64,000 nucleotides of DNA from Haliotis rufescens (lineage: Eukaryota). The notes below the pieces were generated by a model that ran no database searches, was not told where the DNA came from, and saw only the letters and a program-made list of their open reading frames with translations. The DNA lies in the NCBI RefSeq assembly GCF_023055435.1, contig NW_025963802.1, forward strand, positions 5,208,001 to 5,272,000, read 5' to 3'. The translations under genes were made by a program, and so were the position numbers. Below, in pieces: positions 1 to 64,000 of this stretch. How positions within the stretch are numbered: position 1 is the stretch's first letter; each line of letters begins with the position of its first letter.

Positions 1-107
1 AGCACTATTAATGTTTTCGAGAATTTTCGGATACAATTTATCTTTTTCGCTTAAATCCCGTTAACCAATAATCAAAATTTGCATTTTAATATGGCAGGTG
101 GAGAATT

Positions 108-240
108 AGTGAGTATGGTTTTACGCCGCTTTTAGCATTATTCCAACAATATAACGACGGGGGACACCTGAAATGGGCTTCACACATTGTACACATGTGA
201 GGAATCGAACCGGCCTTTGGCGGGACGAGCGAACGCGACC
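108..240 (-). mobile_element. tRNA-derived SINE family A (truncated)
   Basis: Matches full copies at 46255 and 49864; B-box GGTTCGATTCC and ACTC tail. Confidence 0.8.
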
Positions 241-799
241 TCCCCGTCACGTGTACAGAAAAACCACAAACTGTCACTTTTGGGCGCCTAATAGACTAAC
301 ATCTATTCTCTGAAATGAACATATCGTACAGAAAAAAAACCAGTTGTTCAGTTATCTTAATAAAAATATAATGAAAGGGAGACTCTCTTCATTTTCAGAT
401 ACTGATACTGCAGTAATCTAGACTTGCCAAACATTATAGACTTGCATGGGCTGTATTTGATATATATTTGTATCAGGGTCTGTATGACAGACTAGGCGCC
501 TAAATATGTTCATTAACACCCATTGGATTCTCCCACGCCAGGCAATGAAATCATAAAAAAATATTCTTTTATCCCACATGACATTAATAGCATCTTGTGT
601 ACACATCAGTATATCGTGGGAAGGGAATGATCAGAGACTGCGACAGTTGGATGACCCGCCTGACATATCTTTGCTCTGACAATGGACTGTCGTATGCAGC
701 TTGAGCGGGTGATTGAAGCCCTCTCAGCTTCAGGCTGAGTAAATACATCACGCCGTATTTGTTCAGATCTTCAACGAAGACCGTCTTACATATGCAGAG

Positions 800-2472
800 T
801 GTGTGTGTGCCTGTCCTTGATGTGGATGTGTGCGTTCCTCTCTGTGTGTCTGTCATGTGTGTATCTGTGATGTGTGAATGTGTCTGTCACGTGTCTTTGT
901 GTGTATCTGTGTGTGTATTTGATGTTTGTGTCTGTGTCTGTCTATGATGTGTGTATGTGTCTTTGTGTGTGATGTGTGTGTGTCTGTGTGTGTGATGTTG
1001 TTTGTGTCTGTGTGTGATGGTGTATGTCTGTGTGTGCGTGTGTGATGGTGTATGTGTCTCTATGTGTGATGGTGTATGTGTCTGTGTGTGAATGTGCAAG
1101 TGTCTGTGTGTGATGGTATGTGTCTGTGTGAGTGATGGTGTTTGTGTCTGTGTGTGAATGTGCAAGTGTCTGTGTGTGATGGTGTATGTGTCTGTGTGTG
1201 ATGGTGTATGTGTCTGTGCGTTATGGTGTATGTGTCTGTGCGTTATGGTGTATGTGTCTCTGTGTGTGATGGTGTATGTGTCCGTGTGTTATAGTGTATG
1301 TGTCTGAGTGTTATGGTGTATGTGTCTGTGCGTTATAGTGTATGTGTCTGTGTGTTATGGTGTATGTGTCTGTGCGTTATGGTGTATGTGTCTCTGTATG
1401 TGATGGTGTATGTGTCTGTGTGTGATTGTGTATGTGTCTGTGTGTGATGGTGTATGTGTCTGTGCGTTATGGTGTATGTGTCTGTGCGTTATGGTGTATG
1501 TGTCTGTGTGAGTGATGGTCTATGTGTCTGTGTGTGAATGTGCAAGTGTCTGTGTGTGATTGTGTATGTGTCTGTGTGTGATAGTGTATGTGTCTGTGCG
1601 TTAGGAAGTATGTGTCTGTGTATGTGATGGTGTATGTGTCTGTGCGTTATAGTGTATGTGTCCGTGTGGGTGATGGTGTATGTCTCTGTAGGTGATAGTG
1701 TATGTGTCTGTGCGTTATGGTGTATGTGTCTGTGCGTTATGGTGTATGTGTCTGTGTATGTGATGGTGTATGTGTCTGTGCGTTATGGTGTATGTGTCTC
1801 TGTATGTGATGGTGTATGTGTCTGTGCGTTATGGTGTATGTGTCTGTGCGTTATGGTGTATGTGTATGTGATAGTGTATGTGTCTTAGCGTTATGGTGTA
1901 TGTGTCTGTGCGTTATGGTGTATGTGTATGTGATAGTGTATGTGTCTGTGCGTTATGGTGTATGTGTCTCTGTATGTGATGGTGTATGTGTCTGTGCGTT
2001 ATGGTGTATGTGTCTGTGCGTTATGGTGTATGTGTATGTGATAGTGTATGTGTCTTAGCGTTATGGTGTATGTGTCTGTGCGTTATGGTGTATGTGTATG
2101 TGATAGTGTATGTGTCTGTGCGTTATGGTGTATGTGTCTGTGTATGTGATGGTGTATGTGTCTGTGCGTTATGGTGTATGTGTCTGTGCGTTATGGTGTA
2201 TGTGTCTCTGTATGTGATAGTGTATGTGTCTGTGCGTTATGGTGTATGTGTCCGTGTGGGTGATGGTGTATGTCTCTGTATGTGATAGTGTATGTGTCTG
2301 TGCGTTATGGTGTATGTGTCTGTGTATGTGATGGTGTATGTGTCTGTGCGTTATGGGGTATGTGTCTGTGCGTTATGGTGTATGTGTCTGTGTATGTGAT
2401 GGTGTATGTGTCCGTGTGGGTGATGGTGTATGTCTCTGTATGTGATAGTGTATGTGTCTGTGCGTTATGGTT
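800..2472. repeat. GT-rich complex minisatellite (about 20-22-bp units, e.g. GTGTATGTGTCTGTGCGTTATG)
   Basis: Directly visible tandem array; it explains the V/C/Y/M-rich ORFs. Confidence 0.95.
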
Positions 2473-3363
2473 ATGTGAAGTGGTAAACGTCTGAGACCTG
2501 CATCACTTCGGGCTTACCTCCCACATCAAGCTGACACGCCGTGATATAACTGGAATACTGTTAAAAGCGGCGTTAAACCCAACTCACTCACTCCACCCAT
2601 TGCCCCGTTGGATAGCAAGTAATATTGAAGATATGCAACGTCAATAGTAGAGTATGGCAACTTATATAACTGTGATGTAACCATAAGAGGAGAAACCAAC
2701 CCCGTATACAACTATTGTCTCTACAGAAAAATAATTAATACAGTATTGGCGCTTTAGTGATTAGTAAGAGGAACAAACATTCTCCATGTGATTCGGTATT
2801 TGCAAAGGAGAAGAACAAATATGATGTTATTTAATGTTAAGATATAGAACAGGATATTACATTAACTTTGGAACATCAAATATTTAACGAATAATATTAT
2901 ATTTTAAATTCTCAACCATTTTAAAGTCTGATCCTCTCACTGGACTCAAGCGTTGATAACAAATGACTGGTCCTTAAGAGGTTGTTGACACAAAGCCATT
3001 ACAGCATGAGATATTACGTTCAGGAAGAACAATCCATTATCCTCTCACGCCAGAATGCAAAAGTGGAGAGGTCAAAATAGCTTTTACCCTGAAAGGAGGA
3101 GGACGCCGTCCTCGATATGGATTATGTCAGGGATATCGCAAAACCTACTCCACCGTGTTGCAATACCATCAAAAATCCTGCCATGGGGGAAAGGACTCGT
3201 TTTAATCAAAACGTCATAAGCCAACTTATATAACAAAAATTAGAAATATGTATAGATTTTCCATTGAGGTTTGAATTTGCAAATTTGGGCAATCAAACAG
3301 TAAGTAGTTGGTAAGGAATACCCGCTGAATACGTGAATGGATGTCCAACGTGAGGTCTTGGAG

Positions 3364-3961
3364 TGAGTGAGTGAGTGAGTGAGTGTGGTTTTAAGCCGCT
3401 TTTAGCAATATTCCAGCAATATCACATCTTCCCAAGGCAAGGGAGTTAACTGACTAAAAAAGTCCAGTTTCCACCCTTGCCGAACTAGGCTGGTATTATG
3501 GAGTTAAATTTTGGCTGGACTAACGAGTCTAGGCATAGTCCAATCAAAATCGTGCATCGAAATCGAAATCCGGTTGCAGGATTTGCAAAACATGTGCACC
3601 GCCAACTCGTTGTAAGACCCGTTTTATCACAACATAGACCTTGATTATCGATCTGATCGTCTTGACTGAGCGCCACTGTTTGCAAATGCAATTGATAGGA
3701 GAGGTGGAATCTGATTGGTCTAAAGGAGAGGCTCAGAAGGGACATAACTCGTAATAGCCACTGGTGGCGCTACGATAGAGCCCAGGACTTCCAGCCTTGT
3801 TCGGCAAGGGTGGAAACTGGTCTTTTAAAGTCAGTTAACTCTCTTGCCTCAGGAAGATGGCAATATCACGGCGTATATGTGCTTCACACATGTCGGGAAT
3901 GGAACCCGTGTCTTCAGCGTGACGAGCGAACGCTTTAACCACTAGGCTACACGACCGCCCC
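3364..3961 (-). mobile_element. SINE family A interrupted by a MITE
   Basis: 13-bp TSD TGAGGTCTTGGAG (3351-3363 and 3962-3974), (ACTC)n tail, tRNA head with A/B boxes. Confidence 0.85.
3425..3859. mobile_element. MITE with about 69-bp TIRs and 9-bp TSD (Mutator- or Merlin-like)
   Basis: TIR CATCTTCC..AGGCAAG.GAGTTAACTGACT...CCAGTTTCCACCCTTGCCGAAC.AGGCTGG at both ends; TSD GCAATATCA at 3416-3424 and 3860-3868. Confidence 0.85.
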
Positions 3962-5033
3962 TGAGGTCTTGGAGGTATAGGTAGAGTTGTGAAAGCATAA
4001 TTTCTTGACAAGCAATGAATTAGTCAAATGTGAAACCAATGACAGGTCGTAACAGGTCGATTTACATTTTTAACTGCGAAAAAATAAGATTAACACCAGA
4101 AATACTGTTAGGACGATCAGGAAAGAAAAATCCATGGAAATATTTGATTTTATAAATGAAAAATATGAGGGTGGGTGATAATTTGGAGGGGGTGTAGGTT
4201 GGGGTGTTTTCCAAACCGTTAAAACGTCAGCCGTGGTTCCTGTTGTAAGTAACGGCAAGGCAAAAAACTAAGCGTCGAACTTCAAGTAACAAATTAAGAA
4301 CCATAATTAAGAGGAATATTGATAAACCAGCCACAAGTTTAGCCGTTAGATGGATTGGTTAAATCCCCATATAAAGTGTAGGGAGGAAACGAGCCCATCA
4401 AATTACCATCAATCAAATTATTCGAAATAAACTGTGTCTATTTCATACGCTGAGAAATAAGGCGTAAATCAACTTGAAATTCTTTGTCCCTTTGATGAAT
4501 TTTATCAAAATCTTTATCAATTAATAAATGTGGGATTTTAAAGGCGGGATCCTTAAGAAGAGGCTGTAACCCTTTAAATGGTTTAAAATGGATGAATTAA
4601 AAAAATCCGATAGAAGTAACAGATTAGGAGGGCATAGTTTGGAAGCTGTTTTCTGTCCCTTACAATTTGAATTCTCATGTCGTGTTCACCCAGTTTCAAC
4701 CCAGTGGCAATGAATTTTTAATATACAAATCTAAATGAATGCGACCATCACAAGTTAATATCATAGTTTTTATACCATTACAAGTTAAAATCATAGTTTT
4801 TATACCAATTAAAGGAATAGCGCAGGGTTCGTGTTCGAGAGCCATCGAACTTTCTAAATTGTGTACATTTGTAAACAGAGGTGACGTGTAACATCACGTT
4901 CAACATGTTTGGCGTCTCACTTATCACGTGTACTTAGTGGAAATTGTTAGAAGCGCACATAAAATATGTTTCTCAAATTATCTCTGAAAGGTGATATGAA
5001 ATTCCCATTTGTACAATGGGTCAAATGGACATA

Positions 5034-5193
5034 CACTAAACTACGGTTATAACGAACACGCTTATAACGAACTGACGGATATAACGAACTTACTTTTTTG
5101 GTCCCGACTATGTATATTAGCTTATAACGAACTACGGTTATAACTAACTAAAGTTAGTAGTCCCTTTGAGTTCGTTATAACCGTAGTTTACTG
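5034..5193. mobile_element. pogo/Tigger-like MITE
   Basis: TIRs CA.TAAACTACGGTTATAACGAAC, TA flanks, internal ATAACGAA repeats. Confidence 0.8.
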
Positions 5194-5797
5194 TATATTC
5201 TGAAATAAACTGTTTCCCAGTCCGATTATGCGGAATTGATTTGTATGCCTCTGTGGGTAGTATAAACATGTCTCTGTGATAGTGTTATTTTACACATTAC
5301 AGATAGTGTTATTGGAGAGTGGACTATTGGCATTTCGTTTTTTGTGGTCGTGTGCGTTTTGCACCGCACCGAGTGAGTGAGTGAGTATACTTTTACGACG
5401 CTTTGTGCACTATCCCAGAACTACCTCGACGGGGATTAACACTTGAAAAATATAACATGCATTAGACTTGTGTGGTGAGGGGGTAGCGATGCGCCCACAA
5501 ACACCCTCTGGATCCGAGTATGACGTTTACCACTTTGTCGAGACCCACAAGCGAAGGTGCGGTGTAGAATAATGGATTCGAACCCAACAATCAGCGGATC
5601 CTGGGAACATCCGTCCACAGTACATCAATCTAACCTCTGGATCTAATCACGTGAAACTCCAGATCAAATTGTGGAATAAAGACAAAACAAGGACTTTTCA
5701 CTATAATTTATTATAAAATCTTAAGTAAATACTATTTGTATAAATACTATATTTATTTATTAGCACTGTATGTCCTTCGCTAGGCCTTTTATAAGTT

Positions 5798-5802
<5 letters not shown>

Positions 5803-5864
<62 letters not shown>
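5803..5864. repeat. (GT)n microsatellite in the probable 3'UTR of cdc25 copy 1
   Basis: About 30 pure GT units. Confidence 0.95.
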
Positions 5865-5865
<1 letters not shown>

Positions 5866-6268
5866 ATGCATGCATGCTGAGAATATGCATAATACCAATG
5901 CAAAATGGCTACATGAACATTAAACATATTTCATGAGAATGATGGAATGATGCTCAAGAACAGACTGAAAGTTCCCTTCATTTAAAGCAGTTATTGTATA
6001 AATCGCCGATCACACCCCCATGTCCCCGTCTCGATACATGATGAACAATTCTGGTTGGATTTGAACTCAAGTCATTACAAGTGCAGACCTGAGTACAAGA
6101 GTAGATCGAATGAGTTATGACAAACGTTATAAATACCATAGAAAACAGAAATAGCCCACGTCAGGGATAGTCTTACTTCAATAAATACACTGTACCCAAA
6201 GGCAACAACAACAAGAGTCATATCACAGGCGCTTGTAAAAACAAATAACACGTAACAAATGTCCCCGG

Positions 6269-9200
6269 CTACCACTGGCATTTGATGGGGGATCCGTCAA
6301 GGCGTCTACTGCGCATGCTTTGTTTCTCGCCTGCTGTCCACGACTTTGACTTCATCCGGAAGTGACGTAATTGCTGAGAATAGGATTCGTGCACCATAGG
6401 CAGGTACGTTTGAGGCTCGCAGTGATTCTGAAAGATAGACAGGCGTTTGAATGTTGTTTATCAATAGTCATCAATTATGTACCAATTATGAGAAAAATGG
6501 CTCTGGCTGAAAATTGACAGGGCTATAATGAAAGGGTTAAGAACACTGTCAAATCAACTGCTGTACTTAGACGCATGTTAATGTGATTTGAAACATTATT
6601 ATGGTGGTATGTAAAACAACACGGAAGAAACTCCATTGTTATAACGCACCTGATGTTGTTCATAGAAGGCCTTGTACCCGCCATCCAGCAGGTACACTTC
6701 CGGGTAGAAGAGGAACGGGTAGCGGTCGCTGTTTAACTTCCGGTCCATTCTTCTCAAATGACGTAGTCTGATAAGGGAATCGGATATCAACTTAATGACT
6801 TACTTACTGAGATGAAATTATATTCAGGAAAATACGAAATATCTTTCAGTATGTAAGACAATATGATCAATGCCATCGCCCTTGTTCAAAATGCTATTTA
6901 TTAGCTGGGACAATTAATTGTACGGTTAATGAATATGAATATAATTACTGTGAAAATGTATACATCGGTTGTTGTAATATGAATAGGATCCGGTAAAACA
7001 TTCCATGGTAAGCTACGTGGCAATCTATGGTTGAGCTTCTATGGTCATCTGTATGACATTCTATAGTAGGCAGTATGACATTCTATGGTAAACTGTTGGG
7101 CATTTTATAAATGGTAATCTGTATGGCGTCCTATGGTCATCTGTATGACATTCTATAGAAGGCTGTATGACATTCTATGGTAAACTGTTGGGCATTTTAT
7201 AAATGGTAATCTGTATGGCGTCCTATGGTCATCTGTATGACATTCTGTAGTAAACTGTATGACAATCTATGGAAAACTGTTGGGCATTTGATAAATGGTA
7301 ATCTGTATGGCGTCCTATGGTAATTTTCATGACATTCTATAGTGAGCTGTATGACATTTAAGACTTAAGGCATTCACATAAGGAACAGAATTTATCTGTC
7401 AACGGCTTTATTATGAGAAACACAACGTAACGGAGTATATGCTTACTTCTTCATCAGCCGGATCATACATGAATTCTTTTCCTCGTGTGTGACATTTGAT
7501 AAGCTATATGACATTCTATATTAGGCTGCATAGCATTCTCTGGTAATCTCTGGCATTCTGTGGTAGGATGTATGACATTCTATGACCATCTTTGTGACGT
7601 TTTATGGTAAACTGTATGACGTTTTATGGTAAAGTTGTTACATGTATGGACCCATGTGGTAAACAATAAGGCATTCTGCGTAATCTGAGGCTGTGTACTG
7701 TAAGTTTGCAGCACTTTAATGTTGAATGGATGACATTCTTACAGTTTAGGTCCCCTCTCCGACGAGAACTCGCAGTGGAATATGAGGACATTCCTTTCAG
7801 TGGACACACTCCCTCGTTGAGCGGTGATTACATCCGTTATGAGAGCCTCGGTGTGAAGGTTTAGCGCTCCCTGGGAGGACATGAAATGAAATGGTTAGTT
7901 GAACCAGTAACACAAATTGTAAAGATGATTTTGACAGAGGTTTCAATATTGGATTGTATGGTACTTGTATGGAACAGTTTCTTTCCCTTTCGATGATATA
8001 AAAATGTTACCTCAATGTGTCCTCCTTCGTACTCATACGGATAACGACAATCAATAATTTGGTATCCGGAAATGACGTCATTGTATTTCCCTGCCAGTAG
8101 TTGACTGACTGTGAGGGGAGACACCGACTTCAGATCCTTGTGTCTCCCTTTGATTGTAGGGAGAGAGTGTGCCTACAAAGATAGAAAATATGTCTGTGAA
8201 ACTTTAGAAATCCTGCGCAAGTATGGGTTTGGGTTCAGTGAAACCTTTAACAAGTTATATACATATGATATCTGTCAGCACTGATGAAAACGCCTGATTC
8301 TATTTTGCAGATTTTGAAATCGAAATAAGATTCAGTGAGAAGCACTCGTAAAACCATTAGTTTCGAAATTATCTATGATCAACCGCACAAATCGGACAAA
8401 GGTTGTACAACTCGGCAATATTCCAACTATATGACAGGAGGTCTGCTTATAAGTCTAGACCAGACAATCCAATGACTGACACCATGAGCATCGTTTTGCG
8501 CAATTTGGATACATTTGTCGCCTTTTAGGTCTAGCCATTGTAATAAGTCACCAGTGTAACATTTGAGAATCTACCAGACTGACATCAAGCATGACATTTA
8601 CGTTCACAGACAAAGAGGGTTTAAACACATTTAATCGAATTGCTAAGATTGCCCATGACCAGAGTCTCGCCTAAACCTATTAAGGACTACTACTCTACGC
8701 TTGACAGGGACATTCCTATTATTCCGAACTCCGAACGTGATTATGGAGACAGGAACTATCTGAGGATCCCTATCAAAACTTGAGTTGTATACTTTGTTAG
8801 CTCAGCTTACCCTAGTTCCGTCCCCGATAAGGTTTGCCTCCTCACTCTCCATCCTCTCGACTGCTGTCTTCAGGGACTCCAGACACAAACTCTAAAAACA
8901 TACACATCTATTGTTAAACGCGGAAATTAAGCCTTCTGAAGAGGAAGACTCCAGGTGCATGTCATCCTCAATGTATCCTTTTCTATTGGAGTGAATACTC
9001 TGTTATTGTTGTCTGTTGTTTAACGTCGCATTTAGCAATATTCCAGCTACATGACGGAGGTCTGTAAATAACCGAGTCTGGACACTCGGCAGTGATTGAC
9101 ATCTTGAGGATCGTTCTTGTGAGTGAGTGAATGAGTGAGTATGGTTTTACGCCGCTTTTAGCAATATTCCAGCAATATCACGGGACACCAGACACCAGAA

Positions 9201-11517
9201 ATGGGCTTCACACATTGTACCCATGTCGGGAATCGAACCCGGGTCTTCGGCGTGACGAGCGAACGCTTTAACCACTAGGCTAACCGCCCGCCCGAGGATC
9301 GTTCTACGCAATTGGGACACGATGACATGCATTAACCACGTCAGCGAACCTGGCCACCCGATCCCTATGGTTTTACAAGCATAGTCGCCTTTTATGGGTT
9401 GCTAAAGACCTATTAGATTATATACAGGCGTCTCTGGTATTGAAAGAATATCGCTGAATGTGGCGTAAATTAATATTAACTCATTTAACGTTAATCAAGT
9501 CAGTGAGCCTAGACACCGCCTCTTACTACAAGCATGGAAGACAAATTCTAACTCGGATCGTCACGGATCGAATAAATACCCAGGACCCATTCGGTATTCG
9601 AACACATCGCTAAAAATAGCCGTCCAATCAGATTGCACTCATTTCCACACTTCGTGATAGGACAAATGGAGATGATGACGTCACATCCGAAACGAAGGCT
9701 TTGCTGCTAATGGGTGAGGGGTATTTACGGAGATATATTTCGTGGATAATCGAGGATGGCTGTATTTGAATGTGAAGAGTAGTTAGTTAAAAAGACAGAC
9801 ACTCTTCCTTCATTTGATTTGTTGTGTTTTGTTCTGTATATCAAGGTCTGTCAACTGAATATAAGAGGAGCGTTGTGGACGTCTGCAAGTTTATGAAACC
9901 CAACAATACGGGTATTGTGTTGACACACCAGGGATCCGAATCCACGATCATAGTATCATGACACGCCTAAGTGACGCAACTCTACATCGAAAATTGCGGT
10001 ACCTTACACGATTCGCAACATTTAGGGTTGATTAATAACTTGCTTGATAACGGTGTTAGAACCTACACGGAAACGTCGCTCCTAATTTTATAAAGAAGTT
10101 GTTTATCCATATATCTTATCCTTACTTAGTACTTTTAAATGCCTCTCAAAGAAAACATGTAGGTTATTTAACATTAACATAAATAAGCATGTTTTATTTT
10201 ATTACATAAAATCAGATATTGCCTTGAACTGAAGTCATATAGCGTTGCATCACGAGTGCAAATCTCAAGCCACGTGCTGACCGTGGATTTGTGGGAACGA
10301 ATGAGTGTCGCTACATCGTTTGAGACACTCAATGCCTATGAATACGTGACAAAAATAATCTTAAGAGATATAGGTATTACCTCATTGGGAATCGGCTTGA
10401 AAAGGAATTTTCTCGGTAAGTTCTGTGGTGAGTTATCGCCCCTTGTGGGCGTATCCTGTTCCTGAAAACAATAACACACATATGTATTCCACTTATCTAC
10501 ACCTGACGCCTATGTCTCCATGAATGTCTCTTTTTAAAAAAAAGAATTCTAAAAAAACCCGCTTTCAGTAACCAAATATTGATCAGGGTGTTAGAATAAC
10601 AATTCTATGGAAAAGTAACATTTTGACGCTGTTTTACAATGTACTTTTATGTGTTTGGGGAATTGAAAATAACGACAATGAAGTACATGTAAGTCTACTC
10701 AGAAAAGATAAAGGATCACCCGATTCTTTCATATTACTTCCCATTGTGAATTGTATATAAGTTCGATAAATCAACCTTTATCAGTTTCGTCAAACATGTA
10801 CTTAATGCTCAAGTGCATTGACAATTTCAATAATTCAGTAATGCTTCAGTTATTATAAAAGTATGGTTGGCTATTCCAGCAGATCAGCGTCCTGTGTACG
10901 TACCATGGCTGTGCTCTCGGGGGAGTCGATGCCACTGTCAGTGAAATCCTCCTCCAACTCACAGTAACCCGGGCAGGTGTTACGTTGTGGGGTCACGTGC
11001 CCACGACAGTCACGTGATCCACTCTCCACGTCAGCGTCACTCAATGGATGTGACGTACCCCGGCACTCCCCACCCAAGCTGGTGTGAGGTGTCGTCATGT
11101 GACGCATCTTGGCAGGGTGAGGCATACAGCAAGGGGGAGCCGAATCGTCGAACTATAACAAGCAAGATTAACGTGCTATTTGTATATGTATCATGTTTGG
11201 GAGAGGCATTCAGATAAGCAAAATTTGCTTGTTTGCCAATCCCTCCACTTTATGGAAATAAATATGTTTATAAGATGTTAAGAAAGCATGCCGCCTTTTA
11301 CCTCGTATATTAAAAATGTTCTTCCACATCACTACGATACTATGAATGATGGAAAAAGCTGGGCGTCGAATTAAAGTATACGAATATATTAAAAAACATT
11401 CAGTTCAGTTCAATATTTATTTTACTTGTTTGTTACTTTGACGCATTGCAATAAACAGTCATCTAGGTGGAAATAAACATGCACAGAAATACTCACCGCC
11501 AGACGTCTTCGTGGCAT
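6269..11517 (-). CDS. CDC25: Cdc25 M-phase inducer phosphatase, paralogue 1 (332 aa, 8 coding exons)
   Basis: Manually spliced, all GT-AG, frame-consistent exons: 11517-11497, 11152-10904, 10461-10381, 8891-8811, 8172-8011, 7870-7743, 6767-6650, 6427-6269 (999 nt including TAG). Encodes MPRRRLAF..., [95 protein letters not shown]: the Cdc25 rhodanese catalytic domain with HC(X5)R. Confidence 0.95.
7005..7700. repeat. About 22-bp tandem repeat (TATGACATTCTATGGTAAACTG) in a cdc25 copy 1 intron
   Basis: Visible degenerate array, interrupted at about 7365-7490. Confidence 0.85.
9118..9293 (-). mobile_element. SINE family A nested inside a family C element (9010-9415)
   Basis: 12-bp TSD GAGGATCGTTCT at 9106-9117 and 9294-9305; family C sequence continues on both sides. 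Confidence 0.85.
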
Positions 11518-12877
11518 GTTGGTAAATCGGAACTGTAAAAAGATACGTTCCATTACAAACTTATCGATCCAAATGTTACAGTGTCTGCTAGGATATGTTC
11601 ACAATAAAGTTTGAGTTTTACAAAACCCGATTTCAGAAGTACCTAGTTCGAGAAAACATCCAACCCCATTTGTCTTGTCTTGTTTTTACTTTTCTTATCA
11701 TGAATTGTTCTTATATCCTTATTATTGCTTTGATCTTCATAGCAATTTGCCAAATTTGTTCAGATTAGGTTTAAAATTGTCATTTCACATTCTTTATTTC
11801 TCGTTCATTCAAAGATTGTGAGCGTGCCAAATCAAATATAACTGTAAGCACCCGTAAAAAGTCGAACTTTTCTGTTCGAGATAATGTTGATATCGGTAAC
11901 CGGTATATCTATAATGTTAAATCGAAAACAAGAATTCACATTCAAGACTTCCATGACAATATTTTTCCTGTTTTCCAAGTATATGATGATTACTGTATAC
12001 AGAATACGTATACAATGAATAAAACTCATTCATTGTGTATCAACTTTGTGAACATGTCATCCTAACATTATATGGCTGGCATGCTGGCATACTCCATAAC
12101 AGTTCATCAATAATTCAATTTTGAAGAGATATAAGTATCAGAATAATAACACGGTATAACATTCAGACAGCAGAAAGTATGAAAAATAGTTACTGAGAAA
12201 ACATAGATCGGCACAATTAGAATCATCCTGTTATTATTACTTTTGAAAACACATACATGTGCACATCCTTGCTTGACAATAGTTTAAGGATCTATACCGA
12301 AATGTTGCTATTACAGTAAAATAAGGAAGTTGTTATCTGTAAATTGTGTTAGCCATCATGTTATACGAAATGCTTATCAAACAATTCATGTACACATCCT
12401 CCCAACATTTCACACAGACACTTAGGTTAATCCAAATAGGACAACACATTCACGTGGATGGAACGCACGCTTCTTGAGCAATGTTCATGATATACGCTTT
12501 TAACAAAGTTAACAAAGTCTTAAAAAGAATAAACTTAAAGCGGTAGATCTATAAAGAGGCTAAAACTCCAATTTACTTACGTGAACAACACAGGTCACAA
12601 ATTGCCAATTAAACTCCCCAAGCTCACTCGTGTAATCCAAAGCGAGAGTCTCAACGGTTGTGTTGGGAATGAAATCAGGAGCCGGTACTTATGGTGTGTG
12701 TGTGTATGGCCATCTGGTTGTCAACGGTACTTACATGTAAACAATCCCCTAATCCAATCCTAGCCATATGGAAGCATCAGTGACATTTGCAGGCAATAAT
12801 TAGCGTAAAATGCTAATTGGTTCTGTTTGTTTGAGTAGCACCAAGCGAGTCATCGTTACAATCTCGCTTCTCAGAAC

Positions 12878-12888
12878 GCCCGCGAAAA
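12878..12888 (-). promoter_or_regulatory. Candidate E2F-like site (TTTTCGCGGGC) upstream of cdc25 copy 1
   Basis: Lies just upstream of a probable first non-coding exon (donor GTAAGT at about 12575-12580, minus strand), with a CCAAT at about 12816-12820. Single-motif evidence only. Confidence 0.3.
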
Positions 12889-13838
12889 CAATGCCTGTCA
12901 ATTAATCCCATAAGAATGTATTAATTACCAACCTGAGTAAGACTTGCCGTAAAGCACCTTTGTGAGATAATCCCTTGTAGCAATGATGTAAAGGGAGGTA
13001 AGTTGTGTTGGGAAGAATCGGTGCCGGGTCGTGGGATGGGATTAGCTAATTAGTATCCGATTAATGAGATAATCTGCATGAAATGTTAGTCATATCTACC
13101 GTTAGGCAATGTGTTTAGGGAGCTAAGGTGAAAGATTTCGAGCTTCAGCTGACGTAATTGCGCTAATAGTGTAGTGTCACATGCGGGGAGCAGACGACAC
13201 GAATCTGTAAACTGAGGCTCAAGTCATAAACGTGTATCTCTCTCAATATTTACACAAGGATTACATATACAACACAACACATGTAATGTCGACAAGATGT
13301 TTTACAAATCAGAGCTGTGGAGATATTGTTAAATTGGTCGTTTCGTGATTGAATGGTTGTCATTGTGACATCATGGCATTTCCTTTGATTTCTAGCTTCG
13401 TTTCAGTAAGAATGTTACCGTTTCTTTGCTATAGCATTAAACTAGCCGAGAAGATTCAAACCCTCAAAACCAAATATATCTCAAAACTGTATTATTTTTC
13501 TTTAATGCCTTCATGAATATAACTTGCACTGGAAAGGTATTGACAAAAGTCTTCTAGGATCCAAATTCATTGAATAGCAATATGTTTAAAATAGATCTCA
13601 TAACTGAGGATATGATTTCACTTTTCTTTTCAGTGGAATATTCATTTAGAGATTATCATTCTGTCAACCATCTCACATGACGCGTATGTCTTTGTTGAAA
13701 TGTATTTGGGATAACGATGCAATCAGGTTTCATCAAGAACGGTGCAACGAATAAATACATATTGCATGTCTGTGACATAGCACCGTGTTTCATGGAGGTA
13801 AATTTGTGCATGTTACCTTTGAATAAATTAAATCCAGT

Positions 13839-14012
13839 CTTTCAAAGGCATTTAGGAGGAGAATCTATGGATGTCAACTTCTTTATTATGAGGAACACAA
13901 CGTTTCGGAGTATATGCTTTCTCCTTCATCAGGTGGATGAAGGAGTAAGCATATACTCCGAAACGTTGTGTTCCTCATAATAAAGAAGTTGACATCCATA
14001 AACTGCACTCTT
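13839..14012. mobile_element. Penelope-like element terminal fragment in head-to-head inverted arrangement
   Basis: 65-bp arms at 13866-13930 and 13936-14000 (1 mismatch, 5-nt spacer), flanked by the 15-bp direct repeat TAAATTAAATCCAGT (13824-13838 and 14013-14027). Arms carry GATGAAGG...CCGAAACGTT and AATAAAGAAGTT, typical of PLE pseudo-LTRs. Confidence 0.75.
13896..13935 (-). ncRNA. Minimal type I hammerhead ribozyme motif (PLE type)
   Basis: Minus strand reads CAC-CUGAUGA-A-GGAG(AAAGCAUAUA)CUCC-GAA-ACGU-U-GUG: stem I CAC/GUG, intact CUGAUGA and GAAA core, stem II, and a palindromic ACGU stem III remnant. Confidence 0.65.
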
Positions 14013-15133
14013 TAAATTAAATCCAGTTTTAAATTTTCTATAATTCTACATTCCTGGCTATGGTATAGTTCGCGACCCGATCTATAAAGCGATCTCAGAG
14101 CTACAATGATCGTAAGCCAGTGTTAGAGTATGGGAGTTACAATCACCTTTGGGCTAAGATCGCTTTGTGGCACGGGGTCCTGGTGGTTTATATGATACAA
14201 ACACATCGATTAGCAATATTTGCAAAAGTCACCCGACACATATTTTGAGTCAGAACTGTCCATCTGCAACCATTGGCTCATCATCACCTTGAGCACTTTT
14301 ACACAATGAATAAAACAAACGGAATTCCTTATCAACGTTTTATTACGTTTTATGACTTCGCAATGAGAATAATTTCAAGCTTTCTTTAGGGAATCGTCTG
14401 ATTAAGATATTTGCTTGTAATCCTTGGTTTAAGTACAGAGGGTTGGATTATCTGAGTAATAACCACCCGATCCTGACCCGGAATCGTCACTGGTATCAAC
14501 GGTTTCAACGGTTACAGACATAAATATAATTCAAACACTAACAGTCATATTTGTACAGTTCACGTGCAACAGCTACGGGGAAAGGGCCCCCGTGCCACCA
14601 ATCCTAAGCACACGTACATGGCGGCTATCCAATATATACTATTCTATCACCAAAGAACAATTTATTGTATTCTCAAATTTGATAGATTTCTGACGCTACC
14701 CGCTTTTTTATTTTATGGAAAACGTCATGTATACATATACCTTTCTCTCAAAGAACAACAGATAGCTAATTGTGAAAAAATATGACAAGAACATGGGATG
14801 ATGTCCCCAGTAAAATTGTTATTGCTTTTATATTTTCCTATATATGAAATATCAAATGATGCCTATATTTGATGATATGTACCGCTTTCCTAACTTTGAC
14901 AGCGCCCTCGGTATACCTGTATATGATTTTAATAGGAGATCGGAAAGAAACTCATAGGAATAAACACAGAAAAGGTTACAAATTTACCTTAAGACCATTT
15001 TACCAGAGACTGTGTTACCGATTTTTTTATGATGTTGGGGATCAAGCCTTTGATAGTAGACTCAAAAGGAGTTGAAAGAACATGAAGACATGAAACGTTG
15101 ATGGATAACAACGTCGCTTTAAACAATAAATAA

Positions 15134-15440
15134 GATGAACAAGGGAGATAGTTCTGTGGATATGCAACTTCTTTATTACAATGAACGCGACGTTTCGCTG
15201 CAGGTTCTAACACCGCCATCAAACGTGTAATTCCATTACTTGCTTTTATAAAAAAAGCCGTGTTAGTATCTTCACCGAAACTTCGCATTCGTTGTAATAA
15301 AGAAGTGGAATATCCATAGAATCTCCTTGTTCATCATATCATACCAACTTCTAAATGCCACTTAAAGAAGTAGTAAAGAAGTTGTTATCCATATAAGATA
15401 ATCCTGAAACGTCGTTATAAACAATAAAGCAGTTGTTATG
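15134..15440. mobile_element. Degenerate inverted pair of PLE terminal fragments with decayed hammerhead cores
   Basis: 15134-15220 is the approximate reverse complement of 15259-15335. Motifs UUGAUGG-CGGUGUUAGAACC...GAAACGUC and AATAAAGAAGT. Related fragments at 10044-10150 (+) and 7400-7457 (-). Confidence 0.55.
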
Positions 15441-16803
15441 CAGATATTCGAGGTCAAGGATGTAGCCGGTATCCTTGCTAACGTGGACAAGCATGGCAAC
15501 AACAAGTAAAACAAAAGGCTGCCATGTCTATTGAAAATCGAGCGTATATCCTAAACACGAAGCAACTTCCCATCGAAGCCTTGAAAACCATTGTCCGACA
15601 ACTTACTCCAGCTATATCCGTATAAACACAATCCACTATACACAAGCCGAAACCCATTTCACCCTTCTCTAATACCCAGTAGCCATTTTCGTTTTAAAAA
15701 TGTTTTGACAACTAAAGCAATTAAGATTCAATTTGACAGCAATTGCCTCCCTTGGATATGAAGCTAACCGTTGGGTAGTATTTACTTGGGATGTACGTCA
15801 CACAGGTTGAATCGACTTACTTAATCTGTGTTGTTGTTTACACCAAATCTCAATTTCTAAACAAGCGCGGGTGCAGGTGCTGTCACCACACACGGTGAGG
15901 CATGATGGCGTGCACGTGGGAGCCAGTCCAAGTGGTTGTTTTAGTTTACACAACTATTGAATTTGGAGATTGTCTGGTCACACCTATTGTGTGAAACTCA
16001 AGTTGGAGAGCTGTCCTTTTATGCCGGACAAGTATATAGCGACAGGACCCCCGGACTGCCATTATACACTGCTACTGCACCCCGACACACAACACATAGG
16101 TAAGGGTAATAATAGAACATACTGATGAAGGCGTACCATCGCTTACAAATTTGATGTACGTAACATTATTTATTTTCAATTTTTGACAAATATTCAGTAT
16201 AAATCCTTACATGTTTATTTTGTGTATTGTATAGTTTTCACAATTGGAAATTATGTAGAATGCAGGCAATATGATAAAATCTTTGTAACTGTTTTCTTTC
16301 AATATACTTTACTTCTGGCATTAATTAAATGAATAACCAATACGGTTCAGAAATAGATCCACTGAAATATATGAATGATATATTGTTGTAGCGTTACTAA
16401 AAGTAGTAGCTGAAGTAGAAATAAATTAATAATTGAAAATTGCTTATTCTTAAATGTTGTAATATTTTTTCAGTGAGTTTTGAGTAATTGGCGTTAAGAA
16501 GACAAGGTTATTTAAGGTGAGATTTTTGTACACAGATTGATTGGATTGTCGTGCAGAAATTGAGATAAGATTAGCAAGAATAATTAAGAAGCGAATCGCA
16601 TTGACGATACAAACATGTTAAACGTAACACTGATAATTACACTGCCGTCATATTGACAGGGTCAATTGATTGAAATACTTTCTTTATTTTTATGATTATC
16701 AATGTAATTATTGTATCATGACACTTCACAAATCGGACAAGAAATAGGGAGAACAAATACAATGTGTCAAATATATACATTTTATACATTTGTATCTGCA
16801 TAG

Positions 16804-16957
16804 ATGGATCTTTCAACATCAGCAACCATAACGACCAGTCCCGACCTCGTGACCGCGAAATGTCGGACCAAGAGTTCGTTAAGTGACGACGAAGACATGT
16901 CACGTGACAGTGGCTATGGGTCTCCAGACATGTCTGTAGGGGTGAGTATACGAACAT

Positions 16958-16988
<31 letters not shown>

Positions 16989-19900
16989 ACACACACACAC
17001 TAACATTAATTTCAAAATAAACACACAATGTCATTTTTACCTGACATGCCAAAAGCGCAAGACTATGGTATGGTCTTTTGTTAAGCGTTTGCTGTAATGA
17101 ACGCTTGTTGGGCATTAAATACAGTAGATTGAAAGGACATTTTACACACTGGCGATTTCTGGCAAGGTGAAGGCAACCCAAGGCAACCTCAGATTGAATT
17201 AAGATATGTATAAGATATGGGTACTTAGGTATAATACAATATATAACAAATACCCCAATTTATGTCCATACTTATATCCTCAATCTCAGAGAACCGGGGA
17301 TGTCCATATTCCCATCCTCTAACATAGTGATCCACTGATGTCCATATTCCCATCTCTAACATAGAGATCCACTGATGTCCATATTCCCATTCTATAACAT
17401 AGAGATTCACTGATGTCCATGTTCCCATGCTCTAACATAGAAATTCACTGATGTCCATATTCCCATCCTCTAACATAGAGATTCACTGATGTCCATGTTC
17501 CCATCCTTTAACATAGAGATCCACTCATGTCTACATTCCCACCCTCTAACATAGCTCCACTGATGTCTATTTTCCCATCCTCTAACATGGAGATCCACTG
17601 ATGTCCATGTTCCCATGCTCTAACATAGAGATTCACTGGTGTCCATATTCCCTCTTTAACATGGAGATCAACAGATGTCCATGTTCCCATCCTCTAACAT
17701 AGATATCCATTGATGTCTACATTCCCATGTCCATATTCCCATCCTCTAACATAGAGCTCCATCTCTGCAGGTCTTCTCCCTGGAGACACCCGAGACCAGG
17801 GCACCAAAGAGGAGTTTTGACATCACTCAAGCCAGGAGGTCGCTGTTTTCTTTAAAAAGATCACGCACCGATTCTGTTGACGACAGCGACGACGACGACG
17901 GACCACGATGTGAAAAACGCCAACGACCCTTCATCGATGACGTTGACGAGGGCGATGATGAGGTATGCACCTATTTTATTCCAGTGAATCAATCATTTGT
18001 TACACTTGGGACTGGTCGCTGGAATGCCAAAGCAATTCGACCCATCCTCAATGCATGTCAGCTGCTTAATTCTCTCTTCTGGTTGGTATGAACATCCCAT
18101 TTCATAGTCTGTATAAATATTTGTAATATTCCAATGCTTTAAGAACAAATTGAAACGCTAGTTGCATCACAGTTTGCGTTAAGCAAAACTACGACCAAGT
18201 TGATGTAATATTTGATGTGGAATAGTCGATGATTTCTGTGATGACAATTAAGACCTTAGGGGACAAGGGGGGCCCAGTCGTGTAAGGCGCCGGAATTCTC
18301 TGTGAAGAGTTGCGTCCCTTGGGTACACCAGAAACCTCTGATAGTATTCGAATCACGATTCGCCCCGATTATTTTTCTGTTTTCTTTTTTTTGCACCATA
18401 CCCATGCTCGTGGGTTTCACTCCCACATGAATCTGACAAACCGTGATGCACCTGGAATACTGTTCAAACGGCGTTAAACCCAACTCACTCACTACACAAT
18501 TATAGAGAAATTTTATACATCAGACATGACATGGTTTTTAAGTCGGAGCAATCACGCGGATCGTTTCGGGGTTTGGTATTTCTACTCCCGGAATGAACAG
18601 ATTCGAGTGACTGCTCCATTACGAACACCACACATGATATAATGTCATCACCATAGATGAGGTCTACATATACATACATATACATACATTTACATATATA
18701 TATATATTTGCATTTGCATAATTACATTTGAAACTCTAGGTATTCCTGGCGGACGTTACGTCAGATGTCGTGAAAAAGGCCGTTGACAAGATGGAGATCG
18801 ACAGAAGTCTTGTCGGGGACGGATCACAGGTACATTGACGGATTTTACTTTGGGTATCTTTGACATTTACACCGGAATCTGCTTTTAGACCATTAATTTA
18901 TAGCGGTTTCTTGAAGTTCCTTGTTCTTATAACATTTTAATCATAATTGATAGATTCATGTTTGACCCAATGTTCAGAAGTGATTTAGCTTACTGCAGGT
19001 TACAAAAATGACATATTTTGTGTCGAAGTATTTTCTTAATACGAGGTTTTGTGGATAGTACTATTGGAATTCCGAAAAGTTTATAAGCCAGAGGCCCATA
19101 ATAACAATACTGGATAAATGGAGAGTGATTCACAGATGACAGCATAATGTCAATTTTATGTCTATTTGTGTATTTCTCAGGAATAAATATTTTCCTCAAC
19201 ATAGTAGAGATTACAAATAAACAGAGTGATATTCATCTTCAATGTAGGATAAATTACAGATTCTACAAGTTCCATTAACGGTTCGTTAACTGTTAATTCC
19301 TGATGTAATTACAGTTATTGGTTTAACACCTACGCAGAAAGACAGGTTGGTTGGTTTGTTGTTTAACGCCGCACTCAGAAAAAGGCAGGTAGTGGTATTC
19401 CGCGTATTAGGAGATAAAGAGTGACGTATTTCGTTTATTGATGTAACGTATTCATTTTGATGTGACGGATTGGTATGGTATGTTGGTATGACGTATTTCA
19501 TGGAATGGAATGGTACGGTGTAAATGTTGGTATGACGTATTTCAGGGAATGGTAGGGCGCAGTGTAATGTTGGTATGACATTTCAGGTAATGGTGTGATG
19601 CAGTGTATATGTTGGTATGACGTATTTCAGGTAATGGTAAAGCGCAGTGTAAATGTTGGTATGACGTATTTCAGGTAATGGTAGGGCGCAGTGTAAATGT
19701 TGGTATGACGTATTTTAGGTAATGATACGGTGCAGTGTAGGTATTGGTATCATGTTTTCAGGTATTGGCTAACGAATTTCAGATATTGGTATGATATTTT
19801 ATACGTAAGTATGGTGATTTCAGGCATTGGTATGACCAATTCCAGTAAATAGTAGGCTGATGTGTAGGTATTGGTATTATGACAGCTATTTACATGACAT

Positions 19901-21547
19901 TTCATATATTATGGGGTAGTATAGGTATTCGTATGACAACTTTATTTCAGGCGTAAGTATGACTTATTTCAGATTCAGGTTTTCGTATGATACATTTCAG
20001 GTAATGGTAAGCAGCGGTGTAGGTATTGGTGTTGCGTATTCAGGTATTGGTTTCATTATTTCAGGCATTGGCAGAAATTGGCACTTTGGTAATTTGGTAT
20101 TTGTATGGCGTATTTCAGGTATTTGTATGAGGTATTTCTGGTAATAAGCTACAGTGTTAATGTTAGTATGACAATTCAGCTAATAAGCTACAGTGTACTC
20201 CTACTTCAGATAATAAGATGTAGTGTAATACTCGGGTATTGGTATGATTTACTTCAGGTAATTATAAACTCGGGTGTACATACTGGTCCGTCTCTGTGCA
20301 CGGAATTAAAACCACCAATTGTGTTTGCAGACACACTGTCTCCCGACAATGGAAGGGAAACATAAAGACCTCAAGTCAGTGTCTCCAATAACCGTCAGTC
20401 AGCTTCTAGCTGGGAAATACAATGACGTCATTTCCGGCTACCAGATCATTGACTGTCGGTATCCGTATGAATACGAAGGCGGACATATTGAGGTCAGTAT
20501 CAATGTGGATGTAAAATCGGCCAATTGCAACTAATTGAAAATATATTTATTTTTTGTAATGGTAACAATCACCACATTAATAACATCATTCTAAAAACGA
20601 CACATTATGTATATTTTATATTTTTTCCTTTCAGGGGGCACTTAACCTCTTTAACGAGGCCCTTGTCACGGAATTAGTCACAAACGAGCAAGGGAGGCAG
20701 TCAACCGAAAGAAGCATCCTCATTTTCCATTGTGAATTCTCCTCTGAGAGGGGGCCTAAATTGTAAGTGATTCAGTTTGTTCAGTTGAGATAAAGAGGTG
20801 GTTAAAGTGAAACTCGTTAAACCGGACCTCGTTAATCCGAACATTCCGTTTTCCGGCCCGTTATCAGGAACAATCCTATGTATATTTTGTTGCGATATTT
20901 CTACGTACCCGTGTCTCGTTAACCTCAAAATTGGAGGCTTATTAATCAGAACGATCTCGTTAAAAACGAGTCCATCCATAATAACCAGGTTTCGTTATAG
21001 TGAAGGTTACAATCGGTGCATTCCTTAATATTACAAATGTCCGAATTTCATTGAAATACGGTATGTTACAGACTACGCCATCTACGAAGCTTAGACCGGA
21101 AGGTGAACAGTGACCGCTACCCTTTCCTCTTCTACCCGGAAGTGTACCTGCTAGATGGCGGTTACAAGGCCTTCTTTTCAAAACACCAGGTATGCTGAGA
21201 AATCGTTTTTCATAGGTCGAAGGACGGCTATTTAAGTTATTGATGGTTGTCTCTACTGGTACGCTGTACCTACGGAAGAAGGTAGGCGGCACTCTGTATA
21301 ATTGGCAGTAAAACCCCGCACAACGGAATGTCATAACGGCATGTTACAACGGAAATATATTAACATTTAATAATTTGATTTGCAGGACCAGTGTGAGCCT
21401 CAGACGTACCTTCCCATGCTGCACCACGATTTTAGCTCTGCATTACGTCACTTCCGCTCTACCAAGTCCCACGCAGTGCGAGAAAGAAAGAGAGCATTTC
21501 AAAGAAGACAGGTTTTGGAAATGTCACCCTCTGCTTTCACGCTGTGA
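16804..21547 (+). CDS. CDC25: Cdc25 phosphatase, paralogue 2 (329 aa, 7 coding exons)
   Basis: Exons 16804-16941, 17771-17962, 18740-18829, 20331-20492, 20635-20762, 21072-21189, 21386-21547 (990 nt including TGA), all GT-AG and in phase. Motifs [57 protein letters not shown]. Probable 5'UTR exon at 16474-16516; AATAAA at 22399-22404. Confidence 0.95.
17298..17762. repeat. About 38-bp minisatellite (ATGTCCATATTCCCATCCTCTAACATAGAGATCCACTG)
   Basis: About 12 units, ending immediately before the 17771 splice acceptor. Confidence 0.9.
19430..20270. repeat. Degenerate tandem repeat of about 42 bp (GTATGACGTATTTCAGGTAATGGT...) in a cdc25 copy 2 intron
   Basis: Visible array. Confidence 0.8.
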
Positions 21548-23193
21548 AAATGTTACTACGATTACCTAGATGGTATAGAAGATGACGGAATTGGTTCAGA
21601 GAATTGTTTCGTCCAATATAGTCATAGAAAAAATGTGACTTTCTTTATCTGGTAGATCTAGCTGTCCACGTGAAGTGGACGCTGCCCCAAAGCTTTATTG
21701 GGTGTAACGGCGTGGGGCTATTGAACTTTGCATTTAGCTATTGTGTAGCAGTAGTAGGAGTTCAGGGAATGTACGGATGTTTGGATATTGTGGGGAAGTA
21801 GCAGTGCTTGTTGAAACTGTTGTTTACTCAGATTGTTGTGAGTTGTTGGACTTGTTGAACTGTTGTAATGTATTTTGCTAGTGCAACGTGGTCGAGTGCT
21901 GTGTTGAGAATGTCGACCGATAGCTGCGCGTAGATCACATCCTCATGTTAATAACATGTAACTTATGGGGACCACATCTGTCATTATTTATTCATGAAGG
22001 TTGAGACTTATTTATTGAGCGGATAAAATGTACTTTGTCGGTCGCTATCTTAGTCTACTGTACGGATTTATACATTCAAAAGCAACTATTCATAAAATGC
22101 AAGAGTATTTCCAGGGATGAATGCAAATGTATTGGGGATGTATGTTTGTTAACCTCTTGTCGTAGTAGAGGGTGATTACCAACGATAGAGACCAACAACA
22201 TGTTCCCGTAACTAGTCCTCCAGCATTTGTGCTTCTGTAATAAAAAGTATATAACTCGATCCCAGATAAGAATACGGTGCTATTTCATGCTATTTACATA
22301 TCAAGGTTTGCGACATGTCTTCTGTTGTTTGTATTTAACGCAATGCTTTAATGTCCATTATAGATAATGATTTGCTTGTATACTTTATATTTACTGTCAA
22401 TAAAAAATATAAACCTATTTAAACTGTTTTTCTGCTTTATTCAACCATACTGTTTTCATGGCGCGTCATCGCCTACCACTATTTAGTTTCCCTATCATGC
22501 ATAGTATACTGAAATGTTTGATGTCGACCTTTTTTGAAATTATGCGTTACAAATTTACAAAATATTGATTTAAATAAATTGAAATAAAGCTTTTGCTAAA
22601 TTTAAGTCTTTTGGGGATTTACATACATGTAATTGTAGTTAGATACATTAAACCTTTAGATAAATTAGGACGTACAGTTTTCTCCCCTTAGCGAGATGAA
22701 GTTGTTGTTCACCGCCGTACTCAATATTCCAATACTAAGTCTTCCGAGAGGCGGAAGTTTTAAACATACGGGTGTTGATAAGTGTAATAAAACTACAAAA
22801 GCACATCAGAGTTTTCTTGCTTATGGGGTAATCAAATGGTTTGTTGCCTTTCCTAAGTCCAAGTATGTCACTATTTGATTGTGATTAATAATTATGAAAC
22901 GTCAACGCCAGAGAATAACAAGTATCGATGTTCCGCCGGGGGTAAAAGGCAAAATAAGCAATCATATGCAGTACAAATATGTCAAAACATATTTATATTC
23001 TATATAGCCATCAAGAACACACGCCACACAATATATGTTCTTTTCGAATGTTAATAAATCTACCAGTTTCATCTAAATCGTGACCAGGCTGAAATATTGG
23101 CAAAATAGCTGTGAATCGAGATCAGTCGGAATCGTAAATAAACATCCTCAGTTTTCTTATTATTGCGAAAATTGTTTTCTCTACAAACCGTTG

Positions 23194-23475
23194 GGGGACA
23201 CATGCGGCCCAGTCCTCTGAAGCCACCGCGATTCGCTGTGCAGAGTTGCGTCCCTTGGGCACGCCAGAAACCTGTGATTGTGGGTTTGAATCCCGGTTCG
23301 CCCCAAATATTTTTCAAGGATTGTCAGCACCATAACCGTGCTCGTGGGTTTCATCGAAGTGGTAAACGTTCGAGACCTGCATCTCTTCGGGCTTTCCTCC
23401 AAAATTAAGCTTACACGCCTTGATATAACTGGAATAATGTTAAAAGCGGCGTTAAACCCAACTCGCTGACTCACA
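23194..23475 (+). mobile_element. SINE family B
   Basis: TSD CTACAAACC(G/A)TTG; same consensus. Further copies at 18258-18493, 59145-59395, 2477-2592 (3' part) and 52640-52785 (partial). Confidence 0.85.
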
Positions 23476-24101
23476 CTACAAACCATTGATAGATTAAATG
23501 CCATGTTTGTTTCAAACCATGCAGGTTATTTCCACATTTACTTACTACACGATTTGAATACTGTTTCAGACATTATTAAAGGGGACATGGGTGACCCGGA
23601 GGTTTTATATTGGTTTAGAGCAGTCGTGATCACAAGAAAGGACAAGACAAAATGATGCACAGCCGGGTCATACCAAAAATATGTCGGCATTGAGGAGAGT
23701 CGACTACATAAGTGCAATAACTTGATGCAATGTTAAATCCCACTTCACCTCATCTCACCCCAGAAAAACCATTGGGATTGCACAAAGTAGGAACAAGACC
23801 ATACTCTGCATAGTTGAAAGAAACATCAGGACCATAGAAACTTTTGCTGATGGCTGGGTAAGCAAACATTACGAGCCCACAGTATGGAGTAGAGAGTATA
23901 GTTGTTGATACTGCTTTTAGCGTTGGGCCAAAACAGAAGCAAACTTTACTAAATCAGAAAATGCTTTAAATTTTACATCGCAGTTACATCTGCAGTTACA
24001 TCGTTAGACAGAAATCAATTTCTTTACATGTTCCACAATATCTTTAATTTCAGTAACCAACATTTTCTGTACCAACACCATTTCATCCAAGTTGCGCAAT
24101 T

Positions 24102-25000
24102 ATACCGGGCAAAAGAAACTTATCATTCGTAAATTAGGTTTTATCTGAATTAAAGACGGCGCGATAAGTGAGAACGTTACCAGAACACATTCACCAAATC
24201 ACAACCTGTGCACACATGAATGTCACTTTTTGCAGGATACAGTGAATTTCATGCAGTTATGGAAAATGGGAAAAAAAAGGAATTTTTGGGAACTGTTAAA
24301 AATGTTCGTGCATGATTATTACATAAATACTGGTGTGGGGCAGTACAAGGATGCAGCATCAAAAGAATATCAGAGAAATGCCCAGACTCACACAAGATCA
24401 TGACAGAGCTATTGGTATGGCAGACATAGGGGCATCTCAACGGCAGATTGCAAAAAAACTTTAACTGCAGTCAAACCAGTATTAGCACCTTGTTGAGTCG
24501 TTATCAGCAAACAGGCCAGACACAAGACCGTCCAAGATCGGGAAGACCAAGGGTCACAAAGCCTGTTGAAGACCGCTACGGCCGGACAATCCACCCGCGG
24601 AACCGATATGTGACGGCGACGTCAACGGCGGACACCCCATCAGCAGACGAACAGTCTTACGACGACTCCGCATTGGTGGTATCAAAGCATACTGACCCTC
24701 CCGTTGAATCTCCCCCCCCCCTCTACACCGTCAACGCAGATTACAATGGGCAAGAACTGTACTGAACAAAGGAGTATACGTTTCCTTAGCCCGGTACTTG
24801 AGGAACGTCTTGCAGGACATGGAGTTGGCAGCTCACGATGTAAATTCCACAACTTGTGGCTGCCAAGACTCATTATAACGCGACCACCCTGCAGGTCATA
24901 TTATCACGGGTGACTTCATTAATTTGTAATTCGTCTGTTATTCAAATGTGGACCTTAATATTTGTGTCAAAACGTTTGATTTTTCAACTTTGTTCCACAC
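24102..25000 (+). mobile_element. Degenerate Tc1-like element (a different family)
   Basis: ATG at 24378 gives MPRLTQD.DRAIGM...QRQIAK, then after a frameshift FNCSQTSISTLLSRYQQTGQTQDRPRSGRPRVT: a Tc1 paired-HTH/GRPR N-terminus. Catalytic region absent; boundaries approximate. Confidence 0.7.
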
Positions 25001-27140
25001 TATCCCAAAGGAGAAACTGCATTTATCGATCCATGATGCGTTTGTTAATTATCGTGATGACGATAGACATAGTTACATGTTCAGAATAAATTGTCAATAA
25101 AGAAAACAAATGTCATCTGTAGTTTACCGAGGAAGCAACATGTGAAATGCTCGACTCCCTCATTGATAACATCTATGTGAATTTGGAGGATAAGACATTT
25201 AGATGGACAAGTACATGTAGGTAGACATTTTAGTAGGTATCATCTTGAGCATTCATTGTGATCAGTGGTACAACCTTCAAGGTCTCAGGGAAACCTTCAA
25301 ATGTTTTATGTTAGACATATGGAGGACATTTCCACATTTGACATATCCGTGATAAAAATGATGTCCGATGCATTTCCCTATTTCAACATGTACCATGTGT
25401 CCTGTGTTTTTTTCAGGTGAACAATTGACTTGTGTTTGTGATGGGTGCCACTTGTGGGGCAGGATATTCTAAACTTTTCGTGAACACCTGGTATCATCAC
25501 TATTTGATAATGATTCATGGACACAAGGTTATGACATAATCAGAATTTACAGTGGATTCAGCATTTAGAAGAGATTTCTTGAACCTACGTTTATTTGTTA
25601 TTATCATTATAATTTTTTTTCAGTCTTTTATGTACCACCCCTTCACCTGTCATTGGCACATGTCTTGTTATTCATCCACTTGCCACTCTTTAGAGAGGGT
25701 ACAGTTTACAACCTCTTCACATGTTTTAGTCACATTTGCAATGTGTCCATCGACTTGCCGCTTTTTCGACCTGGTTTATTGGGTGTTTGTTTGTTTGTTG
25801 TTTACCGCCGCACTCAGTAGTATTGCAGCTATATGGCGGCGGTTTGTATGTAATCGAGACTGGACCACACAAACCAGTGATTGACATCATGAGTATCGAT
25901 CTACGCAACTGGGATACGATGACGTGCATTAACCAAGTCAGCGAGTCTGACCACCTGGTCCCGTTAGTCGCCTATTACGACAAGAATGGGTTGCTGAAGA
26001 CCCATAGAAAGAATATAGCTGACTGTGGCGTAAAAAACATGAACTCATTTAACCCTTTAGTAAACTTACATTTTTCATAAACTGTTAACGTGGGCACACA
26101 TATCTTTCACTTCAGTCATTTAATGCTTCAATTATGTGTATAATCGTTGTAACGAAATAACTGAAGGTCTCCACTCGCATAGGTTTCGGTCTTTCATGAG
26201 TCTTTAAAGGAACATGTTGCAGAACATGGAGTTGGCAGCTCTTTGTCTGGTCCTGTTTGGTGTGGCGACGCATGCAATCTTTAATTGGTGCTGTTGCTAT
26301 TTAACTACATGTACTGTGACCCAATCCCTACAGATAATTATATTATATTGTCCTCTATGTCTACCTACTGTCCGATTACAAACTGGCCACTGTCTTTCTC
26401 GCTTGCCCTGCACAAACAATGTAACGAGCTGTCTATTTGTTCCACAGCCTATTTCTAATTTCTAGCCGTTACCTAATACAATTTATACCCCGGGATTTAT
26501 TCCAACATCAGTTACCTTTTTTGATGTCCTACCTGGATTATTACTCGGGGATAATCTCCTCTCAGCCCGGTATAGAAACGCCGTACACCCAAGCCACAGC
26601 TGTTGATCCCCAAGCTTGAGCGCTGGTAACCCACGAGGTGCTAGCATCCTATAATTGCTCCATTTTAGACTGGATGTGTTGTTTCAGAGTTTCAGGGGCT
26701 GTTTGACTCAAAATAAAGTAATTAAGCTGAAGTGTTAGCGGTAGTGTGCAGTAGATTGTATACGTAATCAGGTCATTGATATTGTTACACCAGCACACGT
26801 ATATATACAGTATGGGAGGCAGGAGGGTACATCTTTCTTCACTTGTGTCTGGCAGGGACAGTAACTTGAAAAAACCGAACACTTTTACTCAATTAGAAAG
26901 ATACGACTAAGGGTAAGGGTTCACCTCTTAAAAAGAAGTGTTTATTTTTTTATCTTCGAAGAAATAACGTTTTTAAATTTCCTACAACACACGTGATCCA
27001 TATAAAATTTAGTCACAATGAATGTGTCATTTAATGCATCACAATAATGCATCGTTGCATGGTGACATATATTCTTTGTTATTAACCAATATTTTTGTGA
27101 CGCAATTTGATAATTATTTTCAATTATTTTTCAGCTTAAA

Positions 27141-29421
27141 ATGATCCCACTACCAGTGTTCAGCATGGTCAGACTTTGCCTTGACAGTCCTGATCGGGTG
27201 ACATCAGGTCTTGGTATTCATGAAGATGCTGTAGTTTTGCCACGCAGCCTCACTTTCGCTGATGACGAGGACTCACGTGACAGCGGTTTCGAATCTCACG
27301 GGAGTGACACGGAGGTAAATATGCATGTCCCGACAGTTTTTGTTATTTCCACGGAACAACATAAAATATTTGTTTGTGGTTACTAATATGAATAAAGATA
27401 ACATATCTCCGTTAAAACATCTTTAATAACTGAGCAGATAGAACACGCTCAAATTCCGGTAATATACATATTGATAATTTCACTTTCAGGTGTCTCCAAG
27501 CAACGATTCCTGGTCGTGTAGAACAATCACAGACTTCAGCCCAGTTAGAAAATATTTATTCCCGCCAAAACGGCTACATGATGAGGATGACAGTCCCGTG
27601 GCAAAGAGATCCAGATGTGATGACGTCACGGAACATAAGGGCAAGCAATGTGTTTCTGAATCACCCGAATCCATCAAATCAGCGGTGGACAAAATGGAGA
27701 CGGAAGTCAATCTGATTGGCGATGGCTCAAAGGTATTGACATTTGTACAACAAATACCAATATTCCTCACTAGTGTATACACTATTCACTACTCGTTCTT
27801 GGTAGTTTTAAATTTGGAAGTTCTTACTCTAACGGTAAACGTTATCCGACGTTAATTATTTTCGGTTCATCATGTTGTGAATGCATAATGAAGTCATCAT
27901 TTGTTATCCAGTGTCACAGACTCCCGACCATCACAGGCCGACACAAGGATCTCAAGTCAGTGTCTCCACGCGCAGTCAATCACCTTCTGACAGGCAAATA
28001 CGATGACGTCATTTCCGGGTACCAGATCATCGACTGTCGTTATCCGTATGAATATGAAGGTGGCCATATTGAGGTATTTGTTTATTCGTTTGCTTGAATA
28101 AAATGTTTGAATCTGGATTAAATCAATATGGTAGTTGTAGAGATAAAACATATCCATACTAACGTTCATAAAAAAAATTGAAGACAAATTATTCTCATGA
28201 TCATCGTTCTTACAGGGTGCCATTAATCTCCACAATGAGGCTCAGATCACGGAGTTCGTCACCAGTTTACGGTGGAGGGAGTCCACCAAACGGAACATTC
28301 TCGTCTTCCACTGTGAATTCTCATCAGAGAGAGCACCCAAACTGTAAGTCATCATGCTTGTGTAACTTTCACTGCTCTCTGGTGCACATTTCGGAACATT
28401 TATCTTTTGCTGATATGGTAATCAGTTACTTTCGACATTTCGAGAGAAATCAGATAAGTACTGGGTTGCGTTAACGGTCTACCTTCCAAACCGAACATAG
28501 ACACACAAATATGAAACTATATCTGCATATTTGTTTGTCTGTTTGACGCCGCACTCGGCAATATTCCAGCTATGTGACGGAGGTCTGTAAACAATCGATT
28601 CTGGACCAGACAATCCAGTGATTGATACCATGAGCATCGATCCACGTAATTGGGATACGATGACATGCATCAACCAAGTCAGCGAGCCTGACCACCCGAA
28701 TATGTTAGTCGCCTCTTACACCAAGCATAGTAATGAGTTGCTGAAGACCTATTCTACCCCGAATCTTCACGGGTCTATATCTGCATGACTTACATCGTGC
28801 CGTGCTGTTCTCAACGGTAATACATGTAACATTAACATGAGAGGGTCAAATTCCCCAGCTGACACCAAATATGAATGTTAAAAGAGTCCTGAGTTTATTA
28901 CAAAGTATAATATTCTCCAACTGATACAATTATTCTTTAACTCAGATTACGCCATCTACGGAGCTTAGACCGGAAGCTGAACAGTGACCGCTACCCATTC
29001 CTCTTCTGCCCGGAAGTGTACCTGCTGGATGGTGGGTACAAGGCCTTCTATGAACAACATCAGGTACGTTGCACATTTCACAAAGAGACAGATTTAATTA
29101 TTATTATTTCAGGAAGTAATTACATTCCAATAGGGTCTTGGGAGGTTAGAACACTTCGGAGCACAATATCTGTTGCTCTTTATATGAAACATTTCGGAAA
29201 GCTGTTTTTATTTTAACATTTACAATCAATAAATACTGACAATGTTTTTGTTCTTTCCTCAGCGACAGTGTCAGCCCAACACCTACATTCCCATGCAGCA
29301 CCATGACTACGCCAGTCAACTACGTTATTTCCGGTCCAAGTCGAACAAGGTTGCGAACAAAAGACACTTGCGCAGACGTAATTTAGAAATCGATGTTTCA
29401 CCACTTAAATGTTCATTCTGA
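27141..29421 (+). CDS. CDC25: Cdc25 phosphatase, paralogue 3 (327 aa, 6 coding exons)
   Basis: Exons 27141-27314, 27490-27732, 27912-28073, 28216-28343, 28946-29063, 29263-29421 (984 nt including TGA). Motifs [53 protein letters not shown]; AATAAA at 29541-29546. The start codon is the first in-frame ATG after the acceptor at 27134. Confidence 0.93.
28529..28775 (-). mobile_element. Short retroelement family C (non-tRNA head, (AAAC)n tail)
   Basis: TSD TATATCTGCAT; head GACCCGTGAAG...GTAAGAGGCGACTAA; tail GCTGGAATATTGC.GAGTGCGGCGT.AAAC. Other copies at 8410-8530, 9010-9570, 25785-26003, 49370-49600 and 60245-60498. Confidence 0.85.
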
Positions 29422-32396
29422 TTTTGACATCATTTAAATATCATTGTTGACATTGTTGAAATTTATTCATTGTTAAATAGTTGTATTTTTATGTGTTGAT
29501 TATTTTCTGCATTTTAGTGCTGTATGTTTAAAGACCTTAAAATAAAGTTTTAAATAATTGTACATATGTACGTATATCTTTCTTTATCCCTGACGGTATA
29601 TGCCAACGATGTGTGGGAGCTCTAAAGATAAATATCATACTCTCTTTAGTTCAGGCTATCATCTACTCTATCTGGTTATAACGAGTCGCCTTATTGCGAT
29701 ACCATCTAATAAAAAAATCACGTGATCAAATTGAGCGCTTCCTGTCTGAGCACAGACACATGCTTCTCATTGTTTCGGCAAACTCCGTGTCAACCGAGAC
29801 ATTTTGACATGTTCGTCTCTAATCTATGCGGCACTACCTATATATATACGTGTATCGTGAACCTCAAATGTATAAAAGACAGTCTGCATTTATGTAAGTA
29901 TAATCTAAATCAACAAAGAACATGTTATTCATTTTAATATTTATTATTAATTATATTTGTAAGCGAAATGTGTGCGACAGATAGTCATTGCTACTTAATT
30001 AACCAAACAAGAAATACGAAGACGTTCGTCTCGTTATAAGTGTTAAAGGTTTTACGAATGTACAGTCTGAACCTTTGCGGTTTTACAGTAAATAACAGTA
30101 CCATTGCCCGTCTCTCGGCCATTTTATCAACTTGGTACCGTCTTTGCGCAAATGGGCCATACGCACATTCTGATTAGTTTCTCGCCGAAAAATATCTATA
30201 TTAAGAGACCGAGTATTCTTGCAGTTTACAGAAAGGGACGTGTGGCGACGAATGGCTCTAATATGACCGAACATCCAGATGTAACTTATGTTTCTGAAGA
30301 ATTATTATTCAGCTGCATTAACTGAGAATTAAAAACAACAAAACCAGAGAATAATCAATCATTATATACCGAAACAGATTCCACTCGGCGCTAAAAGGCA
30401 ACACAGTGCTGGAAATTAATGAAGGGATCAATGGAAATTATTGATTATACCTGGTGCAACGTAAAGAAAAAAATGTAATCAATATCTGCGCCGTCTAAAA
30501 GTATAGCCAACTTTGGAGATATATGTTGCGAGACCGTCTCTATGTTTGTGAGACTTGAATATTCTTTGGCTTGGGGTGTTTTCCCGAATTTAAAACAGTT
30601 GAATTTGGGTTAAATATTTAACCTTGTTTCGTTATTGGATATCTACCATCAGGCATACGTGACGTCTCACAGATTAGAGTAGCTTCCATTTGGCAAAGGA
30701 CAATTACTCCAGGAAGCCGACCGACGGGATAACTGAAACTGACAAAATTATGTATCCTTTTTGTCTACACGGCAGATACACTATTGTCTAAACAAGCTTC
30801 AGTTCGAACTATAAGTACCGTTGTAATAATCCGACTGACTTATCACTGACCTTGTCACGTAATTTATTAATGCGCAGATTCCAGTAAAACCTGCAATGTT
30901 TAGGTATCTCTTGTGAGAGACGTTTGCATTTAAGAACGACTTTATATGAAAAAGAGGTTATTATGCATGTGTATGTTGGAATGGTAAATATCCTGTATTT
31001 GGAATAAATACCATCCCAAAACACACACGTATGATAACTTCTATGTGTTTAACATACTTACACAACCAACATTTTCAAGCTTGAGTAATTCCCACCAAAT
31101 AACAATGATTCCGGCGAATGGGTCTAAGATATTTGTCATTATAGAATAGAGAATTGACTTTAAGTTAAAATAACATCTTTTATTTGCAATTTGATCATTA
31201 TTATTCAGGCCAAAAACGAATTTACTTTGTAATTTGAATGCTGCAACTGACTAATGTATTCAAGTGTTAGAATATCATTTTTTAAAATGATTTGTTACCT
31301 TTGCGCTTCTTGTTGAACAGTTTGTCTGAAACACACGCCTACTGCTAATAATCCAATATCATTCATGTTCATCTATGGGATATTTAGCGCCAGGCAGACT
31401 TTCGACCAGCTTGGGTCTAAAAACAGCGATTCTGGTCGACCAGCTTGGCCTGAGGATTAAAATTAACGATAGGCTTAACCAGGGAACATCTATATTTTTT
31501 ACTGGAATTATATATTCACAGGTTCTCTTTTTCAAGAGTACTGTTATTTAAGGTTACACATGACGCACACAAATGAAAAATACGAAGACATACATTCGTT
31601 ATATTGTGATGACATTTACTGATGGGCACAACTGAAATGAAATGTCATAAAAGGTATTCATTGATGGAAATTTAGGTTCACTTAAATGACATTAAGAGAA
31701 TTCGTTGATCGACGTATTAGATATTAATTTAAATGACATTAACGTTATCGTTGACTGACATAATTGTTAATTAAATTGATTGATGGTAACAGCTGCATTT
31801 GCAAATTGCTGCTCAGACAGTTGAACTGTACGAACACCTAAAGAGGCCGATTTCAATGACAGTCAATATCGTTCGCATTTTGGTGTTGAGATGGTCAATC
31901 TTGATAAAAGCATGCTCACGCGCTTGCAGTGTGTCGATGTCAGTCCCTGGGTCGGCATGACGGTGGTAAAGGGGATAAAGGCCAACTGTAACATTGCTTT
32001 GAAAGTTGACAGTCTAGCCCGGCGCCACACACACACACGTGTCGGTGCATGTGATGTCGTTGGGAGATTAACACGAGTAATCTGCCTCCCAACCATAGGA
32101 TGAATTCGCCAGGAGCACAACCGTGTTCACACCAAGCGAGGCAGCTAATTGTCCAGCTCTAATGCGTCAGTGTTGTTCTTGGTTAGTTGTTCACATAGGA
32201 ATAATTTGTGGTTGCAGAAACATGTTCAGTCGATCAACGAGTGTTGTGATTGTTGGGAAAACATGTTGGTTTAAGCAGGTATATATGTAGCCTACGCTTA
32301 AGACCAGCATCACTTCCTCAACTTAAGTCTTGCCATCAAGGGAAACATAAACACCTTTTATCCTTACAGAATCTTCCTCAGCACTCTTTGCTCACC

Positions 32397-34854
32397 ATGA
32401 CCAGAAGGAAACTGACGGTAAGAATGAGAATCAAAGAATACAATAATACATGGACGTTTTTTAAATGTTAATGATCTCAATGACTTCAGCATTCTTTCAT
32501 CAACTCCCTCTCGACAACTAATAATGATTACGAAAGAGGCTTGTTTATCATGCTATTATTGTACTTTTTTCAGTTTGCACCAGCAATTGAAGTTGACGCG
32601 ACGTCACAGACGCAAGTCTCGGACGAGAGCATCACTGACATCATGGTGTCACCGAGCCTCACTTTCGATGATTCACGTGACAGCGGTTTTGAGTCACAAG
32701 AGAGTGACAATGAGGTTTGTTTATTTGTTTATATGTTTTCCGTTACATTGACAGAAATACACTTACTAAACGAGCAACTTATTTTATGCCTGGAAATTCC
32801 CATCTGGAGCCCATGTTTCTTACTGATGTTCATAATCCTGTTTCAGACATCACCAGTTCGCGGGGCACACCTTCCAACAAGTTGCAACCATGGGTTTGGG
32901 AAATGCATCCTTTCAGGAAACACGTCGGACGACGATATATTCAATGAAGTTTCATTCGGGGAAAGTAAATCAGCCAAGGCGGAAGTGACATCAGAGACAA
33001 TGAAAACAGCTGTTGACCGGATGGAGAATTTAGATGATCTGATTGGTGACGGGTCAAAGGTTAGTTGATGGTAACCATGACACCATCTGCTCCATGAAAA
33101 ACGTCTACTAAATTAATTTGAATATAATTCAGAGCTGCATTAAAGGTGCATTTAATAAGGTTGCGGGGTCACGGGTGGCCCAGTCGTCTAAGGCGCCGCA
33201 AATCGCTGTGCAGAGTTGCGTCCCTTGGACACGCCAGAAACTTATGCTTGTGGGTTCGAATCCCGCTTCTCCCCGATTATGTTTCTAGGTTTGTCTGCAC
33301 CATACGCGTGCTCGTGGGTTTCACCGAAGTGGTAAACGTCTGAGACCTGCATCACTTCAGGCTTTCCTCCCACAATAAACTTACACGCCGCGATATAACT
33401 GGAATACTGCTAAAAGCAGCGTTAAACCCAAATCACTCACTAATAAAGTTGCTGTGTATTGTGTTTCAGATATGCAACCTTCCGACCATAACAGGCAGAC
33501 ACAAGGATCTTAAGTCAGTGTCTCCACTCACAGTCAGTCAACTTCTGGAGGGAAAGTTCGATGACGTCATCTCCGGGTACCAGATCATTGACTGTCGGTA
33601 CCCGTATGAATATGAAGGCGGACATATTGAGGTACGAGTGTATACTGAAAGCTACTGTCATTTATTTTTCACAAGAAAGAAATTTGACTTAAACGCTTGT
33701 CATGGGAGACAATCTGATGCATTTACTCGAATAACCCTGTTCACCATATTTGTTCTCCAGGGATCAGTGAACCTTCACAACGAGGCCCTGATCACGGATT
33801 TAGTCACCAGTCTTCGTGGGGGAGAGTGCTTCCAACAGAATATCCTCGTCTTCCATTGTGAATTCTCATCAGAGAGAGGGCCAAAACTGTAAGCATGATT
33901 CTGTATCACTTGAACTATTATTGCTTCATGTCATACAATACAGTCAGCCCCGTCTGTAAGGACCAACCTCCCTGGCGTAGTGAAGACACCTGAAGGTCGG
34001 TTAAAGATGGCACTTGTTGTTACCCTGCCAGACCGGTTTGGAGTCTGTATCCATGTTAACTGTCGGTATCCATGTTAACTGCGGCATGGTATCTCAGTGA
34101 GCTGGTGCAATAGGTCCCGACTCACACACGTGCGAGAACGTCGCTATTAAGTAACCATGAATGCGACGTTAAAACTCCTTTTCACGTCACCTCGTTGGTG
34201 AGGAAGTCGGGTATGAAACAGGGGTAAAACAAATGACCCATTTATGAAAATAGGATTATATGAATTTCCTTTTGTTGTTTGTTATAGGGTCTGTTTTATT
34301 TTAGATTACGTCATCTGAGAAACTTAGACCGGATGCTGAACAGTGACCGCTACCCGTTCCTCTTCTACCCGGAAGTGTATCTGCTGGATGGCGGATACAA
34401 GGCCTTCTATGAACAACATCAGGTAACATGGTTCATTTGATTATATGTGTAAAACAACAGAAGCATTTTAGGAGCTTTTTTTTGGTGGCATCAGGTGCAG
34501 ATATCATTATAATAACCTACAATGCAAGGATGTTCTTCGGCAATCAGATTTACCACAAACAGAAAGGGGCAGTTATTGAGAGACGTGATGACTCTGTACG
34601 TACGTAAGATCGGTTCAACAACAAACAACAATGAACCGCCAACTGTTGATGCGTGGTAAAGTTCACTCACTCAAATATATTTGCAGGTTCAATGTCAACC
34701 AAGAAACTACCTTCCCATGCTGCACCAGGACTACGCGAAAGAACTAAGTCACTTCCGGGTAAAAACAAAATCATTGAAAGCTGGGAAGAAACAGAGCATG
34801 CACAGTCGACGTCATCATATGAATCTGTCCCCGATTAAGTTTTCCTCGTTATAG
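32397..34854 (+). CDS. CDC25: Cdc25 phosphatase, paralogue 4 (316 aa, 7 coding exons)
   Basis: Exons 32397-32417, 32574-32714, 32847-33059, 33470-33631, 33761-33888, 34305-34422, 34687-34854 (951 nt including TAG). Motifs [61 protein letters not shown]. Confidence 0.95.
33165..33440 (+). mobile_element. SINE family B (tRNA-Leu-like head with long A-B box spacing)
   Basis: A box TGGCCCAGTCGTCTAAGG, B box GGTTCGAATCCC, TSD TAATAA(G/A)GTTGC, tail CTGGAATACTGCTAAAAGCAGCGTTAAACCC(ACTC)n. Confidence 0.85.
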
Positions 34855-34947
34855 ACAGCTGAACATTTCCCAGTGACAGATTGCAGAACGTGTACCCCAG
34901 CATCTGTATGTGAGACTTGGCCATCAGGAGAACGTTATTGTTGATAC

Positions 34948-35076
34948 NNNNNNNNNNNNNNNNNNNNNNNNNNNNNNNNNNNNNNNNNNNNNNNNNNNNN
35001 NNNNNNNNNNNNNNNNNNNNNNNNNNNNNNNNNNNNNNNNNNNNNNNNNNNNNNNNNNNNNNNNNNNNNNNNNNNN
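34948..35076. other. Assembly gap (129 N) in the 3' region of cdc25 copy 4
   Basis: Run of N. Confidence 1.
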
Positions 35077-36305
35077 GTCATTCCCTTGTTATTGTATTGA
35101 GGATTCTTCTTTGATCATGCCGCCTGTTAGTTGAGGCAGAGTCTGTGATATTGTTACGACCTGAATTGTTGAGGTCTAAATCAGATGATGTGCGAAAATG
35201 TTGATGCTTGACATGCTTGTAATGCTTTTAATTGATAAATATTCACATGCATACACCTATATTTGCTTGTGTTATTTGTCGCACCCGCCAAGACACGAAT
35301 CTCAGATGGTCTCTGTCGGTCCTGGGCTAGCCTAGTTGTTCGCACGTAACGCCGAAGATTGAGTGAGTTTGATTTTGTCGCTTTTGGTAATAATCAAGCC
35401 ACCATGGAGGCACACATCAAGATTCAGCTTCGCGCGCGCTTGCGTGTGTGTGTGTTTATGTGAGGGGAAGGGGGTGAGGTGGGGTGTGTGTGTGTTGTCG
35501 TGCGTATATGGAATTTCAATGGTGACATTCTGGTCAGTAGATTAGTGAGATCGATTTTGAATATAATTACTTATACAGTTCGGAAACTAATGCATCTTTT
35601 CAGTATTTGATTAACGGGACTAAATAATCCGTTGTATACCATTTACAAATGTCTGATTATGTAATCAGAACTATTAATGCAATGACATTTACACGGTGAG
35701 ATTCGACATTTGATGTGAAGTTTGCGTCATTTATTATCTATGACATTTCAAGTAAGGGCTTGCTTGAGTCCCGTGTGAACACAAATCTCATCTATGACCA
35801 CAATGATTGTAGAGTTTGTAATCTTTAAACAGAGCGGCCTCCAGTGGGGATTGGGATAAACCCTGGTGTGTAATCACGTATATACCTTTCACATCATGAT
35901 GAAGCAATGCCAAACAAAGCAGATAACCGTTCCTAAGCGCACTTATTAAACGAAGAGCAAAACCCCAGTACTATAGAGGCCTCCATGTATACATGGACAA
36001 AAATAACCGTGTCAATATGGTTGCGTAAACGTAAATTATTAGTATTTAATGTTTTTAAATACCTTAACTACATATCTGAAAAAGCCTTCATGTTTATCAA
36101 ACACAAACAATTTCCATGTTCAGGGGTACGTATCCTTCGGCAAGTGGATTAAAATATGCGCCTTCAGCATTTACCTCAATTCCAAGCATTGCATCCATGT
36201 AACATTTAAAGGTGCTATGAGGTATCGCAGAAAACGTAGTATACGAACGCGACACACGCTCGCCATTGCTGACAGTTAACAAGGAATCGTAAAATGAGAA
36301 GCAAC

Positions 36306-36349
36306 CACGCACGCACGCACGCACGCAAGCACGCACGCACGCAAGCACG

Positions 36350-36398
<49 letters not shown>
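36306..36398. repeat. (GCAC)n-(CA)n compound microsatellite
   Basis: Visible. Confidence 0.95.
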
Positions 36399-36401
<3 letters not shown>

Positions 36402-36929
36402 TAGATGTACCTGTCACGTAGGCTGAAAGAATCCACACGTGGCGTTAACTAGTGATTGCATATTCTACATTTCATATTTACAGATGCAGTGGTCGTTCAG
36501 ATAGCCTCTCCTTGAAAAACTGAGCCTGGGCCGATTTGATATTAGTTAGTTATTGAATATTAAGAGAATGCACACTATGTATTAAGTAGTTTGTGACAAG
36601 CCCTGAAGAATTACTCAAGGACAAACGTTATTGTTGCATGTATTTTGTTTGAATTGAAATATTTGAAACATGATGAGATGATGATAATGTGTATAAAACG
36701 ACATGAATGAATCCAATCACAACAGAATGTGTCATTGTTACACATAAATCCAGGCAATACCTGAATTCTCTCCTTAGGTTACAGGCGAAGACCACATGAA
36801 GACTCTAGAGTTGATGGTAAATCGGGTTCTGACACGAAATCGGCCTTTGTGAACACACTGAAAATCGTTGATGTCACTTGTTGATGTTTTGGGGGATGAA
36901 ACTATTTACTACTATGTTATGAAATAGTG

Positions 36930-37612
36930 CACTCACTCAAATAGGGCTTGGGACTGTGTGTGGGTGACAAGGTCCGGAGTTCACTCACTCAAATAGGGCC
37001 GGGGACTGTGTGTGGGTGGCAAGGTCCGGGGTTCACTCACTCAAATAGGGCCTGGGACTGTGTGTGGATGGCAAGGTCCGGAGTTCACTCACTCAAACAG
37101 GGCCTGGGACTGTGTGTGGATGGCAAGGTCCGGAGTTCACTCACTCAAACAGGGCCTGGGACTGTGTGTGGGTGGCAAGGTCCGGAGTTCACTCACTCAA
37201 ATAGGGCCTGGGACTGTGTGTGGATGGCAAGGTCCGGAGTTCACTCACTAAAACAGGGCCTGGGACTGTGTGTGGGTGGCAAGGTCCGGGGTTCACTCAC
37301 TAAAACAGGGCCTGGGACTGTGTGTGGGTGGCAAGGTCCGGAGTTCACCCACTCAAATAGGGCCTGGGACTGTGTGTGGGTGGCAAGGTCCGGAGTTCAC
37401 TCACTCAAACAGGGCCTGGGACTGTGTGTGGGTGGCAAGGTCCGGAGTTCACTCACTCAAATAGGGCCTGGGACTGTGTGTGGATGGCAAGGTCCGGAGT
37501 TCACTCACTCAAATGAGCCTGGAACTGTGTGTGGGTGACAAGGTCCGGAGTTCACTCACTCAAACAGAGCCTGGGACTGTGTGTAGGTGGACAGGTCCGG
37601 AGTTCACTCACA
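36930..37612. repeat. 52-bp minisatellite, about 13 units
   Basis: Unit TCACTCACTCAAATAGGGCCTGGGACTGTGTGTGGGTGGCAAGGTCCGGAGT. Confidence 0.95.
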
Positions 37613-38049
37613 AAGGGATTGAATGTAGGGATTGTGTGTAAGTGGCAGTTAGTTAGTGAAGGTTGACATGTATATGTCTCACTACATTAACCATGATTAC
37701 TTACAAGACGTTAAGCCCCATTGTTACTCTTCATGCCATTGTTTTATGCATTAACTGCCGTCCAACCTGAACCAGCTGTGTAACGATTCATTGCAAGTTT
37801 CGGTAAACCAATTTTTGGTGGAGGAAAGCAGTGCTGTACTGCTAATCCAGCCTTCAGCATACGTCACCATACACACCGCTTGAAGTAAAAGTAGCAACCT
37901 CTCACATTTGTGGTTGGTCACTTCTCATTAATTACTCTTGTTCATATTTATGACTTAATCCGTGTGGTGTGACATGGGTATATAAGCCTTGGTCCATGAG
38001 ATGAAGAGGAAGGCCTTACCCTTAGCCTAGCCATGGTTAGGCAAGGTGC

Positions 38050-38800
38050 TCCGGGGAACCAACACAATAACCACTTCCGCTGTCAGTACAGGTGTCGCTC
38101 ATGGCGATAGGTCGCACATAACAACCTCGAGAGCAAAATCAATCAAAATCGTAACTTAAATGGCCAATCTAAAAAAAGGCCAAAGAGCAAGCTGTTCAGC
38201 AAGTTAGTTCAGTGGATCAAACATCAACGATGTCAAAATCGTCGACTGATAGCGACGCTACCCCGACACCGGAGAATCAAGTGACAGCCATGTCGGTGAG
38301 CATTTTCGATGACATGAAAACATTTATTAAAGATTCACTCAAAAAAGGCAAACCTGACCTGGCACAAAATGATTATTGCATATATATCTTGTATATACCG
38401 CAGGCACGTGGCTTCCAACTGCGAACCGTACACCGACTCTTGTGAAAATGAAACAATACAGCGGACGTTGTTGGAAGATTTTAAGTCTCTGCTTGAATGT
38501 AAAACATGATCTCTCCTGTGTAAATTCATATACTGATTGGTGTCTGTCTACTAAATTGAGAAGTGGGAACAACACACTGGGAACAATGAAACTAAGAAGG
38601 GGTTGGAGCATCCCGGAGGACACCGACAATGTAAACAATGTGACGTTATTGAAGACGTTTTATTTAATTGTGAAGTATACACTTATATCTGTCACTATAT
38701 TCTCTGTTTAATTCACTCGGCATTCTCTACTTATTAGACCAAAATCAACAGAAATGTTTCCAATTGTGTCTTCAAAAATGTCAACTCAGAAAATAAATCC
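38050..38800 (+). mobile_element. Internally deleted LINE relic (ORF1-like start plus ORF2 C-terminal zinc-finger remnant; RTEX/CR1-group-like)
   Basis: 38212-38360 is ORF1-like (...MSVSIFDDMKTFIKDSL). 38540-38680 gives LSTKLRSGNNTL...R...IP..HRQCKQCDVIED.FLFNCEVY across frameshifts, resembling the LINE ORF2 KLR...L.IE.GR...R.C..C..IEDE.HF...C..Y motif. Confidence 0.55.
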
Positions 38801-38855
38801 TTCCTTTGGATGAAACTTAGGATATTCGAGAAAACATACCATCAATCTAATAGCC

Positions 38856-39390
38856 TTAAATGCAGTCGACCATAACGAATGTTCGGCGAAAATCATTGGA
38901 TTCGACAGATGTGTACAGCAATGCCATCTGGATGTAATGACAAAATGAAAAAGTCTTTGGCAGTCCTTCTAACCAACGAACTGCAAATATCAATGTATTG
39001 AATCTGTTTCTGCCATCCCCAAAAACGTCGACGTAGCCATGGACAAGTAAGAACGAAGGCCAAATGATAACATTCATTTGGAAGATTTGTTGGCACTCCT
39101 TCAGGAAGCATTGGGACTGCACAAAATAAGAACAAGACTATATTCTGGGTCACTGAAAGAAATTTAACGACTCCAGCAACTTTTGCTGATAGGTGGGCCT
39201 ACACACTGTAATAGCCAACGGTATCGACTAGAGATTATATCTCTTGATATCGGTTTGAAACGTTTGGCCAAACGAGAAACAGACTCCATTAAATCAGACA
39301 AAGACCGCATGTTCTTGAATGTGAAATTTGAGTCCGATGTCCAGGGTAACGCCATTACTCTTCGTCTGATTGTTGTTGTCCAATAGTGTA
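38856..39390 (-). mobile_element. Decayed CR1/L2-type LINE RT C-terminal fragment
   Basis: Minus strand gives GVTLDIGLKF.I...YNL..IP..ITV..PTYQQKL..L...Q..RI..S..F, with stops; resembles the LINE post-RT region. Confidence 0.4.
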
Positions 39391-39464
39391 TATACATGTT
39401 TACATAGTATAGTCTATAGTAGAGAGACGGAGGGACGACGGCGGGAGGGAAGGAGGGAGGGAGG

Positions 39465-39467
<3 letters not shown>

Positions 39468-39517
<50 letters not shown>
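39468..39517. repeat. (GA)n microsatellite
   Basis: Visible. Confidence 0.95.
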
Positions 39518-39518
<1 letters not shown>

Positions 39519-40171
39519 TTAAATTGCACAATAACTTTTTGTCCTTTGTCAATGTGAAATTCGAAATATCGAATATCGCGGATCCTTCTCTTCTAATTCA
39601 GGACCATACTATACATAGTTTACACATCAATGCGAATGCGCTCACTGAATCAATGATCCGGTCATGTATATCTCACTGTTTTATATTAATGAGTTTTGAA
39701 TATACAGTGGTGCCTGATCTGGAGCAGTATCACTGAACCGTATTGTATTCACCGTTTGTACAAATATTAAACGCCAACGCCAGGGAATAATCAGTCTCGG
39801 TTATAGACTGAAACAGATCCCATTGGGCGTAAAAAGTCAAAATAGTGATTGAAGTTATATGAATTGATCAATGTAATTATCTGTGAAGACACTAGGTGTC
39901 ACTGTCTATTTACCCACTAAGGCTACCCGACAGCCCCTAATGATTAAATAACAAATTTGCTTCGGTATATTATACTGTTATCTTATCTATCTGGTTTTAT
40001 GTTATCTTGTAAATTCCCGTGATTATAATTAACATGTTTAGCATGAAATCTCATTAAAATCAAATCTTTTACTCCATCGAAGCTGGTTGTCTCTTCTCTA
40101 ACCTTATATCGTTTCACGCAGGCAAAAAACTCATCAGAGATGGCAGTTTAGATAACTCTCAACGATAAATA

Positions 40172-41491
40172 TACTGAACCAAATTAAAAACTTCACAATC
40201 CTAAAATTTTAACATTTTGACCAGTTATCACTGTGGCCCTTATTGTGTATTTAAACAGTAATGGCCACGTATTGTCTTCAGATAACACCCGTTTTTGTGC
40301 AGGTGAATCGATCAAAATCATGTGCACAGCACTATAGTAGCAAAAGTTGTTTTTCACGTGCAACTGGTCACGTGGCCATAATACCGCACGTGTCTACAGC
40401 AAACGGGTACCACCGCTGATCGCCTTTGACCAGGTCGACCACGTGTGACGTCACATGCAGAGGATCGTCAGATTGTCTAACGTCACCTCCGTTACCGATT
40501 TTGGACGGCTACATCAACCAGAAATGAACTGTTTAGGGATAGACTGAGTGCGCAAACTGTATGAGAACTGCTCACCTTCAAGCACGACGGCCATACTGCG
40601 GGCCGATTCTGACTCAATTACACAGACGTTAACGTCAATTGTGGGCACAGCGACACTTACGATGGACTCAGATGAACTGGAATCAAGTCGTCTTCAGTGA
40701 TGAATCCCGATTTAATCTTCGATTTGCTGATGGTAGGGCGAGGGTGTGGAGACGCCGTCATGAACGTTACGCCCAGTGTTGTGTACAGGAAGTTGACAGA
40801 TTTCGAGGCGGAAGTGTCATGATGTGGGGTGTTTTCTGTGGCAATGCACGTTCCAGGCTTCTTGTCATCCGTGGCAACATCAACGCTGCTGCTTACCGCG
40901 ACCAGGTACTGGCACCAGAACTTCTGCCTTTTATGGCAGCACATGGACCCGGTTTGATCTTCCAACACGACAATGCCAGACCCCACACAGCAATTTTGAC
41001 AAGGAATTTCCTTCAGAATGCAGGAGTCAACGTCATGGACTGGCCGTCAAGGTCTCCCGACCTCAATCCCATCGAACACGTCTGGGATGCTCTTGGCAGA
41101 AGTCTGCGCACTCTCCAGAACCATCCACAGAATTTGCAAGATCTTGGCACCATTTTGCAGCAACAATGGCGTCGTCTTCCCAATCATGTGTTCACAAGCA
41201 ACACAAGGTCCATGCGGAGGCGTTGTGTGGCAGTTGTCAACGCACATGGTGGCCATACACGCTACTGAACTTGTGTACCATCAGATTCCCGTGCTTGGGA
41301 CTTATGATTTAAACTGTTGATGTTATTACCGAATACTTTTGGTGCTTGGAACGAATTATGGTTACCACCGTTAATTAAAATCCTTCTTTGGACATTAATG
41401 ATTAAAAATTACCTTCTCTGATAGATTTGTCCGTTGTATATCATATATGGGATTACTTTTAAAAATGTGAAGTTTTTAATTTGACTCAGTA
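40172..41491 (+). mobile_element. Tc1-family DNA transposon (DD34E), internally deleted copy
   Basis: TIRs TACTGAACCAAATTAAAAACTTCACA / TGTGAAGTTTTTAATTTGACTCAGTA with flanking TA. ORF 40639-41268 has VVFSDESRF, FQHDNARPH, WPSRSPDLNPIE (34 residues between D and E) and GGHTRY. Most of the N-terminal HTH coding region is deleted. Confidence 0.92.
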
Positions 41492-44400
41492 TATATTGTA
41501 AAATATAGAGCTCACCAACTAAAATGTTAGATCTACTGGCAATGAAAGCCTTTGAATGTTTAAAATCGATTTAACGTTTAAAATACAAGGTATAGAAGGG
41601 ACAAGGTTGTTTTACGTTCTTGCACGTTGACACGTTGACACGTTGACAAAAGGTTACATTTGTGATGTGCTTAGACAGACATACATACATGTGGCATATT
41701 AGGGTTTCAATTCAAAGGTCGACTTTCGCTTCTTGATCATTTTTGGACATAGAATTACCGTCATTTGTCCCCTTGCAAAACTATTGCAAATAAACGTGCT
41801 GGTCATTTCGTAAACTCCGCAATGCTTCAGTGGATGATATATACTCACAAATAGATCAACTTCCCGAGGCACGCGTGCCCACAAGCGTATATCAGTGCCT
41901 AGTTTCTACTCTTGCCATTTCAAGCCTACATGTGTTGGCTGGATCGTGGCGCCACCCCGTGTAGAACACGGATTGTGTCCATTCTGAGGAAAACGCGATA
42001 CCTAACCAGATCGTTGTTCTTATTTCGAATGGCTTCACAAAGACGACTACAATAGCAGACGACCTGGTCGATCAGATAACGAAAAAAAAAATGATGTCTC
42101 ATCCCTGACAGACAAACAGAGTACCACAGTTAAGATATGTATTACTGCCGCATTTCGCTCTTGTGAGACTAGTGAGACTACACAGTGACGTTACAATGCA
42201 CATCGCAGCAACATGAAACGTTCGGCGGGGTGTCGTCTAAACATAGCACTGCATCTCAGTCATAAGCGCCTAACCGAGCACCTTACCGTGGCACAATTGT
42301 TGTAATTCTTTAAAAATGCTATTGAACCCTGACCTACACATCTGACCTAACTATTTGGTTACATGGAAATGAAATTATCCCGAGTCCTGCACAGTAGGCT
42401 CACTGAAGGGAAATACATGTATCATCAGCTAGATTATATAAATATATGATAATAGATTCGTGTAATATATAAAGGCAAAATATATTGTTCAGTCCATTTT
42501 GGTACTTAGCAGGAAGCTGACACCTTGATGGTGAATATCTGAAACGCAATCAATTTGAAATTCCCTTATATAGTATTTACGACATAGCCATCTGTAATCG
42601 GACATTGAAAGTAAAGTGAGTGTGTTTAATGTCACTTTGAACAATTTTATGTCGCCGGGTCAGTTTATTGTGGAAGGAAATCCTGAGATGGTGATGGACT
42701 TCAATGTTACCACGTCAGTGATTCCCACTGGTACGGGTATGATGCTGATACACCAAGGCCATTCATGGCGGAGTTAGGATTCGAATCAACGATCATCAGA
42801 TTCGACCACGCCAAAAGGACGCCACTCTGTGCAGCCAATTGCGTCACCTTAGATGAATATGTCACCCGTTCCATACTGCAAGTTACGAATATGTGTTTTG
42901 TAAAAATTGATTCAAAGTGTGTTCGTGCAATTCTGAAATACCTTCAAGCTTTTCAAGCATATTGTTTCTGCATAAGGGGTGTTTTGCAAGTAAAAATCTA
43001 GAGCAACGTAAATAAATTACGCGTACAGTTGTGATCTACTCACTAGAAACATTGAATTCTCTGACTCCCCTGTAAATTAAGTAACACTCAGACGGGTGTT
43101 TAACAACAACGGGGAACACTTAATATTACAGATAAATTGTTTTGCCTAATAAATGAGTTCATTTCACATTACAGATATTAGAAAAAGATAAAATTACAAA
43201 TCTTGAACAAAGTTAATGCCTTTCTATGTATTTCATGGGTATATGCAAGCATGATTTTTGGATAATATTAAATGAATAGTGAGACCAAGGTAACCTAATC
43301 ATGATCGAAAAAAGCAGGTGGTTTTCAGCTATTGTGCTTTTTTAATTTGTTTAACACCAGTGATTTAGAACCAATGGAAAGACATACACAAACATGACAA
43401 TTAGCATTTGGGAAATGGTAGATATTTCCTTGGTGTCAGTGTATGCAGATCCGTTAGATCCGTTAGATTTTGTTTTGTTCAGACTCGTATGTGTAGATTT
43501 GTAGCTCACACATAACACTACTTGCGGGAGACAATTACTTGTCATTGAATAGTTCATAATTTTTCAGCTTGTTTTCGTGTGTACGTATTGAAATATTTGG
43601 GGTGTAACGTCAAAACACTTCAGCGTATAACATCAATTCGGATAAGAAGAACTTAGGGAATACTCCTCAATCGTGCATGGTAAAGAGATAATAGTTTTGA
43701 GGATGACACATATTCGTTTCTTTTGATTACAAAGACACGGAGGCGACATTAAACCCGAATGCGTTATCATCTGTTTTCTTTACAATCATAACAATGATTC
43801 TGCGGCTGTAGATTCATACAATAAGAGGCAGCGTTAATTAAAGTAACTTGATGCTTGAGGTATAGGAGTGAATACAGAAATGAACACGACTGAATACGTT
43901 GTACTTACTGAATACGTTGTACTTGAGTGCGTAATGCTTAACTCTTCAAACTGTTACTGTTCATTAATAAACTTATGTAAAGGTATGTGTATTTCTATTA
44001 GAGTCTTTAAACAAGGCATAGATCTTTTTGCTCCAAAAACACATTATGACCCCATACGTCTTAATCGAGTTTGGACACCAGCCATGCATACAGGTCAAGG
44101 GCTTCCTGAGTGTCCTTTGGTTTTGTCTTCCCTTTGAGCAAGAGGAGATTCCGGCAGACGGTCTCGAATTATTCTTCACATCCTGAAGGACGGGATATGG
44201 TGCACATTGACTTAATAGCGTGGATGCATCAACCTCAGTCTTGTGATCAACCGTGCCGGAAACATGTAACTTGGGTTTCACGGAATGTCACAGCCGGAAA
44301 CACCGGAATGAGCGACGGACATTTTGCCCATTTTGGTGACGGAACCCGGGTCTCAGCGTAACGCGCCGATGCTTTAACCACAAGGCTCCCCCATCTCATA

Positions 44401-44520
44401 ATACATGATTGTTTGCCTAATTTGCATACTTATATTAACTTATATAACATTTTTCTACTGTATGACCTGCAAAATGATCTCAATGCAAAAGCAAGTGATA
44501 TAAGGTAAACATACTGACAG

Positions 44521-44890
44521 GTGAAGCTGTTACTTCTCTTGAAAACTACATCAATGTTGGTTTGTTTCTTTGAGTCCCTGGATTTTGTGGCTTACAGTTC
44601 CAAAGCAGGGGCTGAAAACTTGTTTCAGTGGTTTAGTTCACTGGTGAGATGTTGCTTGGTAGAACAGATGTTGTAGATGTTGTAGAACTAAACCATCTCA
44701 AACAAGTTTTCACACTGTACAGCCACTACCCCGAACAGCTGGTGCAACAGGCAATACAGAGCATCACCAAGCAAACTCAGAATTCTCCCCGTCATCAATC
44801 GTGATCAGCCTCCCCTACTTTCAAATTGTTAGCCAGAGACTCTAAAAGAAACAGGCCAACATTGATGAAGTTTTAAAGAGGTTTCTGCAT
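44521..44890. mobile_element. Penelope-like RT thumb/linker fragments in inverted orientation
   Basis: Plus strand from 44685 translates ELNHLKQVFTLYSHYPEQLVQQAI...SLPYF. Minus strand 44670-44521 gives ICSTKQHLTSELNH.KQVF...VSHKI..., with frameshifts. Inverted repeat 44615-44640 vs 44685-44710. Confidence 0.6.
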
Positions 44891-44994
44891 TTAACTATGA
44901 TGCTCGTCATTTTAGAAAATTCAGCATTCAGAACACCATTAAAGCCACAGACAATATCGTCATATCTCGTTTCAATATCGCAGTATCGCAATTT

Positions 44995-46205
44995 CGTGTC
45001 GTGCTATTGCAATGTCGCGTCGTGTTATCCCCATGTCGATGCGTGTTATCGGAATGTCGCGTCGTGTTATCGCCATGTCGTGTCGTGCTATTGCAATGTC
45101 GCGTCGTGTTATTACCATGTCGTGTCGTGCTATTGGAAGGTCGCGTCGTGTTATCCCCATGTCGTTGCGTGTTATCGGAAGGTCGTGTCGTGTTATCCCC
45201 ATGTCGTTGCGTGTTATCGGAAGGTCGTGTCGTGTTATCGCCATGTTTTGTCGTGCTATTGGAATGTCGCGTCGTGTAATCGCCGTGTCGTATCGTGCTA
45301 TTGGAAGGTCGCGTCGTGCTATCGCTATGTCGTTGCGTGTAATCGGAATGTCGCGTCGTCTTATCGCCATGTCGTTGCGTGTTATCGGAATGTCGCGTCG
45401 TGTTATCGCCATGTCGTGTCGTGCTATCGGAATGTCGCGTCGTGCTATCGCCATGTCGTTGCGTGTTATCAGAATGTCGCATCCTGTTATCGCCATGTCG
45501 TGTCGTGCTATCGGAATGTCGCGTCGTGCTATCGCCATGTCGTATCGTGCTATTGGAAGGTCGCGTCGTGCTATCGCCATGTCGTTGCGTGTAATCGGAA
45601 TGTCGCGTTGTGTTTTCGCCATGTCGTTGCGTGTTATCGGAATGTCGCGTCGTGTTATCGCCATGTCTTGTCGTGCTATCGGAATGTCGCGTCGTGCTAT
45701 CGCCATGTCGTTGCGTGTTATCGGAATGTCGCATCCTGTTATCGCCATGTCGTGTCGTGCTATCGGAATGTCGCGTCGTGCTATCGCCATGTCGTATCGT
45801 GCTATTGGAAGGTCGCGTCGTGCTATCGCCATGTCGTTGCGTGTAATCGGAATGTCGCGTTGTGTTATCGCCATGTCGTTGCGTGTTATCGGAAGGTCGC
45901 GTCGTGTTATCGCCATGTCTTGTCGTGCTATTGGAATGTCGCGTCGTGTTATCGCCATGTCGTTGCGAGGTTATGGGAATGTCGCGTCGTGTTATCGCCA
46001 TGTCGTTGCGTGTTATGGGAATGTCGCGTCGTGTTATCGCCATGTCGTGTCGTGCTATCGGAAGGTCGCGTCGTGCTATCGCCATGTCGTTGCGTGTTAT
46101 GGGAATGTCGCGTCGTATTATCGCAATGTCTTGTCGTGCTATCGGAATGTCGCGTCGTGCTATCGGAATGTCGCGTCGTGCTATCGCCATGTCGTTGCGT
46201 GTTAT
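44995..46205. repeat. CpG-rich 21-bp satellite with alternating (42-bp) higher-order structure
   Basis: Alternating ATCGCCATGTCGT(TG/GT)CGTG(T/C)T and ATCGGAATGTCGCGTCGTG(T/C)T monomers over about 1.2 kb. Confidence 0.95.
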
Positions 46206-46254
46206 CATTTGGATATATCCTTAAAGTGTAATGAATAGCCTTGTTAGGATAGTA

Positions 46255-46416
46255 GTGAGTGAGTACGGTTTTACGCCGTTTTTAGCAACATTCCAGCAAT
46301 ATCACGGCGGGGGACACCAGAAATGGGCTTCACACATTGTACCCATGTCGGGAATCGAACCCGGTTCTTCGGCGTGACGAGCGAACGCTTTAACCACTAG
46401 GCTACCCGACCGCCCC
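46255..46416 (-). mobile_element. Full-length SINE family A (tRNA-Asp-like head)
   Basis: Head GGGGCGGTCGGGTAGCCTAGTGGTTAAAGCGTTCGCTCGTCACGCCGAAGAACCGGGTTCGATTCCCGAC; 13-bp TSD TGTTAGGATAGTA; ACTC tail. Confidence 0.88.
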
Positions 46417-46910
46417 TGTTAGGATAGTAAACGAAACTCGATTGGTCCGCAGTCCCTTAGAGTTTATAGTTGGTTGTAGTTGCAACAGTGAATGTTTTAT
46501 AGCATACACAACGAGACAGCTAGGTACGTAATGAATGTAATTTGGCTTAAGGGACCATATATTATATATTTTGCAGTTCCAGCCTCTGACCCAATCTCAT
46601 CGTAAATACCCTTGGCGGTTGGTAATTTAGTTGTTGCATACAATAACTATTTAAAGCTTGCATTAATATCGAGGCAGCGAGAATATCTCTGAGCCATTAC
46701 CCACAACTTGGAACCTGTGACGTATTCAAACTGTATGCATAGTCCTTTTTTTAAACTGATGCATAATTATGACCGCATGAAAAAGGACAAAAACTGTGAA
46801 TGTAACAATGAGCATGAACTGCAATGCGTCAATATAACATCCATATTAAAGAGTGAATACATTTCGTCATACAATAAAACACTCGAAAACGTTAATGTTA
46901 AAGAATATAT

Positions 46911-48242
46911 AAATTACAAACTTCACATTTTTAAAAGTTATCCCATATATGATATACAACTGACAAATGTATCAGAGAAGGTAATTTTTAATCATTAATG
47001 TCCAAAGAAGGATTTGGGAAGACGACGCCATTGTTGCTGCAAAATGGTGCCAAGATCTTGCAAATTCTGTGGATGGTTCTGGAGAGTGCGCAGACTTCTG
47101 CCAAGAGCATCCCAGACGTGTTCGATGGGATTGAGGTCGGGAGACCTTGACGGCCAGTCCATGACGTTGACTCCTGCATTCTGAAGGAAATTCCTTGTCA
47201 AAATTGCTGTGTGGGGTCTGGCATTGTCGTGTTGGAAGATCAAACCGGGTCCATGTGCTGCCATAAAAAAGGCAGACGTTCTGGTGCCAGTACCTGGTCG
47301 CGGTAAGCAGCAGCGTTGAGGTTGCCACGGATGACAAGAAGCCTGGAACGTGCATTGCCACAGAAAGCACCCCACACCATGACACTTCCGCCTCGAAATC
47401 TGTCAACTTCCTGTACACAACACTAGGCGTAACGTTCATGACGGTGCCTCCACACCCTCGCCCTACCATCAGCAAATCGAAGATTAAATCGGGATTCATC
47501 ACTGAAGACGACTTGATTCCAATTCCCCTGAGTCCATCGTAAGTGTCGCTGTGCCCACAATTGACGTTGACGTCTGTGTAATTGAGTCAGAATCGGCCCG
47601 CAGTATGGCCGTCGTGCTTGAAGGTGAGCAGTTCTCAGACGGTTTCGGACAGTTTGCGCACTCATTCTACCCCTAAATGGTTCATTTCTGGTTGATGTAG
47701 CCGTCAAAAATTGGTTACGGAGGTGACGTAAGACAATCTAACGATCCTCTGCATGTGACGTCACACGTGGTCGACCTGGCCGAGGGCGATCAGCGGTGGT
47801 ACCCGTTTGCTGTAGACGCGTCTGTAAATCATAAACAGTCCGTCGACTACAACCCATCGTCCTTGCGACTTCAGCTACGGACGTTCCCGTCTGCAACATG
47901 CCGATGGCACGTTCAAGTTGCACATTTGAAAGGCGTGGCATGACAAATGGCCGTAAAGACTTTTGTTTTCTTGTGTTTTTCTTTTTTTTGTTAAAGAATG
48001 CTAACATGTATGGCTGAAAACACGTGCGGTATTATGGCCACGTGATCAGTTGCACGTGAAAAACCACTTTTGCCACTATAGTGCTGAGCACATGATTTTG
48101 ATCGATTCACCTACACAAAAACGCGTGTGATCTGAAGACAATACGTGGCCATTACTGTTTAAATACACATTAAGGGCCCACAATGATAACTGGTCAAACT
48201 GTTAAAATTTTAGGATTGTGCAGTTTTTACTTTGGTTCAGTA
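46911..48242 (-). mobile_element. Tc1-family transposon, same family as 40172-41491, inverted, frameshifted and 3'-deleted
   Basis: Near-identical to the plus-strand copy. Keeps ATG at 47941 (MPRLSNVQLERAIGMLQ...RPGRPRVT), FSDESRF, HDNARPH and SPDLNPIE. 5' TIR intact at 48217-48242; 3' TIR truncated at about 46911. Confidence 0.9.
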
Positions 48243-48971
48243 AATTATTGTATGAATAGTCTCGATATTTTGGTATAATTAAGTCTTAAACGAAACCATG
48301 TTTTTTAAATGATTTAATATAGAAGGTGTAACACCATATTAAAACATGCTTTAATTATTCTCATTCCTTGAAACTACCACATCATTAAATGCAAAATTTG
48401 AAGATTATTGTGGTAAAATGTTCATTTCAAATTGATGAGTAAATTTGGGAAAAGGGTAAAATATGAAAACTTTTAAAATTATGGTCTTTGTTTTGCAAGA
48501 TGTTCTTTTTAATAGGTTAATCGTTTCACTTAAAAAATATATCTGTTTTCGCAGGTGCAGCTGAAAGAAATATCTCGTCTTCATACACAATCCGAGACCT
48601 CCTCTCCCAGCCTCCAGAATATCAATGGTCGGTCCCTCGTAGTTCTAGTTTCATTTCTGCATACGATCTCTCCTGAAAACAAAATCAGTCAACATTTTAT
48701 TGCATTGATTAGTTATGCATTGATACATATGTACGAACCGCATTCAGGTTTGACGTTTCTGTGCAACATTCCTGTATCTGATTTTGAAATAGCGTGAAAT
48801 ATATGTATGTGTCACCACTGACTGCATGTGGTTGACGGTGTATCAAGTTTCGCTGTTAAAATATCATTTGAATGATAATAGAGATATTTCACAGGTGCCT
48901 CCTGAGACACATCACCATCATTCATCATCACACGGCTGTTCTCAGACGTCGGTTTCGCGAGGACAGAATCC

Positions 48972-51900
48972 ATGGCGAAGGTGTCTCTCGGACCCACTGA
49001 CTATATCGTCGTATGTGGACTCTTATCTCTGTCTGTGGGGATAGGACTATATTACGCCATCAGGGGGAGGAGGAGGAACACCAGAGAGGAGTACCTGATG
49101 GGAGGACGGCGTCTCCACGTCATCCCGGTGACGTTGTCTCTGTATGTGACGTACATATCATCGACGGCCTTTATAGGGATGCCTGCAGAAACCTTCACTA
49201 CTGGTTTTACATTTGCCCTGTTCGCTCTTGGCAGTATTGTTGCGATGTCCATCTCCATCTTCACAGTAGTACCGATGATGCATGCACTGCAGGTGACAAG
49301 TGTTTATGAGGTATGTCATGGATTTCATGGAAACAATGCGGTAAGCCACGATGGGCGATAGTGTTATCTATTGTTTCTTGTTTAAAGTTTAACTGCGTAC
49401 TCAAAAATATGCCAGATGTATGCCAGCGGTCTGTAAAAAATCGAGTCTGGACCAGACAATCCAGTTATTGACATCGTGAACAACGATCTACGCAATTGGG
49501 ATACAACGACCCGCATCAACTTAGTCGGCGAGCCTGACCACCCAATCCCGTTAGTCGCATTCTGACATTGGTTGCTGAAGACAAATTCTAATCCGGATCT
49601 ATGTTACATCTCATGCACTTTCAATAATCTATACATGTTTTCACGAACACCTGGTGTCATAACTATTTTATAGTGATGCATTAACACGTGCTCATGATAT
49701 AGTCGGAATCGAACAATCGACAATTAAGACTTCTTGTGAATATGGAACGTGATTTGTCGCAGTTAGTTCCTAAAGTGCACGTAAATAAAGCTGAGGAAAT
49801 GCGTCTTCCATGTAAAGGGTATATTTGTCTCAGCCAGTTTTATAAGCAAGAGCCCTGTAAGATTGAGTGAGTGAGTGAGTATGGTTTTACGCCGCTTTTA
49901 GCAATATTCCAGCAATATCACGGCGGGGGACACCAGAAATGGGCTTCACAAAATGTACCCATATGGGAATACGAACCCGGGTCTTTGGCGCGACGAGCGA
50001 ACGCTTTAACCACAAGGCTACCAAACCGCCCCAAGCCCTGTAAGATGTACGCTGTGGACATTGTACAATCATAGGTAACATTAATTTCATATTCAGACGT
50101 TGCTCAACGACTTTGCCAAAGGATTTTTTTTTCATACGTCTTGCCTGGGAGACAACCTATAACTTAAGAAATTAATAACTAATTGAAAATGAATGTCAGG
50201 TATATGAATTTGAGACAGAAAACTCAATTTGTAACTTATACTATTTGTCCTTTCAGTATTTCCATCTGCGATTCGGGTCGGTGGCATTCAGACGTTGTAT
50301 CAGTGTTGTGGGAATGTTGCAGAACGTAAGTTACCGTGTGCGACGTAATAAGCGCCCGGGGCGTTCTCAAAATTAGAAATACGGGGCTATCATTAGAATA
50401 TAATTTTGGTGAGTTGAAAGATCGTAAATTTCGTTGTTTATGCTGACAGCCTGAAATGATACAAAAGAAAATGATGTGCGTATCATACACGACAGATTCT
50501 TTTCCAGAATTTAATTGCCCATAATTAAGGATGCATATAACACACGAGTGCGTATCATACACGAATAAATAAGTCTTGTATACATTGATCAATCGGAAGG
50601 AGTGTTAATTGGGATTGTTCACCAGCTAATATATTAGTAAATATCTCAGTGGGCGCTTATTACGTCGAATACGGTATTGTTGTATTTATATAATTACGAA
50701 CGAGGGAGGGATGGCTGAAGAGTTCTGAGTCTTACTGCGAAAGATGTATGTTAACTCTTAACTATTTACAATACTGTCAATGCTTATAGGCAGCATTTGA
50801 ACCAAACAAACAATTGGGTAGCATATTTCTGCAGGCATCGAAGTGACTAGGTCTTCTCTGTTGATGAAAATAGACAAAACTGGCTACAGTGCTGTCATCA
50901 GTTATGATAATGGCGCTAAACTTAGAATACCGACACTTTCGTCGATGGCTAGGTAGTACAGACCTTTGGGATTAACTGAATTTAGATGCTGAGGTAGAGA
51001 CAATCAACTCTAGTTGAATGTTATTCAATTTGGTGACACTGTGTTTAGAAATAAGAACAGCGTAACACTTCCAATGCAATGTATACGTTTTTGAAACCGC
51101 GACGTCATCACAGCGAAGCACTGAGCGGTGTGCAAAGCCAGCTGACGGCCAGGCGCCATGAGGGAGAAGCCAGGGTGTTGGTGATGCCTACTATTTGTAC
51201 CAGAAAGTATACAAAAGCTATATCGACTGCCTCTTCCCAACTGTCACTTTGAATAAATTTCACACAGCTTTGGTAACATTCCAGCAGTATCACCGCGAGG
51301 TCACCGGGACTTGTCTTCACACATTATCCCTATATGGAGAATCGAACCCGGACCTTCGTCATGACGAGCAGTTTTCACCACTCCCTACCCCACCGGCACG
51401 ATACGGTCAACCTTTACGCGAACATCCGTTATCCTCACTAATCGATAGTGATTAATAAACACATGGTAATGATATGGATGGAATCTTTCAATGAAATCCG
51501 CTTTCAGTAGATATTTGTGATAATCATGGACATGTGTTTTGTCGCTTTTATTTACCAAGTCGACCCCCAGACATATCACTATCTTGGTAGCATTACAAAA
51601 AAGAAACTGTGTGGGCCAAGACATTAAAACTGTCCCCAACTATGCGTCAGACGGGACTGCTGCAACATATGATTTAGATTTAGTCCTCGAGTGGTCCTTC
51701 GGGATATCTACCAATGTGCAACATGAAGGCAACCTCAAATTAAAAAAATGAAGATTCTTTTTCATCATTTCGTCATGTGGCACACACAGTTGCAAAACTG
51801 CGAACGAGACCTCCATCCATGTTGATTCATCACTGAATCATCAATTAATGGACCGCCTCCGTGGTCTAGTGGCAGAGCGTCCGCCTGCAGAGCGGAAGGT

Positions 51901-54900
51901 CCGGGATTCGATTCCCGGCCGCGTCATACGAAAAGACGTTAAAAGATGGTACTTTTTGTTACCCTGTCTGGCGCTCGGCATTTAGAGGCTGAAACAAGTA
52001 CTGGTCGGCTCGGAGTCAGTAGGGGTATTCATGTTAAACTGCGGCTTGGTATCACAGTGAACTAGCACTTTAAATCGGCATCAGTACAAGCAGCCACACA
52101 CACACACACACGTGCATGCACGTCGCTACATAAGTGCAATAATCTTGGACGCAACGTTAAACCCAATTTCACCTTACCTATAACAATTTACACTCTAACG
52201 ACATGTATTAAAGGGTGCCTGCTCTATTATATATATCGGATACATATTCAAAGGAAAACCATTCTAAATTGAAAAAAGTAACTGCTTTGCCAAAGACAGG
52301 TAATAGCCATAGCATATGTTTCGACAGAAATAAAAGTACAAGGTAGATTTCAACTCACCTGCGATTAGTATACTGTCGAGTTGGGGTTGTTTTCGCGAGT
52401 GAAGAATATTGATGAAATTCATATTGTTTCGATTACTTCAATGTTGTTCTTTTCCAGATCTTTTTCATCGCTGTGGTTTTATTATCACCAGCAGTAGCGA
52501 TAGAAACAGGTAAATATAACCATTCACGTTGTATTCCTTAAGAGAAAAGTTAATATAGTCTACCCATATTCATCTCCATGTATTTAGTGGGCACATGTTG
52601 CCTAATCGAATGAGTAGAGTTTAGTCCCTTGTAAGAAACCTATAATTGGAGTTCGAATCCCAGATTCGCTGTGATTATGCTTCTAGGTTTGTCAGCATCA
52701 TCCCAGTGCTAGTTGTTTTCCCACGCCAAGCAGGCAAGTCGTGATGTAACACAATACTGATCCAAGTGACGTTTAACAAACACACCGTCTGTAGTTTAAG
52801 AATACACTGTGATTTCCATCTGGCTTGCAACAAATTCTGACGTTTGTGTCCTCACAGTTGCTGGTCTCCCATTGTGGGTGTCGGTGCTGCTTGTAGGAGC
52901 TATTGCAACACTCTACACGGCCATTGTGAGTTGATCATACATTGTCATTGATCATTTAAGATTGTTCATTCTGTTATCTTTCATAATACATCAAGACGAG
53001 AAAATGAAATACCGTCTTTTGAACTTCCCTATGCCATATTTTCAATCACTTTTGTGTCACAGGGTGGAATACGAGGGGTGGTTGTGGTGGATATGTTTCA
53101 GGCCCTTGTCATGGCTGCTGGAGTTTATGCAACTGTCTCTAAGGTAATAAATTTCACTACATTAAATGTACATGTATGTAATCATATTTTTTACGACCAA
53201 AAGGGGCACACAAAACGCAACTATTTACATAAGTATTTGATCAATACAGTGTTTATCTAAATGCAACCATACATGTTAAAATATAATCTGTGCTCCACGA
53301 CTTTGTTCCCACCTCTTGTGTATCCAGATCCAGATATAGTACTAAGTATCAATGTCAGATTAACCTGTGCTGGAAAGAACAAGAGCAAAGCATATCGGCG
53401 TTAGCGAATGAGTTCATTGTTGTTGCTGAAAGGACTTCATTGTGACCTGAAACACATGGTTTAGATTGCAGTCCTCGAGTGGTCCTTCGGGATATCTACC
53501 AATGTGCAACATGAAGGCAACCTCTAAATAAAAAAATAAAGATTCGTTTTCTAACGTCAATGCATTATTTCGTCATGTGGCACTCACGGTTGCAAAACTG
53601 TGAAAGAGACCTTCATCCATGTCCATGAAAGGGTTACTACAGTTACCTCATTAAGAGACTCAGATCATGTTACTGGTTATGCCATTCCAGAATTGTTTGA
53701 TGATTTCAAGGATTCATTAATATACTTTTCATCAGGAATTTACCTTTCGGGCTCTTTAGAATATGTTTCAGCAGGCATTCGAGACTGATTATTCACTGGC
53801 GTTGACGTTTTGGATAAATGTGTTTGTTTCAGGGAGTGTATGACATCGGTGGGATTGGACTAACCTGGGATCTGGCAGTCCAGGGAGGGCGAGTCCCGCC
53901 TGTAGAGTAAGATTTCTATATCACATGGACATTCCTCAAAGGAGTTTTGAATCGAACATTGGCTTACAAATCCTATTCGAGTTCATCTGTAAATTGTCTT
54001 TTATTCTGCAAGGAAGCAAAGCAAATACCATGAAGGCATTTATGGACATATGTTCTACGTTTTATATCCTTTATTCCTTAAGGTTCAGTGTAGATCCACG
54101 TGTACGCCACTCGTTCTGGGCTCTGGTGGTGGGAGGCGGCAGCATGTACATGGGGTATGTCTTCGACCAGTCAGCTATACAGAGAATATGTGCTCTTCCT
54201 ACTGTCAGGCAGGCCAAACTGTAAGTTATAAACACATTTACTGGATCCGTCATTAGTTTGTGTGATAGTGTTGTTGGTGAATGTATCGGCACATTATCAG
54301 TCATGACCATTGTTGACATTCGACAAGTGCACATGGGTAGTTGCAGGGTTTTCTCCAAAGGCAATTCAATTTCAACAAATATGGTGAGCATTTACCAGGT
54401 CTGTTCTCATGATATTAAATGACCATTAAAATCTTTACAGATGTCAAAGATAGCTGAAAAAAATTAAATTGGAAAGCTTCACATCACACTAATGCTATAT
54501 ACATGTATCTCCAGTCGGGGTTATTAAGCAGCCCCTTTGATGTGTTTGCTAAAATTTGAACACGGCCGCCGCCACCACAATTACAATTTTCTCAACCACA
54601 GGCTCATGACATGTGTTAGAGATTGCATATCTGATATACACCCAACGTACCCCTGAGCTATTTATCGGACATACTATTGGATGACCTCGAAGGGCAAAGT
54701 CACGCGGTATGAACAAGGCGTCAAACATGTACAGATAACCTGAGCAATTATGCTTAGAATTTGATGACACTCTGTACTTAGAACACAATTGATATATAAA
54801 GTGAATAACTTAAACCCTACAAGTGTATGCTTCTCCATTTACATATGTCCTTGTTTATTGTGATCCCATTGCTAATGCTTACTTGCGACTGCCTTCGTGG

Positions 54901-57900
54901 CTAAGTGGTAGAGCACCTGCCCGGAGAGCGAAAGGTCGCGTCATACCAAAAGACGTTAAAAGATGGTATCCTTCTTTGCGCTCGGCATTAAGGGTATAAA
55001 CAAGGACTGGTCGGCTCGAAGTCAGTATACTGTGTCTGAGTGGGGTATTCATGTCCGACCGCCCCTGATGCCTTTAAAGCAGAAGTAAATATAACTTGTG
55101 TTTAGGGTACTTACCTTGAGGGCGCATGACAACATACGGGATACACAAGTATAAATATAGATGTTAAAGTGGTCAGCTGTCACCTGATTTGGTAAAATCA
55201 AAATGGTTCCTGATGTTTCTGGTGAGAAGGTTAAACACCTTTTTGGTTGAGGTATTGGGTGGACAGAAGGATGTGACAGTGTGGATAGTTGCTCTTTCTA
55301 CCACTCACTTGGTGTTCCTGCTCCAGTTAATTACTTACAGAGAGTCGTGATTTGGGTGTGATATTGCCCTCTATGCCAATTGCTGCATATAATCAATCAC
55401 TCACTGTTACAGCACCTACGCCCTCACCACAGTCGTGACAAGCATATCCTTTGTGACCTTAAGTTTCCTTGGACTCGTGGCCTACAGCTACTACACAGTT
55501 CGAGGATGTGACCCGTTCAAGGCTGGATACCTCAAGAACAGAAATCAGGTAACACATATATATTAGATAATGCCATTGGTTTGAATAAGATTTGTGAAAT
55601 GTCTTTATATCACTCACGTCAGTTTATGTGGTTACTCTTGGAAGCACCTTCACATATATTTGTTGATCTAAGCATTAGCCATGATACCAGCGTGTCTGCA
55701 ACTTCTTGCTGCTGCGCCTTCAGCTTTACCCGCTATGCCAACATGCCTACAGTATTACTGTATATGCCTTCATGTCTACCGATTTACCCTCAATGCCAAC
55801 ATGCCTACAGCATTACTGTATATGTCTTCATGTCTACCGATTTACCCGCTACGCCAACATGCCTACAGTATTACTGTATATGTATTCATGTCTATCGATT
55901 TACCCGCTATGCCAACATGCCTACAGCATTACTGTATATATCTTCATGTCTACCGATTTACCCTCAATGCCAACATGCCTACAGCATTACTGTATGTGTC
56001 TTCATGTCTACCGATTTACCCTAAATGACAATATGCCTACAGCATTACCGTATGTGTCTTCATGTCTACCGATTTACCCTCTATGCCAACATGTCGGTAT
56101 TAAAGTTTTTGTAAATATTGGAAAGAAGATATTAGAAAGCATCATTAAGAAGAAAAAATCAATTAAATAATTAAAACAAATCTTAATGTGATCAACCATT
56201 TCATTGTTTAGTACAACGTAACCATTCTTTTCAATATCGATTGTATACATTCTTAAAAAAAGAACATTTATGTAAAGGTGCCTGTCTCAAGTGTTCAACT
56301 GATCCTTACTTTCGCAGCTCGTCCCCTATTTCGTGATGGAAATATTCCATGGTTTCCCAGGCATGTCTGGTCTTTTCTTAGCAACAATATTCAGTGCAGC
56401 ACTCAGGTGAATATAATGCTTATTTTGTTCTTTCAGTGAAATTTAATTTCAATCAGTTCTCGTGTCTGGCATGGCCAGGGGAGGTATTTAGATTATTAAA
56501 AGATGAAGAGTGGAGGATAAGAGGATGGAGTTAGTGGGTTAGAGAGTTCAACAATTTGTTTTATTCCAGTTGCGAATCTGACATTCAGTAGTGTCATACT
56601 ATTACCAACAATGCATATCTAAATTCGCCGTTCCATTAATCATCATTTACACGTATGCAATAGATGAGTCATTTGCATTTACTTTTAAATACCACTTTCA
56701 CTTGTACCCAATCCTTCCCAGGTAATGTAAATAACATATGTTTAAATGAAAACGTATGTATTTCTAAGTTCTGTGTCTTCCGTCATAAACGGCCTCGCCG
56801 CCAACACCATCGAGGATCTACTACGACCAGCGTTTGACCGGTACAACACAACCGAGAAAGGAAAAATCTTCATCGCCAAAATATCAGGTATATAAAAGCG
56901 ACAAAACCCTTTCCATCTTCATAAGAAATATGTACCGAAAGCATAATCAATTATACGATTCCGACAATATCATGAGCATGTGTATATCACTGTCACATAC
57001 TAGTACTTATGAACCAGTTGTTCGCGACCCTACCCCACCGGTGGCACCCATCACAAACACATGCAAAGGCAAATCAAATGTTCCCTGATCAAACACGAGA
57101 ACATATGGAACAAGTCAAAACAGAGAATTGCATCGGACACCATTCATTGATGCATCACATTTGGAAATGTCTTTCAAATGTCTACCATAAAGCTGTTTGA
57201 AAACTTTACTAAGGCATACATTGAATGTTGTAACCTTGATAACCATGTTACTTAAAGTGGAAAAAGCAAATTGTATAGACATGATATCATGTGGCACTGT
57301 TTCCACAACATTGCATAATCAACTAAAAACTACACCTACAACTACAACTACAACCTATTGCCATAACAATAGAGCAATAAACATTAAGATAAGCCTGTAT
57401 ATTACGTTCATATGGTAAACCACCATTTCAGTGTTCTTCTTTGGAGGACTTTGCGTGAGCTTGTCTTTTGTTGCGCGGACTCTGCCAGGAACTGTGGTCC
57501 AGGTCAGTGCCATGTCTCTTATATTGACACAATTCCTGCAATAAAGGCTAATGTCAGGTTATTGGTAATCGTGTTTCTTATGCAACATGAACAGCAACAT
57601 AACTTAACGTTTATGGTTTTAGAGTGATATTTTGAAAATGCCTTTTAAGTTCGTTTTGAAATTTTAAACTGCAACGTACTTAGACAAACAGGTCGATGTT
57701 CGCTTAGTTAATGCTGCACTTTGCAGGCCGCAATCGGATTTGTTGGAGCTTGTGCAGGTCCTGTCTTCGGGATTTTCCTCTTAGGAGCTTCAACTCCGTG
57801 GGGAAACATAGCGGTAAGTACTGGAGGGACAGCATACTTTTGTGAGGACTGAAGGGAGAATATACTATACGGAGTACTGAAAGGGTAATATACTATTGGG

Positions 57901-60900
57901 TGTACTAAAAGGATACCATACCATAGTCTCCTATTTAAAACAGATTTCTATAACTTGCCCATAATATATACCAGACCTTGGGAAAACAATCTATAACTGA
58001 GGAGTGATAAGTTCTTTGGGGAACTTTGAATCATCCTATCATAAAAAGATCAGGGGATCTTGCAGGCTAGGGTAACACCCATTAACATTGTTCAGAGTCG
58101 AATATTGGTGCACAACTCTAGCAACTTGTGGTCTGGCGTTATAGGAGGTCCTCGATTAAAGCATTCAATCATTTCGACATTTTATCATTTCAGAAACCTA
58201 ATCAGGGCATTCAAAAGCGTTGTTTATCTCTGCTTCTCCGGAAAGTGCAGGAGTGGCAATTGTTAGGGATTGAATATCTGGCCTTATTTTAGGGAACATT
58301 CAATGCAATTACTGCTGACGTTCTGTGGTATAGAAAATTAAGTGATACTTGAATCAGACACCTCTGTGGCTTTATATATACGTTCAAACAGTATTTAGCA
58401 TATTATATTGTCCCGTGAGTATACCCATAGCAAACTGACAAACAATTCATATCCATGTGCATATTGCATTGTCAGCTGTTATGTCTGATGTGTTACATGT
58501 GCCCGTCCAAAAGGGGGCTGCGTCTGGCTTGGTGGTGTCTCTGGTGCTGAACGCGTGGATCACTCTCGGCGGCATCATGTACGGACGTAGACCTGTACCA
58601 CTACCACCAGCACCAGGTAACTTCTGTCACGTTCAGGAAGTGGCCAACATAACAGGCCTGTACCTCCCTGACCCCTTCAACAACAGTACAGGCTACATTG
58701 ATTTCAGCACAAGGTAAGACGTCCATCTAACAACATCCCTTAATGATAAGACACTCTTTGAGAAATCACTTAACTGTGCTTTTAGTGAAATGATGTTGAG
58801 TTTATTTTAGACAAAGGGACGAAATGTTTAATTCCATTTGTCGATGCTTTTATGTCATATCAAATCTTAATTCAATCAATTTCCTTTATCCTCAACATTT
58901 GCTATTAATATCAATATATTCTCCAGATATCTTTATCCATGAACATATCTAATTAGTACCAACATATATTTGTATTGACATACTCTTTATGCAGGAACAC
59001 AATATCATACTAGTATCAATATATTCTCTAAAATCCGCATCCATAAACAATGTATGATATCAGTATTAACATTGTCTCTGGATATATATATATATATCTT
59101 TATCCATGAACATAGTATCATATTGGTATATATACTGCATCGTGAGGGGACACGGACGGTCAGGTAAACTAAGGCACTGCAATTAGCTGTGCAGAACTGC
59201 GTGCCTTGGGCTCGCCAGAAACCTATGATTGTGGGTTCGAATCCCGGTTTTCCCCGATTATGATTCTAGGTTTGTCAGCACCATACTCATGCACCAAAGT
59301 GGTAAACGTCTGAGGCTTGCATCACATCTGGCCTTCCTCCACATTTAGCTGACACTGGACTACAGTTCAAAGGGGCTTCAAACTCATTCACAATCACACT
59401 ATCGTGATCTTTATTATTAATAATGAATATAATATCATATTAGTATAAACTAGAAGGAACATTCGTGATTATCCAACTGTGTTGTATATAGAGGGATCAC
59501 TGTGATAGAGGGTAACACGCTTATATGCAACAATGGCGACTGACAAATAGTTTATGCTGTAGTTCACCTATCCCTGTGGCCGGTATTGACTCAGGAGGTA
59601 ACCCCCTCTACAACATCTCATACATGAACTATGCCCTGACGGGATGGCTGATCGCGTTCTTGGTTGGGTTGGCTGTCAGTCTGGCGACCAGTGAGTTCTT
59701 TTCATTAGCATAAATCATATTCAAGTTCTATGTAACTATTCAAAATATGTAACCCACCGGGAAAAAAAGGACCTTATCGGTGCTGGGATACAATTGTGCT
59801 ATGACGTCAACTGTACGGACTGTACAAACATATTTTACTTTTCTCTCGTTAGTTCGCAATGTAATGAAAACATTATTTCAAAACCTTTCAGCATACATGT
59901 CTACTTTCAATTAATCAAACATAATATCTAAAACCTGCAATTATAACATAAACAGTTATAAGTCGGAATATGGGTCCAAACGTCTGATGCCATGTATCTC
60001 TGCAATAAATATGAATTGAAGCTTTTGAATAGTATATTTGTGTTCCTAAGATACTGTAGTTTTAAAATATAATAAGAAGTAAAATGTTATTTTAGACTTA
60101 TCTGATGTTCGGTCACATATGATCAATTAATGGCTATGCTCTGGTCGGATGACTGATTGTGTTCTGTGAGGGGATGATGGTCTGCCCACTGAGTACTCAG
60201 TCCTCAGTTCATAAATACACTTTCCGAGTCGATTTCTGTGCTTGTCTGTCTGTTTGTTTGTTTGTTTGTTTGTTTGTTGTTTAACGCTGCACTCAGCAAT
60301 ATTCAAGCTTTATGAAGGCTGTCTGTAAATGATCGAGTCTGGACCACACAATCCAGTGATTGATATCCTGAGCATCGATCCACGCGACTGGGATATGATG
60401 ACATGCATCAAAAAAGTCTGACCACCAGATCCCGCTAGTCGCCTTTTACGGCAAGCATGGGTTGCTGAAGACCTATTCTAACCGGGATTTTGACGGGTGT
60501 GATTTCATTTCATGGACATATGTCATAAAACATCATAACACGGACATGATCCTGGTACCGTTGTACAAAACAACCTTAGCACTACGTCTGTCGTTAGTAT
60601 AATATGTTAAGGTATGGGAGGTACGATCACCTCAGTTCTAAGATAGCTTTGGACAAGGACACCAGGCTCGATTTCTGTGCATTGACTTTTGCCATAAAAC
60701 ATCATGAAACTGACAATATCCGGGTACAACACCAAAGCCAATTATTTGCATTCATTAAATTTAAGATTTAGATAAACATGTTTTCGCTTTCTTCATCACA
60801 GGGATGGGTACTTATCGATTACAGAAAACACAAGATAACCGCACAGCTGTATTTCGCGTAACTATCCTTTTCAAAATTCTGACTGGGAGAATTCTTTAAC

Positions 60901-62646
60901 TCAATAATATATTCCTAAGCGAATATATTTCACGCATGAAACAATAATATATTATGTATCTAGCAACATTTGACCATCTGTATCTGATTTCTTAATGTTT
61001 ATGGTATCATTTCTTATATCTTATCTGATTCTGGTTGTAATTCATTTACAATCAATTTATTCACCAGTTTCTGGTCAAGTAATTTATAGTTGAGAACATG
61101 TAGAATAATATGTATTCTATGTACAATAAATAATGTATTTACTTAAACGATGAAAAACGTGTGAATACTAATGGGTGCACATTACTGTGCCTGGGTTCTT
61201 TTTAAAACTATAGAAATTCGAACAAAATAGATATTTCTGTCCGCAAACGACGTTGTCATGTATTATTTATATCAGAGTATAATTATAGTTTAATCTAATC
61301 GTCATTTCAAGTCACTCTTTCTTTCAAGGATCTACTTATAACAATGTACGACCGCCTCCGTGGTCTAGTGGTAGAGCGTCCGCCCGGAGAGCGGAAGGTC
61401 CGGGGTTCGATCCCCGGCCGCGTCACACCAAAAGACGTTAAAAGATGGTACTTGTTGTTACCCTGTCTGGTGCTCGGCATTAAGGGGCTAAAGCAAGGAC
61501 AGGTCGGCTCGGAGTCAGTGTACTGTGTCTGAGTGGTGTATTAATGTTAAACTGCGGCATGGTATCTCAGTGGGCTAGCACTATAAATCGGCATCAGTCC
61601 GGACTAGTACGTCAAATGCGTCAAATGAAACTCATCTGATTATGTTGTCAGAACACTGGCATGAGCCAACGAGGGATGAGAGGCTCCTTCTGCCCTTTGT
61701 GAGGCGATTCTGGAGACTGAACCAGGCAGATGAACTACAGCAGGTGAGGAATCGTAACAGTGACATACACAACGTTCGTAGCGCTTGTGATGATGTAAAT
61801 AAACCCACTTAGCCTTACTATGATGCGTATGTAGAATCCATGCGTGGAATTAAGCCTTGTGTTTGAACTTCATGATGTGGTATTGGAGGAGAGTCAAGAA
61901 GGTCTTACTACTTTCATGAACTATCAACAGCATGCGGAAAATAACAGAAAAAAACCCTCAAACATTGCATCTGTGCCGATAGATTTCATAGCAAAATGCT
62001 TCAACATGTAAATGTTCGATTAATCATCTGTCTAAATACATATATGACGCTATTAAACTTAAATGTCGCTCCATACGTAAAGTTTATTAGGTTATATGTA
62101 TATTATCTAAAAAAGGCAAATATCATGTCTTTGTATGTCTATGGGCCTGTGGCCTTAGAACTTTTGAATAAAATCATCATTATTCTGTCAATATGTACTA
62201 CGCCACCCTCGGCCCCTGTTCTGGATGAGAAAATGTGTTGACAATATATCATCAATGTGTAGTTTAAAAGTATTACTATTCATTTGACATCAGGCATATG
62301 TACATGGAGAAGCAGTGTGAAACATGAACATATGGCACAAAACGGAAGCGATGCAGTCCGAAGACCCAGTCAGTTGTTAGGGAAATATGTGAGCTTGTCC
62401 AGTCAAACAATAAGTCTATTCATTCGTCAAGGATGAGGGTACTATAAATAATATACACACCATTTCTATTTCATTATATTATTGTCTTGCCTTCAGCATG
62501 TGTGCAGACAACATACTGAAATATTTAAGACACATCCATTGTTTCAGGCGGTGAAACTGAGGCATTCTGGGGAGCATTCTGTGGAAGGACCACAAACTCA
62601 AAAGCGGTTGATCAGTTTTGGAAATCAAACTTCTGATATGATATGA
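48972..62646 (+). CDS. SLC5 sodium:solute symporter, SMCT (SLC5A8/12)/SMVT/NIS-like, about 613 aa
   Basis: Phase-consistent GT-AG exons 48972-49310, 50257-50325, 52458-52509, 52858-52925, 53063-53143, 53833-53906, 54083-54220, 55413-55548, 56318-56406, 56769-56887, 57432-57502, 57727-57813, 58514-58713, 59563-59690, 61652-61743 and probably 62548-62646 (last exon uncertain). SLC5 signatures: EYLMGGR, TSVYEY.HLRF, YTAIGG, DP..RH.FW, Q..IQR, GCDP, Q.VPYFV, PG..GLF.A.IFSAALSS.SS, LY.ISY. Confidence 0.9.
49864..50033 (-). mobile_element. Full-length SINE family A in SLC5 intron 1
   Basis: 13-bp TSD AGCCCTGTAAGAT; same consensus. Confidence 0.88.
50334..50674. mobile_element. Tc1/mariner-superfamily MITE just downstream of the SLC5 exon 2 donor
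   Basis: TIRs CCGT.T.CGACGTAATAAGCGCCC at both ends, TA flanks. Confidence 0.8.
55724..56093. repeat. 58-bp minisatellite in an SLC5 intron
   Basis: Unit TTTACCCGCTATGCCAACATGCCTACAGTATTACTGTATATGTCTTCATGTCTACCGA, about 6.5 copies. Confidence 0.9.
61350..61610 (+). mobile_element. SINE family D (tRNA head plus Meta/MESC-like central domain)
   Basis: A box TGGTCTAGTGG, B box GGTTCGATCCC, then GTCA.ACCAAAAGACGTTAAAAGATGGTAC...CCCTGTCTGG.GCTCGGCATT. Other copies at 51851-52175, 54888-55053 and 33960-34180. The domain name comes from recalled consensus similarity. Confidence 0.75.
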
Positions 62647-63399
62647 TCTGCATTCATAAAAATATGACTTTACTGTCAGGAATTGTAGGCGTTTATATTA
62701 CCATCCTCCCTCACTATACTATGTTCGAAGTGTAATTCAAATTGATAATACGGTTTCATACAAAAAGATGAATATATACGTTTAACATCTTTGATGATTC
62801 GCTTAGAGGATGCTTATTTTGAGCAATGAAAATTATGGAATGTGTGTGTCACAAAGAGTTTTATTGACGGAGTTGGAACTTCGTGGTTGCTTCATAACAC
62901 TTCACTGGGTGTCCTTCACGCAAGGATCCCAAGGTGCATACGATATCCATTAGAGTATATTATGTTATGTAAGAGTAAATATAACTAAAAGAGACCAAAC
63001 CCTTTCAGTTATCATTGGACACCTCTGCTTACGGCAGACTCTATTGTACGATTCCGACTACATCATAACCTCGTGTTTATGGATCATTATCAACTGGTGT
63101 ATGTACCAGGATACATACAAATATAACCTCTAAGGCATTACGGTGTTATTTCCGTGTTTGGTTTGAATTATTTTTTGTCATCCTTATCAATGACACCCTG
63201 GCCACTCGTACTCTTCCGTAAAGCTAGTCACGGAAAGAGGCGAGTTGTTACGAAGTGCAAGTAGTGAAAACGTGAGACTGTGAACGGAACAAACCTATTG
63301 AATGTCTTAAATTTATCACTAGAGCTTACTGTTTGGTACCTGTTCTTATTCACTTCACCCTCACTTTCTATTGGCCTTGACCGAAGATTAACATTATTT

Positions 63400-63950
63400 C
63401 AATTTCCTGCGGCTGTTAGTACTAAAAGATCTTTACAAAATGTAATGCATTGTACATCTAATAAGTTCAAAAATAACATAATAATGGGCTGAATGATTTG
63501 GCACTTCGCATGGTTGACACTCAAATCTGTACCGTCCAGCAGTACAGAACCATCAACAAAATCAACACTGACATTGAGATTATGTCCCACATCCTTGGCT
63601 CGTTTACGAAAACTGAAGTCTTGACATGCTTCACAAGAGAATCATGAGACAAATAAATGTGTGCAAAAGTGCACAAAACAGTTCTATCATGAAGAGCTCC
63701 AACGTTATTCAAACCATGTCCTCTCATAATGATTGGTAAATATAAGCGATTGAGGGAATAGCGAGGGTGGTGGGATCTATTGTCTGACATGATTCTTCGC
63801 GTGAGGTGTCAATATCCTGCATTTCTTGTTTTGTCCAATCAGCAACACCAAACGAATATGAAATGACGGGTACAGCATAAGTTATTGTGGCTTTAACTTT
63901 ATTGCGAGCGTACAGCTCTGAACTTCAGATTTGTACTCTGTCCGAAGTTC
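63400..63950 (-). mobile_element. R4/Dong-clade non-LTR retrotransposon RT fragment
   Basis: Minus strand gives SELYARNKVKATITYAVPVISYSFGVADWTKQEMQDID, then after a frameshift TRRIMSDNRSHHPRYSLNRLYLPIIMRGHGL. This matches the R4-type NK.KAINT.AVP..YSFG...W...HP....RLYL....GGRGL region. Confidence 0.75.
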
Positions 63951-64000
63951 TACTTCTTCTTCTTCTTCTTCTTCTAGATTTTTAAATGTTTTGCCGTTTT

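What the first reader, a model, noticed from the sequence alone, without database searches (positions are those of the whole stretch)
6269..34854. Tandem cluster of four intact, compact Cdc25 phosphatases with diversified regulatory modules
Seen: four complete reading frames (332, 329, 327, 316 aa) within 29 kb, with no internal stops or frameshifts. The catalytic exons have identical sizes (162/128/118 nt). All keep HCEFSSER, the backdoor Cys of IDCRY, and the R/R/Y substrate-docking residues (LRHLR..DR..N.DRY, equivalent to Cdc25B R488/R492/Y497). The N-terminal regions are only about 125-145 aa and barely alignable. Established: Cdc25 activates CDK1; vertebrates have 3 unlinked genes (473-580 aa in human), Drosophila has 2 (string/twine) and C. 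elegans has 4 unlinked genes. Inference: a lineage-specific tandem set of stripped-down mitotic or meiotic triggers, each with different degradation, localisation and checkpoint inputs, possibly divided among oocyte maturation, spermatogenesis and cleavage. I know of no described tandem cdc25 quartet, but I cannot search.
Basis: partly seen in the sequence, partly recalled or inferred. Interest (0 to 1): 0.88.

Follow-up and report, generated by a model that had tools for sequence, protein, structure and literature searches.

The report
Four abalone Cdc25 genes, part of many
The window holds four intact, short Cdc25 cell-cycle phosphatase genes of the red abalone, but they belong to a much larger abalone Cdc25 expansion: about 20 more genes or fragments on the same chromosome and a roughly 225-unit tandem array on another.

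Summary
Four complete Cdc25 genes lie at 6269-34854, one on the minus strand and three on the plus strand. Every junction is GT-AG, and each gene keeps HCEFSSER, the IDCRY cysteine and the R/R/Y docking residues.

The genome is Haliotis rufescens. All four genes already have RefSeq models named 'M-phase inducer phosphatase-like'.

They are old paralogues under purifying selection (dS 0.66-1.3, dN/dS 0.13-0.27). Genes A and B have orthologues in H. cracherodii and H. asinina, and A also in H. rubra. A spliced gene A transcript junction was seen in one run. No RNA evidence was obtained for B, C or D.

The 'isolated quartet' reading fails. Chromosome C24 carries two more clusters (3 and 11 intact copies plus fragments), which this scan's first readers had already noted on other windows. 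It also carries two divergent compact genes and a canonical long cdc25 at 29.40 Mb. Contig C57 holds a 592-kb array of about 225 near-identical 2.6-kb units, each a whole cdc25 gene.

Compact Cdc25 paralogues are common across molluscs. No paper describing the abalone expansion was found.

The parts
6269..11517 (-). Gene A, compact Cdc25, 332 aa, 8 coding exons
   Evidence: Exons: 11517-11497, 11152-10904, 10461-10381, 8891-8811, 8172-8011 (162 nt), 7870-7743 (128), 6767-6650 (118), 6427-6269 (includes the stop). All junctions are GT-AG and there is no internal stop. It is 97-99% identical to H. cracherodii XP_071089308.1 (P0019), and has orthologues in H. rubra (P0022) and H. asinina (P0259). 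The H. rufescens RefSeq model XP_046360613.2 is partial (202 aa). The spliced junction 6650|6427 was seen in run X1.
16804..21547 (+). Gene B, compact Cdc25, 329 aa, 7 coding exons
   Evidence: Exons: 16804-16941, 17771-17962, 18740-18829, 20331-20492 (162), 20635-20762 (128), 21072-21189 (118), 21386-21547. All junctions are GT-AG. RefSeq XP_048249799.1 (P0258) is 331 aa and differs by two residues at the exon 3/4 junction. Orthologues: H. cracherodii P0024 (99%) and H. asinina P0023 (81-87%).
27141..29421 (+). Gene C, compact Cdc25, 327 aa (323 in RefSeq), 6 coding exons
   Evidence: Exons: 27141 (or 27165)-27314, 27490-27732 (or 27744), 27912-28073 (162), 28216-28343 (128), 28946-29063 (118), 29263-29421. 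RefSeq XP_048249800.1 (P0020) matches at 94-100% per exon. The nearest relatives are the copies at C24:2.515-2.543 Mb (dS 0.31-0.35).
32397..34854 (+). Gene D, compact Cdc25, 316 aa, 7 coding exons
   Evidence: Exons: 32397-32417, 32574-32714, 32847-33059, 33470-33631 (162), 33761-33888 (128), 34305-34422 (118), 34687-34854. It is identical to RefSeq XP_048249801.1 (P0001) on the four exons that align cleanly, and the spliced model has the same length. PDB CDC25C/B/A match at E 1e-54 to 7e-47.
7754..7777 (-). Gene A active-site loop HCEFSSER (CX5R)
20728..20751 (+). Gene B active-site loop HCEFSSER
28309..28332 (+). Gene C active-site loop HCEFSSER
33854..33877 (+). Gene D active-site loop HCEFSSER

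Best explanation
The locus holds four functional paralogues of a compact (about 320 aa) Cdc25 dual-specificity phosphatase in the red abalone, Haliotis rufescens.

Domain layout. Each protein has a rhodanese-fold catalytic domain with the CX5R loop HCEFSSER and the CDK-docking residues. In front of it is a short N-terminal region that carries a DSGxxS phosphodegron.

Inferred mechanism. As in all studied Cdc25s, they remove the inhibitory Thr14/Tyr15 phosphates from CDK1/2-cyclin to trigger M-phase or S-phase entry. The degron would allow SCF-betaTrCP-type destruction, as in human CDC25A. RxL-type motifs would allow cyclin docking: 'M.RR.L.F' in the mini first exon of A and D, and RxLF in the middle of the N-terminus of A, B and C. 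KRSR clusters in B and C would allow nuclear import.

Evolutionary position. The four genes are four separate, old lineages of an abalone-specific expansion of the compact molluscan Cdc25 clade. At least A and B predate the split of H. rufescens from H. asinina. The expansion also produced two younger clusters on the same chromosome and a tandem array of about 225 units on another.

What is shown: gene integrity, family membership by sequence, purifying selection, orthology, copy numbers, and one spliced gene A junction. What is inferred: enzymatic activity, motif functions, and any division of labour between germline and embryo.
For: - Intact models with GT-AG at every junction.
- PDB CDC25A/B/C hits at E 1e-54 to 7e-47 for D and 4e-17 for the 162-nt exon of B alone.
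- Pfam Rhodanese above the cut-off for C, D and the A and B orthologues.
- [13 protein letters not shown] and the R..LR..DR..N..Y residues are present in all four and align to CDC25C.
- dN/dS is 0.13-0.27 at dS 0.66-1.3.
- N-termini are 81-82% identical between orthologues from distant abalone species but only 26-35% between paralogues.
- The tree places each window gene in its own lineage, with starred orthologue clades for A and B.
- RefSeq models exist for all four.
- An X1 contig at depth about 300 joins the 118-nt exon of A to the last exon of A. The gene A-type HCEFSSER sequence occurs only once in the genome, which argues against an intronless DNA copy as the source.
- Clam oocytes carry several CDC25 transcripts (PMC4254928).
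Against: - No enzymatic or genetic data exist.
- No contig from four runs lay on C-specific or D-specific exons. The one contig on C's 162-nt exon was unspliced and carried 9 mismatches. The tissue of those runs is unknown, and contigs cannot prove absence.
- D lacks the mid-region RxLF and KRSR motifs.
- Neither C nor D has a >=90% orthologue among annotated proteins of three other abalone species.
- The C-terminal '[10 protein letters not shown]' tail is kept in A but diverged in B, C and D.
- Run X1 is only guessed to be RNA, carries a different organism code, and shows 1 mismatch in 26 bases past the junction.
Confidence: 0.8

Rival explanations
1. One or more copies, most likely D or C, are silent relics or drifting towards pseudogenes. 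On this view the family turns over by birth and death, and these copies have simply not been hit by a disabling mutation yet.
For: - The family does shed copies. One copy at C24:2.52 Mb has a stop at the catalytic Cys codon. Five fragments lie in the other two clusters.
- 5 of 13 sampled C57 units have defects.
- No C- or D-specific spliced contig was found in four runs.
- D lost two N-terminal motifs.
- C and D have no annotated close orthologue in other abalone species.
Against: - C and D keep 6-7 coding exons open with all splice sites canonical, despite dS of 0.31-0.74 to their nearest relatives.
- dN/dS is 0.18-0.27.
- By relative-rate arithmetic from the distances, D's catalytic branch is not longer than C's.
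Confidence: 0.13
2. The paralogues have left CDK activation. They would act on other substrates, or work as dominant regulators or decoys, for example by titrating cyclins, 14-3-3 or betaTrCP, rather than as mitotic or meiotic triggers.
For: - Copy numbers are very large for a dose-sensitive mitotic inducer.
- The C-terminal tails, which in human CDC25B help substrate recognition (general knowledge), have diverged in B, C and D.
Against: The catalytic loop, the backdoor Cys and all three CDK-docking hot-spot residues are kept in every intact copy. That pattern is what selection for CDK-cyclin recognition predicts.
Confidence: 0.06
3. The four copies are assembly or haplotype duplicates of one or two genes.
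For: None beyond their proximity.
Against: - Pairwise dS is 0.66-1.3, and N-termini are 26-35% identical.
- Separate orthologues exist in other species.
- The only N run is outside the genes (34948-35076).
Confidence: 0.01

Closest known systems
Human CDC25A/B/C (PDB 1c25, 1qb0, 3op3)
   Same: They share the rhodanese-fold catalytic domain, the [10 protein letters not shown]5R loop and the IDCRY cysteine. The docking residues equivalent to CDC25B R488/R492/Y497 are present. The DSGxxS degron matches that of CDC25A, and there are RxL-type motifs. About 50% identity over roughly 190 residues.
   Different: The N-terminal region is 120-142 aa rather than about 300-400. There is no Pfam M-inducer_phosp (PF06617) signal and no RSPS-type 14-3-3 site was found by pattern. 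There is a two-residue insertion before the docking Tyr. The genes are clustered rather than unlinked.
Drosophila string/twine and C. elegans cdc-25.1 to cdc-25.4
   Same: These are lineage-specific Cdc25 paralogues; in those animals they divide germline, embryonic and somatic roles (general knowledge).
   Different: Those genes are 2-4 in number and unlinked. Here there are four in 29 kb, plus about 16 further intact compact genes (3+11 clustered, 2 divergent) and a canonical long gene on the same chromosome, and an array of about 225 units on another contig. No expression partition has been shown for the abalone genes.
Compact 'M-phase inducer phosphatase-like' genes of other molluscs (seven CDC25 genes in Crassostrea gigas, PMC4254928; many RefSeq models in Mytilus, Mya, Mercenaria, Dreissena, pectinids, Patella, Lottia)
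   Same: They have the same length class (about 280-350 aa) and the same domain, and they sit in the same clade, set apart from the long form. Several occur as multiple near-identical copies per species (member counts).
   Different: The window genes belong to a sub-clade that contains only Haliotis sequences. The copy number in H. rufescens exceeds anything I found reported.
Canonical long cdc25 of the same genome (C24:29.40 Mb, locus L036)
   Same: It has the same catalytic motifs, including HCEFSSER.
   Different: It has the long regulatory N-terminus that aligns with the 548-aa chiton protein, which carries PF06617. Its introns are much longer and its exon breaks differ. It groups with the chiton long forms, apart from all compact forms (support 96/84).

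Membership tests
Cdc25 (M-phase inducer) dual-specificity phosphatases | Rhodanese-like catalytic domain | tested here: met
   Pfam PF00581 at 47.6-51.5 bits (cut-off 22.2) for D (P0001), C (P0020) and the 97-99% identical orthologues of A and B (P0019, P0024). Single exons of A and B give 19.2 bits, below the cut-off because they are short.
Cdc25 (M-phase inducer) dual-specificity phosphatases | CX5R active-site loop, in Cdc25 the signature HCEFSSER | tested here: met
   Present in all four genes. The genome-wide pattern gives 227 hits against 0 in the control.
Cdc25 (M-phase inducer) dual-specificity phosphatases | Closest solved relatives are CDC25A/B/C over the whole catalytic domain | tested here: met
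   All 12 PDB hits at E <= 1e-20 are CDC25A, B or C, with E 1e-54 to 7e-47, covering residues 105-297 of D. The 162-nt exon of B alone gives E 4e-17.
Cdc25 (M-phase inducer) dual-specificity phosphatases | CDK-cyclin docking hot-spot residues (CDC25B R488, R492, Y497) and the second Cys of IDCRY | tested here: met
   LRHLR..DR..NSDRYP and [14 protein letters not shown] are in all four. The alignment to CDC25C places the two Arg in register and the Tyr after a two-residue insertion. The numbering comes from my knowledge of CDC25B.
Cdc25 (M-phase inducer) dual-specificity phosphatases | Dephosphorylates CDK1/2 pThr14/pTyr15 and drives cell-cycle transitions | not testable with these tools
   This needs enzyme assays or complementation.
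Canonical long Cdc25 (with Pfam M-inducer_phosp N-terminal region) | PF06617 regulatory N-terminus of about 300 aa with 14-3-3/Chk1 sites | tested here: not met
   No PF06617 hit in P0001, P0020, P0019 or P0024. The N-termini are 120-142 aa. The long form exists separately at C24:29.40 Mb.
Haliotis-specific compact Cdc25 expansion | Falls inside the clade that holds only Haliotis sequences, with the shared exon sizes 162/128/118 | tested here: met
   Clade support is 99/95 and 93/78 after adding the C57 gene and the long form. Exon sizes are shared by all 18 intact clustered C24 copies.

The most novel reading that the evidence does not exclude
Abalone have turned the normally low-copy, dose-sensitive mitotic inducer Cdc25 into a high-copy gene family. 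It comprises four old, sub-functionalised lineages (this window), two younger clusters on the same chromosome, and a concertedly evolving array of about 225 units in which most units are intact genes. The array would work as a dosage device, comparable to tandem histone or rRNA gene arrays. It might supply very large amounts of Cdc25 mRNA or protein to oocytes and rapid cleavage cycles, or to spermatogenesis, in a broadcast spawner. The window genes would provide stage-specific control.
Probability: 0.3. Interest if true: 0.8.

Novelty: new member of a known kind. Interest (0 to 1): 0.55.

Why it matters
Cdc25 is a rate-limiting switch for entry into mitosis and meiosis. In model animals it is encoded by 1-4 genes, and its dose is tightly controlled. 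The red abalone genome has four long-diverged compact Cdc25 genes side by side, 16 more intact compact genes (3+11 clustered, 2 divergent), a canonical long form, and an array of about 225 units. It is a natural system for asking how a cell-cycle trigger tolerates or exploits massive duplication. It also allows tests of which short N-terminal motifs (degron, RxL, NLS) are enough for regulation. Finally, it may bear on whether copy number relates to oocyte maturation and cleavage in an aquaculture and conservation species. The quartet by itself is an ordinary part of this picture.

Tried and rejected
Synteny in H. cracherodii rests only on adjacent accession numbers (XP_071089307 and XP_071089308), which is weak.
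- The PF06617 search of the genome found nothing, but it also rang in no control genome, so it is uninformative. The long form was found instead through the [11 protein letters not shown] pattern.
- Read laying (one call, 6 kb, 27100-33099) gave no contig on C- or D-specific exons. Most depth fell on an abundant repeat in gene C's intron. This is not evidence of silence.
- Joined spliced models were not sent to any search tool. Searches used single exons by reference, natural open frames of the window, or RefSeq protein ids returned by the tools. The spliced models were built and analysed only in scripts.
- The C57 gene's annotation status could not be checked, because its spliced protein has no reference and its longest open frame is too short for the length filter.
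- Haplotype artefact was rejected on divergence. Pseudogene status for all four was rejected on intactness and dN/dS.
- The Pfam hit 'Grass antifreeze beta roll' at 44897-46231 was rejected as an artefact of a 42-bp minisatellite.
- Six literature searches found no description of an abalone Cdc25 expansion.
- The N run at 34948-35076 was left untouched.
Full report
**1. What is in the window**

A six-frame scan finds exactly four HCEFSSER runs. One is on the minus strand (7777) and three are on the plus strand (20728, 28309, 33854).

Translated comparison of the four loci shows the conserved exons. Extending each to splice sites gives catalytic exons of 162, 128 and 118 nt in identical phases in all four genes, followed by a terminal exon.

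Using abalone proteins returned by the database searches as guides, I completed the 5' parts.
- Gene A (-) spans 11517-6269, with 8 coding exons and 332 aa.
- Gene B (+) spans 16804-21547, with 7 exons and 329 aa.
- Gene C (+) spans 27141/27165-29421, with 6 exons and 327 or 323 aa.
- Gene D (+) spans 32397-34854, with 7 exons and 316 aa.

Every junction is GT-AG and there are no internal stops.

A and B are head to head, with start codons 5.3 kb apart. B, C and D follow in the same direction.

**2. Organism and annotation**

Gene D is identical, on the four exons that align cleanly, to 'M-phase inducer phosphatase-like [Haliotis rufescens]' (P0001, XP_048249801.1), and the spliced model has the same 316-aa length. 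That protein's contig length, 43,813,872, equals the length of the window's contig C24.

RefSeq also holds B (XP_048249799.1, 331 aa), C (XP_048249800.1, 323 aa) and a partial A (XP_046360613.2, 202 aa). The genes are therefore already in public annotation, under an automatic name.

**3. Family membership**

D matches the solved catalytic domains of human CDC25C, B and A at E 1e-54 to 7e-47. The 162-nt exon of B alone scores 4e-17.

Pfam finds the Rhodanese domain but no M-inducer_phosp N-terminal region.

All four keep [22 protein letters not shown] and LRHLR..DR..NSDRYP. In the alignment to CDC25C these fall on the catalytic loop and the docking residues, with a two-residue insertion before the Tyr.

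**4. Selection and age**

Over the catalytic domain plus tail, pairwise dS among the four is 0.66-1.32 and dN/dS is 0.13-0.27. This rules out haplotype duplicates and argues for long-term constraint.

N-terminal regions are only 26-35% identical between the four. Gene A's N-terminus is 82% identical to its H. rubra orthologue, and B's is 81% identical to its H. asinina orthologue. The regulatory regions are thus conserved within each lineage and diverged between them.

Shared ordered motifs remain.
- DSGxxS is present in all four.
- RxLF is present in A, B and C.
- KRSR is present in B and C.
- The 'AV[DE][KR]ME...L[IV]GDG[ST]' block before the catalytic domain is present in all four.
- A 21-nt first coding exon encoding M-x-R-R-x-L, followed by F, is present in A and D.

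The functions of these motifs are inferred by analogy with human CDC25A.

**5. The quartet is part of a much larger family**

A search of the whole assembly with one exon found many more copies. I fetched the regions and modelled the catalytic part of each copy. The family on C24 is as follows.

| Location on C24 | Content |
|---|---|
| 2.515-2.543 Mb | 3 intact copies, one with a stop at the catalytic Cys codon, one fragment |
| This window | 4 intact copies |
| 36.68-36.77 Mb | 11 intact copies, 4 fragments |
| 36.874 and 36.886 Mb | two divergent compact genes |

An exact HCEFSSER codon pattern occurs 227 times in the genome, with 0 in the control. Twenty of these are on C24, including a new locus at 29.405 Mb.

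That new locus is a canonical long cdc25. Its exons align with the regulatory N-terminus of the 548-aa chiton protein, which carries PF06617, and its introns are long.

This scan's first readers had already noted the 2.5-Mb and 36.7-Mb clusters on other windows.

**6. The C57 array**

The remaining hits, about 207, lie on contig C57. From 18,492,771 to 19,084,779 (592 kb) there is a head-to-tail array of units about 2.63 kb long (2,636 bp in the reference unit), which gives about 225 units.

Neighbouring units are 99.5-100% identical, and units hundreds of kb apart are about 97% identical. There are no N in the sampled stretches.

Each unit holds a whole 332-aa cdc25 gene in five exons. It has its own DSG degron, RRSLF and KRSR motifs, HCEFSSER and canonical splice sites. 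Its intron positions differ from those of the C24 genes.

Of 13 complete units sampled across the array, 8 are fully intact. I could not test expression of this gene.

**7. Phylogeny**

I built a maximum-likelihood tree of the catalytic region. It used all intact clustered C24 copies plus the copy with the stop at the Cys codon, abalone proteins from three other species, and outgroups.
- All clustered abalone copies fall in one clade that holds only Haliotis sequences. Support is 99/95, and 93/78 after adding two long rows.
- Within that clade the B lineage branches first, with H. cracherodii and H. asinina orthologues (100/98).
- The A lineage branches next, with H. cracherodii and H. rubra orthologues (100/99).
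- The rest splits into D plus the C/2.5-Mb group, and the 36.7-Mb group.
- The window therefore holds four distinct old lineages, not four recent tandem duplicates. C's nearest relatives are 2.7 Mb away (dS 0.31-0.35).
- The long form groups with the chiton long forms, apart from all compact molluscan forms (96/84).
- The C57 gene is a long-branched, weakly supported sister of the C24 expansion (87/53).

Compact 280-350 aa Cdc25 paralogues, often several per species, are listed for many bivalves and gastropods.

**8. Expression**

One reads call was allowed, and I laid four contig sets on 27100-33099.

No contig lay on C- or D-specific exons, apart from one unspliced 229-nt piece with 9 mismatches. 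Most depth was on a repeat in C's intron at 28500-28800.

Two X1 contigs at depth about 300-350 lay on C's 118-nt exon with two mismatches. Their overhangs match gene A.
- The upstream overhang matches gene A's own 118-nt exon exactly (6766-6746).
- The downstream overhang matches the start of gene A's last exon, with 1 mismatch in 26.

This is the predicted A junction 6650|6427. The gene A-type HCEFSSER sequence occurs only once in the genome, which argues against an intronless DNA copy, so the contig most likely derives from spliced RNA. Its organism code differs from the species label, so it may come from a close relative.

**9. Literature**

Six searches found nothing on abalone Cdc25.
- PMC4254928 notes seven CDC25 genes in the Pacific oyster genome. 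It also reports six CDC25 probes enriched in spawned clam oocytes.
- PMC2826372 notes aphid-specific Cdc25 duplication.

**10. Verdict and limits**

The interpretation needs reframing. The cluster is the old, diverse core of a large abalone Cdc25 expansion whose extreme is the C57 array. 'Compactness' is a trait of a mollusc-wide Cdc25 clade that coexists with a canonical long gene.

Limits of this work:
- Joined spliced models were analysed only in scripts and were not sent to search tools.
- The N run at 34948-35076 was not touched.

Noticed in passing
G000:C57:18492771-19084779 (loci L029-L034): A 592-kb head-to-tail array of about 225 units of about 2.63 kb (2,636 bp in the reference unit), 97-100% identical to each other. 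Each unit holds a whole five-exon, 332-aa compact cdc25 gene. About 207 units keep exact HCEFSSER codons, and 8 of 13 sampled units are fully intact. Expression and annotation status were not tested. It deserves its own follow-up.
   Followed up: partly
G000:C24:29400001-29410000 (L036), minus strand: An apparent canonical long-form cdc25. Its exons align with the regulatory N-terminus and the catalytic domain of the 548-aa chiton protein P0057. It has long introns and a split version of the 162-nt exon. A full model was not built.
   Followed up: partly
window 6650-6715 (-), 21124-21189, 28998-29063, 34357-34422 (+): In the last 22 codons of the 118-nt exon, third-codon positions are 82-95% identical between the four paralogues, against 45-65% elsewhere. 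This points to local gene conversion or nucleotide-level constraint.
   Followed up: partly
G000:C24:2521880-2522990 (L014): A cdc25 copy with a stop codon exactly at the catalytic Cys (H*EFSSER), plus a short deletion in the tail.
   Followed up: partly
window 28500-28800: A repeat inside gene C's intron is extremely abundant in all four contig sets, with summed depth of 1e5 or more and many rearranged joints. It is probably a highly expressed or high-copy SINE-like element. Related 'KAALNPN'-frame elements recur at 2430-2600, 23190-23480 and 33160-33440.
   Followed up: no
window 48972-49361 (+): An exon of a sodium:solute symporter (Pfam SSF, E 2e-10).
   Followed up: no
window 40639-41268 (+): An open frame with a DDE_3 transposase domain (E 2.5e-15), indicating a Tc1/mariner-type element.
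   Followed up: no
window 44984-46206: A 42-bp minisatellite with 29 copies that is open in several frames on both strands. It produces a spurious Pfam 'antifreeze beta roll' hit.
   Followed up: yes
window 900-2477; 36926-37611; 17299-17729; 19479-19768; 7037-7358: Further tandem repeats: a TG-rich array with 22/46/68-bp periods; a 52-bp repeat of 13 copies at 94% identity; and 38-, 44- and 92-bp repeats inside introns of genes B and A.
   Followed up: no
window 18829/20331 junction of gene B: The RefSeq model XP_048249799.1 has two extra residues (VM) between exons 3 and 4. I could not place them in the window sequence.
   Followed up: partly
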